Source: Candidatus Aquidulcis sp. (GTDB lineage: Bacteria; Chloroflexota; Anaerolineae; UBA4142). Taken from it: a DNA stretch of 64,000 nt. Location: positions 43,349 to 107,348 of the forward strand of contig DYJA01000011.1 in NCBI GenBank assembly GCA_020723345.1. The letters run 5' to 3'. Position 1 is the stretch's first letter. Each line of letters begins with the position of its first letter. A program made the translations under genes and the position numbers. The notes beneath the pieces were generated by a model that was not told the origin of the DNA, did no database searches, and worked only from the letters and a program-made list of their open reading frames with translations. This document shows positions 1 to 64,000 of this stretch, piece by piece.

Positions 1-1316
1 TTCAGCGCAAACGTATCGTACTGACTGCGATGCGCTTCATCTGCCATCACGATGATATTCGAGCGTGGGGAGATTTCGGGGTAGAGACGACCCGCCGGGT
101 CGTCTCTACGCGTGTGGAATTTCTGAATCAGCGTAAAGACATAGCGATGGTCTTCGCCCAACAATCGTTTGAGATGTTCGCCGCTATCGGCGCGCACATC
201 CTTGGGGTCTTCAATCACCGCAGCGGTGCGGACAAAGTTTTTGTAAATCTGATCGTCGAGGTCGTCGCGGTCGGTGACGACGACAAAGGTGTAATTCCCG
301 CCGAGTTTGCGGAGAATCTTTTGCGAGAACATCACCATCGAATAACTCTTGCCGCTGCCCTGGGTGTGCCAAAAGACGCCGAGTTTTCCACGATTCTTGC
401 CGATGCGTTCGACAGCGGCAATCGCGTTGTTCACGCCGAGGTATTGATGGTTCTTGGCGACGAGTTTACGTAAGCCGCCCGTGCTTTCTTCAAAGAGGAT
501 AAAGTTTTCGACGAGGTCGAGCAAGCGCGTGTGTTCGCACGTGCCGCGAATCAGCGTTTCCAGCGAGACGACGCCTCGCTCGCCTTCCGAGTTGATGCGC
601 TTCCATTCGGCAAAGTGGTCCCATTCGGCGGTGATGCTTCCGATGCGGCTGTCGCTTCCGTTCGAGAGAATGATGAACGCGTTGTACCAAAAGAGTTGGG
701 GGATTGTGTTCTTGTAATCGCGCAGATTGTCGTGGTAGGCGTCTTCGACATCTTTTTGCGGTGCTTTCAACTCGACAAAAACGAGCGGAATGCCATTGAC
801 AAAACCAATGAGGTCGGCGCGGCGTTTGTACATCTCGCCCGTGACCCAGAATTGCGACGCGAGGAAATAGTCGTTCTGGGCGGGATCGTCCCAGTCAATC
901 ACGCGAATCGTTTCGGCGATGTCTTGTTCATCGTCGTCGCTTCGCACCGTGACCTTGACGCCGTTCTTCAGCAAACGATACACATCGCGATTGGCGGCGG
1001 CAAGCGTCATCGCGCTGCGGTCGCGCGTCAGTTCTTCGACGGCAGCGTCAATCGCATCGCTGGGCGCGTTCGGATTGAGACGACGCAACGCATCGCGCAG
1101 ACGCGCCACCAGCACAACCTCGGCGGACGTTTCGCGACCAACGTAGAGACGTGTCGGTGACACGTCTCCGAGACGACCCGCGTAGAGACGTTCCGCCGGA
1201 ACGTCTCTACCGAATATTTCATCGTAACAATTTGCGGTCTCCCAACCCAATTGCGCAAACAGCGCAATCGCGGGTTGTTCCACCAAGGCGTCTTCGGTGT
1301 AATCGTTGGGGATCAT
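1..1316 (-). CDS. hsdR: Type I restriction endonuclease R subunit (HsdR), N-terminal part; 3' end lies beyond the left window edge
   Basis: Absent from the ORF track because it runs off the edge. My own minus-strand translation starts at ATG 1316-1314: MIPNDYTEDALVEQPAIALFAQLGWE... It has Walker A GVFWHTQGSGKSYSMVMF (GSGKS codons 359-345) and DEAH box IIVMADEAHRSQYD (DEAH 41-30). The plus-strand ORFs at 30-1160 are shadows of this gene. Confidence 0.9.
   Translation of the reverse strand, partial: MIPNDYTEDALVEQPAIALFAQLGWETANCYDEIFGRDVPAERLYAGRLGDVSPTRLYVGRETSAEVVLVARLRDALRRLNPNAPSDAIDAAVEELTRDRSAMTLAAANRDVYRLLKNGVKVTVRSDDDEQDIAETIRVIDWDDPAQNDYFLASQFWVTGEMYKRRADLIGFVNGIPLVFVELKAPQKDVEDAYHDNLRDYKNTIPQLFWYNAFIILSNGSDSRIGSITAEWDHFAEWKRINSEGERGVVSLETLIRGTCEHTRLLDLVENFILFEESTGGLRKLVAKNHQYLGVNNAIAAVERIGKNRGKLGVFWHTQGSGKSYSMVMFSQKILRKLGGNYTFVVVTDRDDLDDQIYKNFVRTAAVIEDPKDVRADSGEHLKRLLGEDHRYVFTLIQKFHTRRDDPAGRLYPEISPRSNIIVMADEAHRSQYDTFAL
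81..109. repeat. REP-like 29-nt perfect palindrome GTAGAGACGACCCG-C-CGGGTCGTCTCTAC, located inside the hsdR ORF
   Basis: 14-bp arms read directly from the sequence. The hsdR frame stays open across it (..FHTRRDDPAGRLYPEISPRSNIIVMADEAH..). Confidence 0.85.
1143..1210. repeat. Cluster of REP-like palindromes (GTAGAGACGTGTC-GGT-GACACGTCTC, a partial unit, then GTAGAGACGTTCCG-C-CGGAACGTCTCTAC) inside the 5' part of hsdR
   Basis: Read directly. Translated in the hsdR frame it gives ..FGRDVPAERLYAGRLGDVSPTRLYVGRETSAEVVL.. with no stop. Confidence 0.85.
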
Positions 1317-1321
1317 TGGCG

Positions 1322-1903
1322 TTACATCCGCAAACCAACGGGATTATCCTTGTCCTTGTCCCAATTGGTGGGGTTATTGATGATGTACGCGCGCACCGCA
1401 TCCAACGCGCGTTCGTTGCGAATAATTTCGTCGTGGAATCGTTCTTGCCAATCGAAATCTCCGTGTCCTTCCGCGCGGATGCGTTTGGTGCAAACCGATT
1501 TGATTTGCCCGATGATCGAGCCAAGGGAATTGGGTTGCAATCCCGTAGAGACGTTTCGGTGAAACGTCTCGGATCGGGTTGTCTCGGAGACGGGTCGCCG
1601 TGTAGAGACGGGTCGCCGACCCGTCTCTACGGTGTGCGTAATCCAAATAATTCCGTGCAAATGATTTGGCATCACAGCCCATTCGTCCAATTGGACATTG
1701 GCGCGCACCTGCGGCGTCTTTTGCCATTCATCCGCGACAATGTCACCGATGGGTGACAGGTTCATCTCGCCATTGACCACGTCGCCAAAATAACAAACGC
1801 GATTTTTAGCGCAGATGGTGACGAAATACAATCCAGGGGATGAATAATCCCAACCGCGTAACCGCGTGGATTCGATGCGATATTTGTTTTTGAACAGGGT
1901 CAT
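1322..1903 (-). CDS. REP-associated tyrosine transposase (RAYT, IS200/Y1-like HUH enzyme)
   Basis: ORF 1322-2020, trimmed to ATG 1903-1901 (MTLFKNKYRIESTRLRGWDY...). HUH motif MPNHLHGII. C-terminal RFHDEIIRNERALDAVRAYIINNP (YIxxNP Tyr motif). Flanked and interrupted by REP palindromes. The upstream 39 codons of the track ORF are REP sequence. Confidence 0.85.
   Translation of the reverse strand: MTLFKNKYRIESTRLRGWDYSSPGLYFVTICAKNRVCYFGDVVNGEMNLSPIGDIVADEWQKTPQVRANVQLDEWAVMPNHLHGIIWITHTVETGRRPVSTRRPVSETTRSETFHRNVSTGLQPNSLGSIIGQIKSVCTKRIRAEGHGDFDWQERFHDEIIRNERALDAVRAYIINNPTNWDKDKDNPVGLRM
1545..1630. repeat. REP-like palindrome cluster inside the RAYT ORF (GTAGAGACGTTTC-GGT-GAAACGTCTC ... GTAGAGACGGGTCG-C-CGACCCGTCTCTAC)
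   Basis: Read directly. It is translated in frame as ..ITHTVETGRRPVSTRRPVSETTRSETFHRNVSTGLQ.. between the HUH motif and the LGSIIGQIKS segment. Confidence 0.85.
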
Positions 1904-1919
1904 TGTTTCCGCCCCCTCC

Positions 1920-2028
1920 GTAGAGACGTTTCGGTGAAACGTCTCTATCACCAATATGACGCAACGTGTCGCCGCGTAGAGACGCGCCGTTGGTGCCTCT
2001 CGGAGACGTGTCACCGACACGTCTCTAC
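1920..2028. repeat. REP-like palindrome cluster filling the hsdS-RAYT intergenic space
   Basis: GTAGAGACGTTTC-GGT-GAAACGTCTCTA at 1920-1946 and GGAGACGTGTC-ACC-GACACGTCTCTAC ending at 2028. The terminal GTCTCTAC supplies the hsdS stop codon (CTA at 2025-2027 = TAG on the minus strand). Confidence 0.85.
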
Positions 2029-3200
2029 GACACCCGAATATCCAATCCTTCCACCTCCACCGCGCCCGAAATCAACTTGGGCAACAGCAGGTCGCGGGTG
2101 CGGCGGAGGTTGATATTCTTTTGACCCAGGATTTCTTTTTCAACAAAGAAGTCTTTGGCGATACTGTGGAATAAATCAAGCGTTCTTTTGGGAGGGATGA
2201 GAATGTCTGCTTTCTCAAAATCTGACGCGCTAACGGCTGGATAAGCCGCACCCGTAGCGTGATTTGTAAGATAACCTACAAAGTCGTCTGTGGTCATACT
2301 TTGATACAAATAGGTGTAGGGAACTTGTTTTGCGCCAATCACTGCAAATCCTGTAGATACAATCAAATTGGGGAGTGGCTTGAGAATCAGCGAAAAAGAT
2401 TTCCGATTGGGGCGAACCATTGACCAGATAATGTCGCCATCTTTTACGATGCGTCGCGCTCTACCTGGTGCATCTACAAAAGGCATTAGTTGTATCGTTT
2501 CGATTTGTCCTGTTGTCACAGATGCGATATCAACGTAGTTGATTTCTATTGGCTCTTCACCTTTTTTGACGCTTGATTTGTTGACTTCAGCAATCTCACC
2601 CAGTTCTACAATCTCCCACCCCTCTGGCACTTGCCCCAACCGCGAATTTACCATCCGTACTTTTGCGTGACCTGGGAAACGGAAATTCACAAACCACTCG
2701 CGGTAGAGCATCTGCGCCATCTCTTCCAGAATCTTGATGCGGCGCGTGTTGTTCTCGATGAGGTCGTCGTAGGCGGAGAGGATGGCAGCGATTTTGCGCT
2801 GGGTAGAAAGAGACGGAATCCGTACTGGCAACAGATGAAGAGCGTTTCTATTCAACCCTGGAACTGCGGCGGCAGCACTTTGAACACCAAGTCCGAGCGT
2901 GCCAAGAAAATACTTGACGAATAGAGGATCGTTGCCTTTGAAATCTTTGACAAACAAGGTTGTGTTATGGGGCCAAAAATCTTCTTTGACAAAGTAGACT
3001 TCGCCCAACGTACCGTATCTGCCTGTGACAACTCCTGGGCCATCGACTTTTGCCGTATCGTGGTATCCAGTAATTCCAGATGATGTTACTATCGGTACAT
3101 TTCCCTCGCGGCGATCTCGTTCAGGAAGATCATAACCTCTCTGCAATGTTAGCACATCACCAAGTTTGGTTTTTGTCCAAATCCTTGATTTCGTTTTCAT
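2025..3200 (-). CDS. hsdS: Type I R-M specificity subunit (HsdS)
   Basis: 391-aa ORF. Central conserved helix IPSLSTQRKIAAILSAYDDLIENNTRRIKILEEMAQMLYREWF and C-terminal RRTRDLLLPKLISG, with two variable target-recognition halves. Lies between hsdM and hsdR. Confidence 0.9.
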   Translation of the reverse strand: MKTKSRIWTKTKLGDVLTLQRGYDLPERDRREGNVPIVTSSGITGYHDTAKVDGPGVVTGRYGTLGEVYFVKEDFWPHNTTLFVKDFKGNDPLFVKYFLGTLGLGVQSAAAAVPGLNRNALHLLPVRIPSLSTQRKIAAILSAYDDLIENNTRRIKILEEMAQMLYREWFVNFRFPGHAKVRMVNSRLGQVPEGWEIVELGEIAEVNKSSVKKGEEPIEINYVDIASVTTGQIETIQLMPFVDAPGRARRIVKDGDIIWSMVRPNRKSFSLILKPLPNLIVSTGFAVIGAKQVPYTYLYQSMTTDDFVGYLTNHATGAAYPAVSASDFEKADILIPPKRTLDLFHSIAKDFFVEKEILGQKNINLRRTRDLLLPKLISGAVEVEGLDIRVS

Positions 3201-3260
3201 CGCGTTTGTTTCAATAGCCCTTGCACATTCTTATTTATTCGTTCTTCCAACTCGTGCGCT

Positions 3261-3941
3261 TCAACTTCTCTCCGAATCAGTCTGCGCGAACCATAGGTTG
3301 CTCAATCGCCGCGCCTCTGCCTCGCAGAATGCTTTGACCTGTCCCCAACTCACTGGCGCGAGCAGGATGGGGTCTTGCTGTTGGTCGGCAATCGAGAAAT
3401 CTACGAGCGCGGTCAGCAGGCGCATTCGCACACCGCGCGAATAGGAATACTTGTCCTCCCAACGCGCCACGAGTTCGTCCAGCGGAACGTGGGGCGCGAC
3501 GAAATAAACGTCGTAGAAATCCTTGCGCATACCGCGCCCCATGAGCGCATCCAGTTTCATCAGCCCAACGTCCATCAGCCCCGCGATCTCGACCCCACTG
3601 ACCGAATCGGTCGGCGCGAGCAGCGGATACCCGTAGGTAAAGTAACTCATCGCGAGTCCGTCCACTTCGATCACCAAACCCAGAGGCGAATCTTGCAAAA
3701 TCGTCACCGCATGGGCGCGGCGCAGTTCTGTCACAATGCTGCGGCGTAAATCATCCGTCAGATTCTCGATGTTGGCAAACAGGTCGAGGTCTTGGGAGAT
3801 CCGATGACCCAAACGGAGCGCGAGCGCGGTACCGCCGCCAAGATAGAACGGATGCAATAGTGGCATCGTACCCAGGATCGCCAATAACTCTCTTGTTTTA
3901 GGAACCACAGCTTGCCAATGCGGCGCGGCTAGTGTTGCCAT
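3261..3941 (-). CDS. Nucleotidyltransferase AbiEii/AbiGii-family toxin-like protein
   Basis: 226 aa. Motif FYLGGGTALALRLGHRISQDLDLF is typical of the AbiEii/DUF1814 NTase fold. Overlaps the upstream small gene by 13 nt. Confidence 0.8.
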   Translation of the reverse strand: MATLAAPHWQAVVPKTRELLAILGTMPLLHPFYLGGGTALALRLGHRISQDLDLFANIENLTDDLRRSIVTELRRAHAVTILQDSPLGLVIEVDGLAMSYFTYGYPLLAPTDSVSGVEIAGLMDVGLMKLDALMGRGMRKDFYDVYFVAPHVPLDELVARWEDKYSYSRGVRMRLLTALVDFSIADQQQDPILLAPVSWGQVKAFCEAEARRLSNLWFAQTDSERS

Positions 3942-4240
3942 ATTCGTTCACCTTGCGCGCAATCGCGCAGATCGAAGAACCACGTCCAAAATGTGAATCG
4001 TCGTTTGGGCAAACACCGCCAACCCGCTTGCCGCACCCACTCCGCCAGCCGCTGGGCGCCATAGCGCACAAAGAGCCAGCGCAACTCCAACCAGTCGCCC
4101 CACGCCAACGTTCGCTCGATCACCGTAAACGCGCTGCGCTCGGGGTCGAGGTCTTCCAAGTTGTATTCTTGGAAAAAAGGGCGCAGACTCAATGGGATGC
4201 CTGCTGGCGTCATTTCGAGTTGATCATCCTGACCTGCCAT
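3929..4240 (-). CDS. Small partner protein of the AbiEii-like gene (resembles the DUF6922 family from memory); putative antitoxin/regulator
   Basis: 103 aa. ..[51 protein letters not shown]. Overlaps both the hsdM stop and the AbiEii start, which suggests translational coupling. Confidence 0.45.
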
Positions 4241-5864
4241 CTGTTCTCGTCTCCCGATTCTCTGCGAGCATCGCCACGTTCTCAGCGATTTTCTCCTCCA
4301 AGCCGCGCGCCTCGATATTCAGCGTTTCCAATTCCTCGTTCAATTCTTCCAAGCGTTCCTTGAAATCAAAATCATCGGCGGCTTTTTCGGCAACGCCCAC
4401 GTATCGCCCAGGATTCAAACTCCAACCCTGCGCTTCAATCTCTTTCAGCGTTGCCACCTTGCACAAGCCTGCCACGTCGCGATATTTCCCTTTTGGAAAG
4501 TTCGCTTTCATCAACGCCGCGCTATCGTCGTCGGTTTCGATTTCCTCGCCGCGATACAAGCGCACAATGTTGCCCAGGAATTCGATCTGCGCGGGCGTGA
4601 ATTCGCGGTGGGCGCGGTCAATCTGTTGGTAAATGTTGCGCGCATCAATGAACAACACTTTGCCTTTTCTCCCCTCCCTTGTTACTGACGGGGGAGGGTT
4701 AGGGTGGGGGTGTGCTTTGCCCTTATCCAAGAACCACAACGTGCAAGGAAGCGTAACCGTGTAAAAGAAATTGGAACCGACCGCGACCATCACGTCCACC
4801 ACGTCGGCTTGGATCATCTGCTTGCGGATTTCCATTTCGGACGCGCGCGCGTCGCTCGCGGAATTCGCCATCACGAAACCCGCACGTCCTGTTTTGTTCA
4901 ACGAACTATGGAACAGTTGAATCCACAGGTAATTGGCATTGTCCACCTTTGGCATCCCAAATGGAAAGCGCGCCTTGTCATCCTTGATGCGATCCTTGTC
5001 CACTTTGTCCACATTGAACGGCGGATTCGCCATCACAAAATCGAATTTGCCGACCGCCTTGTGTACATCGTCATAGTACGAATTCGCCTCGCGGATTTGT
5101 CCCGATAGTCCGTGCACCGCCAGATTCATTCGACACAAGCGAACCGTCTCCGCCGTTTTCTCCTGACCGAAAATCGAAATCTCATCGTTCGGCTTGCGCT
5201 TGTGCCGTTCGACAAACGCCGCGCTCTGTACAAACATACCACCCGATCCCGAGGCGGGGTCAAAGATGCGCCCGTGAAACGGCTCGATGATCTCGACAAT
5301 CAATTTGACGATAGAGGTCGGCGTGAAAAACTCGCCGCCCTTTTGTCCCTCGCTCATCGCAAACTTGCCGAGAAAGTATTCGTAGATTTTGCCGAACGCG
5401 TCGCCCTCGATGTCCATCGGGATTTCGTTGAAATCGCGCAACAGTTCGACGAGCGTATTGTTTTCGAGCCGCTTGTACGTCTTGGGCAAAACGTCCTTGA
5501 GTTCTTCGTTCTCCGCTTCGATGGCTTTCATCGCATTGTTGATCGCGGTCGCCACGTCCGCGCCTTCGGGCAAATTGAGCAAGCGATCATAGCGCGCTTC
5601 GTCGGGCATAAACATCACGCCGCGCGCTTGATAATCGTACTTGCTGACCTTGCGGCGTCCCGATGCTTTGCTCTGCAATTCCTTTTGCGCCTGCGCGAAT
5701 TTGTGATCGGCATAGCGCAGAAAAATCAATCCCAGGACAGGGACCGAATACTCGGACGCTTTTAATTTGGAATTGGCACGCAGGCGATCCGCCGCGTCCC
5801 AAAGTCGTTTTTCGATTTCGGTGTTGTTGGCTACCAATCGAATGCTCCTGACCCACAAATACAA
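4224..5864 (-). CDS. hsdM: Type I R-M N6-adenine DNA methyltransferase subunit (HsdM)
   Basis: 546-aa ORF. Motif [12 protein letters not shown] and motif [10 protein letters not shown]. The N-terminus [19 protein letters not shown] is typical. The real start is probably TTG at 5837, preceded by AGGAG. Confidence 0.95.
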
Positions 5865-6075
5865 ACGCCCGCCCTGGCATCAAGACCTGAGCGGGCGACC
5901 ATACAAACTCTCATCCGCCTGAGGTGGTCGTTCAACCTGGGCACTACTTTGCGGCGTCCACAATAGCCAAACGAGGCATTTGTATTTGGCTGATTCAATT
6001 ATACCCCAGACTTTGGGGAATGGCAATAATCGATCCAGCCAACGCGCTGATCCTGATTTGGGTTCATGTTAATCG

Positions 6076-6140
6076 CTCGGCAATTCGTCATTTCGCGTCC
6101 CAAGTATTTGTCATTTTGCGTCCCGCTACTTTGTCATTTT
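6076..6140 (+). repeat. Three direct repeats of (T)TGTCATTTYRCRTCC spaced 22-23 nt apart
   Basis: tcgtcatttcgcgtccc (6076), ttgtcattttgcgtccc (6098), ttgtcattttacatccgccc (6121), read directly. Possible operator or iteron. Confidence 0.5.
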
Positions 6141-6310
6141 ACATCCGCCCACCTTCCTCGGAATCCAAAAATCTCCCAGAAAAACGGCACTTGTCTCGAA
6201 AAACTGCTGCGACTATCTTATATATTCCCTCCTACTTCTCCGCGACATTGTTACCGCTCCTCCTCGTACGCACTCTCACATTCCCTTTTCCCCGGTTCCT
6301 CGCAAATCTA

Positions 6311-6340
6311 TTGACTCGTCCCTCACTCATCCCGTATAAT
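6311..6340 (+). promoter_or_regulatory. Sigma70-like promoter: TTGACT, 18-nt spacer, TATAAT
   Basis: TTGACT at 6311-6316 and TATAAT at 6335-6340. No convincing ORF follows for about 600 nt. Confidence 0.4.
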
Positions 6341-6870
6341 ATGCTCAACTTCATTTCACATGGTCTCATTCGTCGCCTTGGACGATTGCTCTCGGGTCCT
6401 GTGCCTTCGTTGCTGGTTCTTCGCTCTACTCTTCGGCACATGCTTTCACTCGAGATGGATTCCATTGCAGGTGTCATGGTCTCTCTTTGGAATCGAACGG
6501 TGTATCTTCAGATACATCAGAGTTTCGACTCACGAAAGCGAACAACTCCATAGAGATTTTTCCCCACGAAGATCCAACTCCGTGTGGTTTGTCATACCCA
6601 GAAAAGCCTGCTGGTCGGAACAAATCCGCCAACGGACTTTTTGCATCTTTCCTCTATTCAGTTTAGGAACGACTGTTCCCAAATCCCCAGGTGTATCGAA
6701 AAAAGGCGCGCGGCGTCTCGACGAACAACACTGGACGCGCGCTGTGTGATCCAAGGTTGACACGCCTGCTGCGTCTGATCGCCAAATCCCAATAGCACAA
6801 TCGAAGACACCTGACCCGCGCGAGTGATTGCCGGCGCGGTCTGGTATCTCGCTGCCTTTTCTTTCCGCAT

Positions 6871-6914
6871 ACCCCCTCGTCGTGATTTTCACGACCTGGG
6901 GGTTTTCGCGTTTT
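6871..6914 (+). terminator. Intrinsic terminator-like hairpin followed by a T-tract
   Basis: ACCCCC-tc-GTCGTG-ATTTT-CACGAC-ct-GGGGGT followed by TTTCGCGTTTTC. Confidence 0.55.
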
Positions 6915-6988
6915 CGGATCGCATGTCTCGCGGACATATCGCGAAATACGTGGGACAAAAAACAAATTCAACAAAGGAGGTGATGGAA

Positions 6989-7105
6989 ATGAAAGAAGCG
7001 CTCGCTCTCATCGTAGCAGTGTGCGTGCTCGCGTACGTTTGCGCGCAAATGTTGCTCGCCGCGTTGCAGCCGCTACTCGTTACGCTCTCTGGTCACGCGC
7101 GCTGA
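6989..7105 (+). CDS. Small hydrophobic peptide (38 aa)
   Basis: AAGGAGG at 6974-6980, then ATG at 6989. [38 protein letters not shown]. One predicted TM helix. Confidence 0.45.
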
Positions 7106-7140
7106 GACCAGGAAGAAAAACCAAACAAGGAGAAATCGAA

Positions 7141-7464
7141 ATGAAGCACCAGCACAAACCAGGTTGTCATTGCGCCGAATGTCTCGGAACATTCGATCAG
7201 CGCGAGAACGCCGCGCAGCAGTTGTATCAACTGCTAGTAGTGATTGATCTCGCAGGACTCAACCCAGAACAACGAGCTGCGGTCGAAAAGGTTGATGATC
7301 CAATACTGGTGCTCGCAGGCGCGGGAAGCGGCAAGACGCGCACTCTGGCCAATCGCATCGCCAACGTACTTGATCAAGGTCGCGCCACGTTCGAGGGTCT
7401 ATTTGACGGACACATCACACCGCGATACAATGTCGCCAAGTTTCCGAAAGAAGGGAGGAATCGT
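7141..7464 (+). pseudogene. UvrD/Rep-type helicase N-terminal fragment (Q motif and Walker A only), fused in frame to the downstream membrane ORF
   Basis: SD AAGGAGA then ATG at 7141. ..[38 protein letters not shown].., after which helicase similarity stops. No stop codon before the 7465 start. Confidence 0.5.
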
Positions 7465-8049
7465 ATGCGCCGAATCTTGCTCTATTCTGCACTCTCAATT
7501 TTTGCGCTCATCCTCCTCTATTTTTGGATCACCCCGCCGAATCAGCGTGATGCACTTGTAGTTTGGATAGGGCTTGGAATCAGCGCCCTGTGCGCGATCA
7601 TGTTCACACTTGCGGCGTACGACGTGTTCAGTACGTGGCGCGGACTCTGTGCATTAGTTGTTGCGCACATTGCATCGCAAGCTTGGCTTCAGTGGCAATG
7701 GGACTTGTGGAACTCACCGGTGGTTTTGATTCGAAATCTCAATGTCATCTCAGGATTGGCGCTTGCTGCCACGTTCTTCGCGATGCTTATCAGCATCACG
7801 CTATTGCTGATTGTTCGCGATGCAAGTGTGATCGCACTCGGGATGGCATGGCTCGGCTGCCCCGCGGTGCTAATGGTTTCGGTGCTGCGTTACCGTGCCT
7901 TTGAGAACCTAGACGTAATGCCGCTCCGCGAGCAAATCGTTCTCATCGTTCCGATGTGTTTGCTTTTCCTCTTCGCTGGCGCGGGGGGAATGGCGTTCCT
8001 AATCCACTTGCTCGTCCTTGCGATCAAGGAAATTGGGAGAATAGAGTGA
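7465..8049 (+). CDS. Polytopic membrane protein (about 6 TM), unknown function
   Basis: Strong internal SD AAGGGAGG (7451-7458) followed by ATG at 7465. [22 protein letters not shown]... Same frame as the 7141 ORF. Confidence 0.55.
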
Positions 8050-9963
8050 CGCAGGCAGGCAGAGTCTAGGATGAAACAGCGTATTGCACGCAGGGCATTG
8101 CTTACCCAAACGATATATCCCCTCGACGATTGCGTTACAACTTGGACAGTGTTTGGAGTATCGCCCATTTCCGATGTAGAATAGAGTGACCCCAAGAATC
8201 AGTATTACAACCCCAAGAATCATTCCACTCATTGTGAGCGGATCGAATAGATCGTGCACTGTAGGATTCGTTAGCACATCCAGAACTGGCAAAACAATCA
8301 GACCGAGAATCGCCGCGAGAATTGCTGTAGTTCCCCACAACATTCGACTCGGGTGATGAATCATCCAAGGGCAACTATACCAGCGCAATAGTTGGCGTCG
8401 GATATGCGCGTCGAGTCGCAGCCAAAAAATGAGCGCGATTGGCATTCCAATCGTAAAGAGGATTGCCGGACGCACGACGAATGTTTCCAATACAAACCAC
8501 ACCGGAATTCCTAATGATTCAGGCACTGTGCCCGCGCCGCCAACAAGCGCCCAAGCTGCTTGATCCATGAGTTGCGGATCAAGCAACATGGCGATAGTCA
8601 GCCCTGTGCCGACGAGATATTGCGGAATGAGTTTGATCGCAGTAAACAGCGCGACGATGCGTGTGATTTGATGCGCCTGTTCGTGCGTGCGTTCAGGAAA
8701 CTGACACAACGTCGGCAGTAATGAAAGTGAAATGACGAGGAAGCCAACAATGAATGGAACTTGACTGTTGGGTCCTCGGATGTACCGCGATAGAAAGAGC
8801 GAGCCAAGTGTCAGGTTCAACAAAACGACAGTGATCCCCGCGGTCACCCCAATTGCCCAATCATCCCCGTAAATGGTGTGGGGTGCGTTCAGACATTTTC
8901 GCCGCGTCCTGAGCGAGGGATGCGTGCCGAGCCATCCAGCAAGTCCCCTTAATCTCAACGCGGTCGTTGTTCGCCACTGAACGATCCACGACGCCGCTTT
9001 CTCCCACCTTGTGACCGGCTGCCGTTGGATCCCCCGTATCGCCGACTGCGTCTGCAATTGATTCCACAGATATTCCTCAGTTCCTTGTCGCGCGACAACA
9101 CGCGCATCCGCATACAATTCACGCGTTCGCAAGAGCGCGCGCCAGTAGAAGACCAGCAAAATGATGCTGCCGAGAACAAGTGGCGCGTGCGCGGCGAGGA
9201 TCACGGCTTCGTAGTTTCCCCAAGTTGCTGGTTGTATCTGCGGCGGATGTAACATGATCTCAGTTGCCCGCGGGTCAACTCGGCGCATCATTTCGATCAT
9301 GTCGCGATCAAGCAATTGGCTGAAATCAAAGAAAGAGATGAGCGCGTTGTAGAGAAAAGGAGTCATGGCTGAAACGGCATAGTTCAACGCGATGAACACA
9401 ATGGTAACTCGCAAGAGACTCCGCGAGAACCCAGCCATCCACACATCGTGATGGAGAAAATGCGCGAGCTCATGAATCAGAACCGCGTCGCTGAGGTATT
9501 TTTTCTTTTCGTCTGATGACTCGATCCAACGTTCGAGATACCTGGCGAGTGTTTCAGAGATGACCGCATACCGACGCGTGAAAGAGCCAAACATCAAACC
9601 CCCGACATTTTTCTGCGTCAACATCAAACGTGGGGACTTGAAGCCAAGATGCGCCGCCAGGATGTTCCAGCGTTGAGTCAATGTGGGAAAGCGTTGGTGG
9701 GCATCGGTCATCGCGTACGCGCGTCGCATTTCATCAGGTCTGCGAAGAAAGTCACGTAGGGGCAGGATCAGCATTCCGACGAACACAAAAGGTACGCAAA
9801 TCGGCGTTTCGCCGAATAGGGCGGCCGCGATGGGGAGCGCGACAACGAGGATGATCAAGAGGAAAAGCAAAGTCGTTCGACTGGGTAGCCCAAAAACATT
9901 CAGACGAACCAAGGGCGGTTCAACTGTTGTCGGTTCAGGAAGAGGCGTATCATCGACATTCAT
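7999..9963 (-). CDS. Membrane zinc metalloprotease (M48/BlaR1-like HExxH) with C-terminal zinc ribbon
   Basis: 654 aa with many TM helices. [11 protein letters not shown] (HExxH). C-terminus HCPSCN...CPACN. Last gene of the sigma/anti-sigma operon. Confidence 0.75.
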
Positions 9964-10748
9964 TGTTGATATTGTCGGACTAATGCGCGCAACTCAGCAG
10001 GATCAGCGCAGATATGACGAGCGTATTCCTGCGCGAGGCACTTTGCCTGCGAGGTTCCGACCTGAATCTCGCGCGCCGCGGCGATTGCCATATCCTCAAT
10101 TTGGGCTTGCAACCGATTCTCTGCAAGCGATGCGTCAATCTGCTCTGGCGTCAATGATTTGACGATGCGTTGCGTTGCCGCGTAGGTCAGTGCGAGGGTG
10201 ACTGTCGCTTCACTCAATTCGCCGGAATCAAGCGCCAGCTGTCGTGCCAAACCGGGTTGCAAGACGAATTTTCCGCCGAGCGCATCGATCCGTTCAAAGA
10301 TGACCTCGGCGATGCTTGCTAGGTCAGGGAGTGGCGCTGATGAAATCGTCCGCAAAATCTGAATGGCTTGGCGTAAAACAAAGTCAGGCAACTTGATTGG
10401 TTGCAGCAAAAAATCAAGATTGGGTGATGGAATAGCGGAAGGGACAAGAATTGCTCCGGCTTGTTCGGCTAGCGTCACCTGGAGTAGTTCGGTGTACTGT
10501 GCGGAACATTCCTCGCATGTATCAAGATGCCGCTTGACCCGCGGAAACTTTTTGGCAATGTGTTCGCCGGCCATCTCAGCATTAACGTATGTCGGTATCG
10601 CGGCGAGACACTCCTCATGCGACAAATCGGCGTCTGACTCCCCCAAAACCGCGCGCGCGAGTTTTGCTACAGTGGGTGGCAATTCCTTGCCGCGCTCACG
10701 CATCTTGCGGCGCAGCACGTCAAGTTGGGCATCTGTGTGATCAGTCAT
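9960..10748 (-). CDS. zf-HC2-type putative anti-sigma factor (no TM seen)
   Basis: Trimmed to ATG 10748 (MTDHTDAQLDVL..), which overlaps the upstream stop (ATGACTGA). H-x3-C-x2-C motif HLDTCEECSAQY. Confidence 0.55.
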   Translation of the reverse strand: MTDHTDAQLDVLRRKMRERGKELPPTVAKLARAVLGESDADLSHEECLAAIPTYVNAEMAGEHIAKKFPRVKRHLDTCEECSAQYTELLQVTLAEQAGAILVPSAIPSPNLDFLLQPIKLPDFVLRQAIQILRTISSAPLPDLASIAEVIFERIDALGGKFVLQPGLARQLALDSGELSEATVTLALTYAATQRIVKSLTPEQIDASLAENRLQAQIEDMAIAAAREIQVGTSQAKCLAQEYARHICADPAELRALVRQYQQ

Positions 10749-11094
10749 GGGGCGTCTCCAGAAACGACAGATCCGGCGAAGGGAATGCGGATGGTCGCGG
10801 CAATCGTCCGAGCGAGTCGAGCAATGAGATTTCAAGCAACTCTGCGTACAGCAAAGCACAGTGATCGCAGATCAATAAATGCTCGCGAACGGACGCATCG
10901 AACATGGCTAGTTTTGCAATCATCTCCGAATCTACCAATGCTGGAAGCGCCGCGCGGCATCGAGCGTGTGCTTTTGGGTTGGTTCGGATATTCCATGCTG
11001 CGCTAGCGAGTCGACGGAGTGGAGTCGGCAACACGTCTAGCTCTGACGACTCGAGTTTTCGTCGAATTTGCCGATGAGAGATGACAGCCATCAT
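10741..11094 (-). CDS. zf-HC2-type putative anti-sigma factor, small
   Basis: 117 aa. HLLICDHCALLY (H-x3-C-x2-C). ATGA overlap with the sigma gene stop. Confidence 0.55.
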   Translation of the reverse strand: MMAVISHRQIRRKLESSELDVLPTPLRRLASAAWNIRTNPKAHARCRAALPALVDSEMIAKLAMFDASVREHLLICDHCALLYAELLEISLLDSLGRLPRPSAFPSPDLSFLETPHD

Positions 11095-11885
11095 TTGAAA
11101 TAGTCTCCCAGGGACTCAATGAATACCTGGCATTTGCGTAGTGTGTGCAAAGCGCGGTGACGCAGGACGTGGACGTTGCCGATTGTGATACCGAGCATTT
11201 CTGCGATTTCTTTGTATCCGCACTCGTTGAGAAACGACTCGATGATGATGGCGCGTTGTCGCGGATCTTTGAGACACTTTTGGATCACGTCAAGCAATTG
11301 CTGTCGCAAATGGGCGTTCATCGCCCAGTCGGTCGTTCCATTCTCATGTCTCGCAGAAAATTGATTCAGCTCTGATTTTGGAGGCTCGTCAGAACGGTTT
11401 ATTTCTTCTTCCGTGAGGACATCGAATGAATCTGAAATCAAATGCTTGTTCTTGCGAAACCAATCGTTCACTTCATTGATTAGGATCATACTTGCCCAGC
11501 CCAAGAAACTGGCGGGGTCTTTGCATTGTGATAGATGCTTCCAGGTTTTTTCGAGCGACTGTTGCGTCAAATCCTGTGCGAGTTCGGTATCGTGGGTTTT
11601 ATACAAAGCAATTGGGAACAGATAGTTCCACAGTTCCGTGAAGGCGCATTGCTGACGTGGCGTGTTTGACCCCGCACACTCCGCGTGCAAAATGACACAG
11701 TAATGTCGCACCACCGCGCGTTGAATGGCAGTTCGCTCTTGCGTAGTGTCAGCAATGCCACGTTGGCAGATTTCAGCGCAGATTTCAGCAGCGAATTGTC
11801 CCTGATCTTCGACCAACTGCCAGCCATGGTCAGCCAGCGTCTTGAGAACGACTTCGCGGCAGCGTTTTTCCGATGAATCTTCCAC
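11091..11885 (-). CDS. ECF-type sigma-70 family RNA polymerase sigma factor with N-terminal extension
   Basis: Region 2 DLTQQSLEKTWKHLSQCKDPASFLGWASMILINEVNDWFRK. Region 4 HTH CGYKEIAEMLGITIGNVHVLRHRALHTLRK. Confidence 0.8.
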   Translation of the reverse strand: MEDSSEKRCREVVLKTLADHGWQLVEDQGQFAAEICAEICQRGIADTTQERTAIQRAVVRHYCVILHAECAGSNTPRQQCAFTELWNYLFPIALYKTHDTELAQDLTQQSLEKTWKHLSQCKDPASFLGWASMILINEVNDWFRKNKHLISDSFDVLTEEEINRSDEPPKSELNQFSARHENGTTDWAMNAHLRQQLLDVIQKCLKDPRQRAIIIESFLNECGYKEIAEMLGITIGNVHVLRHRALHTLRKCQVFIESLGDYFK

Positions 11886-12119
11886 CGATTGTTCCCCTAT
11901 TGAGATGCCACCTTCAGTCTACGCTGACATTCTACTTGTAATGACGTGAAAATGCAAAAAGTCCTTGCGGTCTCTCCGCGCCGGTTGTAAGTGACCGGCG
12001 CGTTTTTGCGTCTTGGCAAGTGAGAGGGGAATGCCAAAAACAGGCAAGAAGGAGGAATCATGCAAGCAAAGGTATTTCGGCGAACCGAAACACACAACAG
12101 GGTATCAGGAGGAATAAAG

Positions 12120-14576
12120 ATGAACACTCAGTTCGTGCGTTTGACGGTTGTCTCGCTGGTTATGGGGATTGCGGTCTTGCTCGGCGGCGCACCTGACACC
12201 GCGTACGCCGGCAGCTGTACCTACGGCGCAAACCAGATCGTACTCTATGAGCACCCAAACTATCAGGGGATATGCAAGACCTTGAATGTCGGCGACTACA
12301 CCAACCCAGCCGCAATGGGTTTTCCAAACGATGCCGCGTCTTCGATCCGAGTCGGCGGTAATGTAAGAGCGCAATTGTGTGAGCACGACGGCTTCAATGG
12401 TACTTGTGAATGGTTCACTGGCGACGATTCTGACTTGGCCAACAATGCGATCGGACACGACCGCACATCATCGGTCAGAATGCAAATGAAGAGCGCCGCC
12501 AGCACCAACTGTGACGGAAGTGAAGGGGTATATGTTTACGAACATCCCAACTACCAGGGACGGTGCTCCAAGTTTACCGCCGACTCACCCAACCCTACGG
12601 GCTGGTATGTTGGCAACGACGCGGCATCCTCGATTCGGTTTGTCGGCAGTTGGATGGCAATGCTGTACGAGCACGACAACTACCAAGGCGCGTCGTCAAC
12701 GTTTCGGAGTGATGATCCAGACTTTGGGAATGACGCCATCGGACATGATCGCGCTTCCTCGATCCGAGTTCAGCGCGGCGGTGGAAATACCTGTACCAAC
12801 ATCCCAAGTGGCCAGTACTGCGTTGATTACTACAATAACCGCGATTTGAGTGGCACCCCTGTTTTCTCCCGAAACGAGGGAGGCATCAGCTACGATTGGG
12901 GCAACGCGAGTTCGGGCAATGGTGTCAACAGCGATAACTTTTCTGCGCGCTGGCGTGGACGGTTTGGGTTCGAAAGTGGCAACTACGTCTTCTCGGCAAC
13001 TGCCGACGACGGCATTCGCGTCTATGTTGATGGCAATCTCGTAATCGACGCTTGGCGCGATCAGGGCGCAACGACATACAGACAATCGCGTGCTATGAGC
13101 ACTGGCGAACACGAGGTCAAAGTCGAATACTACGAGAACGGAGGTGGCGCGGTCGCACGCGTCAGTTGGCAAAAGGAATCCGTACTCGACTGTTCCAATC
13201 AGTATCGTGTCGAGTACTTCAACAATCGCTCCCTCAGCGGAAGCCCCACCTATGTCGTCTGCGAAGGTTGGTCCATCAACCATGATTGGGCAAATGGCGG
13301 TCCTGGCAATGGGGTCGGCAGTGACAACTTCTCGGCTCGTTGGACGGGACGCGCCTATATCGCGGCTGGCACGTACAATTTCATTGCGCGCACCGATGAT
13401 GGCATCCGCGTCTGGTTGGACGACACACTCATCATCGACGGCTGGCGCGATCAACCTCCAGCGGAGTATCGCGTCACGCGTGCCGTCGCCGAAGGGAATC
13501 ACAACATCAAGGTCGAATATTACGAGAACGGTGGCGGCGCAGTGGCTCAATTCCGGTGGGAAAAGCAAACAGTGAATTCTTGCGGCAACATTCCCGCCGG
13601 ACAATATTGCGCCGAGTACTACAACTCGCGCGACCTGAGTGGCGCACCTGTGTTGGTGCGCAACGAAGGGAACATCAACTACGACTGGGGCAATGGCAGT
13701 CCAGGCAGTGGAGTCAACAACGACAACTTTTCTGCGCGCTGGCGCGGTTGCTTCACTTTTGACAACGCGAGCTATACGATCACTGCCCGTGCGGACGATG
13801 GCATTCGCGTGTCCATTGACGGTACCCTTGTGATTGATGCTTGGCGAGATCAGGCTGCAACGGAGTACCGCCAGACGCGCACGATCGGTGCGGGCGAACA
13901 TGAGATCAAGGTGGAGTATTATGAGAATGGCGGCGGCGCGGTAGCGCAGGTGCGTTGGGAGAAAAACGCGTCGTCGGACAATGGCTTGCGCGGCAAGCGA
14001 GTGACATTGGATCCTGGGCATGGTTGGCAAAGTGATCCGGGAGCAACCGGCAATGGCATGCAAGAGAAAACCATTGTGCTTGATATTGCCAACCGGGCGA
14101 AAGTGAACCTGGAGGCGTACGGCGTCCAGGTTTCGATGACGCGCACTGGGGATGAACCTTTGCTGGGTTTGTCGTACGCTGCAATTCGCGCGAATCAACT
14201 CGATGCGAATTTGGTTGTGGCGATTCATGCCAATGCTGGAGGTGGCACGGGAACAGAATCATGTTACGTGGTCAACAAATCAACCAGCGCGGCGAGCCAG
14301 CGCCTTGCCAGTCTCCTCACACAGCAAGTGTCAAACCAGTTAGGATTGTACAAGCGTGGGGACTTTCCTGAGAATGCTGGAGATCGCTGTGCGCGCAAGA
14401 ATGCCACCGGATGGAACCAGTTATACATTCACGAGATGAACCCAGTGACTGCATTGATCGAGACGGCGTTCATTGATGGCCCTTCGAACAATGATGTTGC
14501 AAAACTCCGCGACCGGCGTGGAGACTTCGCCAAAGCCATCAGTGACGCCATTGCGCAATATCTGAAATCACAGTGA
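12120..14576 (+). CDS. Secreted cell-wall hydrolase: 2 beta/gamma-crystallin domains, 3 PA14 domains and an N-acetylmuramoyl-L-alanine amidase (Amidase_3)
   Basis: SD CAGGAGG then ATG 12120. Signal peptide. VLYEHPNYQG..ASSIRV Greek-key repeats x4. YYNNRDLSG..DNFSARWRG..ADDGIRV..VEYYENGGGAVA x3. C-terminal VTLDPGHG..VVAIHANAGGGTGTE. Confidence 0.85.
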   Translation: MNTQFVRLTVVSLVMGIAVLLGGAPDTAYAGSCTYGANQIVLYEHPNYQGICKTLNVGDYTNPAAMGFPNDAASSIRVGGNVRAQLCEHDGFNGTCEWFTGDDSDLANNAIGHDRTSSVRMQMKSAASTNCDGSEGVYVYEHPNYQGRCSKFTADSPNPTGWYVGNDAASSIRFVGSWMAMLYEHDNYQGASSTFRSDDPDFGNDAIGHDRASSIRVQRGGGNTCTNIPSGQYCVDYYNNRDLSGTPVFSRNEGGISYDWGNASSGNGVNSDNFSARWRGRFGFESGNYVFSATADDGIRVYVDGNLVIDAWRDQGATTYRQSRAMSTGEHEVKVEYYENGGGAVARVSWQKESVLDCSNQYRVEYFNNRSLSGSPTYVVCEGWSINHDWANGGPGNGVGSDNFSARWTGRAYIAAGTYNFIARTDDGIRVWLDDTLIIDGWRDQPPAEYRVTRAVAEGNHNIKVEYYENGGGAVAQFRWEKQTVNSCGNIPAGQYCAEYYNSRDLSGAPVLVRNEGNINYDWGNGSPGSGVNNDNFSARWRGCFTFDNASYTITARADDGIRVSIDGTLVIDAWRDQAATEYRQTRTIGAGEHEIKVEYYENGGGAVAQVRWEKNASSDNGLRGKRVTLDPGHGWQSDPGATGNGMQEKTIVLDIANRAKVNLEAYGVQVSMTRTGDEPLLGLSYAAIRANQLDANLVVAIHANAGGGTGTESCYVVNKSTSAASQRLASLLTQQVSNQLGLYKRGDFPENAGDRCARKNATGWNQLYIHEMNPVTALIETAFIDGPSNNDVAKLRDRRGDFAKAISDAIAQYLKSQ

Positions 14577-14580
14577 CTGA

Positions 14581-14628
14581 CCAAAGAACAAACTGCCCTC
14601 GAACGAATGAGGGCAGTTTGTTCTTTGG
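14581..14628 (+). terminator. 20-bp perfect-stem hairpin immediately after the amidase stop (no T-tract)
   Basis: CCAAAGAACAAACTGCCCTC-gaacgaat-GAGGGCAGTTTGTTCTTTGG. Confidence 0.5.
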
Positions 14629-14746
14629 GGGAGCAAGAGTGCCGTGGGGTTTTGAATACCAAGCCCGCTAACGAGTCAGCGCCCCAAGTTGTAAGTCAAC
14701 CAGGCACTTTGTCGTCCTTTCTGGCAAGAAGGGAGGTGAAAGAGAA

Positions 14747-14941
14747 ATGAAGACGTTCATGGTGTTCCTGGTCATCGCGTTGCTGCTCATCGGTGTCGCG
14801 GCAGACGTAATGCCCTCGGTGATCGCATTGAACAGCCCAAGCGACCACGCTGTGCCGGTACTCTCGATCGATGGCGCAGCTCCATTGCTCCGAATTTCGT
14901 GTGCGAACGAGCCGTGCCAATGCCCTGGAGGGGATTGCTAG
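14747..14941 (+). CDS. Small secreted Cys-rich peptide (64 aa)
   Basis: SD GGGAGG. Signal-like MKTFMVFLVIALLLIGVAA. C-terminus CANEPCQCPGGDC. Has its own terminator. Confidence 0.5.
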   Translation: MKTFMVFLVIALLLIGVAADVMPSVIALNSPSDHAVPVLSIDGAAPLLRISCANEPCQCPGGDC

Positions 14942-14957
14942 CGCGCCGGACCTGATG

Positions 14958-14994
14958 GATGGGAGACAGTTCGGTGTCTCCCATCTTTTTGTTT
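14958..14994 (+). terminator. Rho-independent terminator
   Basis: GATGGGAGACA-gttcgg-TGTCTCCCATC followed by TTTTTGTTTC. Sits between convergent genes. Confidence 0.75.
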
Positions 14995-14995
14995 C

Positions 14996-17900
14996 TTATG
15001 CTCGTCCAATGAGAACGAAGGGTGCCCATTGGTACGCAGGGTAGCCGGCATGGATCATTTCCACTTGCGCTTGGCGCAATGCGACAGCCGCATTATTACT
15101 TTGAATCAGATGATGATAAAACCGTCCGGTTAATTCTGCCATCGGCTGATCTTCAACCTGCCACAACGTGGCAAGCAAGGCGCGCGCACCGGCGTAGAAA
15201 AACGCGCGCGCCAAATCAACCAGTTCATCTCCCTGCCCACCTTCGCCCAACGCGGTCTGACACGCGGATAGCGTGACCAGACGCGCATTCAACGTCAAAT
15301 CGAGAATATCCATCACGGTGAGCACGTCATCAGCCAGCAGTACACCTGACCGATGCGGAGCAACGCGGTCCAGGATGGCATGGGTCGCAAAGTGGAGCAC
15401 ATCGAATTTCTGCAACTCACCGGCAGCATCCAGTTCAAGCAGCTTGCGCCGGGTCGCTTGACCTTCCAGGAGAGACGCCCCAACCCCGTCAAATGCTTGG
15501 CGTACTAAGTCTACCTCGACGGTAGCAGATGGGAGCGAATGCATCTGATCGCCAAAATGGGAGACGCCCACGACGAATGGTCGCATCACACTGCCATCCC
15601 TAGACATATCGTTCAGCAATTGCAGTGCCTGTAGGCATGGCAAATAGAGCAACGTGTGTCGCTCGATCAGAAAGGTAGTATCGTCCATGAGCGCGTGAAA
15701 CGGCAGTCTGTGCAACGCGCTGTGCGGTGAGATAATCAAGGTCGTTCCCAGTTCTCGCGGAATCAGCAAAGAGTACAGGCGCTGCAAATAACTTGCGCCC
15801 GATGAAGGCACCTCCACGCCGCGTAGTGTACCGCGGAAAATCAGTTCCCGCAGATCCGGTTCGGACGCTGTACACTGTTCCAAGAGCGCGCGACTATATG
15901 CAGAGAGTTCTTTGCGCTCCACGTACGCTTCGGTCGGACTGACCACAACGATGGTCAGCATATCGTCGGTGAGGTAATAATCCAGTGCAGTCCAATCCGT
16001 ACCAAACGCCGCGTTTGCCGCGTCGCGAAATTTTGTGAGCGCGAAAGGCGCAGGAATCGAAGTACCTGCCAACCCCCGCGTCCCCAATTGCAATTGGACG
16101 ACGATTGATTCGTACGCCCGGCTCAGCGCTTGCAATTCTTCAAGCGCCGCGGCAGAAATGGAGTCCAGGGTCTTGTTTCCACGCAATGCCCCGCCCAATT
16201 CTGGCGCTGTCTGCATGACCATGCGCCCGCGCATTTTGGCGAGTTGATAGCGCAGTTCCTTTTCGCGTCCGATCAAATCGGCGATGTACGGATCGTCGCG
16301 GTCGGACCGCTGCCGCCAACCGCGATTCTGCAGCAAGGTCAGAAAGGTCCGCGCTTTGCTGGCTTCGATCACCTCGAGCGCGGATTCGGCGCCTGGTTGC
16401 TGTACGGGGACGGAGAGTGCATCGTCAAATACCGATTGGCGGCGCGCAAAGAAATCGTTGCTGATCTGTTCGGTCACGAGGGTTGAACGCGTGGTGGCAA
16501 CCGTGCGGACTGCACTCGCATAGTGACGGAGCGCTGCGGTGTGGTTGCCCGATAGCATCGCACAACGCGCCAGACCGTATTCTGCCCGCCACGCTTGGTC
16601 AGGAAACGCGGGTGAGAGCGTCGCGCACGCGCGCCGGAAGCAATCTTGCGCTAGAGCCAGTTCACTCCAGTGCAACCGCAATTCGCCTTCCGTGAGATCA
16701 CACAACGCAGCATCTACGACTTGGGTGTGGGTGCGGAAAAGCCGGCGAGCATTCTCGACGCGCGCGAGCGCATGCTCACGCGTAATCGTCGTCGGTGCCA
16801 GCAAGCGGTCGCAAACGGCGACGAGGGAATCCCAATGGTCTGTCGCCGCCATACCTCGCGCTTGCTCCAGACACTCGACCGATTCGGTAATTCTGCCGCA
16901 AGCCGAATGGATTTCCGCCAAGACGATGTTGCATTGAATCAGAGCTCTGCGTTGCTGATGCTGCGCGAAGATTTCCTTCGCGCTTTCCAAGTGGTTCAGG
17001 GCTTGGTCGTACTGTCCCAAACAACGATAGCAAGCCGCGAGACTGGTTTGGATGCCAGCGGCCGATTGGAAAATGTGTTTCGATGTGAAGATTTGCAGCG
17101 CACGATGATACAGATCAAGCGCTTTTGAAAAACGCCCTTGCCTTGCATAAACCAATCCCATGTTGTTGTAGAGTCGAGCCGCCTTTGTCTCACGACCATC
17201 CGCGAGGGAGAGATTGGCGGCTTCCTCGTACAGCGCCAGTGCTTCATCGTCTCGATTGAGCAGGTAGTATGTTCCACCCAGGTTGATATCGCAAGCAGAA
17301 ATTTCTTTGCGAATATCGTGCGAGAGGAAGTAATCACGCGCCTGGTGAGATGCCTTTAGTGAATCGTCAAAACAATTCAAGGATTGATGAAATAATCCCA
17401 ACAGCATATCACACCATGCCACGAAGAAATCGGCTTTCAAGTCTTCCAAGGCGCGGCGTGTCCGCAAAGCCAACTCCAATCCGTCGCGATAGCGATTTGC
17501 CGCCCAAAGTGCCAATGCAATGAAATAATCACACAGCCTGACATCCAAAACGCAACCTGCCGTCTCAAACTCTCGCCGCAGCAATTCCAAAGAAGTGATC
17601 CCCTCACCGCGTTCGCTGAGGACCTGCGTGTGCGCTAGTTCGCGTTTGCAGCGTGCGGCATCGAGGCGCGACTGCGCGGATTGGAATGTGTCGCGCGCTT
17701 TTTCAAAGAGTGCGATTGCTTCAGGGTAGTGGGATTGATCACGCAGCACGCGCGCGTGAATCCAGTCGCAGCGCGCATGGATGAGGGATGCTGATGTCGC
17801 CGCGCGCGCGCGTTCGATCGCGGTAAGGGTTTGGCTGAGATCGCCGATGAAGGTGTGCGCCCATGCGGCTTCACACAGGGCGCGCGCCGCGTCTTCCGCA

Positions 17901-18268
17901 TTCTCAGCCACGGCAAAACTCTCAGCGGCTTGGTGACACAGCGGCAAGGCAGTCCTAAATTCGCCCAGCCGGTTCAGCGCGCGGGCGAGTACGAGCCCGG
18001 TTTCAGCTTGCGCGCGCGCCATTGCTTTGGTGTGCGCCAGTTCATACGCGACGCGCGCGAGCGCGCACGCTTCGCGCGGGGTCTGATCAAGACACGCGCG
18101 CGACGATTCAATCAGTTCCGCGAGCGCGTGTTCAATTGGACTCGGTGGAGTTTTGGCGACGACAGCGAGAATTTCTGGGGGGAGAATGGATTGGTGGGTT
18201 GCAATCGAAACAGACAACTGACGCGCCACTTGGCGCGCCGTGTCTAAAATATCAGGGGCTGGCTCCAT
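14996..18268 (-). CDS. TPR-repeat protein with C-terminal CHAT (caspase-like) domain
   Basis: Trimmed to ATG 18268 (MEPAPDILD..), 1 nt after the upstream stop. CHAT signature FDVLHFATHAILD...LVTLSACQTALG...ARAFFYAGARALLATLWQVED. Confidence 0.85.
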   Translation of the reverse strand: MEPAPDILDTARQVARQLSVSIATHQSILPPEILAVVAKTPPSPIEHALAELIESSRACLDQTPREACALARVAYELAHTKAMARAQAETGLVLARALNRLGEFRTALPLCHQAAESFAVAENAEDAARALCEAAWAHTFIGDLSQTLTAIERARAATSASLIHARCDWIHARVLRDQSHYPEAIALFEKARDTFQSAQSRLDAARCKRELAHTQVLSERGEGITSLELLRREFETAGCVLDVRLCDYFIALALWAANRYRDGLELALRTRRALEDLKADFFVAWCDMLLGLFHQSLNCFDDSLKASHQARDYFLSHDIRKEISACDINLGGTYYLLNRDDEALALYEEAANLSLADGRETKAARLYNNMGLVYARQGRFSKALDLYHRALQIFTSKHIFQSAAGIQTSLAACYRCLGQYDQALNHLESAKEIFAQHQQRRALIQCNIVLAEIHSACGRITESVECLEQARGMAATDHWDSLVAVCDRLLAPTTITREHALARVENARRLFRTHTQVVDAALCDLTEGELRLHWSELALAQDCFRRACATLSPAFPDQAWRAEYGLARCAMLSGNHTAALRHYASAVRTVATTRSTLVTEQISNDFFARRQSVFDDALSVPVQQPGAESALEVIEASKARTFLTLLQNRGWRQRSDRDDPYIADLIGREKELRYQLAKMRGRMVMQTAPELGGALRGNKTLDSISAAALEELQALSRAYESIVVQLQLGTRGLAGTSIPAPFALTKFRDAANAAFGTDWTALDYYLTDDMLTIVVVSPTEAYVERKELSAYSRALLEQCTASEPDLRELIFRGTLRGVEVPSSGASYLQRLYSLLIPRELGTTLIISPHSALHRLPFHALMDDTTFLIERHTLLYLPCLQALQLLNDMSRDGSVMRPFVVGVSHFGDQMHSLPSATVEVDLVRQAFDGVGASLLEGQATRRKLLELDAAGELQKFDVLHFATHAILDRVAPHRSGVLLADDVLTVMDILDLTLNARLVTLSACQTALGEGGQGDELVDLARAFFYAGARALLATLWQVEDQPMAELTGRFYHHLIQSNNAAVALRQAQVEMIHAGYPAYQWAPFVLIGRA

Positions 18269-18269
18269 G

Positions 18270-19043
18270 CTATTCCTTGGGCGTGGTGCCTGGGGGGATC
18301 TCTTCAAATTCGACGCGCAGATCGCGCGCCCGCTCCAAGTCCGCAAGGGCGATTCGGTCTATCATACCGCGTCCCTGCCGAATCGGACTTGAATAGCGAT
18401 GTCCATTCCATTGGATAGATACGCGCAAGAGCTCGGACAACGAAGTTGAGGAGGCGAGGTGAATTTCGATTTGAACTTGGGTGGAGTCTTCAGTGCGACG
18501 CGTCCACAGTTCGACCATCACCTCGCGTTTGCCTAGCGTGAAGGTATCGGAAAGAAGGAGCGACCTGGCTCCGGGTTGGGATTGATCGCGCAGCGCAATC
18601 GCCGGCGCGGGGAATGCGACCAGCCGCTGCAAATGTCCAGCGTGAATAGTGAATCCGAAACCTAGCGGCGCGCCGCCAATGCGTGAACGAACGTGCCTGT
18701 TCCAGGCGGCATCTTCCCTTTGCGCCACCAGAAACGGTAATGGTTGCGCCGCCTTGATGGAAGGCAAGCCATCGCTTTCCGGCGTGGAACTATTCGACGT
18801 GGCTTCGATCAGCAAAATGTAGGAGGCACGACAGCGATCGCAAGACTGCAAATGTTCCCAAACGGCTGGATAGAGCGTTCGAACCTTCTCTCCGCGTTTT
18901 TCGCTGTCTACGTAGAACTCGATGAGTGATTCAACTTCGACGTGGGAGAGACGCCGAGCTTGGATTGCGTCAGGCACAGACGCAATCGCCTGCGCTAAAT
19001 GCTGGAAGCGCAGCGCCCGTGGATCCTTTTTTCGTCTATTCAT
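18270..19043 (-). CDS. zf-HC2-type putative anti-sigma factor (cytoplasmic)
   Basis: 257 aa. HLQSCDRCRASY (H-x3-C-x2-C). Lies between the sigma and CHAT genes. Confidence 0.5.
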   Translation of the reverse strand: MNRRKKDPRALRFQHLAQAIASVPDAIQARRLSHVEVESLIEFYVDSEKRGEKVRTLYPAVWEHLQSCDRCRASYILLIEATSNSSTPESDGLPSIKAAQPLPFLVAQREDAAWNRHVRSRIGGAPLGFGFTIHAGHLQRLVAFPAPAIALRDQSQPGARSLLLSDTFTLGKREVMVELWTRRTEDSTQVQIEIHLASSTSLSELLRVSIQWNGHRYSSPIRQGRGMIDRIALADLERARDLRVEFEEIPPGTTPKE

Positions 19044-19082
19044 TTCGATCCCTCCTTGCTTCTGTTCCCAATTGACTCATTC

Positions 19083-19928
19083 CTACTTCTTCTGATGCGT
19101 TTTCCGGTCTTTTTCTTGCGGTGAGATTTGACGCGTGAGAACCCTTTTCAGATGCACGAGCGCCCGATGGCGCAAGTTGTAAACCGCTTGCTTGCTCTTG
19201 CCTAGTCGTCGCGCGATTTGAGTATCGTCCAACCCGCGCAGCAATGTATCTTGAATCACCTGTCGCTGCGCCGGATGGAGTTGGGCAATCACATTCAGCA
19301 GGAGCGTTTGATTTTCGATTTTTTCGAAAGGTGCCGACGACTGCCCATCCGCGAGCATTTCACCCAGGGTATTACCGGCGTGTTCGTTGGCAATGTCAGG
19401 AGCATCCAGCGATTCAGGCGCATTCGCACGATCCATAACATCGGTGCTGCGCGAATAGCGAGTCAGAATGAGATTCTTGAGAATGGTAGTCGCCCACGCT
19501 TCAAACGCGACGTCGAACGGGTAACGTTCCTCGAAAATGATTAGGCACGTCTCATTTGCGAAATCAAGCGCCTCCGCCCACGCTTCCGTTCCATTCCTAA
19601 ACCGTTGAACGAGCCGGTACGCGCGGCGCGCCAGAAACTCGCGGAGCCGTTCCCATTCTGTGGCATCCGCTTTTTCGAGCGCGTCAATGCAGTCGTGTTC
19701 GCGGCTAAGATGCAGGAGGACGCTGTCAACATAGTCCGCAAACATGAGAGATTGACGTTGGGCACGATTGGCGGCAAAGCGCTGGAATCGCCCGTTGTTC
19801 AGATTGCCTTGGACAATCAGAGTCGCCCGGTCTTCAGAAGGAACAAAGCAATCGGGCGAAGTTCGGCGCAGGGCAGCGATCCGCCTGCGACAGAGCGTTC
19901 GGATGGAATTGCGATCGGACTTGGGCAT
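19083..19928 (-). CDS. ECF-type sigma-70 family sigma factor with N-terminal extension
   Basis: Region 2 ETCLIIFEERYPFDVAFEAWATTILKNLILTRY. Region 4 LHPAQRQVIQDTLLRGLDDTQIARRLGKSKQAVYNLRHRALVHLKR. Confidence 0.8.
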   Translation of the reverse strand: MPKSDRNSIRTLCRRRIAALRRTSPDCFVPSEDRATLIVQGNLNNGRFQRFAANRAQRQSLMFADYVDSVLLHLSREHDCIDALEKADATEWERLREFLARRAYRLVQRFRNGTEAWAEALDFANETCLIIFEERYPFDVAFEAWATTILKNLILTRYSRSTDVMDRANAPESLDAPDIANEHAGNTLGEMLADGQSSAPFEKIENQTLLLNVIAQLHPAQRQVIQDTLLRGLDDTQIARRLGKSKQAVYNLRHRALVHLKRVLTRQISPQEKDRKTHQKK

Positions 19929-20269
19929 AGATGAACTGCCAGGGACAAAGAAAAGTGGCGAACCGAGTGAAAGAAAAATGCGCTAGATTACATCATCTAT
20001 TGTGAGAAGTACGAATCTGAAGAGTTCAAACCTTGTCTGGACTGTAGCATACTTTACTTACACTGTCAATCAATTGGCATCATCCATCAGGGCGATTGCA
20101 TACGACCATTTTTCAATCAAAAGTGGGAGACGATTTTCACTGAACTGCCACATTTGAAGCCGTCATCCCTAAAAACTGTTGTAGAAACAACGCAAGTGGG
20201 AGAAAAAAGTTCAAATGCGATTGCCCTACATCATCCATTATCGGATCGTGTTTCATCTCGAGGCAGAAT

Positions 20270-20587
20270 GTGGCAATAGTGGAGATTTGGAAAGCCAAGC
20301 CATCTTGGTTTACCTTACCATTGAGCATTAGAAAGAAAATTGTCGAACGGCTAACGGATGTGATCGCTTCGCCGCACTTTTCTGGCAATGGATCCCAGGA
20401 TGCTGGGCCATTCCTCATTCAGAAGGAAGGAATCTGTCTTTTGGTCTGGATATCGCACACGGACGAAACCGCAGGCGCAGCAAGATATGCGGAGAGTGGC
20501 CTGACAGAGTATTGTGAGCCACTGGTTTATGCAACGGCTACAAATGTCCTTGCCGCAAAGGTATTGGCAGAAAAGCTATCGGGTTGA
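20270..20587 (+). CDS. Hypothetical small protein (GTG start)
   Basis: 105-aa ORF with no recognisable motif. The N-terminus IVEIWKAKPSWFTLPLSIRKKI is vaguely darcynin-like. Confidence 0.35.
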   Translation: MAIVEIWKAKPSWFTLPLSIRKKIVERLTDVIASPHFSGNGSQDAGPFLIQKEGICLLVWISHTDETAGAARYAESGLTEYCEPLVYATATNVLAAKVLAEKLSG

Positions 20588-20654
20588 AAGACCAAGGCGA
20601 ACTGCATGCCTTGGCTGAATGCCACAGAGGATCTCCGAAATAATCACTCGGATC

Positions 20655-20840
20655 TGGAACCTGGGTAGCACCCCACACAATCGTGGAGCATGTCTTGTAG
20701 CCCCAAAAGCATCGCTTTTCGTGGCGATTTTGCCCCATTTCTGGCGGTTTTCCGCTACCTTTGGGTGACTCCACGATATGATGTGGTGCTACCGGAACCT
20801 GGGTGTCCCAGAATTTAACCGGATGTTAACCCAGGTTCCG
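20655..20840. repeat. Nested inverted repeats / MITE-like remnant
   Basis: GGTAGCACCCCACACAATCGTGGAG (20664-20688) versus CTCCACGATATGATGTGGTGCTACC (20769-20793). A perfect 12-bp stem CGGAACCTGGGT (20793-20804) pairs with ACCCAGGTTCCG (20829-20840). A third GGAACCTGGGT copy lies at 20656. Confidence 0.5.
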
Positions 20841-20985
20841 TCTGTTTTCGAGTATAATATGATATGACCTATACGACTGATATGAATATAGCAGGTGTGT
20901 AGACTTGCGTCAGTTGGAGTGTAGAATCATGCGCTCCCAAAAGTAATCGTCTGTATGTTCAAATATTCCTTTGAGGAGACAGGCA

Positions 20986-21197
20986 ATGTCGCTGGCAGAT
21001 TTGAACACCCGCAAGTTTGAGGAACTTGTTGCCGATGGGTTTGAGCACCTCTGGGATTATTCGTATCTTGGTACGCACCCCCTTATTGAACTCCAGAGTG
21101 TTAAACAGCGTGTACTTGGGAACGCAAAACCGTGCCATGTCGATGTAGGGCGTGTGCTCAACGGCGTCCTGCAAGACGCAATTGAGAGCCTAAAACC
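20986..21197 (+). pseudogene. 5' part of an HTH (sigma-70 region-4/LuxR-like) regulator gene split by an IS
   Basis: SD GAGGAG then ATG 20986. MSLADLNTRKFEELVADGFEHLWDYSYLGTHPL...DAIESLKP, ending at the target duplication GAGCCTAAAACC. Confidence 0.7.
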
Positions 21198-22683
21198 AAT
21201 ACGGTTTATTTAAGGATCACCACAGACTCAACGAACGGTGTGGAGGGTCGAGCCGGGTGACGATGCTGTGGACGCTTCAAGCGAAACTTGGACATCTTCC
21301 GCTTGACCACCCGCGGATTGATGCGGTGATCACGTTCGGGCAAGCGTTGTTGAGCAATATCGCGCAACAGTCGCTGATACAGCTCCCGGTGCTGCGCCGT
21401 ATCTACCAACTGGAACTCGGGAATCGCTTGCTGAATGATCCGTAACGAGTTGGTGAAACTCAGCCGATCCGGATCCTGGTCCACGCTCAACGCCGCTTCG
21501 TGCATCAGGACCCGAATGGCAAAGTGCGCCAACAGCCCGCCATACAATTCCTGCCGCACTCCGACAGGTTTATGACTCCGCAGGGGGCGTCCCGGCAGAT
21601 GTTGGTGGGTGTCCAATTCGTCAATCGTGATCTCGATTTCCCAGCGTTCGTGATACCCCACGATCAGTTCCAACGCGGGATACTGCTCGGCATCCAGCAA
21701 TGAGGTAATGAGCCGATGGGTTTCGCCGTATCCCGGCTGCTGGGGATCATGGAACGTATACTCGATCACCCGCACCAAGATTCCGTCCCGGCGGTGGCGA
21801 CGGGCTTTGGGCGACGGATAGAGATATGCCAAGAACGAACCATCCGCCCGGTAGCGCACTGGGGTCAAAATCACGTTGGCGGGCACGCGTCCCAAGATGT
21901 GCGCCCCGGTAGCGAGTGCGGCGCGCAGCAATTCATAACCGAAAAAGCCGCGATCCCACGTCACCAGCATTCCTTTGCGGACGCTACGGAGTAGGCGTTG
22001 GGCGGCGGCGCGCTCGCTCATATGGCAGGCCCCGAAGATCGCATCACAAATGACGTGCGTGGCGCACTCGATCAGGTACACCGCTTTGACTTGCGGAAAA
22101 GCACTCTCGCCGCGATCACTGTGATGCCGCCCAAACGTTTCTGCATTGGCCGGGGTGTCGGGAACATCTTCGGAGGCACCGTCAATCGCCATGACGCGCA
22201 AACCGAAGAGAAAAGCGCCACGCGTCACCGTTGTGGCAATCGGCTGGCAGACCGAGTGAAAGAGTGCTTCCAGGGGCTTGTCGCCCAGCCGGGCGCGCGC
22301 CTGGGAAATCGCACTTTTCCCGGCCAGCGGATATTCCCCATCACCGAAGAGCAAGCGCACGCCTTGCACCATGCGCCGCAACACTTGGGGAAGGTCTTCG
22401 ACTGGGAAGAGGTTCATGGCGATGACCAGCAAGACGCACGCCGCGGCGGGCAACTTGCGAACGCGTTCCTCGGCAACACCACAGGTGCGGACGAGGCTCT
22501 GAATCTGTTGGAAAGGAACGGCTTTCTCGATAGCGGCGAGTTTCACGGCATCGGTGAACCTTTCGCCGGACTCGAACACGCGAAGGCGCACTTGCATTAG
22601 GCAGCTCCGACATGCAGAAGATGCCCAAGAATACCACAACTAGGTGCTTGGAGTCACTTCGTTCGTCTTAACTAAACCGTATT
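21198..22683 (-). mobile_element. IS4-family insertion sequence (1486 bp)
   Basis: IRs AATACGGTTTATTTAAG (21198-) and the reverse complement of CTTAACTAAACCGTATT (-22683), 16/17 identical. 12-bp direct target duplication GAGCCTAAAACC at 21186-21197 and 22684-22695. Confidence 0.85.
21206..22597 (-). CDS. IS4-family DDE transposase
   Basis: Trimmed to ATG 22597 (MQVRLRVFESGERFTD.., IS4 N-terminal domain). DRGFFGYELL and YHERWEIEITIDELD motifs. The stop codon lies inside the left IR. Confidence 0.9.
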   Translation of the reverse strand: MQVRLRVFESGERFTDAVKLAAIEKAVPFQQIQSLVRTCGVAEERVRKLPAAACVLLVIAMNLFPVEDLPQVLRRMVQGVRLLFGDGEYPLAGKSAISQARARLGDKPLEALFHSVCQPIATTVTRGAFLFGLRVMAIDGASEDVPDTPANAETFGRHHSDRGESAFPQVKAVYLIECATHVICDAIFGACHMSERAAAQRLLRSVRKGMLVTWDRGFFGYELLRAALATGAHILGRVPANVILTPVRYRADGSFLAYLYPSPKARRHRRDGILVRVIEYTFHDPQQPGYGETHRLITSLLDAEQYPALELIVGYHERWEIEITIDELDTHQHLPGRPLRSHKPVGVRQELYGGLLAHFAIRVLMHEAALSVDQDPDRLSFTNSLRIIQQAIPEFQLVDTAQHRELYQRLLRDIAQQRLPERDHRINPRVVKRKMSKFRLKRPQHRHPARPSTPFVESVVILK

Positions 22684-22879
22684 GAGCCTAAAACCGGCTG
22701 GTCCCCGCTCGGATCTTTCAAGGGAAAAACATTACCACACCATTTTGTACAAGGCGTATGTTGAAGGAGTTCAGAACAAAGCGATTTCAACTTCTCTAAA
22801 CATCGGCGAACGGACGTTGTATCGCTATAGCACCAAGGCAATACAGATCGCCGCGCGGATCCTACGCGATTGGGAATAA
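22684..22879 (+). pseudogene. 3' part of the IS-split HTH regulator gene
   Basis: SLKPAGPRSDLSREKHYHTILYKAYVEGVQNKAISTSLNIGERTLYRYSTKAIQIAARILRDWE. Joining 21197 to 22696 restores one 131-codon ORF in frame. Confidence 0.7.
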
Positions 22880-23072
22880 CCTCCACCCATATCCGGTTGC
22901 AGCACACAATTGGTGGCATAGAAGTGGCAGATATGTGGCAGAAAATCCATTGTGTAATGAGACGTAAGAGATTATATTGTTGTACGACTATCTCCACTTC
23001 ATAGACATTGTGCTACCTCATAGGGACGCTTCTTGTCTGGTGCGTTGCATGGCGCGAGGAGGAGGATAATCC

Positions 23073-23339
23073 ATGGAACCAAGGGAACCGATCACGATCA
23101 ATACGACTGATTTGCGCATCAAGACACGAGATCTTATGGAACGTGTCAAATTCAACGGCGAGCGATTCATTGTGGAGACTTTTGGACGCCCAATGGTAGT
23201 GATAATTAGTCTCGATGATTTTATGCGCGTGAAAGAGATATTGTGCAACCAAGCGCATCAGGTCCCTGACTCGCATTCAAATGATAACTTGACCATGGCT
23301 TGTCGGAATAACGAGCCTCGGAAGATAGTTCGGAAATGA
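23073..23339 (+). CDS. Phd/YefM-family type II antitoxin (no cognate toxin gene seen)
   Basis: SD GAGGAGGAGG. ..INTTDLRIKTRDLMERVKFNGERFIVETFGRPMVVIISLDDF.. Confidence 0.75.
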   Translation: MEPREPITINTTDLRIKTRDLMERVKFNGERFIVETFGRPMVVIISLDDFMRVKEILCNQAHQVPDSHSNDNLTMACRNNEPRKIVRK

Positions 23340-23374
23340 GATCGATCTGATCTTTAGCGTAACAGTTGCGCAAC

Positions 23375-25235
23375 CAGAGCCAGAATCAAAGAAATAGCTC
23401 TGGTTTTGACATGCTGAAAGTGCTCTAATCGGCTAAACTGAGCGTCGGAGGTGGTTGATGAACCTATCCGGCGTTGAGTTCACTGAGTGCCAAACTGAGC
23501 ACGGGTTGTTGATCGCTTTCGGTGAGTTTGCACGACACACTGGATTGATCTCTGGGATGATGCAGGTTCGCATTCCCCAGAAAGTCCAACGCCAAGTTGG
23601 AGCCGTGCCCCCACAGACCAAGCTGATCGAGTTGAGTGCGGGTCTCCTGGCGGGCATGGAGTATCTGCAAGACTTGAGCCTGGGACATCACCCGCTCGCC
23701 AAAGATCAAGCGGTGGCAGAAGCATGGGCGCAAGCCCGCTTCGTGCATTACTCAAACGTTAGTCGGACCTTGGAAGCATGTGACGCGATCACGGTCCAAG
23801 ATCTACGCACCGTGATTGCACGGTTCAACCAACCGTTCATTGCCGAAGCGATCCACGATGAACTCCGGGCGGGGCGTGAGATCATTTTTGATTTGGACTT
23901 GACGGGGCAACCCGTCAGTTCGACCAGTCAGACCTATCCCGACGTCGCCTTTGGCTGGATGAATAACCAAATCCGCTTGGGCTATCAATTAGCGCGCGTG
24001 TGCGTGCAGACGGAACGCTATGGTCGGATCTGGCTGGATGGGTTTCATCATCCCGGTGATACCGTCTCCATGAACTGCGTCAAAGAATTAATCTGGGCGG
24101 CCGAACAACAAGCTGACGTGCGACCGCGTCGCCGCCCCGAGTTAGTCACGCAGCGCATTGAAAAGTTACAATCACGTATTCGGCGACTCGAAGGTCTGTG
24201 TGCTCGTCAAGAGACCACGCTGACCGCCTTGAAAACCAAAGTGGGCGAACGCCTCGGGCGATATTATCAGCTCGCTCAAGCATCCAAGAAAAGGATGCCG
24301 CCCGCTCAAACTGAGCGTATTTCCAGCCGTATTTCAACGGTTTGCGCACAGTTGGACAAGCTCCACTCCCAACTCGCACACCGGCAAGCTGTATTGAGCA
24401 GACAGCGCGAGCGCCTGCAAAAGATTCTCGCCGAACAGAAACGTTTGCAGGCATGGCGTGCGCAACTGGAAGCAGACAACCGCCTGAACCCCAATGCGCC
24501 GGTTTGTGTCTGTCGCAATGATGCGGGCTTTTGTTCAGGTGAAAACTTGACCTGGCAGATTGAGATGGGTTATCAGGTCGAAACGAAATCGCCCAGCGGC
24601 AAAATCACGGTCGCTTTGCAGCAGCGTTGCACATCGCAGACACCCTGGACGCGCGTAGGACAGAATGCCGAGATGATCGACTGGGCAGACTATCGCATGA
24701 AAGAGTGTCCGTATCCCTTGCGGGTGGGGTTGGAACGTTTCGCCTTGGGTCAACAGCTCAAGCACAGTGTCTTGATCATGTACCGGGACACACCGCAACG
24801 ACCCAGTCTACCGCAATGGTTCAAGCACTACAACAGTCGGCAGATCATTGAAGCCGGCAACAAACAAATGAAAACAGTTCATCACGTTCAACACTTGATG
24901 AGTCATGCCAAGTATGGCATTCAGATCCAAGTCTTGCTAACGGGACTGGCCTGCAACCAGACGCAGTTCATCCAACCGTGGTTGCACTCGGCCAGTGAGA
25001 AGCTCACACCCCAGATTCAAGCGGACTTGGGCAGTCCCAAAACCATGGTTCGGATCATGGCGAACTCGACGGCCAGTGTGCAGCGCACTGCCAAGAGTAC
25101 CGTGTTGGTGTTCGCTCAAGCCAGTTCCATGCCGGATTTCAAATTGTGCATGCATGGCTTGCCGCTCCATCAGTTGAATTTGGGGCTGTTCCAGCCGTTG
25201 CAAAATGTGGGAGCAAAACCTTGATTGCGCCTCTG
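23375..25235 (+). mobile_element. IS4-like insertion sequence (about 1.86 kb)
   Basis: IRL CAGAGCCAGAATCAAAG versus the reverse complement of the right end, CAGAGGCGCAATCAAGG (13/17). 9-bp direct repeat TTGCGCAAC at 23366-23374 and 25237-25245. The right boundary is uncertain by 1 nt. Confidence 0.7.
23458..25224 (+). CDS. DDE transposase, IS4-like, with coiled-coil insert
   Basis: SD GGAGGTGG then ATG 23458. Candidate catalytic D residues in DLDLTG and RNDAGF. YNSRQIIEAGNKQMK fits the Y-2-R-3-E-6-K signature. The stop lies inside the right IR. Confidence 0.85.
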   Translation: MNLSGVEFTECQTEHGLLIAFGEFARHTGLISGMMQVRIPQKVQRQVGAVPPQTKLIELSAGLLAGMEYLQDLSLGHHPLAKDQAVAEAWAQARFVHYSNVSRTLEACDAITVQDLRTVIARFNQPFIAEAIHDELRAGREIIFDLDLTGQPVSSTSQTYPDVAFGWMNNQIRLGYQLARVCVQTERYGRIWLDGFHHPGDTVSMNCVKELIWAAEQQADVRPRRRPELVTQRIEKLQSRIRRLEGLCARQETTLTALKTKVGERLGRYYQLAQASKKRMPPAQTERISSRISTVCAQLDKLHSQLAHRQAVLSRQRERLQKILAEQKRLQAWRAQLEADNRLNPNAPVCVCRNDAGFCSGENLTWQIEMGYQVETKSPSGKITVALQQRCTSQTPWTRVGQNAEMIDWADYRMKECPYPLRVGLERFALGQQLKHSVLIMYRDTPQRPSLPQWFKHYNSRQIIEAGNKQMKTVHHVQHLMSHAKYGIQIQVLLTGLACNQTQFIQPWLHSASEKLTPQIQADLGSPKTMVRIMANSTASVQRTAKSTVLVFAQASSMPDFKLCMHGLPLHQLNLGLFQPLQNVGAKP

Positions 25236-25428
25236 ATTGCGCAACCGCTACGTTAGGGTTAGATTTTTTGTTCAAGGGCGAACGACTTTCAAACCCAACC
25301 AAACAGCTGATTCAATGTTGGTGTTCATGCCACGATTCTATGGGGTGCCGTCGAAACCCTGAGATGTTCCTGATTTTCAGCCGGCATAGGCAAGTCCTAA
25401 ATAGCCGGTTAGGTGAGGAGATTGTCAA

Positions 25429-26088
25429 ATGAACTTATGGAAAATTGGCTCGTTGATGGCTCTTGCTATGCTGGTAGCGTGCTCATTGCCGTTTATCAAT
25501 GCAGATGCGCCTACGCCCACCGCGTCGGCACCTGAAAGGAAGCCGGTAGCGCCAGTAGGTCAACCGACACAAGTATCTATTCCGACTTCGGTTTCTACTC
25601 GGCAAACTCTCGTACCTGGAGGAACGGCGACTTCTGCGGCTATCACACCAACGCCGCCAGCGACTGTTGCTTCAACTCCCTCATCCAATTCAGCCATACC
25701 CACGAATGCATTGCCCAGTGTAGTAGGACCTGTTTCTTGCGGAACGCGGGCGCAGACATCCGGCATGCTTATCATAGAAATCAAGAATTGGTTTGATGCT
25801 CCTCTCTCTTTCACTGTGGACTTGATGAGTTCGGTTAGTATTCCAGCGAAACCCTTTAACACTACGAACATACCCTATTGCTTTGAAATTCGCCCCGGCA
25901 GCCACAAATGGAAAGTATCTATTCGCCACCAAACACTAGAGGGCAACGCCGAAGTTCCCACGAGTGGGAAATTTGGACTAAGCTTCTGTCCAACCAAAGA
26001 GGACCAACCGGGCTATATCACAACGGAAGGTTGTGGATCGCGTTGTCTGGGCTGTCCTCCTGGGGATGACAATGGCGGTGGACATTGA
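25429..26088 (+). CDS. Lipoprotein with Pro/Thr-rich linker; first gene of the large same-strand array
   Basis: SD GGTGAGGAG. Lipobox MLVAC. Cys-rich C-terminus GCGSRCLGCPPGDD. Confidence 0.6.
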   Translation: MNLWKIGSLMALAMLVACSLPFINADAPTPTASAPERKPVAPVGQPTQVSIPTSVSTRQTLVPGGTATSAAITPTPPATVASTPSSNSAIPTNALPSVVGPVSCGTRAQTSGMLIIEIKNWFDAPLSFTVDLMSSVSIPAKPFNTTNIPYCFEIRPGSHKWKVSIRHQTLEGNAEVPTSGKFGLSFCPTKEDQPGYITTEGCGSRCLGCPPGDDNGGGH

Positions 26089-26145
26089 TCTGAAAACAGG
26101 ATTGCAGGCGCACAACGTTCATCAAATCCTCTGTGAGGGTGATTT

Positions 26146-28620
26146 ATGGTGCAACCCGAAAAATTAACTGTCGAAGAACTTGCAAAAGAGATCGGCAAGC
26201 AATTGCGAGGACCGTCCAAAGAAAAGGAACTCGTTGCAATCTCCGGTAAACTAAAAGAACTTCGCCGCCGCAAACCACGCGGCGCATTGGCAATCGAACG
26301 CGACCGCCTGGAGAGCGTGTTTCGCAAATTGGTCGAGGCGCGCAGTTCCAAATTGCAAGACCAGGTTCGCGCGACTTTGGATAAATTCAAAAAAGCGTTG
26401 ACTGCAGGCGAACCATCCCAAGAAGATTTGACGGGTAATACTCGGGCTGCCCTGAAAGAGTTGGAAGAGCTTGATCTCGCGCGCGAGGACGTTCGTGGAT
26501 GGCGTGACACGCTGAACCGGTTGGAACGCGAGCGCGAAGACCTATCCAAAGTGCTTGACATTGAGCGGGAAGTCAAAGAGCTTTGGGCTCGCGCCAAATC
26601 AACCGAAGAGCAAGGCGGCTTTGGCGATTCGATCGTCCAAGATTACAAAGATGCGTCAACCAAAATCCAGGGACACTTGAAAAGTAGCAAGATTGTTTCG
26701 CCGGCTCCAAAACGCCGACTCGGAAATCTTGCCGATCAAGCGGAACAGTTGGTCACTGAATCCGCGAACAAGCATACTTTGACTTTGACGCGTGCTGCAG
26801 GAAATGAAGTTGTCACGCAATTTAGAGCATTCCTTAAATCGAGCGCGGTGAATCCTGAAGAGCGCGTCACTTATTTTTTGACTCCGGACAAGAATGCCGG
26901 ATATGGTCTCCTGCCTGTCAAATCAGCCGTCGAAGTGGCGCGCGAGCACGTCCGACAGTTTTGGAGTGGCAAAGTCACCGAATACGTTGACCTTGCGCGC
27001 CACAAATTGCTAGACGAGCACGATCCATACGGCGCGCAAGGTCAACTGGACAAGTGGCAAGACTTGGAGGGCTTGCACGATCCGGAAATCATTGAGGCAG
27101 GATTAACTCTATCCGGCGATCCACAAGTTAGAATCAAAAGACTGCAAACCGAGATTGACGACAAGCGCAAAACTCGCCAAGATGCTGAAAAGTTCTGCCA
27201 CGACGCGATGAATGAAAGCGCTTTGTCCAAAGCGTATATAGCACTGCATTCGGCGGAACAGACAGATAAGTATACTCCGACGATCCAATCTACCAAAATC
27301 ATTTTGCAAGAGCGATTGGTTGAAGCGTTACGAGCATGTGCGGAATCCGCTGAGGTATCCTTGAACGAAGGCAGATGGGATGAGGTGGACGACGCACTTG
27401 AAACTGCTGACCAACTCAGTGCGCTTGATCCCGCAGTGAACTTTGGCGATTTGTCGAAACGGTTACAAAGAGTCCGTCGCATGCTGGATGATGTGCGCCA
27501 GGTGATCAACGATGTTCAAGCGCAAACGAGTCCAGCCAAAGCCAAGGGAAAATTGGAGACGTTCAAAGAGGCGTTCGAAAAAGGCTACGCCCAAAAACTG
27601 GAGCAATGGGAAGAAATCCGCCAAATCGAAATCGATCTGGAGGCACAGCTGGGCGATAGAAACTTCATAGATGGGATTCGCGCCCAGATCAACGCCAGCG
27701 CCACTTTGGACCAACTAAATAACGCGTTGGAAGATTGGAAACGCACGCGCCCCAAAATTCAAAAGGAGGATTTGCAAAAAGAATTCGATGCGCTCCGTAC
27801 GGAATTAGATGCTTATATTGGCTTTCGCACCGCCAATGATAAAAAATCAACTGATCTGGCAACCGCGCTTGACGCGCTGACACCCACCGTATTGAAGCAT
27901 CCTGTGCTTGGCGCCGATGCCAAGCATTTGTGGAATGACCTCAATACGCGCAAGGAAAAACAGCAAGATGCGGTGCAGGCAATGGCGGACATCAATAAAC
28001 TTATCACGACGGATCCGCGTCTGGCGTATGAAAAAGCGGGCGAATGGAAAGCGAAAGCCACCTTCCGCACGAGCGATTTTGTGCATCTGGAGCAACAAGC
28101 CCTGACTGAATTGGAGAAGCAGATCACCAGTGTCCTGAACCGTGAACTTGCAAAGGGATCATACTCGAGTGCAGTGCGCGCCAGAATTAAGGAACTGCTT
28201 GCAGAACTCAAAGAAATCGCTTCGGAGAAGGAACTGGAATACCGTAACAAATCCGAATTGCCTTGCGCCATCGCTGCGGCAGAGGAATTAGAAAATAAGG
28301 CGAAAACCCAAAAATCGGGTTGGGAGGGTGTTGTTCACGCCTGGGATGCGGCGCACGATCTGGCGGTTGGTTATCGCGACCACCGCGCTGATAATTTTTG
28401 GGAACATCGGCTGGAGGCGTACAAGAAGCAGATTCGGGAACAAGCCGCGCGCGCTGATTTCACGCAACAGATTGATCTATACAGCCAGTTGAACAGCGAG
28501 GTCAATGAGGCGGACGCCGAAGTGTGGATGTGGCTTGGTCAGACGCATCTTGAAGCGGCGAGCCAACTGATTACGCGTGATCAGAGCCAACCCTCGCCAC
28601 GGGAGACCCATGATGAGTGA
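26146..28620 (+). CDS. Large all-helical/coiled-coil protein (824 aa), unknown function; paralogue of 55672-57585
   Basis: Long ORF 57 nt after the lipoprotein gene. Residues from about 50 to 450 align with the DUF4062-headed protein. Confidence 0.7.
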   Translation: MVQPEKLTVEELAKEIGKQLRGPSKEKELVAISGKLKELRRRKPRGALAIERDRLESVFRKLVEARSSKLQDQVRATLDKFKKALTAGEPSQEDLTGNTRAALKELEELDLAREDVRGWRDTLNRLEREREDLSKVLDIEREVKELWARAKSTEEQGGFGDSIVQDYKDASTKIQGHLKSSKIVSPAPKRRLGNLADQAEQLVTESANKHTLTLTRAAGNEVVTQFRAFLKSSAVNPEERVTYFLTPDKNAGYGLLPVKSAVEVAREHVRQFWSGKVTEYVDLARHKLLDEHDPYGAQGQLDKWQDLEGLHDPEIIEAGLTLSGDPQVRIKRLQTEIDDKRKTRQDAEKFCHDAMNESALSKAYIALHSAEQTDKYTPTIQSTKIILQERLVEALRACAESAEVSLNEGRWDEVDDALETADQLSALDPAVNFGDLSKRLQRVRRMLDDVRQVINDVQAQTSPAKAKGKLETFKEAFEKGYAQKLEQWEEIRQIEIDLEAQLGDRNFIDGIRAQINASATLDQLNNALEDWKRTRPKIQKEDLQKEFDALRTELDAYIGFRTANDKKSTDLATALDALTPTVLKHPVLGADAKHLWNDLNTRKEKQQDAVQAMADINKLITTDPRLAYEKAGEWKAKATFRTSDFVHLEQQALTELEKQITSVLNRELAKGSYSSAVRARIKELLAELKEIASEKELEYRNKSELPCAIAAAEELENKAKTQKSGWEGVVHAWDAAHDLAVGYRDHRADNFWEHRLEAYKKQIREQAARADFTQQIDLYSQLNSEVNEADAEVWMWLGQTHLEAASQLITRDQSQPSPRETHDE
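26299..27500 (+). repeat. Left copy of a dispersed ~1.2-kb paralogous segment (partner 56364-57560)
   Basis: In two stretches I aligned by eye (26854-27003 versus 56921-57070, and 26584-26655 versus 56649-56720), about 9 bases in 10 are identical. Confidence 0.8.
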
Positions 28621-30538
28621 TTTCGAGTCCTTGACTTCTTTGACCCATTGCGAACGCGCCGTTGATTATGGTCAGCGCGGTCTAAAATGTAGCAATGCCC
28701 GCAAATGCCAATCTCAATTGAATGATCTAATTACTCAAGCCCAACGATACAAAAAGTTCGAGTCCAAGAAATTCGAAATCAGTCGCTTGCTCCGTGGTGA
28801 GGTTCACATTCACGAAGCCCAGACCGCCAAGAACACCTACCTCCAAGCGCGCGATGGCAACGATCCACTCATCGAGTTGCTTGACAAGTGGTGGCAAGCC
28901 GAACTCGAACGCGCCATCAGACAATTGCGCCAACAAAGCGCCAAGTTGCCGGAACACAGTTCGCCATTCACGCGGCTCGAACCGTGGATCTGTATCGTGA
29001 TCTTGACAGGACAATGGTCGGGGCAGACGCAAGATGAGATTGATCGCCTGATCAGATTGGCAGGTGCTCTCACCCGCCAAGTCCAAGCCGAAGTGGCTGA
29101 CAGCGCGGCAGCACTTCATTCCGAGTATGCGACCATTGATCCGAAACGGGATGTGCTTGCCAAGCAGATTGAGTTTTGTGAGCAATTGCGCCAAGACCTC
29201 GTCGCGCCACTGAGCGCGTTGCAATTTTGTCATGAAGCGATCAGCGAACGCGCGGTAGCCAGCAATAGTGTTCTAGAAAAACTTGCCACCCGGCTCAAGA
29301 GCAACAGCGAGGCGCTGGGGAACAGCGTAAGCGAACTTGACCGGTGGATGGAAGGCAAACTCAAGCCATTTCAAAGTGAATTGGGGCAAACGATTGATTT
29401 GATCCGGAATGCGCTGCGGCGCGGCAGTTTTGAGTTGGTGGATAATGTCTTCACCCGCGCCACCGCAAGTCCGACAGCGCCGCAACCTCCTGGCTTGCCG
29501 GAACCCGGAACCGCCTTTCAAGGTTTTACTGCGCATCTTTCCTATTTGTGGCTACGTGAATATGTCGAGGAGCAAAAAGGACGCTTACAGAAACAAAAAG
29601 AGCATAAGCAATATATTGATTGGGGATTCAAACTAGAAGTAGAAAGCGCGGTCCACCCTGCTGACCTTGACAAGCGGGTTGAGCAGTGGCAGCAAGACAA
29701 CAAGACCGCCAGCACGCCTGTGCAAACGCAATTCGATGGCTTTGTTTCTGATCTGCGCGTTTCATTGGCGCACGGGCACTATCCACTAGAGCGCATATTC
29801 CACCGACTCGAAGAGATGCGGACTCAAGAAGACAAGGATGAATGTCGTCTGCAAGCGCAGCTCGTTTATCAAGATCCGGAAACCCGTATGCGCTATGAAG
29901 GGCTAACCCAAATTGCGCCGATCATACAGAAAAAAACTCGACAGATCGAGCAAATTCGCAATTGGTTGGCGGAACATGGAATTCCTGAGCAAGGTGCCAC
30001 GATCCAGCATCGTTGCCCTGGCATCGCCGATTGGGATAGCGCCGAGAAAAGTATTAAGGCTGATCGCAAGATTGGCAAATTCTCTAGGGCGAGCCAACGA
30101 TGTTATGACCTCCGCGAGGGGTTAGACAATCCCCAAAGCGATAATCGTTTCACGGCTGAAGGGTTGTGGCCCCTTGAACGCGCGCGCCGCGAACTGGGAC
30201 GGTTGCCAACAGAAATCGGCAATCCGACCAGTGCGGTTATTCGCGCCTTAGATGCTAAACGGATTCAGCGGCTTGCCGAACTGGAACGGCAGATCGAAGA
30301 ATGTAGAAACCTGGAAAAAGATCTCGCGACGCGAAAGAAGCGCCAAGAGACTGCGCAAAAAGAAATCGAAGAATTGTACGCCGACCTTAGTAGCGCACAA
30401 AACAGTTTGCCATTTGGACGCGACAAGCGAGTCCGAATAGTGATAGACGAAATCCAAATCGCTATTGCAAAATATAGAGAGCAGGTTTGCGACGAGGATG
30501 ATTACATCACAAAGGCGCAAAGGGATTTGGGCCTGTAG
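28610..30538 (+). CDS. Large helical protein (about 640 aa), unknown function
   Basis: ATG 28610 overlaps the upstream stop (ATGATGAGTGA). No recognisable motif. Confidence 0.7.
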   Translation: MMSDFESLTSLTHCERAVDYGQRGLKCSNARKCQSQLNDLITQAQRYKKFESKKFEISRLLRGEVHIHEAQTAKNTYLQARDGNDPLIELLDKWWQAELERAIRQLRQQSAKLPEHSSPFTRLEPWICIVILTGQWSGQTQDEIDRLIRLAGALTRQVQAEVADSAAALHSEYATIDPKRDVLAKQIEFCEQLRQDLVAPLSALQFCHEAISERAVASNSVLEKLATRLKSNSEALGNSVSELDRWMEGKLKPFQSELGQTIDLIRNALRRGSFELVDNVFTRATASPTAPQPPGLPEPGTAFQGFTAHLSYLWLREYVEEQKGRLQKQKEHKQYIDWGFKLEVESAVHPADLDKRVEQWQQDNKTASTPVQTQFDGFVSDLRVSLAHGHYPLERIFHRLEEMRTQEDKDECRLQAQLVYQDPETRMRYEGLTQIAPIIQKKTRQIEQIRNWLAEHGIPEQGATIQHRCPGIADWDSAEKSIKADRKIGKFSRASQRCYDLREGLDNPQSDNRFTAEGLWPLERARRELGRLPTEIGNPTSAVIRALDAKRIQRLAELERQIEECRNLEKDLATRKKRQETAQKEIEELYADLSSAQNSLPFGRDKRVRIVIDEIQIAIAKYREQVCDEDDYITKAQRDLGL

Positions 30539-30548
30539 GAATTACACA

Positions 30549-31568
30549 ATGTACATCGCATTGATTTCAGACATTCACGCCAACTTGCAGGCATTGGAAG
30601 CGGTCGAGCAAGATGCGCGTCAACTGACGCAAGAAAACAGTCGCTTGGATCATAGAACCCCTGAATTGCGTTTTTGGTGTCTGGGTGACATTTTTGGACG
30701 CGGACCTAGCCCGGACCTTGTTTGGGAGCAGGTCACAGAAACCATCAGACCAGATTGCTGGGTAGTCGGGAACCACGATCAAGACCTCGTGCGTTTGATT
30801 GATGACCCCTCCATCGTCAGCGATGTGGCAAAGCGCAAGCAATGGGAAAAGGAGTTTAGGAGCGAGAGCGATGCGTGGACGATTGTTCAGCATTGGGTGT
30901 ATCTGCAAGACATCGGGTGGGCGGGCGAGATCAAGCGACGAATTGGCAACTTGCCGTCGATGGCTTCCCCTCTGCCGGGCGTTTATCTCGCGCATGGTAG
31001 TTTTGGCTTGAACAAACGCCCCCCGGCAGAGCGACCGAGAGAATGTGTGGAAGAACCAATCACACAGCATTACCAGGTCGCTACCACTTGGGAAACGCTA
31101 TGCGATTTTGTAAAGCATCCTAGCGCGATTCAAGGGTTTCAACGCATGCATCAAGAGCGGTGGGAAAAGCCCAGTGTGATGATTGTGGGGCATTCGCATG
31201 TGCGAAGCTTTTACAAATTTGAAAAAGACAAGTGGCATCCGTCCCTCGTCATCAATGATAGCAAGATCGGGGTGTGGCTTGATTTGCCCAATACCCCCAC
31301 CCAACCGGTTCTGATCAACCCGGGGAGCGTGGGTTCGCCGCGTCTGCCCAAAGATCATATCGCGCCGAAAGATCTCTGCGCCAGTTACGCCGTGCTAGAC
31401 TGGAACGCGCGTAATCCCCGAATTATGTTTCGCCGCGCACAGTATAATCGCAAGGAAACGATCAGATTATTGATAGAGGGGCAATATCCCTCCAAGGTGT
31501 ACGCAAAATTGAAAGACAATTGCACTCACTCTCATAGCCATCAGTGTCCATGGTGTAAGGAGTCATAA
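30549..31568 (+). CDS. Calcineurin-like metallophosphoesterase
   Basis: MYIALISDIHAN (DxH), GDIFGRGP (GDxxDRG-like), VVGNHD (GNHD), VGHSH. Starts 10 nt after the upstream stop. Confidence 0.85.
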   Translation: MYIALISDIHANLQALEAVEQDARQLTQENSRLDHRTPELRFWCLGDIFGRGPSPDLVWEQVTETIRPDCWVVGNHDQDLVRLIDDPSIVSDVAKRKQWEKEFRSESDAWTIVQHWVYLQDIGWAGEIKRRIGNLPSMASPLPGVYLAHGSFGLNKRPPAERPRECVEEPITQHYQVATTWETLCDFVKHPSAIQGFQRMHQERWEKPSVMIVGHSHVRSFYKFEKDKWHPSLVINDSKIGVWLDLPNTPTQPVLINPGSVGSPRLPKDHIAPKDLCASYAVLDWNARNPRIMFRRAQYNRKETIRLLIEGQYPSKVYAKLKDNCTHSHSHQCPWCKES

Positions 31569-31569
31569 C

Positions 31570-34197
31570 ATGTTCAAATTGAATCGAATGATTGTCTGGG
31601 TAGTTTGTTTGGTAGCCAGCGTCAGCGCATTATTCCTAACGATGCAATTTGCGACGCTAGGCGCGTTTGCCGCGCCTTCAACCTGCAACGAATTGCAGCT
31701 GATCTTTCTGGTTGACCAAAGCGGCTCGATGCGTGGTAATTCTGCTCATCCCGTCGTGAACGATCCGTTGAAATTGCGTTTCGAGGGTCCCAAGCACGCC
31801 GTCGAACGAATTGGTATCTTGCGTTATACCCAGTATCCGACGATGACGGTGCGCTTTGCATTGGTCAATTTCGGTACCGCTGCCGAGGTCGGAATTGATT
31901 GGACCAGCATCGCAGCCGCCAATGATGCCCAATGGACGCAACAATGGGGCATGCTTAGCCAAGCATTGGCGCCGGGCAAATGGGACACAGCGGATATGGG
32001 TAACACTAATTTTGTCGGCGCGTTTGAAAAGGCAGGCGAATTATTCAACCGGCTGCCCCAGCAAATTGGAAATTGCCCAACCCGCGCGGTGATTGTCCTG
32101 ACGGATGGACGGCCGCAGCTCCCTGATCTCGGGTTCTCGATGCCGGATCATTTTGCCAAACTGCAGAAATTTGTAGATACGTCCATGCCCCTCTCCGCCT
32201 ACAATATTTATGTGATTGCAATGAGCCAGGATGCTTTTTGGAATGAAACGGAATCTTATTGGCTTAAGGTCACCGGCAATCAAAAGAAGGATAACATCAA
32301 GACCGGTCTCGTCAATGACGATAAGGAGATTGGGGACCGGTTTGCCAAAATTATCCAAGAGTGGCTGCCCAGACCGCTTCAATGCTTTGATCCGGCGCGT
32401 GGAACGATTATCGTACCGCCATTTCTTCAACAAGTGTCCTTCACGCTGTACAAAGCGACGAGTCAACCTAATCATTTACGGATCGAAGATGAGCGAGGCA
32501 TCATTGAACCATCTCGCACCGATATCAAGACAACCATAGAAGGGTTTAATGGTCCAATCGAAACGGTACGTGTGGTTGGTCCCTTGCCTGGCGTATGGCG
32601 GATCAAGACTAACCTCCCGGTAGAAAAATGCGATATCCAGATGTTACCTATTCCAGCAAATGGTAACCTCTTGACCCCCGCCGTCAACAGGGGCTCGTTG
32701 CGCCAATTCAGCCAGTTTGATGTTTCATTTCAAATTACCGATTCAGCAGGTAATCCCTTGCCGGAATATGGGCCTGCCTACCCACTTCAGATCAAGGCAA
32801 GCGTGAACGACGTCTCTGGCATCGATGTTCTCAATGCGTTGCCGGATGGCAAAAATAAATTTACGGCGCCTTATATTCCAATTGAACCGGGGGCGCATAC
32901 CATTGACCTGTTGGCTACTTCGCGGGATGCTGAAGGCAAGACGATCGAGATTGTGAAAAGGCAAATTGGCGCATTTACTATTGAACCAGTCAAGTTGACA
33001 GTATCCGCAGGACCTACTGCGGGCAGTCGCATTCAGCAATATGCGCCAATTTCAACTACGCTGGCGTTGGTGGCAGGGGCAGACAATAAATCTGTCACGA
33101 TCACCTTGCCGGTGAATATCACCGCTAATCTCTTCGTCGCAGATAAATCGCAATCCCTGCCACTGGTTGCCGGAACCGATGGTGCCTGGACAGGTACCGT
33201 GACTCCTCAGCAAACTGGCTTGCATCGAATCCAATACGCCGGTTCGGTCACTTTGTCCGATGGTACCAAAAAGGAACTAGGCAAAAGTGACATTTCGTTC
33301 AATGTTTCTGCCGCAACATTACTCAAACCGCAAGTCCTGAAGCCGGCTCAACCGGTTTTCGAAGGCACGAACTTTTTGGGTCAACCCAATGGCTTGGTCT
33401 TTGAAGTCCAGATTGTGGATGCCACCGGCAAGATGGTTGAGCCATCCCAAGTAGTTGAAGGTAGCAACGATCAGGTCTTCAAGTTAGGCGTCACCGATTC
33501 AAGCCGCAGAGATCGGAGTGCGGAGTTGGTCTTGCAGCGCACCGCACAACCCGGTGTCTATCGCGCCGAAGCCAAGAATTTTGGAGCGGATGATTACACG
33601 ATCCGGATCTTGCCTGCCGCCAATCTCAAGCCGGACTTTGTGTGGGGCGATAAAGCGTGGACCTATAATTACAAGGGCACGCTCAATATGGGCGTATTTG
33701 GCTTGTTGGCAATCGCCGGTCTGATCTTGTTGGATATTGGGCAGTGGGTCGGCCACACCATTGCGGCACGCCCGAATCCGTTCCGGCGCGGTACGCTTGT
33801 GATCGCGCGCCGCGAGGTTTCCGATCCTGACGCGCCTGCGTCTGAAAGAGACGTAGACGAGTCACTCAAAGTAATGTGGCAACGCGCCTTGCCGTCATCT
33901 TCCAATTTCGCGCGATTCCTGAACGGTTGGGCGTGGCGAGGTGTGATTCCCTGGCACCATCAAGAGTTTGAAAAACGTTTGAACATTCGCAAGATCGAAG
34001 TGCGGAATCTCGAAACGCAACAGTCACGCGGCAATCGCATCAGTGGCAAAGTTCAAGCGAAGGTGGTTTATTCGACCAAGGCAGGCACCGCCTCCAAAGA
34101 GTATAAATTATCGCGGGGCGGAGTTGAAAGTGCAGCTGAGCTGCCGCTGTTTGGCTACATTATGTACTTGCGCGATCCAAGGGCAAATCAAGAATAA
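31570..34197 (+). CDS. Secreted vWA-domain protein with Ig-like repeats, one C-terminal TM helix and a ~150-aa cytoplasmic tail
   Basis: Signal peptide. MIDAS LVDQSGSM (31714-31728). VIVLTDGRP. TM helix GVFGLLAIAGLILLDIG. Starts 1 nt after the upstream stop. Confidence 0.85.
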   Translation: MFKLNRMIVWVVCLVASVSALFLTMQFATLGAFAAPSTCNELQLIFLVDQSGSMRGNSAHPVVNDPLKLRFEGPKHAVERIGILRYTQYPTMTVRFALVNFGTAAEVGIDWTSIAAANDAQWTQQWGMLSQALAPGKWDTADMGNTNFVGAFEKAGELFNRLPQQIGNCPTRAVIVLTDGRPQLPDLGFSMPDHFAKLQKFVDTSMPLSAYNIYVIAMSQDAFWNETESYWLKVTGNQKKDNIKTGLVNDDKEIGDRFAKIIQEWLPRPLQCFDPARGTIIVPPFLQQVSFTLYKATSQPNHLRIEDERGIIEPSRTDIKTTIEGFNGPIETVRVVGPLPGVWRIKTNLPVEKCDIQMLPIPANGNLLTPAVNRGSLRQFSQFDVSFQITDSAGNPLPEYGPAYPLQIKASVNDVSGIDVLNALPDGKNKFTAPYIPIEPGAHTIDLLATSRDAEGKTIEIVKRQIGAFTIEPVKLTVSAGPTAGSRIQQYAPISTTLALVAGADNKSVTITLPVNITANLFVADKSQSLPLVAGTDGAWTGTVTPQQTGLHRIQYAGSVTLSDGTKKELGKSDISFNVSAATLLKPQVLKPAQPVFEGTNFLGQPNGLVFEVQIVDATGKMVEPSQVVEGSNDQVFKLGVTDSSRRDRSAELVLQRTAQPGVYRAEAKNFGADDYTIRILPAANLKPDFVWGDKAWTYNYKGTLNMGVFGLLAIAGLILLDIGQWVGHTIAARPNPFRRGTLVIARREVSDPDAPASERDVDESLKVMWQRALPSSSNFARFLNGWAWRGVIPWHHQEFEKRLNIRKIEVRNLETQQSRGNRISGKVQAKVVYSTKAGTASKEYKLSRGGVESAAELPLFGYIMYLRDPRANQE

Positions 34198-34234
34198 GGT
34201 TCTCACATCACCAGTCTTACAAAGGAGGTAGACT

Positions 34235-37200
34235 ATGGCGATCAAACCTGTACCCTCATTGATCATTGGGCTGGGTGGCACCGGCGTAACGGTGGCGACC
34301 TATGTCAAAAAGGACCTGCTCGAAATCAGCGAGACGGACGGCGTGCCAGCGGGTGTTCAGATTCTTGCCTTTGACACCGAAGCCACGAACCGTGTGCACG
34401 TAGGTGGCTGGGGCAGACCGCGCCGAACCGGCGAACGGCGCACCGGACCGGTGGAACTGGGACACGGCGAATATGTCCACATTGGCGGCAATGTCCTCGA
34501 TCTGGCGAAAGAAGTCGCCGAAGGACAGCATTACTATCTGGGAACTTGGTGGAACGCCAGCCAATATCTTGCCGAAAATTTACCGGCGGATTTGTGGCAC
34601 CTGAACAAAGGCGCGGGACAATTCCGACAATTTGGCAGAATGGCGCTCTTTCAAAACCGAGTGACCGTGACGAATATGCTGACTGCCGCAATGAATAGCA
34701 TTCGGCGGGGCGCGCCCGGCGCGACTGATTTGTACGTGCATATCACGGGCTCCTTCGTCGGCGGTACCGGCGCAGGGCTTTTTGTGGACATTGCGCACTT
34801 GGCGTCTGTCGTTGCCAAACAACAGAATCTGGACAAGGTGTCTGTGCGTGGGTATTTTGTGCTTGTAGACGCCTTTCTTGGCACACCCCAAGTGAAACTC
34901 GAAGACCCGCGCTTGAAAAGCACCTACCAAGCGCAAGCATACGCCTGCCTGCGCGAATGTAGCCGCTTGGTCTCGGCGACGGATTACGCGACCGGTTACC
35001 CAATGAATTATGCAGATGAAGGCGATCCCGAACTTTTGCGCGGTAGGATCACGAAACGCCCGTACGACGCGGTATATCTTTTCGATGGACATCGCATCTA
35101 TAATCCCCTCACGACTTCTCGGATTGAAGATGGGATTGCGCCCACGATTGCAGATGCCATCGTCGCGCACGTAGACGCCAAGTCCGGTGCCAAGTTTACC
35201 TCACACACGGTCAATTCGGATAAGCAACGCACGGCGCTCAAGATCCCAGCAGATATTCCCACTTTTGGCGCGTTGGGTACTTTTACATTCGTTCTGCCCA
35301 TCTTTCACATCGTCGAAGAATGGACGCACCGCCTCGCCAAAGAAGCATTGGACGAATTGCTCGTGCCAACCGATTGGTCGAAAGATACCGGCTTGCCGAA
35401 TTCGCCGTTAGCCACAAACAAACGCGGCGGGATGAAAGCAGAACCGCTTAACGATGGCGCGGACAAGGGACGCGAATGGTTGAGACGAAGTTCCCCAACC
35501 GCTTTCACCCAGGATTTGGGCGAACAGGGCGCGAGATACAGCAGATCAGCCACGCGCTCCGAGGTTGAGGGGGAAATCCGGAATCGCACCACCGAAGACT
35601 GGATCAAGTTGCTCAAGCCCGAAGATCAGTCCGTAATGACAAGCGACAACATCGAACGCGCGACGATTGTGCTGGAAAGCGATATTACAAAGGAAAAAGT
35701 CAAGCGCGGCGGGCAAATGGAAGGCAACGAATACTATGTCCATCCCAGCCCCGGCGGGAGCGATCGTGATCAAGCGGATCAGGTAGCAAATGAGGTGCGT
35801 CGGATCTTTAAAATTTTGATCGGCGAGGAAGATGACGACACCGGGCGTCGAAGCGGGGGACGCGTCAAGGTGACGCTCGATGAATTAAAAGCCACGCACA
35901 TCAAGAAATTCCGCACGCAACTGCGCGTACTAATCGAGGAAACCTTGAATGGTTTGAAGGGCGCGGACGCGTTCGAAGCCAAAGCAGGCAAACTCGGTTA
36001 TATGATCGCTTTTCTCCGCCAGGTGCGGGATGATTTGCAACAAGCGCAATTGGCAATCGAAAAGACCGAAGGCGCGCAGCGGTCTACGGGAACGAGCCGC
36101 CAACGGCAGACTGGAAGCCGACGGGAAGAATCCGAAACTCTGCTTAAGGAACTGATCGAGAAAATGCAAAAGGGCGGCGGGCTTTTCGGCGCAAATCGCA
36201 AAGAGTACATAGCCAAAGCCCAGCAGTACCTCCAAATCCTCAAAAGCGAAATTGCCGAGCGCGTCGCGTTTGAAACCGTGCGCGATCTGGTTCTAACGGC
36301 GGACAACACGCTCGCCGAAGTGAATGGCTGGGCGGAAGCGTTAGGACATCGGAATGTGAAAGAAGGCGGTGTTTATGCGCTGGTGCTTGAGGGGCGCGCG
36401 AATAACCAGCATGACCGGGAGCGCAACGCGGAAGCCCGAGTTCGCGAACAGGTCAGCGATTTGACCTATGAAAATGGTAAATACAGTGACTATGTCTCGC
36501 GGGGCGGGGTAGCGAATTCCCGAACGCAACTCAAGCAAATCCTAGGCGAATTGGCGTGGACCGCGCACATTGACGAAAATACGGGGCGGATCCGATTAGG
36601 GCTCAATTTGGGGGAAAAGGGAGAACAAGAATTCAGTTCGGAAAAGGGACAGAACATTGGCGCGGTGAATGGAAAAATATTTCTTGAGCGTTGCCGAGCG
36701 GTTTTCAAGCCGGCGTGGGACGATCTTTCCATTCTGCGTTACCTAATGGACAATTACGGTCCGGCGCGCCAGAAAACGATGGAGGATCTGGCAAAACTGA
36801 TTCATCAAAAAACCGGACCTCTGCTAGAGGTCCGCGGCGATCAACCCTTGCCCGCCAACTTTTTGCGCGTGAATTTGGAAAGTGTCGGCGAAGCCCAAGC
36901 GGGCTCCGATCAACAACAGCAAGCCCAAGCGCGCAGCGTGTTCATGCAACAACTTGCCGATGAGTTGGGGAGACTCAACCATGTTCAAGTTGAGCGAACG
37001 GTCATCGAAGATGGCAAACCCGAAACTTCCAAGTTTGTGGATTACGCCGACTCGATGGATCGCTTCAAGTTGGGGTTTGTCTACTTTAGCGAACTCAACC
37101 AACCCAAGAACATCGCGACTTTTAGCGGGGGCGTGAGCGACTATCGCGCGTATCCGGTAAAACAACGGACCTATTTACATATCTTTCCGGCGGAAGAGCA

Positions 37201-38239
37201 TACGGTTCGTTACGAAAGCCAACTGGCGCAGATGGCAATGGGTGACCAACGCCGTCCACAACGCCCGCGTGAGATCGAAGATCGCGTGGTCGTGCAATTG
37301 GAAGACCTGGCTCGTTTTCGCCTGATCGCGCATTGCTTGGCTTATGGCAACCCCAATTTTGATTGGGGGCAAGGTGTTAGGGAAACCGGCGCGTTACTCT
37401 ACGAGGATGTGCCGTCCAACAATCCACCGGGCGCAAACCCGGACAGCAAGGCAGTCTACCGTTTGATGGTTGAACCGACCGGTGTATCGCGGAATGGAAT
37501 ATTGGTCAACCCAATGACGAACAAGCCCGCCAGTCCCAAATATTGGGATTTGACCCAATTGGCTGAAATCCCCAGTCTCTTGGACGCGATCAACCAGTTC
37601 AACTACAAAAAACACGCAGTCGGCAATGTAGAGGATACGCTGGATGACTATCGCATCCAAACGACATTGGATAAAGCGATTGATGCCGATTGCGTGCGTC
37701 GGATTGCCAAGGGATTCCCGTGGCTGCCTCCTGCTGGGATGAGCAAGGATCAAGTACAGGAGGCGCAAAAGCGCGTGGCGCAGTATCTGCGGTACCAAGC
37801 CGAGGTCAAAGTATGGGAGACTCGATTGTTGTCACAAGACTATCGAGATGCGGTGATGCCAAGCACGCCGCCCAAAGCAGTCGCGCCTGAAATTCAACGC
37901 GAGGCGGATTTGCTCACGATGTTGATCCTCGTGCTGAACGAAGAAATCCGCACCCTGAATGGACAGATTGAACGATACGGAGGCGAGTGGGATTGGGCGT
38001 TTGCTGAACCGGAGGAAATTCAGCCGGAGCAAGTGCTCCCTCCGATGCCAGAGACGACTGTGCCTCAGGGCGTTACCTGTCCAAACTGCGGCACTAGCAA
38101 TTCGGAGGATGCGAACTTTTGCAAGAAATGCGGCGCGCAGTTAGGTGCAAAACTCGCCAAGTGTCCGAAATGCGGCAGAGAGTACGACTTGGCGGACACA
38201 AGTTTCTGCCCGAAGGATGGGAGTAAGTTGACGCCATGA
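34235..38239 (+). CDS. Giant tubulin/FtsZ-like (Pfam Tubulin_2-type) protein with helical body and C-terminal double zinc ribbon
   Basis: SD AAAGGAGG. T1-like SLIIGLGGTGVTV, ILAFDTE, T4/tubulin-signature-like ITGSFVGGTGAGLFVDIAHL. C-terminus CPNCG..CKKCG..CPKCG..CPKDG. Confidence 0.8.
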   Translation: MAIKPVPSLIIGLGGTGVTVATYVKKDLLEISETDGVPAGVQILAFDTEATNRVHVGGWGRPRRTGERRTGPVELGHGEYVHIGGNVLDLAKEVAEGQHYYLGTWWNASQYLAENLPADLWHLNKGAGQFRQFGRMALFQNRVTVTNMLTAAMNSIRRGAPGATDLYVHITGSFVGGTGAGLFVDIAHLASVVAKQQNLDKVSVRGYFVLVDAFLGTPQVKLEDPRLKSTYQAQAYACLRECSRLVSATDYATGYPMNYADEGDPELLRGRITKRPYDAVYLFDGHRIYNPLTTSRIEDGIAPTIADAIVAHVDAKSGAKFTSHTVNSDKQRTALKIPADIPTFGALGTFTFVLPIFHIVEEWTHRLAKEALDELLVPTDWSKDTGLPNSPLATNKRGGMKAEPLNDGADKGREWLRRSSPTAFTQDLGEQGARYSRSATRSEVEGEIRNRTTEDWIKLLKPEDQSVMTSDNIERATIVLESDITKEKVKRGGQMEGNEYYVHPSPGGSDRDQADQVANEVRRIFKILIGEEDDDTGRRSGGRVKVTLDELKATHIKKFRTQLRVLIEETLNGLKGADAFEAKAGKLGYMIAFLRQVRDDLQQAQLAIEKTEGAQRSTGTSRQRQTGSRREESETLLKELIEKMQKGGGLFGANRKEYIAKAQQYLQILKSEIAERVAFETVRDLVLTADNTLAEVNGWAEALGHRNVKEGGVYALVLEGRANNQHDRERNAEARVREQVSDLTYENGKYSDYVSRGGVANSRTQLKQILGELAWTAHIDENTGRIRLGLNLGEKGEQEFSSEKGQNIGAVNGKIFLERCRAVFKPAWDDLSILRYLMDNYGPARQKTMEDLAKLIHQKTGPLLEVRGDQPLPANFLRVNLESVGEAQAGSDQQQQAQARSVFMQQLADELGRLNHVQVERTVIEDGKPETSKFVDYADSMDRFKLGFVYFSELNQPKNIATFSGGVSDYRAYPVKQRTYLHIFPAEEHTVRYESQLAQMAMGDQRRPQRPREIEDRVVVQLEDLARFRLIAHCLAYGNPNFDWGQGVRETGALLYEDVPSNNPPGANPDSKAVYRLMVEPTGVSRNGILVNPMTNKPASPKYWDLTQLAEIPSLLDAINQFNYKKHAVGNVEDTLDDYRIQTTLDKAIDADCVRRIAKGFPWLPPAGMSKDQVQEAQKRVAQYLRYQAEVKVWETRLLSQDYRDAVMPSTPPKAVAPEIQREADLLTMLILVLNEEIRTLNGQIERYGGEWDWAFAEPEEIQPEQVLPPMPETTVPQGVTCPNCGTSNSEDANFCKKCGAQLGAKLAKCPKCGREYDLADTSFCPKDGSKLTP

Positions 38240-38383
38240 GTTGGAGGATGCGTTCCACTATAAGCCAACTGCCATCAGCATTGTCAGAATAGCAAGAATC
38301 CGTTACTCACAAGAGGATTGGCATGTGGGAAAATAGAATTGAATGATCACATGCCAGTCCGATTGGAACACTGCGAGGTGTCC

Positions 38384-40690
38384 ATGTCTGCCGGGCTGCC
38401 ACAATTTCTTAACGATCGCGAAGCAGATAGAGATTTGCTCGATTTTACCCCATATACTGAGACACTGGTGGATATCGTTCGGGATGAGAATAACCACGGT
38501 CCCTTGGTGATTGGACTTTTCGGGACTTGGGGTAGCGGCAAAACATCATTGATGCATTTTGTCGAACACGCATTGCAACACCCTTCATCCGAGAATGTGC
38601 AACAGTTTCGGATTGTCTGGTTTGACGCTTGGAAATACGAAAAGGAAGAATCGCTATGGCGTGCGTTGTTGCTTCGCGTTGTTGATGCTCTGCGGGATCG
38701 CAACGAGGAAGGTGAGGATACCACTTCATTCAATCGTCGTCAACGAATTGAGAATCTTGAGCAACGCTTGTACCGTGACGTTGAATGGGAAGAAAAAGCC
38801 GGAATTACGATAGACTGGGCAAAGTTGGGACGGTTTGGTTTAGGTGGCGCAATCAAGCTATCCTTTGCTTTTGTGCCAGGTCTATCGCATCTGGTCGAAA
38901 CCGTAAAGTCAGCGCAGGGCGCGCTGGGCAAAGCTGAAGGCATAAACGATCTGTTCGATACTTTTCGGCGGAATGTGGTCACGCATCACCAAGCGCAGCT
39001 AAACTCAATCGAACAGTTTCAAAATGAATTTGGAAAACTCGTTCAGCAGTATGTTATATCCCAAAATCAGCGTCTAGTTGTGTTTATTGATGATCTTGAC
39101 CGTTGTCTACCCGAAAAGGCAATTGAAGTCCTTGAGGCAATCAAACTCTTTCTCGACGTCAAAGGATGTATTTTCTTGCTGGGACTTGACCAAGACGTAA
39201 TTGCGCGGGGCATCAAAGTCAAGTACCGAGGGTTTGCTAGTGCATCGGCAAATGATGAATCCGCGATACCTATTGATGGCGTGCAGTATCTTGAAAAGAT
39301 TATTCAACTGCCCTTTCGTTTGCCCAAGATTGAGCCGCAGGAGATGAAACCATTTATCAAGAATCTGTTGGAATTTTCCGATGTCCGCTGCGCGGATGTT
39401 TTTGCTGAAGGGTTGGAAACTAATCCACGCAAGGTCAAACGCGCAATCAATATTTTCCTATTTGTCTCTCGTCTGGCTGAGCGTCGCAAACTCCGAATTT
39501 CCCAGGTTCGCCTCGCCAAGGTGATTGTCATCTATCACAATCACCCGATCTTGTATGATCGCTTACGCAAAAACCCCGCACTGTTGCGGGATGTAGAAAA
39601 ATATTTTGAGGAGCAACTCCCCAAGTCTTCCAAAGATCAAACGCACAATCTCGAAGCTCCAACGAACCAAACTATTACTCCACCAGTTGGAGAGCATTTG
39701 CTTGCCGACGATGCTTTAAGGCGCGTGATGACTCTCTATTTGCGAGACTACGATGCTTGTTTTCAAACAGCAGACTATACCGAACTCGACTCGTATTTCA
39801 CATTGACTCGCGGAACTGTTATTGATCCTCTGGTACAATCCGCTAAAAATGTTACGACTATGTCAACGGCACTCGGTTTTCCGATTCCGATTTTCGTGCG
39901 GATTCCCGAAGGCGAATTTCGGATGGGCACTTCGGATGAAGATATTTCACGCTTGGCGCAAATGCCAGGAACGCAAACCTGGGCGAGAGAATCGCAAGAG
40001 AAAGAATACTTTAAAGAAGAGAAACCGGATCGTTGCGTATATCTGAATGAATTCGAAATCGCGAAATACCCTGTGACCTATGAACAATATCAGGCGTTCA
40101 TTAAGGCGACGCGACATCCTGCTCCAAGAGATTGGTCAGGTGATTTGTTTCGGGATGGGTTTGAATCGCATCCTGTGGCCAATGTGAGTTGGATTGATGC
40201 TATAGCATACTGTCGTTGGTTGACCGAACAATTACGCAACATCAATAATCTACAGAACAACGAAATAGTTCGGTTGCCGATCGAAGCAGAATGGGAAAAA
40301 GCCGCTTCATGGGATGCTTTGGGACAAAAGAAACGCATTTGGCCATGGGGCGACACTTGGCAAAGTGAAAACTGCAATACAAGAGAAAAAGGAATCGGCA
40401 CCACAACTCCTGTTGGAAAATTCTCGCCCAAGGGAGATAGCCCTTATGGCATTGCCGACATGGCAGGCAACGTGTGGGAATGGTGTGCCGATTGGTACCA
40501 ATCTGATTATTATGAAAATGCTTCCAACAGGAATCCCTATAACGCATCTGCTGGACAATATCGTGTCGCACGAGGGAGTTCGTGGTATGGCGATCAGGCA
40601 GATGCAAGATGCGCTTTTCGGTTTTCGTATGCTCTCAATGTAAGTGGTTTTGATTTGGGTTTTCGTTGCGTCAAAGGTCAACCAGTGTAA
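38384..40690 (+). CDS. KAP-family P-loop NTPase fused to a C-terminal formylglycine-generating-enzyme (FGE/SUMF1, C-lectin-like) domain
   Basis: Walker A GLFGTWGSGKTS. Walker B/KAP box VVFIDDLDRCLPEKAIEVLEAIKLF. FGE motifs HPVANVSWIDAIAYCRWL, GNVWEWCADWY, VARGSSW. Start uncertain: 38384 has a GAGG SD, and the track gives TTG at 38318. Confidence 0.85.
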   Translation: MSAGLPQFLNDREADRDLLDFTPYTETLVDIVRDENNHGPLVIGLFGTWGSGKTSLMHFVEHALQHPSSENVQQFRIVWFDAWKYEKEESLWRALLLRVVDALRDRNEEGEDTTSFNRRQRIENLEQRLYRDVEWEEKAGITIDWAKLGRFGLGGAIKLSFAFVPGLSHLVETVKSAQGALGKAEGINDLFDTFRRNVVTHHQAQLNSIEQFQNEFGKLVQQYVISQNQRLVVFIDDLDRCLPEKAIEVLEAIKLFLDVKGCIFLLGLDQDVIARGIKVKYRGFASASANDESAIPIDGVQYLEKIIQLPFRLPKIEPQEMKPFIKNLLEFSDVRCADVFAEGLETNPRKVKRAINIFLFVSRLAERRKLRISQVRLAKVIVIYHNHPILYDRLRKNPALLRDVEKYFEEQLPKSSKDQTHNLEAPTNQTITPPVGEHLLADDALRRVMTLYLRDYDACFQTADYTELDSYFTLTRGTVIDPLVQSAKNVTTMSTALGFPIPIFVRIPEGEFRMGTSDEDISRLAQMPGTQTWARESQEKEYFKEEKPDRCVYLNEFEIAKYPVTYEQYQAFIKATRHPAPRDWSGDLFRDGFESHPVANVSWIDAIAYCRWLTEQLRNINNLQNNEIVRLPIEAEWEKAASWDALGQKKRIWPWGDTWQSENCNTREKGIGTTTPVGKFSPKGDSPYGIADMAGNVWEWCADWYQSDYYENASNRNPYNASAGQYRVARGSSWYGDQADARCAFRFSYALNVSGFDLGFRCVKGQPV

Positions 40691-40726
40691 ATAAACGAAT
40701 CAAGAATAACTTGATAGGAGCCTTTT

Positions 40727-41686
40727 GTGCCTACTGGTATTCCCGATATTTCTCAAATGGTACTTCGTGAAATCTTGGCAGGTAAGTTAGTACCCTTTTT
40801 AGGAGCAGGTGCTAGTCTGTGTTCACGCTCCAGAACTTCAAGTTCTTCTAAACCAGGTACGTATCCTCCCAGTTCACAGGATCTATGTAATTCCTTGGCG
40901 CACAGGTTTGCTTACCCAAGTGGATCTGAAACACCTAATTTGATGCATGTATCACAATATGCCGAAGTCTTTAACGGACGGGTAGCACTATATGACGAAT
41001 TGCACAAGCATTTCGAACCCAATTATCAACCGACTGTACTACATTACTTTCTTGCTAATCTTCGCCGAACACTAATTAGGAAACATTTGCCTTTTCATCC
41101 AATGCTTATCGTTACAACAAACTATGACACGATGCTTGAGAGTGCATTCGATAAAGCGAACGAACCCTACGACCTAGTGTATTACACGGCAGATGGAAAA
41201 GACAAAGGGTTGTTCAAACATATTCCATACGGTGGCAAGGAGGAAACCATTTATAAATTGAACGAATATGATAAATTTCCTGTAAAATACGGCGAGATCC
41301 AACGCACAATTATCCTAAAGATGCATGGGCACGTGAATAGAGCCGAAAGCGCAAAGGATAGCTATGTTATAACAGAGGATCATTACATCGATTATTTGGC
41401 CTATAATGACAAAGTAAGTCCCCTGCCAGCAATACTATGTCAGCAATTAAAGCTTAAACATATTCTTTTTTTGGGGCATAGTTTAAATGATTGGAACCTT
41501 CGCGTTATTTTACGCCGTGTCTGGGCAGATGTTGAATTTGACTCTCGGTCATGGGCGATTCAACTTGATCCTACAGCCATTGATCAAGAATTGTGGAGGA
41601 GACGCAACGTGATTGTTTTTCCAAGCGATCTAGTTTCATTTGTTGCCAATCTCAGAGCTTCTTTCAGCGGATACAAACCCGGGTGA
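40727..41686 (+). CDS. SIR2-like (SIR2_2) domain protein, predicted NAD-consuming effector
   Basis: SD TAGGAG then GTG 40727. LVPFLGAGAS, IVTTNYDTMLE, ILKMHGHV (catalytic His), ILFLGHSLNDWN. Confidence 0.85.
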   Translation: MPTGIPDISQMVLREILAGKLVPFLGAGASLCSRSRTSSSSKPGTYPPSSQDLCNSLAHRFAYPSGSETPNLMHVSQYAEVFNGRVALYDELHKHFEPNYQPTVLHYFLANLRRTLIRKHLPFHPMLIVTTNYDTMLESAFDKANEPYDLVYYTADGKDKGLFKHIPYGGKEETIYKLNEYDKFPVKYGEIQRTIILKMHGHVNRAESAKDSYVITEDHYIDYLAYNDKVSPLPAILCQQLKLKHILFLGHSLNDWNLRVILRRVWADVEFDSRSWAIQLDPTAIDQELWRRRNVIVFPSDLVSFVANLRASFSGYKPG

Positions 41687-41691
41687 AAATT

Positions 41692-44600
41692 ATGTCCATT
41701 GCACATACCATAGCGAAACCATATAAAGGGCTAGCGCCTTTCTCTGAATCTGACGCGAATATTTTTTTTGGTCGCGAGCAAGAATGTGAGGTGGTTGCTG
41801 CCAACCTACTAACTTCGCGTTTCACTGTTGTTTATGGTGCAAGTGGTGTTGGTAAAAGTTCGCTTTTACGTGCTGGCGTTGTCCATTATCTAAGTACGCT
41901 TGCACAAAAGCGTTTGCAGAGTAGCACTGAAGAACGTAATACTCCGGAATTCATTGTTATTGTTTTTGATAGGTGGTCGGGAAATCTAGTTGGTGGTCTA
42001 TCAGAGCAAATTAGACAAGTACTATCGCCTTTTGTACAGTCCTATGATCTTGGATTCCAGCCAAACGATTCTATTCCAGATTTGGTAGACAAGTGGAAAC
42101 AAGCAACGCGGTCTACACTTCTTGTAATTCTAGATCAATTTGAAAGCTACTTGGCTTATCATCCTGAGGTAGATGAGTTTACCACTCAGTTATCTGACGC
42201 CATACGAACAGAAGGGCTCGGGATAAACTTCTTGATTTCGATCCGTGAGGACTCACTGGCAAAATTGGATCGATTTGAGGGTTATATTCCCAATCTCTTT
42301 GATAATAATATACGCATCAATCGGCTCGGTCGTACACCCGCGAAAGAAGCAATTGAAAACCCAATTCGCAAATTCAATGAAATAAACAAAACTGAAATTC
42401 GAATTGAGCCGGAACTTGTTGAAACCGTGTTAAATGAAGTGACCGCTGGTAAGATTATGGGGGTAGTTGAAGGTTCCAGATTCTCTATTTCCAGCAAGGA
42501 TGAGGTGGATGCCCCTTATTTGCAACTGGTAATGGAACGACTGTGGAAAACAGAAATAGAGGCTGGCTCCGATGTATTGCGTTTGAAAACGCTTCACGAA
42601 GTAGGTTATGCCGAGTCTATTGTCAGAAAACACCTTGACGATAAGATGGAGGAATTAGATACGCCAGAGCAAAATATTGCCGCGCAAATCTTTCGCTATC
42701 TCGTAACACCATCAAGAGCGAAGGTTGCCTATTCAGCGAGTGATCTTGCTGCTTACACCAACTTGAAAAAAAATGAAATTACTCTAGTGCTCGAAAAACT
42801 GTCGAGTACTGATTCAAGAATTGTCCGTTTGCTTTCTCCTCTATCTAATCAACATCCTGCGATCCGATATGAGATTTTTCACGATGCTCTTTCGGCTGCG
42901 GTTCTAGATTGGCGAGCAAGATTCGTTCAGAAACAAAACGCGTATATTCAAAAACAGAGAAGTATTGCTTTTGCGCGTGAGCTAGCGGCAAATTCAATTT
43001 CCCAGATGCAACAAGATCAGGATCTATCAGTTCTTTTAGCTCTTGAGGCACTCCGTATAGAGGAAATTCCCCAAGCCTACAGTGCTCTCAGACTGGCAGT
43101 AGTGCGTTCCTATATGCGATATATTATTCGTGATCACCTCAGACCCGTGAAATGTGTAGCCTACAGTCCTGATGGACAATATTTGCTGACGGCTAGCGAT
43201 GATTGCACCGCGCGGATCTGGACAGCTCGGTATCGCCCAGTAAATTTGATGCAACATGAAAGCCCTGTGCTCGGCGCAGTGTATAGTCCTGATAGCAAGT
43301 TTATCTTGACTTTTTCAAGCAAGCGCGCATTCGTATGGACTAATAAAGGAAACCTATCACACGAATTGAAAGGACATTCTGAAGATATTACCTGTGCTAC
43401 GTTTAGTGCTGATGGTCAATTTGTCGCTACGTCCAGCAAGGACATGACTGCAAGGGTTTGGACTACTAAAGTAGGAACACCGATCGCTCAAATGGTAGGT
43501 CACTCGCGCTCAGTTAATTGTATTACCTTCAACCCTGACGATGAATTTGTTGCAACCGGTAGCGATGATGGTATGGTCAAAATATGGGAAGCTAGTAGCG
43601 GTAAGCTTCGAACAGAATTACGTGGACACGAAGGGCCTGTTGACCACATTTCGTACTACCCGAAGGGCATTGCAGACAACGAACTTCTTCTTACTTCAGG
43701 ACAGGATAATATTGCGCGAGTATGGAATACCAGGTCAGGTCTGTGCCTTCAAGCATTACGTGGCCATACCGGTATTATTACTAGTTCACTATTTAACAAC
43801 GATGGCACTCGTATTTTGACAGCCAGCGAAGATGGCACCGTGAGAATTTGGGATACCCATATGGGAATGCTCCTGGCTGTTTTGCGTGGGCATACAGATC
43901 CCGTGCTTGACGTTCTTTTCACTCCCGATGGTAAATTCATAATTACAACCAGCGGCGACGAAACAAGCCGGGTGTGGGATGCCATAATTGGTGATTGCAT
44001 ATTGGTATTGAGGGGGCATCGCGGGGCAGTAAGAACGGCAACTGTTAGTGGAAAGGGCAACATCATCGTAACTGGCGGTGAAGACGCAAAGGTGAGGATT
44101 TGGCAGTCACACCTAATGCGTGCCCCTCTCGAGCTTAGGGGATATGAAGATCAATTGCTCGGTATTTCTTTCGGCCACGACAATAATTGTGTTGTTGCTT
44201 TTGGCACAAATGCAATTGCTCGAACATGGGAGGTCACCTCAGGCAAGTCGCGTTTAGTACTTGATGGACATGAATCGCGATTACGTTCTGTGTCCTTCAG
44301 CTACCATAACAACCAGATTTTGACGTCTAGCGATGATGGGACAGCGAGATTGTGGAGTGCTACTACAGGGCAGTCCTTGGGAACTTTGCGTGGACATCTT
44401 GGATCAGTGTACAACGCGCTTTTTAGCCCAGATGATAGATTGATAGTAACTAGTGGAGTCGACAAAACTGTACGAATTTGGGATTTGGACAAGAAGGACT
44501 TGAATTCCCAGATATTGGTGCAAGGGGATAATATCAGTTGCCTTTCCATTAGTCATAATGGTAAATTTCTGGCTGTTGCTCGTGGCAACCAAAGTGCCGT

Positions 44601-45234
44601 TGTGGAGATCTGGAATCTGGTTGGGCGGCGATGTACAGCAAAGTTGTCAGGTCACAATTTAACAATTTATGGTGTCAATTTTAGTTACAATGACGAGTAT
44701 CTAGTAACTGCGAGTGATGATAGCAAAGTGTGTGTTTGGGATGTGTCTACTGGGAAATGCCTGAAAAATTTATCTACTCACAAGAGTTGGGTCAGACAAG
44801 CCATATTTAGTCCAGACAACAAATATATTGCAACAGCCGGTGGGGACAATACGGCCAAAATCTGGGACGCGGAAACTGGCCAAGTTACTGTCGATGTGCT
44901 ACACGCAGCTCCGGTGAATACTGTAGCATTTAGCCCCAATGGACAACTTGTTGTTTCGGCAAGTTTGGACAATACTGTGAAATTATGGGATGTTTTGTAT
45001 GGTTGGCTACTTGAAGAGTTTCACGGACATACTAAACCTGTGCAGTGTGTTGCATTTAGTCCAGATGGAAACTATGTCGCCACAGCAAGTCTGGATGGGA
45101 TAGGACGATTATACTCAATCAAAGAATATCAGCCCGAACAGATTCGAACATTGGCTCGTGAGAAAATATCTAGAAACAAAAAAGAGCTCACTCCTGCTGA
45201 AAGAAGAAGATATTTGCACGACTGGGTAACTTGA
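41692..45234 (+). CDS. STAND-class NTPase (NACHT/nSTAND-like) with about 16 WD40 repeats
   Basis: ATG lies 5 nt after the SIR2 stop. YKGLAPFSESDANIFFGRE. Walker A VVYGASGVGKSS. Walker B LLVILDQFE. Repeated GH..V..v.FSPDG..laTaS.D.T.r.W units. Confidence 0.9.
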   Translation: MSIAHTIAKPYKGLAPFSESDANIFFGREQECEVVAANLLTSRFTVVYGASGVGKSSLLRAGVVHYLSTLAQKRLQSSTEERNTPEFIVIVFDRWSGNLVGGLSEQIRQVLSPFVQSYDLGFQPNDSIPDLVDKWKQATRSTLLVILDQFESYLAYHPEVDEFTTQLSDAIRTEGLGINFLISIREDSLAKLDRFEGYIPNLFDNNIRINRLGRTPAKEAIENPIRKFNEINKTEIRIEPELVETVLNEVTAGKIMGVVEGSRFSISSKDEVDAPYLQLVMERLWKTEIEAGSDVLRLKTLHEVGYAESIVRKHLDDKMEELDTPEQNIAAQIFRYLVTPSRAKVAYSASDLAAYTNLKKNEITLVLEKLSSTDSRIVRLLSPLSNQHPAIRYEIFHDALSAAVLDWRARFVQKQNAYIQKQRSIAFARELAANSISQMQQDQDLSVLLALEALRIEEIPQAYSALRLAVVRSYMRYIIRDHLRPVKCVAYSPDGQYLLTASDDCTARIWTARYRPVNLMQHESPVLGAVYSPDSKFILTFSSKRAFVWTNKGNLSHELKGHSEDITCATFSADGQFVATSSKDMTARVWTTKVGTPIAQMVGHSRSVNCITFNPDDEFVATGSDDGMVKIWEASSGKLRTELRGHEGPVDHISYYPKGIADNELLLTSGQDNIARVWNTRSGLCLQALRGHTGIITSSLFNNDGTRILTASEDGTVRIWDTHMGMLLAVLRGHTDPVLDVLFTPDGKFIITTSGDETSRVWDAIIGDCILVLRGHRGAVRTATVSGKGNIIVTGGEDAKVRIWQSHLMRAPLELRGYEDQLLGISFGHDNNCVVAFGTNAIARTWEVTSGKSRLVLDGHESRLRSVSFSYHNNQILTSSDDGTARLWSATTGQSLGTLRGHLGSVYNALFSPDDRLIVTSGVDKTVRIWDLDKKDLNSQILVQGDNISCLSISHNGKFLAVARGNQSAVVEIWNLVGRRCTAKLSGHNLTIYGVNFSYNDEYLVTASDDSKVCVWDVSTGKCLKNLSTHKSWVRQAIFSPDNKYIATAGGDNTAKIWDAETGQVTVDVLHAAPVNTVAFSPNGQLVVSASLDNTVKLWDVLYGWLLEEFHGHTKPVQCVAFSPDGNYVATASLDGIGRLYSIKEYQPEQIRTLAREKISRNKKELTPAERRRYLHDWVT

Positions 45235-45280
45235 CTCCAAAATCCTATCAAGCAATTTCCGACCGAACCGGAGGATCACC

Positions 45281-48200
45281 ATGTCCCGTAACCTATCTCA
45301 CTTGAGCAAATTCATCGCATTGTTGTTCGTTGGCGCGCTGTTGCTGGTGTCTGCCAGCACGGCGTTTGGGCAAACCAATTCCGCTGTCACCTTTCAGCGC
45401 GTAGTCGCGCCTAATGTGCTTCCGTACGGGCAGGGCGAATTTACCGTAACCCTCACGGTGAGCGGCAACAGCGCCGGGTGCGGCACCCAAGTCGCGCGTA
45501 AACCACTAGACATTGTATTGGTGATTGATCGCTCCAGCAGTATGGGGAACTTGTTAGGTTTTCTTGGCGGCAAATCCAAGCTGGACAGCGCCAAAGAAGC
45601 CGCCAAAGTCTTTCTCTCCAAAGTCAATCTGGGGAACGACAAGGTCGCGCTGGTTCAATTCAACGAAGCGGCTAATTTGGCTCAACCATTGGATACCAAT
45701 CGTCAGACATTGGACAAGGCGATTGATGGCTTGGTCTCGTCCGGTAACACCAGTCTTGATCGTGGGGTTGACGTGGCGCGCCAGGAACTTAAAAGCGCGC
45801 GCCGTCGTTCAAACACCAATGGTGTGATCATCCTGCTTTCCGACGGCGAAAGCGATGAGACGAGCGCGCGGAATGCGGCTGATGCGGCGAAGAGGGATGG
45901 CTTGCGCGTGATTACAATTGGTTTGGGGAGTGGCGCGAATCAAAATTTGTTGCGTTCACTGGCTTCTCAATCCAGCGACTATTACTATTCGCCGGACACG
46001 AATAATTTGACTTCGATTTATGAAAAGATCGCCGAGAGTGTCAAGCAATTCGTCGCGGCAACTGATCTGACGCTCAAGCATACGATTGAAGTCAGCGCAT
46101 TTCAGATTGTCCCCAACTCAATCTCGCCAGCCCCCGCGACGATTTCCGTGGACACCATCACTTGGAAACTCGATTCGCTCGGCGATACCCAGCAGACTTT
46201 TACGTACAAACTCAAACCTATCGCGCAGGGGAATTTATTGATTGATCGAGGTGACACACTCACTTTTACGCAGTGTGAAAAGGCGCCTAGTACTATCTCC
46301 GAAAAGCCGGGTTTGCCCGTGCAAGTGCTCGCGCCGACGGCGACTGCCACGCGTCCTCCAACGTCCACGCGGACGGCGACCCCCTTGCCTACTCCAACAC
46401 CCACTTTCAATGAAATGGTTCAACAAACAACCTGTGATTATGGCACGAGTTTGCCGCCGTGGTTGCTCTGTCTCGTGCCGTTGCTGATGTTGTTCTTCAT
46501 CGTGTACTTCTTGCGAATTGTAAGGGAATTGCAAGAAAAGCGCAAACCGTGTCCGCTGATTTGGTGGCTTTTGCTCCCGCTCGCGTTCATTTTGCTTTGC
46601 TTGATCCTAAACCAACTCTTGAACGCGGCATGTGTCGGCGGCGAATCAGTTTATTTCTGGAAAATTGATTCGTTTGGAGGTTCGGGTATTTACGTCAGTA
46701 GTCGTGACGGTGTGCGTCCTGCCCTGCCCTTCCGCGAAGTGAATTCGAGCAGCGGGTGCGTGGCGTGCCACGCCGTCTCCTCGACAACGCATCGGATCGC
46801 GGCGATTAGCGGCGGCGGCGTTGGCCCCGTCGTCGTCTATGGCTTGGACGGCAAACGGATTGATATACCCGGCGTGACAGGATCGTTCTTGAATTGGTCG
46901 CCGGATGGAACCAAACTTGCTATTTCAACAGATCGCCGGCAAATCGTGATTATGGATGCGGATGGCGGCACGATCACTCCACTCGCCGGCGCAAGTGAAA
47001 GTAATGTGGCGCAGTTGATGCCGGCGTGGTCACCCGACGGAACTACGATTGCCTTTGTGCGCTCGAACGATCCTTCTGGAACCTATCGCGCGGATTCGGC
47101 TTCGGATATCTATACTGTGCCCGCTACTGGTGGGGTTGCCAAGCCGCTGCCCGGCGCAAGCGGCAGAGGATTCAACTACTATCCTGCCTATTCGCCGGAT
47201 GGCAGATGGATCGCTTTTACGCATCATATTAGCGGCACGACGACGTACTCGGATCCCTACGCCGAGATCTATATGATTCCGGCGGAAGGCGGCACACCGA
47301 TTCGGCTTGCCGCGAATGATACCCAAGACGGCAGACGCTTGACCGGCATCAGCAACTCGTGGCCCACCTGGTCGCGCGACGGTCAAACGCTGGCGTTTAA
47401 CAGCAAGCGCAACGGCAACCAGTACGATATTTTCACCACGCGCATCAACCCGGACGGAACTTCGGGTCCGGCAATGTTGTTGTCCAGCGCGGCAGATGGA
47501 CGCGCGTTCGAGCATTTGCCATTCTGGGGCGAGCCCCCAAAAATGGATCCATGGGCGGGAGTGTTGGGGCTTTGGCCGTGCCTCATTCCATTCCTGCTGA
47601 TTCCGATCCTGTACTTGCTTTGCTGGTACTTCACGCGTCGTCGGATCGACATTATTGAGGTAGATGCAACCCCTGTTCGTCCAAGACCGGGACCTTTGCC
47701 ACCACTTGTGCTTAATCCTACTTGGCAAGTTGCGCCCGCGCTCATCATCGGTGTAGGCGGAACCGGACGCTGGGTGTTGACGCATCTGAAAAAGTCTTTG
47801 CTTGATGGCGGAATCGGCAAACTGCCGCCGGGTGTGCGCTTTGTTCTGCTTGATACTTCGGAAGAAGAAACGAACACGCTGATGGACGCTAACGGTAAAC
47901 CGCAAGCGGTCGAATTTGCCGGCGTGCGGTTGGAACCGAGCGAAATGTTGCTCCTGCAGGATAGTCTCGAAAATGTCGTGCGAACAATGCGCGCCAACCC
48001 AAATGTCGAGCCGGCATTGCAAGGTTGGCTTCCGACCGAACGCTACGCTCAACTACCCGCCGGACAGGTCAACCTTGCGGAAGGTACGCGCGGACGCCGC
48101 CCGATGGCGCGCGCCGGTCTGATAAAGAAAATGCTCGGCGAAGCCGAACGGCAGACTGGTTCGACGACGGACGCTAAACAGATTTGGAATCTGCTTGCCA

Positions 48201-50629
48201 ATGGCGCGCGCGATGCGCTTGACGGTCGCCAAACGCGCGTGATTGTGATCGGTTCGCTCGCGGGTGGGATGAGCGGCACGCTATTCGATCTAGCGCACTT
48301 GGCGCGTTTAGCGGGACAGCAAACTATTCCCGCCGGTGGCACTGTCACAGTGGAAGGATACTTGGCGACTGCCGGCGTATTCAATCAAACACCCGGCAAT
48401 TCCAGCCAGCGTCAGATCAACACGTTTGCGGCAATGCGCGAATTGCAGCGCTTCCAACTCGCGCAAGGCAGAGCGTATCCGATGGCATATCGCGCCAATG
48501 CCAAGTTGCCGCTGGATAGCGTATGCGACCGGCAATTGTTCGACGATCTCTTTTTCTTTGGCACGGGGGGACTAGCAGAGAGCGGACAGGACAAAGATAC
48601 CCAACCTTGGGCAACGACGTTTGCCGCGATGGCAGATATCATTGCATTTCGCTTGGATCGCGGGACTGGCGCGGGAGGCGAAGGTGACTATCGTCGGCAG
48701 ATCCAAGCCCAGGGCGCGATCTATCAACAACAACGCAATGCGGCGTTCATCGGCGGCGCGGGAAGTTTCGTCTATCGCTTGCCGATGAAAGATATTGTGG
48801 ATCAAATCAAACTGCGCTGGGCGCGCCAATTGTTGCACGAGTTTATCCAAGGCACGAATGTGCCCAAGCAACCCGGCACACCTGCGCCGAACGCCGCCGA
48901 AGACGCCGCACGCTTTTTGCAAGGCGATTATGGTTGCGGCACACTCCCCGGTGGAATGAATGTGATCGAATCGCTTTGTCTTGGTTCGCGTCCCAGCGTG
49001 GACCGCGCGGATTTGAATCGCTTGCCCGAACCAGATAGCGTAGCCAATAGTTTCCGCACATATTTGCAACATGCGCTCAAGTTGATTTTGAATGGCGCGA
49101 AAGCGAGCAAGACAGTGCCGGTAGGACGTGTCCGGTTTGCTTTGCAATTCCTCGATCAAGTGGCGCACTATCTTGCGCAAGCGGAGAAGGTGGCCGGCGA
49201 AGCGCAAGAATCGGCGAGGTCACAAGAGAGTGCCGCCGCGTATGAACGCGCGCGCAAGATGGCGGCGCAGTGGCATGCTGAAACGCAACTAGCCAGCAAT
49301 AGCTTGCGTAAACAACGTGAGTTGCTCGAAGGCGCGGCAGGCGCGCCCGGCAAGCCGCCCCTCATTGGCGTCTATCAGCGTGTCGCCGATTTGGAAACCC
49401 AAGCCCGCCATCGCCGCGCGCAAATGGATCGCGTGGCAGTGCGCGAGTACTTGTGGTGGCGCGTCCGCGATGTCACACAATCACTGGATGATCCAAACAA
49501 TCGGATTGATCTGGCGGATGAATGGTACCATCTTGCGGCGGACAAGCACATCCAGGAATATCACGAACGCTTTTATTGGGAATTCTCGCCCGAAGGCGCA
49601 CCGTGTCTGTCACTCGTTACTTTCGAGGGAAATGCAATGACGCTAGTTCCCGAAACATCGGAAAAGTTTGTCCAAGAGGTATTGCGACTGGGCAATCACG
49701 TTGTGCGTGAAATGTGGGAAACGGTGACCCTGGCGGATATAATGTCCGGTCGTCAAATGATCGCCGATCAAGAACAATCGGCGCACACGACCGCGCGAAT
49801 GTGGGTGACGGCGATGCCTCACCTCTTGTCGCGGCAAAAGACAAATATCTGGAATGCCGCGTTTGGCATTCCACAAATTGCACGCGCGCGAGCACAAGAA
49901 CTGGTCAATGTGTTTGCCAATCTCGGCGGTGTGCAACAACAGATCCCCGGCAGTCTCAATCCGTGCCCAACCAGCATAGTGCCTTTGACCGATCAGTACG
50001 CCACTGTGTTGATCCGCACGCTTGATCTCGTCGCGGTTGCGGATGTGCCGGAAATGGACGACGCGCGTCGGGTATACGAACAATCTATGCGGACGACCGT
50101 TGCCGGTGCAGAGGGCGCAGAAATGCAAACTGTCTTTGCGGCGGAACGCAACGCGCTGACATTCGAAAGACGCCTGCCCGATCCCAATATTTTCCGTCTG
50201 CCGATCCGCCAGTTCCACCCGCTCGTGGTGATGGCGTTGGAAAATCAGCCGCGTGTGCGCTTGTTCGGCTTGGCGTTTGCGGCGGGCTGGGTGCGCGTGC
50301 CTGCGCAAGACGGCGCGATCACGCTCCACGTGCCCGTCGGCGCGACGTACACCTTGGCGGAAAAGAAAGCCGAAGTCACACTCGCGCCTGAAGTAGCCAC
50401 GCTCTACAATTTCTGTCAACACGGCGAATCCGCCGCGATTGACGCCATTCGCGCCGCAACCGATCAGCCCGACGAAGCGACGATTCAGGCATGGCAAGAG
50501 TACTACGCGCAATGGCACGATTGGCAAGGCGCGCCACCACTGGCGAACCAACCGCGCGAATTGCAAGACCTGGGCGCGTTGGCGGGCTTGGTCGTGTTCG
50601 ACAAACTCAAAGCGTATTTTGGACAATAG
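45281..50629 (+). CDS. 1782-aa fusion protein: signal peptide, vWA, 2 TM helices, PD40/TolB-like propeller (with a CxxCH motif), 1 TM helix, tubulin-like domain and helical body
   Basis: MIDAS LVIDRSSSMG and ILLSDGES. TM pairs at about 46450-46620 and 47555-47640. WSPDGTKLA, AWSPDGTTIAF and YSPDGRWIAF repeats. ALIIGVGGTGRWV, FVLLDTSEE, VIGSLAGGMSGTLFDLAHLA. The body is collinear with 34235-38239. Confidence 0.8.
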   Translation: MSRNLSHLSKFIALLFVGALLLVSASTAFGQTNSAVTFQRVVAPNVLPYGQGEFTVTLTVSGNSAGCGTQVARKPLDIVLVIDRSSSMGNLLGFLGGKSKLDSAKEAAKVFLSKVNLGNDKVALVQFNEAANLAQPLDTNRQTLDKAIDGLVSSGNTSLDRGVDVARQELKSARRRSNTNGVIILLSDGESDETSARNAADAAKRDGLRVITIGLGSGANQNLLRSLASQSSDYYYSPDTNNLTSIYEKIAESVKQFVAATDLTLKHTIEVSAFQIVPNSISPAPATISVDTITWKLDSLGDTQQTFTYKLKPIAQGNLLIDRGDTLTFTQCEKAPSTISEKPGLPVQVLAPTATATRPPTSTRTATPLPTPTPTFNEMVQQTTCDYGTSLPPWLLCLVPLLMLFFIVYFLRIVRELQEKRKPCPLIWWLLLPLAFILLCLILNQLLNAACVGGESVYFWKIDSFGGSGIYVSSRDGVRPALPFREVNSSSGCVACHAVSSTTHRIAAISGGGVGPVVVYGLDGKRIDIPGVTGSFLNWSPDGTKLAISTDRRQIVIMDADGGTITPLAGASESNVAQLMPAWSPDGTTIAFVRSNDPSGTYRADSASDIYTVPATGGVAKPLPGASGRGFNYYPAYSPDGRWIAFTHHISGTTTYSDPYAEIYMIPAEGGTPIRLAANDTQDGRRLTGISNSWPTWSRDGQTLAFNSKRNGNQYDIFTTRINPDGTSGPAMLLSSAADGRAFEHLPFWGEPPKMDPWAGVLGLWPCLIPFLLIPILYLLCWYFTRRRIDIIEVDATPVRPRPGPLPPLVLNPTWQVAPALIIGVGGTGRWVLTHLKKSLLDGGIGKLPPGVRFVLLDTSEEETNTLMDANGKPQAVEFAGVRLEPSEMLLLQDSLENVVRTMRANPNVEPALQGWLPTERYAQLPAGQVNLAEGTRGRRPMARAGLIKKMLGEAERQTGSTTDAKQIWNLLANGARDALDGRQTRVIVIGSLAGGMSGTLFDLAHLARLAGQQTIPAGGTVTVEGYLATAGVFNQTPGNSSQRQINTFAAMRELQRFQLAQGRAYPMAYRANAKLPLDSVCDRQLFDDLFFFGTGGLAESGQDKDTQPWATTFAAMADIIAFRLDRGTGAGGEGDYRRQIQAQGAIYQQQRNAAFIGGAGSFVYRLPMKDIVDQIKLRWARQLLHEFIQGTNVPKQPGTPAPNAAEDAARFLQGDYGCGTLPGGMNVIESLCLGSRPSVDRADLNRLPEPDSVANSFRTYLQHALKLILNGAKASKTVPVGRVRFALQFLDQVAHYLAQAEKVAGEAQESARSQESAAAYERARKMAAQWHAETQLASNSLRKQRELLEGAAGAPGKPPLIGVYQRVADLETQARHRRAQMDRVAVREYLWWRVRDVTQSLDDPNNRIDLADEWYHLAADKHIQEYHERFYWEFSPEGAPCLSLVTFEGNAMTLVPETSEKFVQEVLRLGNHVVREMWETVTLADIMSGRQMIADQEQSAHTTARMWVTAMPHLLSRQKTNIWNAAFGIPQIARARAQELVNVFANLGGVQQQIPGSLNPCPTSIVPLTDQYATVLIRTLDLVAVADVPEMDDARRVYEQSMRTTVAGAEGAEMQTVFAAERNALTFERRLPDPNIFRLPIRQFHPLVVMALENQPRVRLFGLAFAAGWVRVPAQDGAITLHVPVGATYTLAEKKAEVTLAPEVATLYNFCQHGESAAIDAIRAATDQPDEATIQAWQEYYAQWHDWQGAPPLANQPRELQDLGALAGLVVFDKLKAYFGQ

Positions 50630-50707
50630 AGATGCGGGATTCCCCGTCGTACAGGTGCTCGACTGGGAGACCTTGCCTGATCGCATCACCATGTTTATGG
50701 AGCAACA

Positions 50708-53700
50708 ATGATTATTCCTGATAGAGTTGTCGATCTAAAAACGCAAAAGACGTATGAAATTGACCGCGGACATGAACCCTTGGGAAAAGGTGCAATCGGG
50801 GTTGTGTATCCGGTCAAGGGCCCAGAGCGCGATGCTGTCGTTGTCAAAATCGCCTTTCCTGATCTATCTGCCGAGACGTTGGCGGATTTTGTCGCCGAGC
50901 GAAAAATCCTAGCGGAACTGGAAGCGACCCAACGTACACCGTGGGCACACGAGGGTCAAGCCCCAGAGTACAAGGATTGCAAAATCATTTTGCTCGAGCG
51001 CGTCAAACCAGATCAACAACTCGTTCAAATCGCGAAACGTTTACCAGGCGGGGTGTTGGCAGAGGAAACCATTCTGCAAGTCGGCTGGCAATACGCCGAA
51101 CTGCTGGAGACCCTGCACGGTAAACTCCAGCGCACGACGCGCGGGGATCGCAAAGTGGGTGATCTGTACTGGGATAAGACCAAACAACGCTTGATTGTGC
51201 TAGATTGGAACCGCGCTTTGCCAATGCCGAAAGACGAACAAGAACGCGACCCGCTTATTCGCCAAGACCTGCGAGTCTTTGGGCAACTCTGGGCGCAGTT
51301 GGCAATGGGGCAAGCCGTTTCGACTTTTGCTGATCCATTTGACGACACGAACCCGGCGTGGCAACGTCTGAGCATCGGCGCGCGCATTTTGATTTTCAAA
51401 GCGCTCAATAGCCATACCGCGCAAGGTTTTCAAGACGCGACCACGCTCAAAGATGCCACCGTGAAACAATGGCAAGATTTTCAGCGAGCGCAAAGCCAGA
51501 CAAAGGAACTCTTGGCGGACGCGCTCAATCTGAAAAAACACGCGGACAAGGAATCCTCGCTTTCAAGGCATGCCGAACTTGCACGCCAAGTCCGCGTGCT
51601 AGCGGATTTGGTGAGGCGGCATACCACCCGTTTGCCGGACAAGCAAGCGAAAGAATTGAGCGAGTTGGAAATTTGGGCGAAGGAGTCGGAGCAAAAGGAA
51701 ATTGAACAACTCCGCGCGATTACGAAACAGTTGTATCAGAGAGTTCAAAGCGGCAGTTTCAAAGAAGCGGCGACGCTTGCTTTGACCGAGATACGCAAAA
51801 TTGATGCTGCGGGTGACGCCGAAGCGTTAGCGTTGATGGCTTTGCGCCGCTGGTCTTATCTGGCGAATTGGGCATGGCAAGGTAACCGCAATGACTTGGT
51901 CATTGGTGAGACCGCGCGCAAGATTGCCGATGCGCTTGACGCATTCGAGCAAAAAGTTGGAGTGGCTCGTCTGCTCACTATTCAGGAAGCGCTCGCCAAA
52001 CTCAAAGCAATCACCGACTTGCGCGCCGCGATCCAAGACGCGCAGCGCGCGCTCGCCGAGAGTAATGGGTTGCGCGAACTGCCCGAACCGATGGCGGGCG
52101 AAATAAAACCCTTGGAACTGGAATTGCAAATTCGGGAAGACTGGCTCGCGGATAGACATACGGACGCCGTGGCACAATGGGAGGAATTGAAGAGGATTGC
52201 GGAGGATCAAGCCAGCGACCTCCGCCGGGGTGTGCTTTCGTTGCTCGGTTTCGACGATTACGTTCGACAACGTGAACAAGAACACTACCTGGAACGGCAC
52301 GCCGCAGAATTCAAGCGGCAAGCGGATGCTATTTTCGACTTGCTTGCCCAGTCGGATGGATGGATCAATGTATCCAGCCGGTTGGAGGAGACGATTCAGT
52401 ATTATCGTACCAATCTCAAAGACAGACCTGGTGTTGCCCAAGAACGCAGGGAAGACGATGAATTGCTAAATGCGATTCAAGAGCTAGATCGCGATTTCGC
52501 TGGAACGCTCGAATCGCGCGACGAAGCCAACGCGCTGGCGCGGATCCAATCAATCGTCTTTCCACTGCATCGCTCCACACTGAAAGAGACATTGCATCGG
52601 CAAATCACCGAATCCGCCATCGCGCATCTGGAGCGTCTGGCGCAGGGCGAATGGCTGGACGAATTGGAAGAGGGCAGGCGATTGCTTGTAGCGATTCGGG
52701 AATATGGCGATTTGACTGTGAAAGAGAAAAACACAGAGTCGCTTGAGAAAACCGCAACGCGCTTTGCCGAATGGAAACAAGCATACGATGAGTTGAGTCA
52801 ATACGGAACGGCGCAAATTATTATTGATCCCGATCCAAAGTACGACAAGATTCTTCAGCAAGCCGAAAAGGCGCGGGTTCAACTTTTCGATCGCCGCGCG
52901 CTGGCGACAGATAAAGTTGAACAGCACCGCGTTTCGGTGATTCGTTCGGTGCGGGAGGCAGAACGGATGGAACAGCAAATCAGTGAACTGATCAAGGCGA
53001 TGGAAAAACTGGTACGCGAGTTGGAAAACCAAAGCACACAATTCGAGCAGGAAAACGTACAACTCGGTCAGTTTATAGGTATTGTTGACCGAACACGCGC
53101 TGACTTGGAAGATAAATTGCAAGAATATCAGCGTTCCCTTGAGGTAAAACAATCTGCAACACAAAGTGCAGTGGACACGTTTCTTGAGAATTTGAAAGAG
53201 GCGAAGAAACAACAAAAGAGTTTCCCCGAAGCAGATGCTGTGATTAGTAGATATAATCAATTGGCGCAGGATCTTGCCTGTGTGCAAAAGGATACCTTGC
53301 CCAAAATTAGGGCGACTGAAAGAGAAATTCTCAAGTGGCAAAACATTGCGGCGGAAACGCAAAAGGCAGTACAGGCAGTTCAGGATGCTGTGAAGAAACT
53401 AGCCGATCCTCAAGTTGAAACCGCAAGCCAAATCAGTCAGATGGCTATGCCGACACTGGATCAATTGTCGTTGGCGAGTTATCTGTCTGGCGGCTTGAGT
53501 GCAGCACGAATGTTTAACAAGGATGAGACAAGAAAATATTATGAACTTGCTCAGGGACAGCTTGCCAACGCAACACAGCTTGAGCAGGAGCGTTTTCGTC
53601 AATTGGAAGAAGCCGCCAAGTGGCTTGAGAAATTCCATCAAGCTGACTTGCGCCTTATTGAGGCATGGAAGATTGCGCTCAATCAATGGAGACTTTCTGC

Positions 53701-54406
53701 GCTAGACAAATTCTCGGAAGTGGAAGGTACCGCGAGCGTGGCCCGCAATGCTTTATCAAAGGTGTTCAAAGAAAAGCGGGATTGGAATTTTTGGCTGATT
53801 GCAGAGCTCGACGAACAGAGATTGTTTCTTGAACGTGAAAGTCAGCACCGATATGCTGAGGGGTTAAGAGACACCTTTGACGAACGCCAAAGGTTCTTCA
53901 ACGGGATCCAAGTCATTTTGGAGGGTATTCAGAATAAGGTCTCTAGATATCCGGGCGAAGATGTGCAGCCAGACCTGGCCGCGTTAAAAAGACATATCGC
54001 TCAACGAGCAGAGACCCCCAACTTGACAGTTATCGATCTAGAAACGATCAGCAATTGGGCAAAGCGCGCTGACGAGGTGCAGCTGGCATATGATACATTG
54101 TTATACGCTCAAGAACAAAATGATATGGTCGCGGAAAATCTCCGCGAAATGAAAGCGGGAGAAATACCGACACCTGATCAGGTCAAAAAAGCTAGTCAAA
54201 GCATTGGTTTTCCAAGAGATATACTCGGAGACCTGTATGCTCGCTTGAGTAGCGAAGTGTTCTATATTTTCTACCGTCTTTGGCAAGACGAGCTAGAAAG
54301 GACAGCAATATTTGGTGATCTAGATGGATTGCGAAAGATAAAAGACGATGGATTGGAGAAATCCACTCTCGGCAAAAATCTCATAACCGCCCAAGTCAAG
54401 TCTTGA
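50708..54406 (+). CDS. 1232-aa protein: protein-kinase-like N-terminal domain plus a long coiled-coil/helical region
   Basis: G-loop LGKGAIGVVY. Lys in VVVKI. alphaC-like FVAERKILAEL. Catalytic-loop-like GDRKVGDLYWD. DFG-like VLDWN. Confidence 0.65.
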   Translation: MIIPDRVVDLKTQKTYEIDRGHEPLGKGAIGVVYPVKGPERDAVVVKIAFPDLSAETLADFVAERKILAELEATQRTPWAHEGQAPEYKDCKIILLERVKPDQQLVQIAKRLPGGVLAEETILQVGWQYAELLETLHGKLQRTTRGDRKVGDLYWDKTKQRLIVLDWNRALPMPKDEQERDPLIRQDLRVFGQLWAQLAMGQAVSTFADPFDDTNPAWQRLSIGARILIFKALNSHTAQGFQDATTLKDATVKQWQDFQRAQSQTKELLADALNLKKHADKESSLSRHAELARQVRVLADLVRRHTTRLPDKQAKELSELEIWAKESEQKEIEQLRAITKQLYQRVQSGSFKEAATLALTEIRKIDAAGDAEALALMALRRWSYLANWAWQGNRNDLVIGETARKIADALDAFEQKVGVARLLTIQEALAKLKAITDLRAAIQDAQRALAESNGLRELPEPMAGEIKPLELELQIREDWLADRHTDAVAQWEELKRIAEDQASDLRRGVLSLLGFDDYVRQREQEHYLERHAAEFKRQADAIFDLLAQSDGWINVSSRLEETIQYYRTNLKDRPGVAQERREDDELLNAIQELDRDFAGTLESRDEANALARIQSIVFPLHRSTLKETLHRQITESAIAHLERLAQGEWLDELEEGRRLLVAIREYGDLTVKEKNTESLEKTATRFAEWKQAYDELSQYGTAQIIIDPDPKYDKILQQAEKARVQLFDRRALATDKVEQHRVSVIRSVREAERMEQQISELIKAMEKLVRELENQSTQFEQENVQLGQFIGIVDRTRADLEDKLQEYQRSLEVKQSATQSAVDTFLENLKEAKKQQKSFPEADAVISRYNQLAQDLACVQKDTLPKIRATEREILKWQNIAAETQKAVQAVQDAVKKLADPQVETASQISQMAMPTLDQLSLASYLSGGLSAARMFNKDETRKYYELAQGQLANATQLEQERFRQLEEAAKWLEKFHQADLRLIEAWKIALNQWRLSALDKFSEVEGTASVARNALSKVFKEKRDWNFWLIAELDEQRLFLERESQHRYAEGLRDTFDERQRFFNGIQVILEGIQNKVSRYPGEDVQPDLAALKRHIAQRAETPNLTVIDLETISNWAKRADEVQLAYDTLLYAQEQNDMVAENLREMKAGEIPTPDQVKKASQSIGFPRDILGDLYARLSSEVFYIFYRLWQDELERTAIFGDLDGLRKIKDDGLEKSTLGKNLITAQVKS

Positions 54407-54468
54407 TTCTGTTGTATTATGGCAGAACGCAATCCGATTGTTATGGCTAGCCGTAGGAGACCAATCAA

Positions 54469-55479
54469 ATGTCAGATCAAGAAAATGAACAAACCCAGAA
54501 TGGGACTCCAACTCCAGATAACCCTTTGCATTCCGCCAGACCTTCAGCCAGGCGGAGGGATGGGTTTCTGCAGTACACCGCCAATCGTTTGAATGGTTTG
54601 GAAAAAGAGTTGGAAGAGAAATTGCGTCAACTGGATGAGTCAGAGAGCGATCTCTACAAATACGCACAACGACGCTTCCGTTTCATGTTGTTATTATGGA
54701 CATTCCTGTTCCTCCTCCTCGCCGGTTTGGCTCTCCTGGGTTGGACCCTCATCGGACCTTCAATGCTGGAAGTAGTAGCATTGCGCGCTACGGTGGCTGA
54801 TTTGCAGGCTAAAATGGAGGCGGTGCCAATCAGTAGGAACACACCGATGGCAGAGCCAACGCGGATGCCTACGCTGACTATTGCGCCAATATCAGCGCCA
54901 ACTCGGACGCCGGTGCTAACTATTACACCAACGCCAACGGCAACGACTATCCCTACAAATACTCCGACCCCCTCACCAACAACTGTAGCGGTAATTGCTG
55001 GGAAAAAGTACAAGTTGACCAAGCCCGACAACTTGATGGTTTCGGCAAGTGAGGATCCCAAACAGATCATCATCTTCCAAATTCCCATAACGGCGACACT
55101 ACAAACCGTTGAGGGGTCCAAAGGCAATTATGCCCAAGTGACATTAGAGGTATGGGTAGTCAAGGCAATTATTGGTCCTGGTGCTAAGACACCTGACGAT
55201 CCAGAGGCTAAACACAGTTGCAAACTTGTCATGGCGAAGCCTGACTATATTTCTGTAGAAGCAAGATTCGACGTAGATTCACCGTCATCCGTGCCCAATT
55301 GGTTACCTGGCGATCCGAAAGAACGCGAAGAGGCGAAAAACAAAGTGTCGCCTCGACTTGAGCCGGGCGCATTTTCGCTTGATTATCCTTGCACGAAGGG
55401 GGACTACCCCCAAGGCGATTGGGCAAAGATCCGAATCACTGGTTGGGTAAAGATCAGGAATCTTGAGGAGATTAAATGA
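54469..55479 (+). CDS. Single-pass membrane protein: cytoplasmic coiled coil, TM helix, Pro/Thr-rich linker, extracytoplasmic domain
   Basis: SD GTAGGAGA. TM helix FMLLLWTFLFLLLAGLALLGW. PT-rich ..PTLTIAPISAPTRTPVLTITPTPTATTIPTNTPTPSPT.. Confidence 0.6.
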   Translation: MSDQENEQTQNGTPTPDNPLHSARPSARRRDGFLQYTANRLNGLEKELEEKLRQLDESESDLYKYAQRRFRFMLLLWTFLFLLLAGLALLGWTLIGPSMLEVVALRATVADLQAKMEAVPISRNTPMAEPTRMPTLTIAPISAPTRTPVLTITPTPTATTIPTNTPTPSPTTVAVIAGKKYKLTKPDNLMVSASEDPKQIIIFQIPITATLQTVEGSKGNYAQVTLEVWVVKAIIGPGAKTPDDPEAKHSCKLVMAKPDYISVEARFDVDSPSSVPNWLPGDPKEREEAKNKVSPRLEPGAFSLDYPCTKGDYPQGDWAKIRITGWVKIRNLEEIK

Positions 55480-55671
55480 CTGCCGAGTCCTTGAAAATTG
55501 ATCGCACTTTACTCAGGGCGTGGAATGAATGAAACGCTGCGTTCTGCACCCTTTGCCGTAACTCCACAATACTTTTCCCCGCTATCTCACACGCGCTACG
55601 CCAGATCGGGGTGAATACTCCAACGAATCATCACAATTTGCAAGGTGTCATCATGGTCAAAGGATTTCGTA

Positions 55672-57585
55672 ATGAAGATCTTCGTCAGCTCTACCTTCGA
55701 TGATCTAGAACCGTATCGCCGAAGCGTGCTTTCGGTTATTGATACGCTACGCGCCAATGGCCACAATATCCAATGGCTGGGTATGGAATCTCTTAGCGCG
55801 GCTGATAGGCCATCCCTTGACGAATGTCTTGCAAAGGTTGGTGAAGCAGATCTCTATTTGGGTTTCCTTGGTATGCGCTATGGTTCAAAACCTTCTGGCT
55901 CGGCGATCTCATATACTGAAGCCGAGTTCAGGCGTGCAACCAAACGCAGAATGCCTCGTCTACTATTTTTGATTGACGAGAGGAATGCCAATATCAAACC
56001 GATTCACTGCGAACATGATCCTGATTCACTGAGACAACTGAATGAGTTGAAGGAGGAGTTCAAGAGGATTCGCCAAATCTCTTTCTTTAGATCACCTGAG
56101 CATCTTGCCGAGCAAGTTCTGACTGCGCTTGACCGCTACTTGCCACGCAAATCATCCGCGCGCTCAAAATCAACTCGGCGAAGTAGGTTCACGACGGCGA
56201 AAAAGAAACAGATGCTGCAACAAGCAAGGGAGCGCGCCCAAATTGAAGAATTGACGAAGAATATCCGGCGTGAGCTGAAAAGTCCCAAAAGGGACTTGCG
56301 CGCAATCGTGGCTGACTTCCGCAGGTTAGATAAACTCAGTCCCGTAGGCGAATTGGCGGACGAGCGAGATCGCCTGGAGAAAATTTATCGCAAGCAACTT
56401 ACTGAACGCGGCGCTAAACTACAAAAGCAAATCCAAGATGCACTAGCCAATCTCAAGAAATCCGTTGACAACAGTGTATTGCCCAAAGAGGATTGGTCCG
56501 GTCAAACGAATACGGCGATCAACGAATTGCGCGCTTTGGGGCTTGCCGCCGCGGATCTGCCTGCTTGGAAAGAAACCTTGCGTCGCCTGGAACGCGAGGG
56601 GGAGGATCTCGCCAAGTATCTTGAAATCGCCCGCGAAATCCAGGAGTTTTGGGATCGCGCCAAGTCAACCGAAGAGCAAGGTGGCTTTGGCGAGTCGATT
56701 GTCCGAGATTATAAGGAAGCGTTCACCAAGATTCAAGGGCACTGCAAGGGCAGTATGATTGTTTCGCCAGCGCCAAAACGCCGGCTCGAAATTCTTGCTG
56801 TCCAAGCGGAACGTTTGCTCAACGAATCCGCAGACAAACACACTTTGACCTTGACCCGCGCGGCAGGGAATGAAGTCGTCACACAATTCAAAATGTTTCT
56901 CAAGTCGAACGAGAGCAATCCTGAAGAGCGGGTCACCTATTTTTTGACGCCAGACAAGAATGCCGGGTATGGTCTCCTGCCTTTCAAGTCAGCCGTTGAA
57001 GTGGCGCGCGAGCACGTCCGCCAATTTTGGAGCGACAAAGTCACCGAATACGTTGACCTTGCGCGTCACGTATTGTTAGACAATCACGATCCATACGGTG
57101 CGCAAGCTCAACTGGACAAGTGGCAAGATCTGGAGGGCCTGAACGATCCAGAGCTCGTTGCCGTAGGGTTAACGCTTTCGGGTGAACCACAAATCAAGAT
57201 CAAAAGACTGCAAGTCGAGATTGACGACAAGCGCAAAATTCGCCAAGATGCTGAGGGGTTCTACCAAAACGCGGTGATGGAAGGAGATTTGGAAAAGGCA
57301 TATTCCCTTGTGCGATTGGCGATCGAGACCGATCCTTACACACTCAGTATCGTATACACTCGAAGGACAATCCAAGATCGAATTCTAGTGCAAGCCGAGA
57401 AACTCAACGGGCGCGCAGAGAATTGGTTGCAGGAGAAGGATTGGGCAAACGCTCAGGAAGCAATAACCCAAGCCGCGCGCTTGATCGCGCTTGATCCCGA
57501 ACTGCATGCCGATCTGCTGGCTGACCGTATTGCGGAAACACAGCGGAGCATTCGTACATATCAGAGACATAATCAAGCGATTTGA
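55672..57585 (+). CDS. DUF4062-type N-terminal domain fused to a helical body paralogous to 26146-28620
   Basis: MKIFVSSTFDDLEPYRRSVLSVIDTLRANGHNIQWLGMESLSA..CL..VGEADLYLGFLGMRYGS matches the DUF4062 pattern as I recall it. The remainder aligns with the 26146 protein. Confidence 0.75.
   Translation: MKIFVSSTFDDLEPYRRSVLSVIDTLRANGHNIQWLGMESLSAADRPSLDECLAKVGEADLYLGFLGMRYGSKPSGSAISYTEAEFRRATKRRMPRLLFLIDERNANIKPIHCEHDPDSLRQLNELKEEFKRIRQISFFRSPEHLAEQVLTALDRYLPRKSSARSKSTRRSRFTTAKKKQMLQQARERAQIEELTKNIRRELKSPKRDLRAIVADFRRLDKLSPVGELADERDRLEKIYRKQLTERGAKLQKQIQDALANLKKSVDNSVLPKEDWSGQTNTAINELRALGLAAADLPAWKETLRRLEREGEDLAKYLEIAREIQEFWDRAKSTEEQGGFGESIVRDYKEAFTKIQGHCKGSMIVSPAPKRRLEILAVQAERLLNESADKHTLTLTRAAGNEVVTQFKMFLKSNESNPEERVTYFLTPDKNAGYGLLPFKSAVEVAREHVRQFWSDKVTEYVDLARHVLLDNHDPYGAQAQLDKWQDLEGLNDPELVAVGLTLSGEPQIKIKRLQVEIDDKRKIRQDAEGFYQNAVMEGDLEKAYSLVRLAIETDPYTLSIVYTRRTIQDRILVQAEKLNGRAENWLQEKDWANAQEAITQAARLIALDPELHADLLADRIAETQRSIRTYQRHNQAI
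56364..57560 (+). repeat. Right copy of the dispersed ~1.2-kb paralogous segment (partner 26299-27500)
   Basis: See the left copy. The two copies are about 30.06 kb apart in the same orientation. Confidence 0.8.
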
Positions 57586-57729
57586 TGTTGCGGAAGTTGA
57601 ACTTGCTGCGTGTTATGCAGGAAATTGTAATCACAGGTTGGCACTTTCTATTGCTTTTGTATCATCATAGACAAGCGTGAACTAAAATCCCGGTCTCGTG
57701 ACAGTCTGGTGTACGAATTGGGGAAAGCT

Positions 57730-58377
57730 ATGACATCTATTCGTTCTTGGACCTTGTTTCTCCTGGCGATTTGCATCACTGCGCTGGTGTCCGGATGTAG
57801 CGCTAATGCAACCCCACCCTATCTTGCAGCAGATTTGACGCGCGCTGCCGCAACGCGCGTCGTTACTCCGTTATCCACGCGCACACTGCAAGTGCCTACG
57901 TCCGATGTTACCTCCTCACCTCCATCTACCGCCTCTCCTGTATCAAGCCGGGTACCTTCACCGACTGTAGCCACACCCAATACATCCCCAACGCCGGAAC
58001 TGCTCAAATTGCCTCCTCCACTCGCGACTGTTCCCTTTCCTTCCGAAGCGATTGCCTACTCTTCAGACTGGCATCCTGATCTGCGTTATCCAAATCAGTT
58101 TATCCTTGTTGGGGCAACTTCGGGAGTGTCACCGCAGGGTACCAAGGGTTTTGCAGCCAAACTCCTGTACCAGGGTGATCCGAGGAGCGCCGCTGATCTG
58201 CTTTCTACCTTTTTTACCTCGAAAGGATGGCAGATGGTCGAGCGGACTGAACTGGATTCCAAAGGATTTCTCCTTCTGTTCCAAAAGGACGGTAAACAAG
58301 GCACTGGCGCAATCGTCATTGACCCAGATACCCAGCGTCGTGGTTACGTCAAGATCGTCGCGACGGTCTTCCCGTAG
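57730..58377 (+). CDS. Lipoprotein, unknown function
   Basis: Lipobox LVSGC, then SANATPPYLAADLTRAAATRV and a Ser/Pro/Thr linker. Confidence 0.6.
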   Translation: MTSIRSWTLFLLAICITALVSGCSANATPPYLAADLTRAAATRVVTPLSTRTLQVPTSDVTSSPPSTASPVSSRVPSPTVATPNTSPTPELLKLPPPLATVPFPSEAIAYSSDWHPDLRYPNQFILVGATSGVSPQGTKGFAAKLLYQGDPRSAADLLSTFFTSKGWQMVERTELDSKGFLLLFQKDGKQGTGAIVIDPDTQRRGYVKIVATVFP

Positions 58378-58401
58378 AGTTTTGTGACACGCGAGGTAAC
58401 A

Positions 58402-60024
58402 ATGATCTCTTTTCATCTGCTCAAACTCTATCGCATGGTCTTCTTCGCCATCGGCATCTTTCTGGTGTCGAGTTCACCCCTCCCCACTCGCGCCCAATCC
58501 CCTTGTTTGACCTGGCAAATTGCCGTCAATCCGCAGGATTCCAGAGTCAACGCGACTCTTGTTAATACAGGCTCGGGTATGAATTGTCTTGGGTCTGCGC
58601 GCTTTTCGAACGGCACTGGATTACCGCTAATTGGCGGTGGCTATTCTCTTGAATTGCAGGCCCACAATATCCAGAACGCAAACCTGCAATGGATTCCCCT
58701 GGCTGATCTTATACCCTCTCTTGATATCCAACTCCACGTTTCACCTATTGTAGTATCCGCCCCCGCTCAAGTCCTCATACAGGGAAAGATGACACTTCGA
58801 TCATGGATATGGGATGGTAGTCTCTTCTTGCTGAGAACTGCACTTGCGCTTGAGCCAATCGGAATGTCTTGTTGGATTCCAGAGGAACAACTTGTATACA
58901 CTGCGGTTAGAGTCTCCAGTATCGTGGGGGCAACTACTAGTCTCGCCGCCAACGGAGACTGGATTGGCGCAAGACGAGAGTTCTCCCAGGTTGCAGATGA
59001 GTTCTACACTAGAGCTGGAGAAGTTCTGAGAGATGCCGGGGTAGGATGCGCCTTCGATGTTCTCGCAAAGAAAGCCAAAACACCTGTCAAAATCGCAAAA
59101 ATTTCACTTGCATTCCTAACCTGGATGCCTGTCGCCATCTTTGATTATTTTTATTATCAAGGGCGTCCTGTTGAAATTGAGCTCGAGTACTACAGCCCAA
59201 TTCCCCCACCTCCGCAAACATCTGTCGAATTTGCTTTCACAGCCGCGATGGGTAACGATATGTATAAAATTTATGGACTGCGACGAGCGAATAAGGGTGA
59301 GATTCCGTTTATGGTGACACCGATGAACGCGTGGCACCCGGCTTTATCGAAAGACGGCAAATGGGTTGCCTTTGAATCTTCCGTCAACAATGAAACTCAA
59401 ATCTTCTTGATGGATGCCGACGGCAACAACATTCGACAATTGACCTCTGGGAGCACTCCCTCATTCCAACCCGCATTTTCCCCAGATGGACAACGGATCG
59501 TCTTTGCGTCAGAGCGCGATGGTGGCACTCAGATTTTCGTGATGAATATCAATGGATCCAAACAACGTAAACTCGCCGCGATGCCCAGCGCAAATTTTGC
59601 GCCCGAGTATTCACTTTCCGCTAATTATATCACCTTCGCGTCGTACCGCGATGGCGGCGAAGCAGAAATCTATATCATGAATGCGGATGGCGCAAATCAG
59701 CGACGCTTGACCAACAACTCGGTAGAAGATGAAAAACCGTGCTTTATGCCGGGCGACCAGATCATCTATCATTCCAAACGGAGTGGTCATTACGAGGTCT
59801 ATTCAATGAATCGCGACGGCAGTACTGTGCAACAATTGACGCGTCATCCCGATAGTAAAGATAATTTCCAACCTGCCTGTTCCACCAGTCGCCTGATTGC
59901 TTATGGGCACATCGAAGGAACGATGCCGCACATTGTGATCCGCGATCTCGGCACCGGTGCTGAGTGGACTGTTCCAGCGATTGTTGGCGCGCAGGGCGAG
60001 CTCGGTCCGGCGTGGCGACGATGA
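58402..60024 (+). CDS. Secreted protein with C-terminal TolB-like PD40 beta-propeller
   Basis: SD GAGGT then ATG 58402. Signal/TM. SKDGKWVAFES, FSPDGQRIVFASERDGGTQIF, YITFASYRDGGEAEIY repeats. Confidence 0.7.
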   Translation: MISFHLLKLYRMVFFAIGIFLVSSSPLPTRAQSPCLTWQIAVNPQDSRVNATLVNTGSGMNCLGSARFSNGTGLPLIGGGYSLELQAHNIQNANLQWIPLADLIPSLDIQLHVSPIVVSAPAQVLIQGKMTLRSWIWDGSLFLLRTALALEPIGMSCWIPEEQLVYTAVRVSSIVGATTSLAANGDWIGARREFSQVADEFYTRAGEVLRDAGVGCAFDVLAKKAKTPVKIAKISLAFLTWMPVAIFDYFYYQGRPVEIELEYYSPIPPPPQTSVEFAFTAAMGNDMYKIYGLRRANKGEIPFMVTPMNAWHPALSKDGKWVAFESSVNNETQIFLMDADGNNIRQLTSGSTPSFQPAFSPDGQRIVFASERDGGTQIFVMNINGSKQRKLAAMPSANFAPEYSLSANYITFASYRDGGEAEIYIMNADGANQRRLTNNSVEDEKPCFMPGDQIIYHSKRSGHYEVYSMNRDGSTVQQLTRHPDSKDNFQPACSTSRLIAYGHIEGTMPHIVIRDLGTGAEWTVPAIVGAQGELGPAWRR

Positions 60025-60153
60025 AATTGGAATGTCAGTTGTCTGTCAGAGCGTTTTGAGCTGGGCGAGCAAGGCGGAGTGACACCCCGCGCGACGCTGG
60101 GGGGACAAACCCTGTCTTGCCAATAGCGCAATCCCGTAGGGGTTGGGAGAGCC

Positions 60154-60918
60154 ATGAGTCACGTCTACCGATTGAGTTTGTTTGTTCTTATAACCTGCAT
60201 CGTCGCGCTCGTGATGGGTTGCAATGCCAACGCAACGCCGATGCGCTCTTCTGCGCCTTTCGCCATTACGCCTCCCTATCTTGCCGCTGACTTGACGCGG
60301 ATAGCCATAACGCGCGCTACTGCCCCGATAGCGACGAGTACTCCGCAGGTATTCGTGGCTGGTGTTACTTCGCTACCCATGCCGCCGATCACTCCAATCT
60401 TATCAGGCACTGTGACACCCGTGTTGCCTATCCGTTGGCTCACGCCCCAAACGACACCTGCCCCAAGCATCACGAGCATTCCACTTAACACGATTGAGTG
60501 GGCGAATTATACCAATGTGTCCGGCAATTACACTTTGCGCTATCCGGCAACATGGTCGGGTGTGGACATTGGCGCGGATGCCGGCTTTGAAACGCCGGAA
60601 GATTTCTCAATCGAAATTACAGTCGATCGCGCCACACCGGGCATGTCTGCCATTGACTATGCGCGCGATCCCGACTGGTTGGGATCGTCCCAAGTACTGT
60701 CTTCCACATCAACGCAGATCGGCGGGGAGAAGGCGATACGCCTCCAGATCGCAGAGCGGGGCAACAAACAAATGTCTGCGGTTCTTTACCTGGCCGTTCA
60801 CAACAACCAAGTATATCTATTTGCTCTGCGCGGCGTAACCGCGCGTTCGACCGAGGAACTCGCTACGATAGTGCGGTTGTTTGATGAACTGGTCAAATCA
60901 TTTCGATTTACACGGTGA
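60154..60918 (+). CDS. Lipoprotein sharing an N-terminal module with 57730-58377
   Basis: Lipobox LVMGC, then NANATP...PPYLAADLTRIAITRA. Confidence 0.6.
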   Translation: MSHVYRLSLFVLITCIVALVMGCNANATPMRSSAPFAITPPYLAADLTRIAITRATAPIATSTPQVFVAGVTSLPMPPITPILSGTVTPVLPIRWLTPQTTPAPSITSIPLNTIEWANYTNVSGNYTLRYPATWSGVDIGADAGFETPEDFSIEITVDRATPGMSAIDYARDPDWLGSSQVLSSTSTQIGGEKAIRLQIAERGNKQMSAVLYLAVHNNQVYLFALRGVTARSTEELATIVRLFDELVKSFRFTR

Positions 60919-60939
60919 GAAAACGTGGTGAGAAAACGT
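60914..60939 (+). repeat. 13-bp tandem duplication GGTGAGAAAACGT x2
   Basis: Read directly. It spans the stop of the lipoprotein gene and the leader of the M23 gene. Confidence 0.8.
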
Positions 60940-60942
60940 GTG

Positions 60943-63453
60943 ATGAAAATACGCAATGCAATTTTCGGATTGTTCGTCCTTGCCAGCGTTTTGTCATTTC
61001 ACCCGGCGCGCGTTCCGGCAGCAATTGATTTGACTGGTTGGCGGTTCCCTTTGCCGCGCGGCAGTTGGTGGATCTATCAAGGACCCAAGGAATCGCTCCA
61101 CGATTGCAGTCATCCAGGGGATAGAACACATTGTGGAACTTGGTGGGAAGATGTTTGCGCCGTGGATATTTGGTCACCCGAAGAGACCCAAACCCCAATT
61201 CTGGCTCCAGCAGATGGCAAGGTGATTTTTGCTCAGATGCGTTCGGATACTGCAGGACGCACCGTCAAGATTAGGCATGATAACGACGTCATTTCAACCT
61301 ATTTCCACATGGATCAAATTGCGGTTGCAAAAGATGATGAGGTCAAAGCCGGCGACAAACTGGGGTATATGGGCAAGAGCGGTAACCCCGCGTTCAGCGT
61401 GCATTTGCATTTTGTTTTATTGAAAGGGGATGGTAGTTCCAGTTGTGAAAGTATACGCGGCTTGGATGGGTATTATCCACCTGCACCCGACGCAAAAAAT
61501 CCCAGCGCGTGGAGTTATGCAACTTCGACGAACAAACCTATCGAAGCGGTAGATCGCAGTGATGCGCGGACAGTCGAACGGATTGTCAATCCGCCAGCCT
61601 ACCGCTGGCCTGGTGATGGTGAGCGTTTTCGCGATGTATCGGAAGTCTTGCTCAAGTGGACTCCTTCCGCCTATGCCTCGCAATATCAAGTGGAATATCA
61701 ATCAGATGCGGGCGGGACAAAGACTAGCGCGTGGATCAATGACTTGCAATACACGGTCAATCCAGTGTCGCTAGCCCGGTTCACCTGGCGTGTGTGCGCG
61801 CGCAATGCGAGCGGGCGGGAAAGCGACTGGAGCCCCCAGATGTCATTCTTTGTTGAGGGCACGCCGCCGGCACCGGCTCAACCAGCCAAACCCACGTTAC
61901 GCGATCCGCGCGACGGTAGTACTGCCTCGTCGAGCGATGACGTGACCATTTCATGGAATCCGGCGCAGAACGCGATGGAATACAAAGTCGAAACTTGGGG
62001 CAACACAGTGCGCGGCTGCGATTGGCAGAATGGTACGTCTTGCCGCATCGGGCAACTGCCGGCAGGTATCGTGCGCTGGCACGTTAAAGCGCGCAACGCG
62101 AGCGGCGAAAGCGATTGGAGCGATGGATGGTCTCTCACGATTCAAGACACGCCGCGTATCATCACAATCACGCCAACATGGACGCGCGCTCCGACCGCGA
62201 CGTCAACATTAACGCCGGCCGCGTCTTCAGATCGCGATCTGCAAATCGTTGGCGGGCTCTCTCTCTCAAATATCTCTCCGCGCGTGGGGGATAGCGTGAC
62301 GGCATCGTTTCGCATTCGTAACGCGAGCAGTCGCACGATCATCATTCGCCAGTTGGACGCCGGCGCGCGGGGACCGAACGCGCGTAATTTGAACTGGAAC
62401 GCGCCCGAGGTGGATTTCCCGGCGGTGTTCGCGCTCACTTTGCAACCCGGTCAGGAACTCGATTATCGCCAGAGCCGGACTTTTGACGCACCGGGCGATT
62501 ATTTTGCCGAGCCGGTGTGGATGGATATCTTTGGCGCGTGGGCAGGCGCGTGGCCCTATCCGCGCGTCTGGTTCAACGTCGCGCCGCGTCAAATCACGCT
62601 GACGCCTACGCCGACGCGTACACCGACGATCCCGTCTTCACCGGGACGCTTGGTAATCATTGGGGGATTGAGCGTGTCGAACACGAATCCGCAAGCGAAT
62701 CAGGACGTCAACGCGCGGTATCGTGTCCGCAACGATGGCGGTTCGCCAATCACCGCGCGTTATCTCGGCGTGAAGGGGCGCCATGCCAGCACCAACTCGA
62801 CATATGACTTTTTCTGGCTTGAGAATTTGACGTTGCAACCTGGGCAAGAATACACCTACGACGCGAATCGCGGGTTTGATCGCATCGGCAGTTACTCCCT
62901 CACGCCCAATTATTCTGATGGAGCGAATTGGTACGACATCAAGTTCGCCAACGGCAGCAGCAACTATGTGACGATCAATGTCAGCGCATCCCAACCGCCC
63001 ACTCTCACGCCAACGCGTCCGGGACCCACTGGCAACCTTGCCCCGCGCGCACGGCGCGAGCCGGATGGCATCAATTCGGGCAACGCATTCGATGGCAATT
63101 TGTCTACCTTCTGGACGAACGGACTGGGGCATCGTTTCAATCTGCGATTGACTTTGCAAGACGCAGCGACAATCAATCGTATCATCGTTTGGGATCGCCC
63201 GCAGAACTCGCCGGACAACAATCAAATCAACCAACTCATTGTTACGCTGAGCAATGGGATGAATAGACGATTTGATATGAACAGCGGAGGACCGCGCTGT
63301 ATTGATGTAACCCTCTCATCACCGCAAACAATTAGCTGGGTCAACCTCAAGGCGGACGATGCCTCTGGAAATAATGGCTTAAGTGAAGTTGAGATTTGGG
63401 CGGGCAGCAAAACGAGTGGGCCGAATTGTTCTAATAGGGGCAACCTGCCATGA
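60943..63453 (+). CDS. Secreted M23 peptidase with FN3-like and two CARDB-like repeats and a C-terminal F5/8 type C (discoidin) domain
   Basis: M23 motifs HPGD..., GKSGNPAFSVHLHF. Repeated LSxSNxxP...RxRN modules. C-terminus NAFDGNLSTFW...GLSEVEIWA. ATG 60943 is preferred over the track GTG at 60925. Confidence 0.85.
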   Translation: MKIRNAIFGLFVLASVLSFHPARVPAAIDLTGWRFPLPRGSWWIYQGPKESLHDCSHPGDRTHCGTWWEDVCAVDIWSPEETQTPILAPADGKVIFAQMRSDTAGRTVKIRHDNDVISTYFHMDQIAVAKDDEVKAGDKLGYMGKSGNPAFSVHLHFVLLKGDGSSSCESIRGLDGYYPPAPDAKNPSAWSYATSTNKPIEAVDRSDARTVERIVNPPAYRWPGDGERFRDVSEVLLKWTPSAYASQYQVEYQSDAGGTKTSAWINDLQYTVNPVSLARFTWRVCARNASGRESDWSPQMSFFVEGTPPAPAQPAKPTLRDPRDGSTASSSDDVTISWNPAQNAMEYKVETWGNTVRGCDWQNGTSCRIGQLPAGIVRWHVKARNASGESDWSDGWSLTIQDTPRIITITPTWTRAPTATSTLTPAASSDRDLQIVGGLSLSNISPRVGDSVTASFRIRNASSRTIIIRQLDAGARGPNARNLNWNAPEVDFPAVFALTLQPGQELDYRQSRTFDAPGDYFAEPVWMDIFGAWAGAWPYPRVWFNVAPRQITLTPTPTRTPTIPSSPGRLVIIGGLSVSNTNPQANQDVNARYRVRNDGGSPITARYLGVKGRHASTNSTYDFFWLENLTLQPGQEYTYDANRGFDRIGSYSLTPNYSDGANWYDIKFANGSSNYVTINVSASQPPTLTPTRPGPTGNLAPRARREPDGINSGNAFDGNLSTFWTNGLGHRFNLRLTLQDAATINRIIVWDRPQNSPDNNQINQLIVTLSNGMNRRFDMNSGGPRCIDVTLSSPQTISWVNLKADDASGNNGLSEVEIWAGSKTSGPNCSNRGNLP

Positions 63454-63810
63454 TTCATCGGCAATAGTGGCGGATGGAAAATGAACGGTTGTACTCTCCA
63501 ACCATTTGCCATATCTGTCCTTTGGGAGAATAGGCTTGGTCTGGTCGAGTCAAATCAGCCATTCAGTATTGGCACGTTTGGGATCGAACGCGTGGTTTTG
63601 CAGTGATCGTCGCCACAGCCGTTTTTCCAAGTGTCTTCCCGAAGATATTCGGGAAAGAATCTGTTTCACAAACTGCTACCATACCATTCCAACGTCGCTT
63701 TCTGCAGTTCTGCGTCGCGTTTCAGAATGAGTTCTTCTGGCAAGCACTACTCAAGCTCTTGAATCCCGGTTACACCGGCGCGTAGAGGTCAATCTCGAAA
63801 GGAGACGAGC

Positions 63811-63963
63811 ATGAGACTCGACAGAAATCTTGGCACCGTGATACTCGCGATTTGGCTCATCTTGATTGGGCTAACGGCATTTGTGCCCGCCCTGGGTGCA
63901 CTTGGCGCTTTTTCCCAAGTTCTTGCAATCATTGCGGGTATACTGCTTCTGCTTGGCAAGTAA
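63811..63963 (+). CDS. Small membrane protein (50 aa); below the ORF-track size cutoff
   Basis: SD AAAGGAGA then ATG 63811. MRLDRNLGTVILAIWLILIGLTAFVPALGALGAFSQVLAIIAGILLLLGK, then TAA at 63961-63963. Confidence 0.45.
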   Translation: MRLDRNLGTVILAIWLILIGLTAFVPALGALGAFSQVLAIIAGILLLLGK

Positions 63964-64000
63964 CCGATAAAACCGCGATACTTGACGCATTCATTTCCAT

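Follow-up and report, generated by a model that had tools for sequence, protein, structure and literature searches.

A RAYT (TnpA_REP) gene of subclass 2.4, together with eight cognate double-foot REPs (GTAG...CTAC), very probably occupies the position between hsdS and hsdR, a slot for variable cargo, in a type I restriction-modification (R-M) operon at one end of the 64-kb stretch of DNA analysed here (the window). The gene order was hsdM, DUF6922, AbiEii, hsdS, RAYT, hsdR, with every gene on the minus strand. By domain searches, hsdM (4224-5864) matched Pfam N6_Mtase (9.5e-84) and HsdM_N, hsdS (2025-3200, 391 amino acids with two target-recognition domains) matched Methylase_S over two stretches (2.7e-22), the RAYT (1322-1903, 193 amino acids) matched NCBIfam REP_Tyr_transpos (3.9e-15) and the 5' part of hsdR (3-1316, 438 amino acids, continuing past the window edge) matched HSDR_N (9e-49) and SWI2_SNF2 (3e-43). 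An AbiEii-like nucleotidyltransferase (3261-3941, Pfam AbiEii 1.5e-12) and its DUF6922 partner (3929-4240, Pfam DUF6922 6.8e-10) make up a further pair of cargo genes, lying between hsdM and hsdS (3261-4240). These coordinates agree with the initial annotation, which had set the RAYT between hsdS and hsdR with its stop codon (1322-1324) 5 nt ahead of the hsdR ATG (1314-1316). A near-consensus promoter was found upstream of hsdM (6026-5998, 11 of 12 positions matching), the same scan found no strong promoter ahead of the RAYT or hsdR, and the operon, RAYT included, is probably co-transcribed from the hsdM promoter. The RAYT has a GGAGG Shine-Dalgarno sequence of its own, 10 nt ahead of its ATG.

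The gene had been described as a Y1/HUH RAYT, a view that depended on HUH and tyrosine residues being present on proper alignment. They were: the HUH motif is N80-H81-L82-H83, with the middle leucine common among relatives (search pattern MPNH[LVI]HGI), Y173 in YIINNP is the predicted catalytic tyrosine, H81 and H83 were invariant in 46 relatives, and W152-Q153 and Y173-I-I-N-N-P (N177-P178) were invariant or nearly so (1935 homologues were found). The gene is a member of RAYT/TnpA_REP subclass 2.4 (Quentin 2018), which is Group 4 of Bertels 2017. It resembles the published members (PMC6006769, PMC5581495) in length (193 amino acids against a mean of 194), in its NHxH, WQ and YIxNNP motifs, in double-foot REPs with a 5' GTAG and a 3' CTAC, in an in-frame REP between HuH and Tyr within a length-variable segment with short repeats, and in wide taxonomic spread; the double foot and the in-frame internal REP are both traits published for the subclass (PMC6006769). 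Its HUH motif is NHLH, unlike the published pattern NH[IFV]H (PMC6006769), and its location in a type I R-M operon is reported in neither paper.

Sequence comparison with solved structures gave E. coli TnpA_REP (4ER8) as the sole match, the HUH strand aligning with PEHMH and the W152-Q153 and Y173 motifs with WQPRF...YIYINP. An AlphaFold model of the RAYT (core pLDDT >90) likewise gave 4ER8 as top match in Foldseek (E 2.4e-6), followed by the TnpA proteins of IS608 and ISDra2. The E. coli system (YafM, REP/BIME) is thus the closest by profile and fold and also has GTAG-footed REPs, but identity to the window RAYT is only about 18%, the E. coli gene has no internal REP, and the REPs of E. coli, which are extragenic and occur in hundreds of copies, are bulged, imperfect palindromes with only one foot. 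The fold shared with IS608 and ISDra2 TnpA, and the bordering of a Y1 gene by hairpins, would also suit an autonomous IS200/IS605-type insertion sequence that had recently jumped into the operon. This is extremely improbable, as 4ER8 ranks first in sequence and in fold comparison, WQ and YIxNNP are class 2 RAYT motifs (PMC6006769), GTAG-footed perfect palindromes also lie inside the gene and its neighbours unlike the distinct left and right subterminal hairpins of such elements, and there is no tnpB, which they often carry; the RAYT-class motifs, the absent tnpB and the REP within the gene led us to reject such an insertion. The closest relative (locus L121) moreover has the same junction of hsdS stop and GTAG REP, showing that the arrangement is old.

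The 9-mer GTAGAGACG had 11 exact matches in the 64-kb window, all within 81-2028 (0.26 expected by chance, and none of 100 shuffles reaching 11), and these copies form eight hairpins; GAGACG-N11-CGTCTC matched eight times in the window, all in 84-2025 (chance 0.16). In the rest of the window, outside 1-2028, there were only seven 9-mers with one mismatch (chance 7.7), with no hairpin among them, so that the count of at least eight units within 2 kb and none elsewhere in the window was borne out. The lack of any further REP copy in the other 62 kb suggests that the genome may hold few REPs, and this restriction to 2 kb around the gene differs from what is published for subclass 2.4. One variant (that at 1182-1210) was found at about 12 other places, on 12 contigs of the likely source metagenome, with a summed depth of 118 compared to 8 for the window; several of these contigs were at the window's own depth (~8). 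With their GTAG feet, the hairpins correspond to the REPs described for RAYT subclass 2.4 (PMC6006769) and to the GTAG super-family of REPs, palindromes of 20-40 nt with GTAG at the foot. Folded as single-stranded DNA they gave z-scores of -2.8 to -7.3.

Three of the units are 29 nt long with GTAG on both strands (81-109, 1182-1210 and 1602-1630), and their inner stems, ACCCG/CGGGT, TTCCG/CGGAA and GGTCG/CGACC respectively, were all perfectly paired, just as had been claimed for the paired differences among them. That all three inner stems differ is unlike recent copy-and-paste and is a counter-point to the main explanation. The second subtype described earlier, GAGACG-TKTC-GGT/ACC-GAMA-CGTCTC, was also found, at 1143-1168, 1545-1570, 1920-1948 and 2003-2028, with a degenerate copy at 1976-2001. 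The units fall at four places. U1 (81-109), GTAGAGACG-ACCCG-C-CGGGT-CGTCTCTAC, is read in frame in hsdR as RRDDPAGRLY (amino acids 403-412; DNA fold -15.9 kcal/mol, z -4.9). A compound REP in hsdR (1143-1210, amino acids 36-58, GRDVPAERLYAGRLGDVSPTRLY; -25.3 kcal/mol, z -6.0) comprises U2 (1143-1168, TGTC-GGT-GACA type), a half unit (1169-1181, CGAGACGACCCGC) and U3 (1182-1210, TTCCG-C-CGGAA type). The cluster inside the RAYT reading frame (1545-1630, amino acids 92-120, VETGRRPVSTRRPVSETTRSETFHRNVST; -31.1 kcal/mol, z -5.9) comprises U4 (1545-1570), half-unit copies (1571-1601, including GAGACGGGTCGCCG at 1587-1600) and U5 (1602-1630, GGTCG-C-CGACC type). The cluster in the hsdS-RAYT spacer (1920-2028) holds U6 (1920-1948), the degenerate U7 (1976-2001) and U8 (2003-2028), which is inverted relative to U2. 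REP sequence had been thought to fill this entire spacer; it is present there but covers only about two thirds of the 121 nt. The outermost unit overlaps hsdS and provides its TAG stop codon (CTA at 2025-2027).

The RAYT is therefore flanked by double-foot REPs both upstream (1920-2028) and downstream (1143-1210), and U6 and U8 can pair into a single long REPIN-like hairpin, the whole spacer folding at -37.1 kcal/mol (z -7.3). Inverted REP pairs flanking a RAYT and forming one long hairpin are shared with the REPIN-RAYT systems of Pseudomonas and enterobacteria (Bertels and Rainey 2011, PMC3116915), but those belong to Groups 2 and 3 and are single-copy and vertically inherited with hundreds of REPINs, while every window unit is by itself a perfect palindrome and copies are few locally.

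Clustering in an R-M operon, and the stable RNA hairpins that would form there, might suggest that the palindromes have nothing to do with the RAYT and are R-M recognition or regulatory sites (GAGACG/CGTCTC being type IIS-like) or plain RNA terminators. The chance of this is negligible: in 57 of 85 related loci the same hairpins accompany a RAYT-2.4 gene, most surveyed RAYT loci have no R-M genes, and RAYT genes of many phyla contain the hairpins as coding sequence. No T-run follows any hairpin, and an Rfam search returned just two chance-level matches. Recognition sites and terminators were rejected, as the hairpins track the RAYT regardless of R-M context. A search of the full-text literature matched GTAGAGACG to primer sequences only.

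An exact VET-x4-VST, coded by the REP inside the RAYT gene, was found in 77 of the 120 closest homologues, many of the remainder having a split or degenerate copy; the internal REP stood at the same place and in the same frame in loci L113, L070, L045 and L033, and E93, T94, R97, V99, S100 and T101 were at least 90% conserved. Among 15 internal-REP motifs from 14 genomes (GC 0.34-0.68), the codons were GTA (14/15), GAG (15/15), ACG (14/15), GTC (15/15) and TCT (14/15), against a background use of those same codons of 19-30%, and the first codon with its third base beyond the REP varied freely. This fixing of synonymous sites within the REP indicates that the constraint acts on the DNA. Foot-motif density across 57 related loci was 2.6-4.0 per kb in the RAYT gene and within 150 nt of it, falling to 0.2-0.4 per kb at 150-1000 nt and 0.07 per kb beyond 1 kb; it is probable that the RAYT acts preferentially nearby.

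Five of the eight window hairpins lie inside coding sequence and in frame, a point absent from the initial annotation; hsdR has two such sites and the RAYT has one. Of 129 copies in other genomes, 107 lie outside long ORFs, so the REP family as a whole is mostly extragenic. All three coding sites fall in predicted loops. Both HsdR inserts (amino acids 36-58 and 403-412) were seen on alignment with 13 relatives and are modelled as coil by AlphaFold (pLDDT <50 at amino acids 46-53), and the REP-coded loop of the RAYT (amino acids 92-120) is disordered in its model (pLDDT <50). The U1 insert is the REP plus 1 nt (30 nt) in place of the relatives' 18 nt, and the other is 72 nt, also in place of 18 nt; these are replacements rather than clean insertions, suggesting that the insertion mechanism is not simple.

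In-frame REPs in other genes have already been published (PMC3733652). Like the window's units, the intragenic GTAG/CGTC REPs of that study (Di Nocera et al. 2013) and the Rickettsia palindromic elements are short in-frame palindromes in genes for known proteins, add 10-30 residues, are often grouped and are thought to lie in loops. The published REPs differ in being hosted mainly by DNA replication and repair genes, with restriction genes unmentioned, while here the host genes are the RAYT's own operon neighbours and the same HsdR sites bear REPs in unrelated lineages. In both HsdR and HsdM, REPs occupy the same loops in such lineages; for HsdR, site 1 is shared by the window and locus L136, and site 2 by the window and locus L202. 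Shared ancestry of these same-site REPs was unsupported by the hsdR tree at either site, and the closer relatives L121 and L140, which have no inserts, also argue against it. Allele exchange may account for the site-1 REP of the window and L136, given a similar 5' flank in the latter.

Paired changes in the inner stem, which had been taken to indicate selection on the hairpin, were followed in 129 hairpins from other genomes picked by their outer arms only. All five inner pairs were Watson-Crick in 88 of the 129, 89% of inner-stem cells were paired compared to 56% after shuffling, and the covariation score was 0.90 against 0.26 (none of 500 shuffles scored as high). The covariation is therefore strong across genomes, and selection on the hairpin is likely, but it is not the sole reading, as changes on both arms can also come from templated arm copying. 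It is possible, though doubtful, that one arm is copied off the other by template switching or repair in the palindrome, with no independent compensatory mutations being selected. Half-hairpin tandem duplications are frequent (1169-1181 and 1587-1600 in the window, loci L010, L017, L060, L064 and L113, and many RAYT homologues), suggesting that hairpin arms are being copied, and the replacement character of the hsdR inserts points the same way. Against this, the same small set of inner-stem classes (NNCCG-S-CGGNN, NNNC-ACC-GNNN) recurs across phyla, which fits inherited and maintained variants, and in 30 of the 129 hairpins a single inner position is unpaired, which is what mutation with later selection or repair would give. 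Arm copying and selection on the hairpin are not mutually exclusive.

By analogy with studied RAYTs, the window enzyme would be an HUH/Y1 single-strand DNA nuclease-ligase that binds the folded hairpin on single-stranded DNA, requires the GTAG foot for cutting, and cuts and rejoins beside the hairpin; for perfect-palindrome REPs, cleavage at CT and a need for both GTAG and a perfect stem have been reported (PMC8266576). Co-occurrence and this analogy suggest that the window hairpins are the substrate of this RAYT and that it is active on them. Its activity, or slippage at the hairpins, may yield new copies and half-hairpin duplications, mostly near the RAYT gene. Since the operon is almost without intergenic DNA, copies would survive under three conditions only: one of the two open frames would have to be read (VET..VST or RD..RLY, the third containing TAG), the length change would have to be a multiple of three, and the copy would have to fall in a loop (HsdR amino acids 36-58 and 403-412, RAYT amino acids 92-120). 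The inner stem could vary provided that it pairs, with the foot remaining fixed.

The location in an R-M operon recurs. In 6 of 80 RAYT-2.4 loci the RAYT was part of a type I R-M operon and shared its strand, and 5 of 80 hsdR-related loci had a RAYT-like gene upstream of hsdR (immediately so in three, with one gene between in L121 and L147). HsdS and HsdR were the commonest families among 134 immediate RAYT neighbours in the 80 relatives, two different RAYT types occupy the same hsdS-hsdR slot, and the hsdR family is spread over bacterial and archaeal phyla. These observations, with the lack of a strong promoter ahead of the RAYT or hsdR and the spacer hairpin of -37 kcal/mol, would favour a RAYT/REP module that is under selection to work with the restriction cassette and is not a lodger, with the hairpins and extra cistron uncoupling and lowering hsdR expression relative to hsdM and hsdS, and with a frequently transferred cassette delivering the RAYT and its first REPs to new genomes. 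This is improbable. More than 90% of RAYT-2.4 genes lie elsewhere, beside housekeeping genes. Comparison of the hsd operon in relatives without the RAYT, as had been suggested at the outset, showed about 16 with no cargo between hsdS and hsdR and others with unrelated cargo in the slot (Schlafen/AlbA_2, DUF4411, Fic, GmrSD, PIN, AAA_21, Zeta). RAYT presence required 5 changes on the hsdR tree, and the 8 in-operon RAYTs required 7 on the RAYT tree, neither being better than shuffled labels. This scatter on both trees indicates that there is no dedicated lineage, and the 7 changes rule out a clade of RAYTs dedicated to R-M systems. The trees show that RAYTs entered type I R-M operons many independent times. 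The RAYT and its REPs may have some effect on hsdR expression.

The RAYT and its REPs as occupants of a variable cargo slot resemble the accessory-gene slots of type I R-M operons; in this operon family hsdS-hsdR cargo is varied, and the window also has its AbiEii pair between hsdM and hsdS, but here the cargo is a domesticated transposase with its repeats and no recognised defence or toxin gene. The element itself is of a known type, and the window adds a further well-preserved member to RAYT subclass 2.4; no paper on the recurrence of RAYTs inside type I R-M operons was found, and their repeated presence there appears to be undescribed.

This gene class is usually described as domesticated and vertically inherited, and repeated independent entries into type I R-M operons offer a concrete route for its horizontal spread. 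As the REP inside the RAYT gene is kept at the DNA level across phyla, each transfer of the gene brings along a first copy of its presumed substrate. A bolder proposal, which we consider unlikely, is that type I R-M cassettes are a preferred home and horizontal vehicle for RAYTs, several lineages of which repeatedly settle at hsd junctions, cross phyla with the cassette and seed REPs in cassette genes and the recipient genome, the insert lowering or uncoupling hsdR expression; if true, this would contradict the view of RAYTs as purely vertically inherited and housekeeping-like. The REP-hosting loops of HsdR and HsdM are natural insertion-tolerant sites, and within about 6 kb the operon with its RAYT and REPs forms a compact system for testing REP mobility in a laboratory strain.

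Every gene in the first 6 kb of the window is on the minus strand, and Pfam and NCBIfam name them as hsdM (4224-5864), DUF6922 (3929-4240), an AbiEii-like nucleotidyltransferase (3261-3941), hsdS (2025-3200), a RAYT-like (REP-associated tyrosine transposase) gene of 193 amino acids (1322-1903) and the 5' 438 codons of hsdR (3-1316), with almost no intergenic DNA in the operon. As the initial annotation had stated, the RAYT gene lies between hsdS and hsdR, with 5 nt from its stop codon to the hsdR ATG. It has its own GGAGG 10 nt 5' of its ATG. The sole near-consensus promoter (6026-5998) is upstream of hsdM and no T-run follows any hairpin of the window cluster, so the genes from hsdM to hsdR are likely to be co-transcribed. 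The AbiEii-like and DUF6922 pair (3261-4240) overlaps its neighbouring genes and sits between hsdM and hsdS, so that this operon carries cargo at two junctions.

A profile built from 46 relatives of the RAYT matched one solved-structure sequence, E. coli TnpA_REP (4ER8), with the HUH strand and the WQ...YIxNP helix in register, and 4ER8 was also the top structural match of the RAYT model, with the IS608 and ISDra2 transposases ranking below it. H81, H83, W152, Q153, Y173 and N177 are invariant in the relatives, and the HUH and Tyr catalytic residues, upon which the initial annotation depended, align with those of 4ER8. The window RAYT shares motifs, size, "double-foot" REPs and an internal in-frame REP with TnpA_Y1 subclass 2.4 (Quentin et al. 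2018, PMC6006769), which is RAYT Group 4 of Bertels et al. 2017 (PMC5581495), and in-frame REPs within other genes have also been described (Di Nocera et al. 2013, PMC3733652). This makes the element a subclass 2.4 RAYT with its cognate double-foot REPs, of a known kind whose features are already published.

The window contains 11 matches to GTAGAGACG (0.26 expected) and 8 to GAGACG-N11-CGTCTC (0.16 expected), every one within 81-2028, and in the rest of the window one-mismatch 9-mers occur at chance level only and no such hairpin was found; this agrees with the at least eight units within 2 kb, and none elsewhere, that had been reported, as we count eight. Three units, each 29 nt long, are perfect palindromes that carry a GTAG foot on each strand; their inner stems are changed on both sides together as claimed (ACCCG/CGGGT at 81-109, TTCCG/CGGAA at 1182-1210 and GGTCG/CGACC at 1602-1630). 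The second subtype is also present, as four units with a 4-bp inner stem and a GGT or ACC loop (1143-1168, 1545-1570, 1920-1948 and 2003-2028) and one degenerate unit (1976-2001), and half-hairpin copies lie between units at 1169-1181 and 1587-1600. Compared with shuffled sequence, the units fold much more stably as single-stranded DNA, and the hsdS-RAYT spacer can be folded into one long REPIN-like hairpin (-37 kcal/mol); REP covers about two thirds of this spacer, not the whole of it as first described. The outer REP unit provides the hsdS stop codon (TAG, 2025-2027), and five of the eight units lie in coding sequence, a point absent from the initial annotation.

The palindrome is open in two frames (VET..VST and RD..RLY), with a TAG in the third, on either strand. 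Alignment with 13 relatives defined two REP-coded segments in HsdR, namely amino acids 36-58 (GRDVPAERLYAGRLGDVSPTRLY, window 1143-1210; 72 nt versus 18 nt in relatives) and 403-412 (RRDDPAGRLY, window 81-109; 30 nt in place of 18). Both length changes are divisible by three and the inserts are replacements, not clean insertions. Window 1545-1630 encodes RAYT amino acids 92-120 (VETGRRPVSTRRPVSETTRSETFHRNVST). AlphaFold models predict all three segments to be in coil, with pLDDT <50 for the RAYT segment (which links the HUH strand to the helix that follows) and for HsdR amino acids 46-53, and with HsdR amino acids 397-420 lacking secondary structure.

An exact VET-x4-VST directly follows the HUH strand in 77 of the 120 closest RAYT homologues and many of the others have a split or degenerate copy; tandem half-hairpin copies are found in many (for example eight VETPRRG-type or ten RNVSTDG-type repeats), and more distant relatives have other feet or frames at the same spot. 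For 15 exact motifs from 14 genomes (GC 0.34 to 0.68), codons within the internal REP were near-fixed (GTA 14/15, GAG 15/15, ACG 14/15, GTC 15/15, TCT 14/15) against a background use of 19-30%, and the following codon, whose third base is just outside the REP, varied freely, and therefore the constraint acts on the nucleotide sequence, not the peptide. One RAYT clade (17 rows, support 97; including loci L223, L234, L257, L259, L261, L273 and L276) is mostly without GTAGAGACG, and several of its members have GATRRVAPT- or GTLQRAPT-type peptides at the internal spot, which we read as a GTGGGGGCG-type foot, so that enzyme clade and REP foot appear to change together.

Scanning species genomes with the two outer arms alone gave at least 120 loci, those among the matches listed coming from cyanobacteria, Chloroflexota, Bacteroidota, candidate-phyla bacteria, Acidobacteriota and others. 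Among these listed matches, 129 hairpins comprised more than 60 different sequences, and the five unconstrained inner pairs were all Watson-Crick in 88 and four were so in 30. The 69 distinct sequences among them had 89% of cells paired versus 56% when shuffled and a covariation score of 0.90 versus 0.26 (0 of 500 shuffles as high), and slid controls gave 33-45% paired. This supports the proposal that covariation reflects selection on the hairpin; one arm may also have been copied from the other and so added to the inner-stem pairing, as the numerous half-hairpin duplications suggest. The initial finding was correct, and its interpretation is upheld.

Across 57 related loci, foot motifs occurred at 2.6-4.0 per kb inside the RAYT gene or within 150 nt, 0.2-0.4 per kb at 150-1000 nt and 0.07 per kb beyond 1 kb, against a calculated ~0.008 per kb in random sequence, and dispersed REP copies were mostly outside long ORFs. 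The window has the same REP pile-up at its RAYT, compacted into an operon whose genes leave hardly any space between them. In a public subsurface metagenome run containing 98% of sampled words from the window, the 1182-1210 variant was on 12 contigs with unrelated flanks, at a summed depth of ~118 versus 8 beside it, which points to about ten or more additional copies, contig depth being only a rough guide; several of these contigs (1-5 kb) have window-like depth (8.0-8.5), and the further copies probably belong to the same organism. The remaining variants were single-copy in this run. In Calothrix sp. NIES-4105 (L211, 6604-7463) an array of eight hairpins at ~120 nt spacing lies directly downstream of the RAYT gene. 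Nostocales loci (L002, L009, L036, L042, L061, L072, L077, L116 and others) nest the 29-nt hairpin in a longer conserved repeat, gaaattaaatatgcgttacccagaaccctt-REP-attc..ggagatgtcta, found in both orientations, which looks like a MITE-like host element.

REPs also occur in hsd genes of relatives. The closest operon (L121) has a REP in hsdM, absent from the window hsdM, and neither hsdR insert. A deltaproteobacterial locus (L202) has a REP at exactly the second hsdR site and in identical frame, with one compensated inner-stem pair different, and a cyanobacterium (L136) has a TTCCG-type REP at the first site that its sister (L140) is without. The HsdM loop after LWFLDKGK has REPs in L136, L140 and L131. 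Such shared loops may be the few tolerated or preferred REP sites, or alternatively REP-bearing patches may move between alleles by recombination. The L136 (1749, 9602) and L140 (407) operons have no RAYT in the slot but do carry GTAGAGACG-type REPs, in frame, in hsdM and hsdR, and the L131 hsdM is split at this loop. The window HsdM loop (amino acids ~389-397; 4671-4697, minus) is ~14 amino acids longer than that of relatives and holds an unrelated palindrome, CCCTCCCC-N12-GGGAGGGG, where other lineages have REPs.

The hsdS-hsdR junction, surveyed across 80 related hsdR loci, was tight (<=41 nt) in ~16 and held 0.3-5 kb of cargo in ~45, including Schlafen/AlbA_2, DUF4411, Fic, GmrSD, PIN, AAA_21 and Zeta. 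RAYT-like genes, of at least two types, were upstream of hsdR in five of the 80, directly in three and with one further gene between in L121 (a PIN gene) and L147. A different type (N-terminus MTYDPxxHHRRSIRL, 30-36% identical) fills the hsdS-hsdR slot in L126 (5993-6871), L131 (5999-6844) and L139 (1935-2567), beside ORFs with apparently REP-coded GQGKPSPY- and GRASPAPT-kind peptides, and the L121 hsdS seems to be split by a 390-aa ORF (3307-4479). Subclass 2.4 RAYTs were in type I restriction-modification (R-M) operons, on the same strand, in six of 80 subclass 2.4 loci, with hsdR families 25-61% identical to that of the window and the orders hsdS-RAYT-hsdR, hsdM-RAYT-hsdS and hsdM-Fic-RAYT-hsdS-hsdR. 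HsdS and HsdR were the commonest families among 134 immediate RAYT neighbours, the others being scattered housekeeping genes.

No publication was found that connects RAYTs to type I R-M systems. As far as could be found, three features have not been published: that RAYTs recur in R-M operons, that the internal REP is fixed at the DNA level and that the same HsdR and HsdM loops are used repeatedly. Both trees point to RAYTs having entered R-M operons repeatedly and independently: RAYT presence requires five changes on the hsdR tree, and for the eight in-operon RAYTs the RAYT tree requires seven, which is not an improvement on shuffled labels. It is rather unlikely that the RAYT/REP module does something for the restriction system, and the window RAYT and its REPs are lodged in a type I R-M cargo slot.

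Follow-up and report, generated by a model that had tools for sequence, protein, structure and literature searches.

Palindromes that lie inside protein-coding genes without closing the reading frame raise the questions of what they are, how they came to be there and whether the genes that carry them still work. Here, we address these questions for a 64-kb window (the whole stretch of DNA analysed, 64,000 nucleotides of contig DYJA01000011.1 from Candidatus Aquidulcis sp.), in which a preliminary description had placed REP palindromes in frame within three open reading frames (ORFs) at 81-1630 and had compared them to Rickettsia palindromic elements (RPEs). Region 81-2029 is very likely a REPtron, in which a type I R-M operon holds, between its hsdS and hsdR genes, a single-copy gene for a REP-associated tyrosine transposase (RAYT) together with its cognate REP hairpins. 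The features and comparisons below establish its anatomy and family membership.

The REP hairpins and the operon that carries them

The operon lies on the minus strand throughout, in the order hsdM, DUF6922, AbiEii, hsdS, RAYT, hsdR. Its hsdM, hsdS and hsdR genes have the domains and motifs diagnostic of type I R-M (for HsdR, in the N-terminal part), and hsdM, hsdS and RAYT are each full length. The features are as follows:

3..1316, minus strand: hsdR, N-terminal 438 codons, running past the window start, with the C-terminal ~60% beyond the window
81..109, unstranded: hsdR site 2 REP, GTAGAGACGACCCGCCGGGTCGTCTCTAC, with a 14-bp perfect stem; encodes RRDDPAGRLY
1143..1210, unstranded: hsdR site 1 REP cluster, composed of unit 1143-1168 (degenerate far foot), half unit 1170-1180 and perfect unit 1182-1210; encodes RDVPAERLYAGRLGDVSPTRLY
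1322..1903, minus strand: RAYT, 193 aa, between hsdS and hsdR
1545..1630, unstranded: 86-nt REP cluster in RAYT, between the HUH and Tyr motifs, composed of unit 1545-1570, half unit 1587-1600 and perfect unit 1602-1630; encodes VETGRRPVSTRRPVSETTRSETFHRNVST
1920..1948, unstranded: REP unit lying 17 nt before the RAYT start codon, with a core identical to that of the internal unit at 1548-1570
1976..2029, unstranded: REP pair, degenerate unit 1976-2001 plus unit 2003-2028, whose outer foot contributes the hsdS stop
2025..3200, minus strand: hsdS, 391 aa, two target-recognition domains (Pfam Methylase_S, two stretches)
3261-3941, minus strand: AbiEii-like nucleotidyltransferase (Pfam), between hsdM and hsdS
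3929-4240, minus strand: DUF6922 protein (Pfam), between hsdM and hsdS
4224..5864, minus strand: hsdM, 546 aa, the first operon gene in the window (Pfam N6_Mtase 9.5e-84, HsdM_N)

The repeated unit is a 29-nt palindrome, GTAGAGACG-N5-N-N5-CGTCTCTAC. GTAG-footed hairpins of the form GTAGAGACG-N11-CGTCTCTAC occur eight times within 81-2029 and nowhere in the remaining 62 kb, and the core GAGACG-N11-CGTCTC likewise has eight matches in the window, all at 84-2025, where 0.16 are expected by chance. Exact copies of GTAGAGACG (n=11) are confined to 81-2028, and a search of all 64 kb for perfect hairpins of at least 9 bp returned seven REP hairpins in 81-2025 and three unrelated ones across the other 62 kb. 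Folded as single strands, the REP clusters are far more stable than shuffled sequence (z -4.8 to -8.0), bearing out the initial identification of the palindromes as REPs. Stems are perfect over 10-14 bp, with a GTAG foot at the 5' end and its complement at the 3' end, giving the double-foot form. The eight hairpins share this foot and vary in their inner stems (ACCCG, TGTCG, TTCCG, TTTCG twice, GGTCG and TGTCA), each with a paired complement, as is characteristic of a multi-copy REP family; one unit (1976-2001) is degenerate. All copies in the 64-kb window lie no more than 2 kb from RAYT; group 4 RAYTs have been reported with low-copy flanking 16-mers, ~14 per replicon. A proline-rich insert in hsdM (4670-4720) was considered as a repeat family and rejected, being present in a single copy in the window and folding no better than shuffled sequence.

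REPs are indeed found throughout 81-1630, the extent first proposed, although the cluster ends only at 2029, with three further units (1920-1948, 1976-2001 and 2003-2028) filling the hsdS-RAYT spacer, so that units are present in non-coding DNA as well as in ORFs. Together, the spacer units can fold as a long REPIN-like hairpin (1917-2032: -40.7 kcal/mol, z -8.0).

RPEs (Ogata et al., 2000, as cited in PMC3733652) are also in-frame palindromic repeats within genes, thought to form tolerated surface segments, which makes the comparison with Rickettsia a fair analogy, and an analogy only. By the account in PMC3733652, RPE-1 is longer and the short RPEs are CGTC-tagged, not GTAG-tagged; RPEs are thus CGTC-tagged or long and lack a cognate transposase, whereas here the foot is GTAG, the unit is 29 nt and a RAYT gene is adjacent. 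The elements are not of the RPE type but double-foot REPs, GTAG-footed and accompanied by a cognate transposase.

The RAYT gene and its internal REP

The RAYT gene starts at an ATG at 1903, assigned from orthologues, with GGAGG upstream, and its stop lies 5 nt from the hsdR ATG. Its product carries MPNHLHG (NHLH), DWQERF (WQ) and AYIINNP (YIINNP) motifs, and H81, H83, W152, Q153 and Y173 are invariant across 23 RAYT sequences. The window HUH motif has L where the published NH[IFV]H lists I, F and V, and orthologues have I, V, L, F or M at this position. Pfam matches Y1_Tnp weakly (2.7e-4), and several of the 1,935 homologues are called RayT by their source. Searching the PDB by RAYT sequence alone gave no match. 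An AF2 model (core pLDDT ~90) has as its top Foldseek match 4er8_A, E. coli TnpA-REP bound to REP (E 2.9e-6, target-normalised TM 0.61; rmsd 2.2 A over 159 columns at ~19% sequence identity), followed by the ISDra2 and IS608 TnpA structures, placing the model in the IS200/IS605-type Y1 HUH endonuclease fold, closest to TnpA-REP. Motifs, names of homologues and fold therefore agree with the original reading of this gene as a RAYT set among REPs.

Both motifs and length agree with the subclass 2.4 row of Table 1 in PMC6006769, and RAYT belongs to TnpA-Y1 subclass 2.4, or RAYT group 4. REPtrons of this subclass (PMC6006769; Bertels et al., 2017, PMC5581495) share with the window a transposase of ~194 aa with NH.H, WQ and YIxNNP motifs, and long double-foot REPs (5' GT[AG]G, 3' C[TC]AC) within 1 kb on either side (PMC6006769). 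REPs at 1920-2029 and 1143-1210 flank RAYT and those at 1545-1630 lie inside it, the placement expected of the subclass. Nothing essential differs; the particulars of the window are that a type I R-M operon encloses the REPtron and that REPs are also found in hsdR; restriction genes are not mentioned in PMC6006769. E. coli TnpA-REP and its REP/BIME elements (4er8; Ton-Hoang 2012, PMC3333891; Messing 2012, PMC3479197) share the fold, the HUH motif with a single Tyr, the GTAG hairpin foot and a gene flanked by its own REPs, but belong to subclass 2.2, with single-foot REPs and bulged stems, and the E. coli gene has no internal REP (PMC6006769).

As first described, the RAYT frame is open across the 86-nt cluster at 1545-1630, reading TGRRPVSTRRPVSETTRSETFHRNVST with MPNHLHG on one side and RAYIINNP on the other. 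The cluster folds with a z of -5.7, and the model shows the residues that it encodes (89-126, pLDDT <50) in a predicted disordered loop between the HUH strand (81-88) and the next helix (127-144). In-frame REPs inside tnpA-REP genes, in a variable peripheral loop between HuH and Tyr, have been described by Quentin, Siguier, Chandler & Fichant (2018; BMC Genomics 19:475; PMC6006769). In our comparisons, at least one VET-xRRx-VST unit is found at the identical spot in 22/22 aligned RAYT orthologues. An intact or degenerate REP-like peptide is present in all 120 close homologues (an exact unit in 78), so the internal REP is no local accident; it is a near-universal trait of subclass 2.4 that has already been published (PMC6006769). 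Some members of the subclass (L002, L012, L041, L044 and others) are REP-free, and the segment is absent there.

Within the unit, residues 4 and 7 pair as a DNA hairpin needs in 77/83 units, against 21.8 expected: F occurs with N, P with G, S with D and G with P, which does not follow amino-acid similarity. Perfect hairpins of at least 11 bp, counted over 79 genome loci of diverse phyla, reach 2.70 per kb in the HUH-WQ interval, compared with 0.07 elsewhere in the ORF and 0.14 in the flanks, and the most stable hairpin of the ORF falls in that interval in 70/78 loci. The stems vary between genomes yet stay perfect 14-bp palindromes. Relative to a 91%-identical orthologue (P0122, locus L083), the window RAYT has 1.5 extra REP units (+17 aa, +51 nt), and, judged by this alignment, only these extra units are local to the window.

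REPs in hsdR and at the end of hsdS

The hsdR frame is open through all 438 visible codons, including both REP sites pointed out at the start. Site 1 (1143-1210) gives FGRDVPAERLYAGRLGDVSPTRLYVGRETSAEVVL near the N-terminus (HsdR residues 35-69), and its DNA folds at -26.8 kcal/mol (z -5.4); site 2 (81-109) lies within TRRDDPAGRLYPE (residues 406-418), seven residues upstream of DEAH, where the REP-coded peptide directly precedes the HsdR motif II strand. Nuclease residues D168/E182/K184, Walker A GSGKS (320-324) and DEAH (425-428) are all intact, with Pfam matches to HSDR_N (9e-49), SWI2_SNF2 (3e-43) and ResIII, and the window protein is 60-85% identical to many HsdR proteins. Residues 133-434 align to EcoR124I HsdR (2w00), a stretch that takes in site 2 alone, and an AF2 model of the fragment (16-row alignment) has a mean pLDDT of 51, too low for either site to be assigned to the protein surface.

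Alignment to REP-free orthologues, which had been proposed as the check, sets bounds on the inserts. Site 1 adds 18 aa relative to 13/15 HsdR orthologues (codon alignment, net +54 nt). At site 2, compared with L086, the closest REP-free orthologue aligned as DNA (83% aa identity), 30 nt stand in place of 18 nt (net +12), with RRDDPAGRLY in the window where L086 has AQGETY. The REP segments are absent from most HsdR orthologues, among them L086 and L082, and both sites coincide with indels in other orthologues; the closest REP-free HsdR (P0016) is 85% identical. Had REP-free orthologues carried the same peptides, these would have been native; the hsdR comparison (L086, L082) and the RAYT comparison (L002 and others) both give the opposite result. 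By these alignments, both hsdR REP segments are shown to be foreign, replacing short native stretches in indel-prone putative loops. Replacement of codons (30 nt for 18 nt) is not what simple cut-and-paste insertion predicts. A template switch via microhomology at site 2 (native GAGAC...TAY versus the REP feet) was dropped because the lengths misfit without an extra 5-nt deletion. We also rejected a single ancestral insertion per site, since REP presence does not track sequence identity: the two loci closest to the window in the identity matrix, L086 and L082, are REP-free.

The hsdS ORF ends GTG TCG TAG and its protein ends LLPKLISGAVEVEGLDIRVS. Its stop TAG (2025-2027, minus strand) belongs to the GTAGAGACG foot at 2020-2028, so the stop lies within a REP unit, as had been proposed, and comparison of the C-termini with L083 and L003 shows that L083 hsdS likewise stops at the TAG of a REP foot. 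The REP palindrome is stop-free in two of three frames on either strand (VET....VST and RD.....RLY) and contains TAG in the third.

Such arrangements have precedents. Di Nocera, De Gregorio & Rocco (2013; BMC Genomics 14:522; PMC3733652) described GTAG REPs lying wholly within ORFs with the frame unbroken. Many of these form dimers or clusters that encode 20-30 aa, and DNA helicase or repair genes are frequent hosts; REP ends also frequently provide a flanking ORF with its TAG stop. The window shares with these GTAG/CGTC REPs both the in-frame intragenic copies and the REP-derived stop. Restriction and transposase genes are absent from the available part of the PMC3733652 supplementary files, the intragenic-REP list included. 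A further difference is the host, which, to judge by the names of the nearest homologues, appears Chloroflexota-like here. The locus mainly confirms published REP behaviour, both in its in-frame intragenic REPs and in a subclass 2.4 RAYT with its own REP in a disordered loop.

In related loci, a RAYT is immediately upstream of hsdR in 7/72 (~10% of related type I loci). Scattered lineages also have REPs at these two HsdR positions, although their nearest relatives are REP-free.

Origin of the intragenic REPs

By analogy with E. coli TnpA-REP, RAYT would act as an HUH/Tyr ssDNA endonuclease predicted to bind the hairpin and read the GTAG foot; REP ssDNA binding and cleavage have been demonstrated only for the E. 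coli protein and two other TnpA-REP proteins (PMC8266576). Cutting and rejoining ssDNA, it would seed REP copies mostly near its own gene, and we infer that RAYT drove the local seeding seen here. Because the operon is tightly packed, new copies would hit coding DNA. Survival of a copy would require an open frame, a net length change that is a multiple of three and a loop tolerating extra residues, while a copy in the TAG frame could survive only at the extreme end of a gene, as in hsdS. The REP within RAYT is old and family-wide, its copy number drifting. Random landing plus selection explains recurrence at identical HsdR positions only weakly.

That recurrence, together with a RAYT lying directly upstream of hsdR in 7/72 loci, speaks for a different and rather improbable account, in which the intragenic REPs are maintained cis-elements, DNA or RNA hairpins that are bound by RAYT or act on transcription or translation, for example by throttling expression of RAYT and hsdR, whose stop and start are 5 nt apart. 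Across phyla, almost all subclass 2.4 genes have kept the hairpin, its stem changes being compensatory; the site 2 REPs of the window and L084 match at 28/29 positions, against 69% identity for the gene around them; and at site 2 of L003 two double changes, one in the foot (GCAG..CTGC) and one in the inner stem (GCCCG), leave pairing intact. On the other hand, REP-free members of the RAYT subclass exist, ~115/120 HsdR orthologues carry no REP, and stem pairing could be maintained by re-seeding from a genomic REP pool or by hairpin-templated repair, with no need for selection.

Slightly less probable still is that RAYTs of subclass 2.4 repeatedly reside within type I R-M operons, directly upstream of hsdR and on its strand, and that their REPs are placed or kept at the two HsdR loops by a site-directed process or because the hairpins modulate hsdR expression. 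If true, a domesticated RAYT would have a definite part to play in its host, the tuning of restriction. The recurrence of RAYT upstream of hsdR and the repeated HsdR positions may be new, and they offer a testable handle on REP target choice and on the host role of RAYTs.

The preliminary description had left open whether the insertions are tolerated or the genes inactivated, and we consider it unlikely that the genes carrying REPs are pseudogenes, inactivated or in decay, with frames still open by chance. In REP-bearing relatives, hsdR is split into two ORFs at a REP half-site (L081) or by a 1-nt deletion causing a frameshift (L084), and L081 also has a frameshifted hsdM, a fragmented hsdS and a RAYT frameshifted downstream of its REP; REP-bearing hsd genes can thus be pseudogenes, or these are assembly errors, and L081 ('contig_49712'), to go by its name, may be a long-read assembly with indel errors. 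In the window, hsdR is visible for 438 codons only, with its catalytic motifs intact there, and the other hsd genes and RAYT are complete. The three stop-free REP clusters have net changes of +12, +54 and +51 nt, all multiples of three despite a 29-nt unit, which is a signature of selection on the reading frame. Further, the full-length HsdR of L003 (1,062 aa) is uninterrupted across three REP segments, at a locus where one REP also lies in hsdM, and L084 and L088, assembled from two different samples, share with the window the in-frame REP at the site 2 junction. Sequence comparison thus favours tolerated loops over inactivation, and the REP-decorated proteins are probably still functional.

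That the palindrome-coded peptides are native, or the open frames assembly or sequencing artefacts, is scarcely credible: VETxRRxVST looks conserved at the protein level in all close RAYT orthologues, but its conservation obeys DNA base-pairing rather than amino-acid similarity, in stems that differ yet stay palindromic, the segments are missing from REP-free RAYT and HsdR orthologues while units also occur in non-coding spacers, and independent assemblies show the same in-frame REPs. For annotation, peptides such as VETxRRxVST and RDxPxxRLY in proteins of Chloroflexota and Cyanobacteria are to be read as footprints of REPs and not as domains.

The operon and its repeat unit

Every gene between positions 1 and 5864 of the window is encoded on the minus strand, in the following order of transcription:

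5864-4224, minus strand: hsdM, first
4240-3929, minus strand: DUF6922 gene, second
3941-3261, minus strand: AbiEii-like gene, third
3200-2025, minus strand: hsdS, fourth
1903-1322, minus strand: RAYT (REP-associated tyrosine transposase), Y1/HUH transposase-like, 193 aa, fifth
from 1316, continuing past the window start, minus strand: hsdR, sixth

Only 5 nt separate the RAYT stop from the hsdR ATG (1314-1324). The AbiEii-like nucleotidyltransferase and DUF6922 protein encoded between hsdM and hsdS (3261-4240) are a possible AbiE-type toxin-antitoxin pair, and the related locus L083 carries an AbiEii 96% identical to this one at the equivalent position. The hsdM gene has a proline-rich insert of ~16 aa (4670-4720, minus strand) that is missing from HsdM of the related operon L003; its DNA contains a weak CCCTCCC/GGGAGGG stem, occurs only once in the window and is no more stable when folded than shuffled sequence.

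The REP unit is a 29-nt palindrome, GTAGAGACG-N5-N-N5-CGTCTCTAC, with nine invariant outer base pairs and five inner bases (ACCCG, TGTCG, TTCCG, TTTCG or GGTCG) that are always paired with their complement. Its core pattern occurs 8 times in the window, always within 84-2025 (0.16 expected). Perfect hairpins of at least 9 bp number 7 in 81-2025 and 3, all unrelated, in the other 62 kb, and the REP clusters folded as single strands give z-scores of -4.8 to -8.0. REPs are present at the positions named in the preliminary description, but the cluster is longer than described there, as three further units fill the 121-nt hsdS-RAYT spacer. Units upstream of the RAYT (1917-2032) can pair into a long hairpin resembling a REPIN (-40.7 kcal/mol, z -8.0), which is predicted to cover the hsdS stop and to leave 17 nt between its end and the start codon of the RAYT. 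An unrelated, single-copy perfect 11-bp hairpin at 14958-14985 (GATGGGAGACAG TTCGGT GTCTCCCATC) has a GAGAC/GTCTC core in common with the REPs but no GTAG foot.

Both strands of the palindrome translate alike, without a stop in two frames (VET....VST and RD.....RLY) and with TAG in the third. RD..RLY is used in hsdR, VET..VST in the RAYT and the TAG frame in hsdS, at its extreme end, where the TAG of a GTAGAGACG foot is the stop codon, as had been proposed. The hsdS stop of L083 is likewise supplied by a REP, and REP-supplied stops have been reported previously, as have REPs lying in frame within genes (Di Nocera et al., 2013; PMC3733652).

REP segments within the RAYT and hsdR

Homologues of the RAYT number 1,935 at E <= 1e-5, and the source records of several call them 'REP element-mobilizing transposase RayT'; when 1.8 billion cluster representatives were scanned in full with HMMER, 1,231 clusters passed E <= 1e-30. 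Residues H81 and H83 (HUH motif), W152, Q153 and Y173 do not vary among aligned orthologues, and the AlphaFold model has a confident core (pLDDT ~90) whose closest solved structure is 4er8, the complex of E. coli TnpA-REP with a REP hairpin. The protein matches TnpA-Y1 subclass 2.4 (Bertels' RAYT group 4), because its 193-aa length, its NHLH/WQ/YIINNP motifs and the 'double-foot' REPs fit the length, motifs and REP type published for that subclass (Quentin et al., 2018; PMC6006769).

An 86-nt REP cluster does lie inside the RAYT open reading frame, and a REP at this place is a family trait that has been published before; Quentin et al. (2018) already knew of the in-gene REP, and in their model this region forms an extension at the periphery. 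At least one VET-xRRx-VST unit is found at the equivalent spot in all 22 aligned orthologues (61-91% identical; one to about twelve copies), and the exact unit in 78 of 120 close homologues, the remainder being degenerate or split. Unit residues 4 and 7 co-vary as DNA-stem pairing dictates (F/N, P/G, S/D, G/P) in 77 of 83 units, with 21.8 expected under independence. In 79 genomes, each representing a species (Chloroflexota, Cyanobacteria, Bacteroidota, CPR phyla, Acidobacteriota, Nitrospira and others), the density of perfect hairpins of at least 11 bp is 2.70 per kb for the interval from HUH to WQ, 0.07 for the remainder of the frame and 0.14 for the flanks. Of all 34-nt hairpins in the frame, the most stable one falls within this interval in 70 of 78 loci (medians, -19.6 kcal/mol for the interval vs -10.2). 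The REP-coded residues 89-126, which run from the HUH strand to the next helix, are predicted to be disordered. Judged against P0122, the 91% identical RAYT of L083 with one slightly degenerate unit, only the expansion of the internal REP is specific to the window (2.5 units, +17 aa).

Both hsdR peptides had been quoted correctly from the minus-strand translation, and the segments are absent from REP-free orthologues. Site 1 (1143-1210) adds 18 aa relative to 13 of 15 aligned HsdR orthologues, and site 2 (81-109) adds 4 aa relative to those of the 15 that span it. The REP-free hsdR of L086, a locus from the metagenome scan, has an uninterrupted frame of at least 1,003 codons and is 83% (protein) and 80.6% (DNA) identical to that of the window. 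Here CAC ACC GCG CAA GGC GAA ACA TAT CCT corresponds to CAC ACG C/GTAGAGACGACCCGGCGGGTCGTCTCTAC/CCC at site 2 of the window, so that 30 nt stand in place of 18 nt (net +12) and AQGETY becomes RRDDPAGRLY. At site 1, the 68-nt cluster substitutes four or five native codons (net +54 nt). With a 29-nt unit, net changes of +12, +54 and, in the RAYT, +51 nt are all divisible by three, which points to selection for reading frame after arrival. Other orthologues in the 15-member alignment also have indels at both sites, and on EcoR124I HsdR site 2 falls in the stretch that connects a helix with the motif II strand; the HsdR fragment itself gave a poor AF2 model (mean pLDDT 51). By these alignments, both hsdR segments are DNA of foreign origin, situated in loops prone to indels.

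Tolerance, inactivation and a possible mechanism

We favour, short of proof, the reading that the REPs are tolerated, and consider it less probable that they inactivate their host genes. Inactivation would agree with L081 (3087-11359), where hsdM is frameshifted, hsdS is fragmented, the RAYT is frameshifted downstream of its REP and the break in hsdR lies at a REP half-site, and with L084 (138-3394), where a 1-nt deletion splits hsdR; these breaks could be either decay or assembly error. Against it, hsdM, hsdS and the RAYT of the window are full length, and the nuclease, Walker A and DEAH motifs of hsdR are intact in the 438 visible residues, the C-terminal 60% lying outside the window. Furthermore, L003, with identical gene order, has a 1,062-aa HsdR open across three REP segments and one more segment in HsdM, and L084 shares an identical in-frame REP with L088, which comes from a different sample. 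The observation in the preliminary description is confirmed and its interpretation supported.

If it acts like E. coli TnpA-REP and the IS200/IS605 transposases, the RAYT would bind the REP hairpin in single-stranded DNA, reading the GTAG foot, and by cutting and rejoining could seed REP copies preferentially near its own gene. In a gene-dense operon, the survivors would be copies that sit in permissive loops, keep a frame open and alter the net length by a multiple of three. This account fits the confinement of the REPs to 2 kb around the RAYT, the frames used, the loop positions and the hsdS stop; it offers no ready explanation for why native codons were replaced or why REPs recur at HsdR sites.

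RAYT linkage to type I restriction-modification and recurrent HsdR sites

In-frame REPs are already described; the parts worth pursuing are the linkage of the RAYT to type I R-M and the recurrent HsdR target sites. A RAYT also lies between hsdS and hsdR in L083 (91% identical), L081 and L003. Among 72 related metagenome hsdR loci with sufficient upstream sequence, 7 have a subclass-2.4-like RAYT (29-60% identical) that immediately precedes hsdR in the same orientation, the gap being 3-229 nt except for one of 1,140 nt. Of 80 RAYT loci from genomes, 5 have a type I hsdR or hsdM gene no more than 4 kb away. The RAYT literature searched was not found to mention this linkage. Linked loci are L003, L081, L083, L088, L092, L093, L101, L110, L120 and L134, and further L027, L048, L057 and L061; in L081, a Fic gene separates the RAYT from hsdR.

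REPs recur at site 2 in L084 (1342-1370) and L088 (2937-2965), with junctions identical to that of the window; the unit of L084 matches in 28 of 29 bases, the genes being 69% identical in DNA. L003 also has a site 2 REP (5840-5876), in which two double, compensated substitutions preserve pairing. Site 1 is occupied in L081 (8113-8141) and L120 (1055-1101), and the window's nearest relatives, L086 and L082, have no REPs at sites 1 and 2. Occupation of the same two positions in scattered lineages with clean nearest relatives points to hot spots that gained REPs repeatedly, to recombination or to constraint. The L120 segment is a 47-nt palindrome that keeps the hsdR frame and looks like an outer TTCCG-type REP with its loop interrupted by an inner GTAGAGACGCCC... 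unit.

Follow-up and report, generated by a model that had tools for sequence, protein, structure and literature searches.

A Chloroflexota representative of the FtsZl1–vWA operons with a tubulin-like domain fused into a predicted membrane receptor

Whether a long run of same-strand genes built around vWA and tubulin-like modules is one system, and what such a system might do, is the question raised by a locus of Candidatus Aquidulcis sp. (GCA_020723345.1 DYJA01000011.1:43349-107348; this whole stretch of 64,000 nucleotides is called the window). An initial annotation, made from the sequence alone, had described 13 consecutive plus-strand genes with operon-like junctions at 25429-57585. Reading the sequence again reproduced the 13 ORFs with their coordinates (Table 1), the 11-nt overlap between A and B (ATGATGAGTGA at 28610-28620), and the intergenic gaps of 10, 1, 37, 36, 5, and 46 nt; the other gaps of the run are 78, 78, 62, and 165-192 nt. 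The further assertion that the 13 genes form one locus and one system stood only in part. Seven genes, A/B, C, D, E, F, and G, constitute a conserved core in Chloroflexota-type bacteria, but the run as a whole is not one unit: three low-GC genes are inserted in it, and a probable partner, a sigma/CHAT module that had been missed, lies beyond its limits. Two cell-wall enzymes were also detected by Pfam near the locus in the window, a PA14–Amidase_3 protein at 12060-14576 and an M23 peptidase at 60925-63453.

Table 1. Coordinates of the features in the window and the evidence for each assignment.
Feature	Position	Strand	Evidence
TPR-CHAT caspase-like protease, 1116-aa ORF	14996..18346	-	Pfam CHAT, residues 853-1115, E 5e-59; TPRs
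Anti-sigma-like protein, 257 aa	18270..19043	-	HxxxCxxC motif HLQSCDRC in translation
ECF-type sigma-70 factor	19083..19928	-	NCBIfam sigma70-ECF, 56 bits (cutoff 42.9); Pfam Sigma70_r2, r4
IS4-family insertion sequence	21197..22684		18-nt terminal inverted repeats, 94% complementary
Second element bounded by inverted repeats	23355..25255		35-nt inverted arms, 80% complementary; 589-aa ORF
Lipoprotein-like accessory protein, 219 aa	25429..26088	+	LVAC lipobox-like N-terminus and Pro/Thr-rich linker in translation
A, all-helical scaffold (putative), 824 aa	26146..28620	+	AlphaFold2 pLDDT 92, all-alpha
B, helical protein, 642 aa	28610..30538	+	11-nt overlap with A
C, metallophosphoesterase	30549..31568	+	Pfam Metallophos, E 5.8e-10
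D, type-I membrane receptor (predicted)	31570..34197	+	Pfam VWA_2; TM scan
E, soluble FtsZl1/Tubulin_2 protein	34235..38239	+	Pfam Tubulin_2, residues 9-372, E 5e-35
Low-GC inserted cargo, ~7 kb, three genes between E and F	38318..45234	+	Pfam, GC, synteny
KAP_NTPase + FGE-sulfatase (cargo)	38318-40690	+	Pfam
SIR2_2 (cargo)	40727-41686	+	Pfam
nSTAND1 + 12 WD40 repeats (cargo)	41692-45234	+	Pfam
F, multi-pass receptor–tubulin fusion (predicted)	45281..50629	+	Pfam VWA, PD40, Tubulin_2; TM scan
G, Hanks-type Ser/Thr kinase	50708..54406	+	Kinase at residues ~20-300, ~950-aa helical tail; profile vs PDB
H, single-pass membrane protein, 336 aa	54469..55479	+	TM at 72-90 (hydropathy scan)
I, DUF4062 head + A-N copy	55645..57585	+	Pfam DUF4062, E 2e-21

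The gene order C-D-E-F-G, usually with A/B ahead, was kept in at least a dozen related loci with 25-80% protein identity, mostly from Anaerolineae or metagenome assemblies, and the synteny that the initial annotation had proposed to look for elsewhere is therefore present. In at least 30 loci, D immediately precedes E. G follows F in most of the related loci but precedes D in L011 and L026; it is encoded as two genes in some, which in L081 and L083 was judged by size only. The operons of at least 15 related loci include C, which in some of them has changed its place; it was retained in L032 and L039 despite the permuted gene order there.

Sequence and structure predictions indicated that both E and F carry tubulin/FtsZ-fold domains. 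The assignment of the 1334-aa E as FtsZ/tubulin-like agreed with its Tubulin_2 match and with the structural comparison, in which an AlphaFold2 model of residues 1-470 (pLDDT 81) gave 50 best PDB matches in Foldseek that were all FtsZ, tubulin, CetZ, or TubZ, at modest TM-scores of 0.30-0.47. The Tubulin_2 domain of E is followed by a helical region of ~900 aa and a C-terminal double zinc ribbon, and the canonical GTP-binding loop signature, T1 IIGLGGTG and T4 GGTGAG, is kept across the homologues, of which 287 were found. A sequence profile of E detected no tubulin in the PDB, and the T7 catalytic loop was not located in the tubulin-like proteins of the operon. The 1782-aa F had been read as a combination of vWA, PD40, TM, and tubulin-like parts, in agreement with its Pfam matches (VWA, E 9e-26; PD40, E 4e-19; Tubulin_2 at residues 821-1185, E 1.5e-27) and the TM scan. 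Its propeller is TolB-like (NCBIfam propeller_TolB, E 2.5e-16), and its vWA domain has an intact MIDAS (DRSSS). As a signal-like segment (11-29) and three TMs (396-414, 425-443, and 761-779) were found in the hydropathy scan, the vWA and PD40 domains are predicted to lie outside and the tubulin-like domain inside, in the order vWA, TM hairpin, PD40, TM, and a divergent Tubulin_2 plus helical domain, with the third TM helix leading directly into the cytoplasmic tubulin/FtsZ-fold domain. F has a T1 loop, but its T4 loop has diverged to GGMSGT, GGFGSG, or similar, and all F homologues in which the motif was found have Met, Phe, or Leu in place of the signature Thr. This systematic difference between GGTGAG in E and GG[M/F/L]xx in F fits paralogues that divide labour. 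PD40 was the best-conserved domain of F in comparisons with relatives (87/61/56/55%, versus 71/35/32/29% for the C-terminal helical domain), and PD40 and vWA together were its best-conserved parts, which points to a conserved ligand.

D is the second predicted surface protein, and the VWA_2 match, the motif, and the TM scan supported its initial description as a secreted vWA protein with a DQSGS MIDAS and a C-terminal TM helix. A signal-like segment (7-25) precedes the vWA domain, which is followed by a beta-rich region, one TM (705-723), and a cytoplasmic tail of ~150 aa. The domain and TM predictions thus indicated that the operon displays at the cell surface two membrane proteins, D and F, with metal-dependent vWA binding domains, and the membrane-spanning topology proposed earlier was upheld by the signal-like segments and TMs in both.

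The kinase call for the 1232-aa G was not confirmed by searching the single sequence against Pfam, but was borne out by a 15-sequence profile, with which the N-terminus matched PknB in the PDB (3f61, E 9e-16); the Gly-loop, Lys, Glu, DRK, and LDWN elements (G28, K47, E64, D147, and D166) are invariant in the homologues. C was correctly recognized as a calcineurin-like phosphoesterase, with the metal-binding motifs DIH, GD, GNHD, and GHSH in its translation. Its best PDB matches were 3rqz and 3qfm, and the NCBIfam YfcE model scored below the cutoff; judged by these closest relatives, C may be a nucleotide phosphodiesterase instead of a protein phosphatase. The matches of both proteins agreed with the earlier view that a kinase and a phosphoesterase share one operon.

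A and B had been noted as two helical proteins of more than 600 aa with no recognizable motif, and searches of Pfam, NCBIfam, and PADLOC likewise gave no match for either; the model of A had no significant match in the PDB. A is syntenic in L002-L006 and L012. Single-gene AB versions of 1465-1481 aa occur in L004, L005, and L082, and most family representatives are ~1450-1500 aa, so that A and B are a split form of what is a single-gene protein of ~1450-1500 aa in other genomes. The N-terminal half of A (A-N) is a rare domain with 38 cluster representatives among 1.84 billion, and in two proteins, P0134 and P0138, it is fused to a Pkinase domain, which ties A/B to kinase function.

The remaining genes of the run differ in their standing. 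The KAP NTPase–FGE, SIR2, and STAND–WD40 genes are a window-specific insertion that splits the operon: their GC content is 0.43-0.48 versus 0.54-0.57 in the adjoining E and F, they adjoin E/F in none of the related loci, and the E-to-F gap is 275 nt or less in 22 other loci. PADLOC gave QatA/PifA-like and ThsA/SIR2-like matches for them, but as these genes are missing from all relatives, their presence tells little about the core. H had no Pfam match; in L024 (E 6e-9) and L011 (E 1e-4), weak homologues immediately precede D, and H is a possible accessory component of the operon. A homologue of the 219-aa lipoprotein-like protein was found in the closest relative, L002, only (59% identity). Upstream of the run, an IS4-family element carrying a DDE_Tnp_1/Nterm_IS4 transposase (Pfam, 21206-22639) interrupts the locus and is outside the system, and so, probably, is the second element, which is probably mobile; its ORF had no Pfam match, and the element is missing from related loci.

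I had been annotated as DUF4062-headed, as the Pfam search also found. Its start is probably the ATG at 55672. The protein aligns to KpSwz (10wc, E 1.4e-5), with Glu94 (TEAEF) at the position of the catalytic E97 (mutated as E97A), and its residues 196-636 are 58% identical to residues 5-447 of A (E 7e-170). I is therefore best described from sequence as a DUF4062 (TIR-like) head with predicted NADase activity fused to a paralogous A-N domain. It is the sole DUF4062-annotated member among the 38 A-N representatives, and DUF4062 was found in none of the six others that were scanned. DUF4062 proteins are NADases and confer phage defence (bioRxiv 10.64898/2026.05.01.722283). With the Swarozyc/Evangelion/NIR DUF4062 NADases (2026 preprints; PDB 10wc), I shares the TIR-like head with its Glu in the catalytic place and a large auxiliary domain at the C-terminus, but this domain is here a copy of operon protein A and not the auxiliary domain of Swarozyc. 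The chimera may act independently of the operon.

A divergent sigma / anti-sigma-like / TPR-CHAT module (14996–19928) lies 5.5 kb from the operon, with two IS-like elements between, and probably belongs to the system, although it stands beside only about five of ~30 loci. In L004 (40%), L030 (39%), L032/L039, and L033, a sigma homologue encoded on the opposite strand lies upstream of the operon, and TPR-CHAT homologues lie upstream in L030 (phmmer E 5e-110), L032 (E 2e-64), L039, and weakly L023. The CHAT domain has the His (LHFATHA)–Cys (LSACQT) dyad. The 257-aa protein, whose homologue in L030 (30% identity, E 1e-12) is flanked by sigma and CHAT, is a putative anti-sigma factor only, because neither Pfam nor NCBIfam gave a match. 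The arrangement recalls Craspase, in which the TPR-CHAT protease Csx29 cleaves Csx30, an inhibitor of CASP-sigma (Strecker et al. 2022, PMC10028731). In both cases, genes for an ECF sigma, a small putative sigma-binding inhibitor, and a protease with TPRs ahead of CHAT are grouped beside a sensor machine; the sensor is a vWA/tubulin-like machine here and Cas7-11 there, and the 257-aa protein here has only a ZAS-like HxxxCxxC motif.

The initial annotation knew of no named system of this composition, but two computational descriptions precede it. Operons of FtsZl1 (Pfam Tubulin_2, PF13809) and vWA proteins with kinases were predicted in 2010, with Chloroflexi among the hosts (Makarova & Koonin, Biol Direct 5:33, PMC2875224), and the core is a Chloroflexota version of this class. 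The two have in common a giant protein that begins with a divergent FtsZ/tubulin domain, continues in a long helical region, and has an alpha-helical C-terminus; a neighbouring vWA protein whose MIDAS (DxSxS) is intact and which has a signal peptide and TM (here D, with vWA also in F); a Ser/Thr kinase, there a frequent, non-obligatory partner and here G; and many lineage-specific membrane proteins. In that paper, the T6-H7-T7 elements of FtsZl1 were neither identified nor aligned. The diverged P-loop GTPase and OmpA partners frequent there were missing here in the Walker A and Pfam scans, and a second tubulin-like paralogue is here fused into a multi-pass vWA–PD40 receptor. The metallophosphoesterase, the A/B scaffold family, and the sigma / anti-sigma-like / TPR-CHAT partner, all present here, have no mention in the examined part of the 2010 paper. 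No experimental study of any FtsZl1/Tubulin_2 protein was found in the literature searched.

The second precedent is the theme of tubulin and vWA neighbourhoods classed as conflict systems and enriched in multicellular bacteria, including Chloroflexi (Kaur et al. 2020, eLife 9:e52696). Shared with it are a pair of proteins with tubulin domains, whose tails are helical or coiled-coil; a pair of vWA proteins, of which one is multi-TM with vWA outside (in the Firmicutes version there); and a kinase, a phosphatase, and vWA, in a related subset there. The defining TRAFAC DO-GTPase, present there in one or two copies, is missing here: no Walker A or NKxD motifs were found in A, B, C, D, E, F, G, or I, and no P-loop Pfam matches outside the inserted genes. 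A Pfam scan of A, B, and G for GAP1, the partner there with GAP1-N2, -M, and -C domains, was empty, a negative that is uninformative because the positive control, the actinobacterial tubulin locus L075, was equally empty for GAP1/DO-GTPase. The phosphatase is calcineurin-like here and PP2C there, and the second tubulin, which has a gene of its own there, is here part of the receptor by fusion.

The TerY-P triad (vWA TerY, PP2C, and Ser/Thr kinase), to which the locus had been likened, is among the systems covered by PADLOC. Although vWA, kinase, and phospho-hydrolase likewise share one operon here, C is a Metallophos protein, the vWA domains are predicted to be extracellular on large membrane proteins, and two giant tubulin-like proteins are added. 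Membership was rejected, as PP2C is absent and no TerY-P model matched; PADLOC gave no match of any kind for C, D, F, and G, and none of its models matched a core protein.

Taken together, the two surface-displayed vWA proteins, the continuation of F into a cytoplasmic tubulin-like domain, and the co-inheritance of G, C, and A/B with E and F, as seen in gene order across related loci, suggested that the operon encodes an envelope-spanning signalling and cytoskeletal machine, a reading to which we assign a probability of roughly 0.5. A dedicated anti-phage or conflict system is possible but rather unlikely. Surface vWA/propeller domains or A-N would then detect infection, tubulin-like polymers would form a containment structure or activation platform, and CHAT and the NADase would cause abortive infection in a filamentous multicellular host. 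The classification by Kaur et al., the recurrence of the TPR-CHAT protease beside the operon, and the DUF4062 NADase with a catalytic Glu fused to the system-specific A-N domain favour it, as do the E-F junction, which holds immune-type cargo here and other cargo in the 80% relative L002, the NB-ARC/AAA_16 proteins neighbouring three related loci, the two copies in several genomes (e.g., L007/L037, L026/L062, and L017/L076), and the partial-core versions in Acidobacteriota, Aminicenantes, and Elusimicrobia-type MAGs. However, the core matches no PADLOC model and lacks a toxic effector of any canonical kind, the NADase chimera was found in this genome alone, and the inserted SIR2/STAND and KAP genes occur in no relative. 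Among the best 25 of 34 matched families in a PADLOC scan of 83 flanking ORFs of related loci, only kinase-type matches, TPR-repeat matches in two, and one MkoA match were found. The extracellular domains, moreover, are the most conserved rather than hypervariable, which, with the position of related loci outside recognizable defence islands, argues against an arms-race receptor.

We consider it improbable that the operon is a membrane-remodelling or vesicle-biogenesis machine, or an integrin-like link between adhesion and the cytoskeleton that joins the cells of a filament through F and D as a receptor pair. The predicted layouts of F (propeller and vWA) and D (vWA, beta-sandwich, single TM, and tail) resemble those of integrin alpha and beta chains, and the conserved extracellular domains, the many membrane components, and the nearby PA14–Amidase_3 and M23 peptidase genes are compatible with such a role. 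Membrane remodelling or vesicle biogenesis was also the function originally proposed for FtsZl1 operons by Makarova & Koonin (PMC2875224). Lipid-binding, ESCRT-like, dynamin-like, or OmpA components were, however, not found in the Pfam scans, the cell-wall genes of the window are not kept beside related loci, and the caspase-like protease with its sigma/anti-sigma partners is more in keeping with signalling than with a structural role. That unrelated same-strand genes came together by chance, as might be suggested by the three genes in the middle and perhaps also H and I, which lie outside the conserved set, has a negligible probability and was rejected for the seven core genes, because C-D-E-F-G (with or without A/B) is colinear in a dozen or more independent contigs down to ~25% identity and component fusions (AB, Pkinase–A-N, and vWA–tubulin in F) link the genes.

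Any immune role of the operon, as well as its mechanism, is what we infer from these data, and the operon may serve either a response to envelope damage or stress or the sensing of infection. As an envelope-spanning signalling and cytoskeletal machine, the operon would display outside vWA (D and F) and PD40 (F) domains that bind a conserved ligand, probably either an envelope component of the same cell or one another. Ligand occupancy would change how membrane-anchored F seeds or caps E assemblies, at a threshold set by phosphorylation by G and dephosphorylation by C, with A/B serving as scaffolds for the kinase. The output, where present, would be the ECF sigma / anti-sigma-like / TPR-CHAT module, acting through proteolytic release of sigma by analogy with Csx29–Csx30–CASP-sigma, and in this genome the A-N–DUF4062 protein I could couple the state of the machine to NAD+ depletion.

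All 13 consecutive plus-strand ORFs of the initial annotation were found between 25429 and 57585. The stop of the 824-aa gene A, which encodes one of two helical scaffolds, overlaps the start of the other, B, at 28610-28620 (ATGATGAGTGA), and direct reading of the sequence confirmed the quoted gaps of 10, 1, 37, 36, 5 and 46 nt; the remaining intergenic gaps of the run are 78, 78, 62 and 165-192 nt. Gene maps were drawn from homologue-encoding contigs, 76 GTDB representative-genome loci and tblastn/ORF maps. The maps of related loci revealed synteny in other genomes, with an array recurring in at least a dozen independent contigs at 25-80% protein identity and consisting of a large helical protein (a single one of ~1470 aa, or A plus B), the phosphoesterase C, the vWA receptor D, the soluble tubulin-like protein E, the vWA–PD40–tubulin-like receptor F and the kinase G, the last sometimes split into two genes. 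D and E were adjacent at 30 or more loci, and in L032 and L039, where the gene order is permuted, the metallophosphoesterase and the kinase are still in the operon. Ca. Chloroploca mongolica (L005) carries the full set, and the culturable Longilinea arvoryzae KOME-1 (L047) carries D, E and F. The named E homologues come from Chloroflexota MAGs, many of them Anaerolineae, and are the basis for assigning the operon to Chloroflexota. The finding is real and the original description of its parts accurate, but the boundaries were wrong: in treating 13 genes as one system, it included three middle genes that are not core and left out a probable upstream sigma/CHAT partner.

Main features of the window, with the evidence for each
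Feature	Position	Strand	Evidence
Upstream flank protein	12060-14576		PA14 ×3, crystallin and Amidase_3
TPR-CHAT protease	14996-18346	-	CHAT E 5e-59; His + Cys dyad present
257-aa protein	18270-19043	-	ZAS-type HxxxCxxC motif
ECF sigma factor	19083-19928	-	passes the NCBIfam cutoff
IS4-family element	21197-22684		18-nt inverted repeats
Second element (1.9 kb)	23355-25255		35-nt inverted arms; 589-aa ORF without Pfam match
A, helical scaffold	26146-28620	+	all-helical
B, helical scaffold	28610-30538	+	all-helical
C, phosphoesterase	30549-31568	+	Pfam Metallophos
D, vWA receptor	31570-34197	+	Pfam VWA_2
E, soluble tubulin-like protein	34235-38239	+	Pfam Tubulin_2 (E 5e-35); double zinc ribbon
Middle gene 1	38318-40690	+	Pfam KAP_NTPase and FGE-sulfatase
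Middle gene 2	40727-41686	+	Pfam SIR2_2
Middle gene 3	41692-45234	+	Pfam nSTAND1 and 12 WD40
F, vWA–PD40–tubulin-like receptor	45281-50629	+	Pfam VWA, PD40 and Tubulin_2 (E 1.5e-27)
G, kinase	50708-54406	+	profile match to PknB
I, DUF4062 chimera	55645-57585	+	Pfam DUF4062
Downstream flank	57709-63453		lipoprotein-like 222-aa protein; 546-aa PD40 protein with F-like repeats; 254-aa protein; M23 peptidase with F5/8-type-C-like domain

Two separate loci for Tubulin_2 occur in several MAGs (L007/L037, L026/L062 and L017/L076), indicating that the family is paralogous within genomes. In one Anaerolineae MAG, L004, the gene after the operon encodes a WXG100 protein (23544-23819), and proteins with weak or faint TSP3_bac matches lie downstream of G in L003, L081 and L083, that of L003 also with a weak Big_1 match; these may be further lineage-specific accessories.

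The domain assignments made by motif for C, D, E, F and I were borne out by Pfam. Support for a tubulin/FtsZ fold was also present. E residues 1-470 were modelled with AlphaFold2 from a 47-sequence alignment (mean pLDDT 81, pTM 0.74), and the best 50 Foldseek matches in the PDB were all FtsZ, tubulin, gamma-tubulin, CetZ or TubZ, led by Aquifex FtsZ (2r6r; E 1.6e-4, probability 1.0, more than 300 aligned columns). Neither tubulin nor FtsZ turned up when a sequence profile of E was searched against the PDB, so that the fold support for E comes solely from the model and Foldseek; this null result and the modest TM-scores of 0.30-0.47 fit the extreme divergence noted by Makarova and Koonin (2010). 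The tubulin-like domain, at 27% identity, is all that E and F have in common by BLASTP, which gave no matches among A, B, G and D or between D and F. E-type proteins retain GGTGAG, whereas in the F-type the Thr is replaced in all homologues in which the motif was found (GGMSGT, GGFGSG, GGFSSA and GGLGSG). A 3513-aa ORF that appeared to fuse E and F in Ca. Chloroploca mongolica (L005, 9977-20518 of NZ_SIJK02000002.1) was rejected as artefactual, since the ORF crosses a scaffold gap of 100 N, ahead of which the zinc-ribbon segment is tandemly repeated.

The proposed membrane-spanning topology matched a hydropathy scan of both receptors. In D, a signal-like segment precedes ~680 aa that lie outside, and a single TM leads to a cytoplasmic tail of ~150 aa. 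F likewise has a signal-like segment; its vWA domain and, after a TM hairpin, its PD40 propeller lie outside, and a third TM leads to the tubulin-like domain on the inside, the cytoplasmic part of F spanning residues ~790-1782. Within F, conservation is highest in PD40 (87, 61, 56 and 55% against four orthologues) and, among the large domains, lowest in the C-terminal helical part (71, 35, 32 and 29%). This conservation, together with the TolB-like character of the propeller, argues for a self or envelope ligand and not for a fast-changing foreign one.

Pfam gave no match for the single G sequence, and the kinase-like nature claimed for this 1232-aa protein was recovered with a 15-sequence profile of its N-terminus, which matched PknB (3f61) at E 9e-16 and then hundreds of Hanks kinases. 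This match and the invariance of the Gly-loop, Lys47, Glu64, Asp147 (DRK) and Asp166 (LDWN) identify a real kinase domain, which is probably active. C carries the full set of metallophosphoesterase metal motifs, is nearest to PDB 3rqz, 3qfm and the YfcE family, and could act on proteins, as a phosphatase, or on nucleotides, as a phosphodiesterase. The model of A-N, the N-half of A, reached a pLDDT of 92 and had no significant structural neighbour. The A/B family comprised only 38 representatives among 1.84 billion, collected by an exhaustive HMMER search in place of a word-indexed one that had found only I and missed the 63% orthologue of A. A and B (642 aa) correspond to a single gene of ~1470 aa in L004, L005 and L082, which, judged from the sequences, is a fission/fusion polymorphism within the family. 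A-N is fused to Pkinase in P0134 and P0138, which ties A/B functionally to G, and to a ParA-like and a Trans_reg_C domain in P0128.

The initial annotation knew of no named system with this composition, but FtsZl1–vWA operons had been predicted computationally. Pfam Tubulin_2 is the FtsZl1 family, and Makarova and Koonin (2010; PMC2875224) described it with adjacent vWA proteins that have an intact MIDAS and are often secreted or membrane-bound, listed lineage-specific families, OmpA proteins, Ser/Thr kinases and a diverged GTPase as other partners, and proposed a membrane-remodelling machine; the window operon fits this class. Tubulin and vWA neighbourhoods have also been placed in the GAP1-N2 DO-GTPase conflict systems, a Firmicutes version of which has a pair of tubulin proteins and a pair of vWA proteins, with one vWA protein crossing the membrane several times and exposing its vWA outside, and another theme of which combines a kinase, PP2C and vWA (Kaur et al. 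2020, eLife 9:e52696). The operon resembles these systems but lacks their defining GTPase: no Walker A motif was found in the core proteins. Pfam negatives were not used to exclude GAP1, since a Micromonospora tubulin locus serving as positive control (L075) was likewise without DO-GTPase/GAP1 matches. The suggested kinship with TerY-P did not hold, as there was neither a PP2C nor a PADLOC match. No description was found of F as a receptor–tubulin fusion whose signature is systematically altered, nor of the A/B family, the metallophosphoesterase, the sigma/anti-sigma-like/TPR-CHAT partner or the E–F cargo site. No experimental study of FtsZl1/Tubulin_2 was found in the literature searched, and the operon is a variant of a computationally predicted kind that is already described and experimentally untouched.

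The three middle genes, left unnamed in the initial annotation, have a GC content of 0.43-0.48 versus 0.54-0.57 in the adjoining E and F, and in none of the related loci did they lie next to E or F. The interval between the stop of E and the start of F measures 7,041 nt in the window and at most 275 nt at 22 other loci. In L002, which is the closest relative (80% identity), the E–F gap is 3,576 nt and contains four different ORFs (206, 304, 366 and 203 aa; 14275-17676), none matched by Pfam or PADLOC, and Longilinea arvoryzae (L047) has two extra genes there, all of which indicates that this junction is a site of cargo gain and exchange. No flanking att-like site or direct repeat of at least 40 nt was seen at the 7-kb insertion, and a promoter/terminator scan over it gave counts about equal to chance expectation. 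By its sequence matches the window cargo is immune-type: PADLOC gave QatA/PifA-like matches for the KAP NTPase and ThsA-like matches for SIR2, and a STAND NTPase is present too. The SIR2_2 and nSTAND1–WD40 genes, 5 nt apart, look like a two-gene SIR2 + STAND immune-type pair (40727-45234), with domain-level PADLOC matches to ThsA, SIR2 and HEAT-ARM_XIII. The KAP NTPase plus FGE-sulfatase (C-type-lectin-like) architecture has been discussed as a diversity-generating retroelement target in multicellular bacteria; no template/variable repeat for the FGE domain, which would point to such an element, was found in the window.

The last gene, I, lies behind the 165-192 nt gap. DUF4062 has been shown to be a TIR-like NADase acting in phage defence (2026 preprints; bioRxiv 10.64898/2026.05.01.722283), and in an alignment of I with the KpSwz structure the catalytic position is occupied by Glu94. 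Its residues 196-636 are 58% identical to A residues 5-447 (E 7e-170), a repeat also seen in the DNA. I was the sole DUF4062-annotated member among the 38 A-N representatives, and DUF4062 was absent from the six others scanned; the chimera is a single-lineage event. Its architecture suggests that the ligand or partner of A-N may also gate an NADase.

The related operons in L004 (40%), L030 (39%), L032/L039 and L033 are preceded by a sigma homologue on the other strand. L032, L039 and L030 also have TPR-CHAT, which in L030 is full length (phmmer E 5e-110), and L030 has the sigma, 257-aa-type and TPR-CHAT genes in the same order. A Pfam census of 83 flanking ORFs of related loci counted Sigma70_r4 4, CHAT 3, Pkinase 3 and NB-ARC 3. 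The sigma/anti-sigma-like/TPR-CHAT module, present at a minority of loci, is a probable partner of the operon. In the window the two are separated by the IS4-family element and the second element, whose ORF is possibly an undescribed transposase. The window flanks are cell-wall/envelope in flavour, and these genes were not conserved next to related loci.

The composition, topology, fold, co-inheritance and fusions of the operon are observed, and a mechanism may be drawn from them. The vWA and propeller domains outside would bind a conserved ligand; F, anchored in the membrane and altered in its GTP loop, would seed or cap E assemblies at a threshold set by G and C on the A/B scaffold; and the output would be TPR-CHAT cleavage of the anti-sigma-like protein, for which Csx29–Csx30–CASP-sigma offers a precedent (Strecker et al. 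2022, PMC10028731). An immune role for the operon itself is possible but is not the preferred reading; against it stand the conserved ectodomains, a core without a toxin and related loci that show no recognizable defence-island context; among the best 25 of 34 PADLOC families on the 83 flanking ORFs, only kinase-type, TPR-repeat (two ORFs) and one MkoA matches appeared. A receptor-gated tubulin-like polymer that works as an immune or damage signalling platform has, in our estimate, a probability of about 0.2. In such a platform, ligand changes sensed by the surface domains of F/D (vWA and the TolB-like propeller) would nucleate submembrane E/F filaments, which would recruit A-N-domain proteins; this would switch on the TPR-CHAT caspase-like protease, which would release the ECF sigma, and in this genome the DUF4062 NADase would be switched on too.

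Within the tubulin superfamily, FtsZl1/Tubulin_2 is the branch that has diverged furthest and, fifteen years after its prediction, has no experimental function in the literature searched. The Chloroflexota variant offers a concrete and testable architecture, in which a tubulin-fold domain is covalently joined through the membrane to an extracellular vWA and propeller and is paired with the soluble paralogue E, which retains the canonical GTP signature, the pair being co-inherited with dedicated scaffolds, a kinase and a phosphoesterase. Co-assembly of E and F under the control of the receptor would mean that, in bacteria, a surface receptor is directly linked, outside-in, to a cytoskeleton of tubulin type. 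The output hypotheses come from two observations, the recurrent sigma/anti-sigma-like/TPR-CHAT partner and the NADase chimera on a system-specific domain, and both bear on whether such operons are multicellular-bacterial immune devices, as proposed by Kaur et al., or envelope-maintenance machines. Should the signalling-platform reading be true, a multicellular bacterium would possess, in the form of this operon, a prokaryotic equivalent of supramolecular immune signalling assemblies based on a cytoskeleton.
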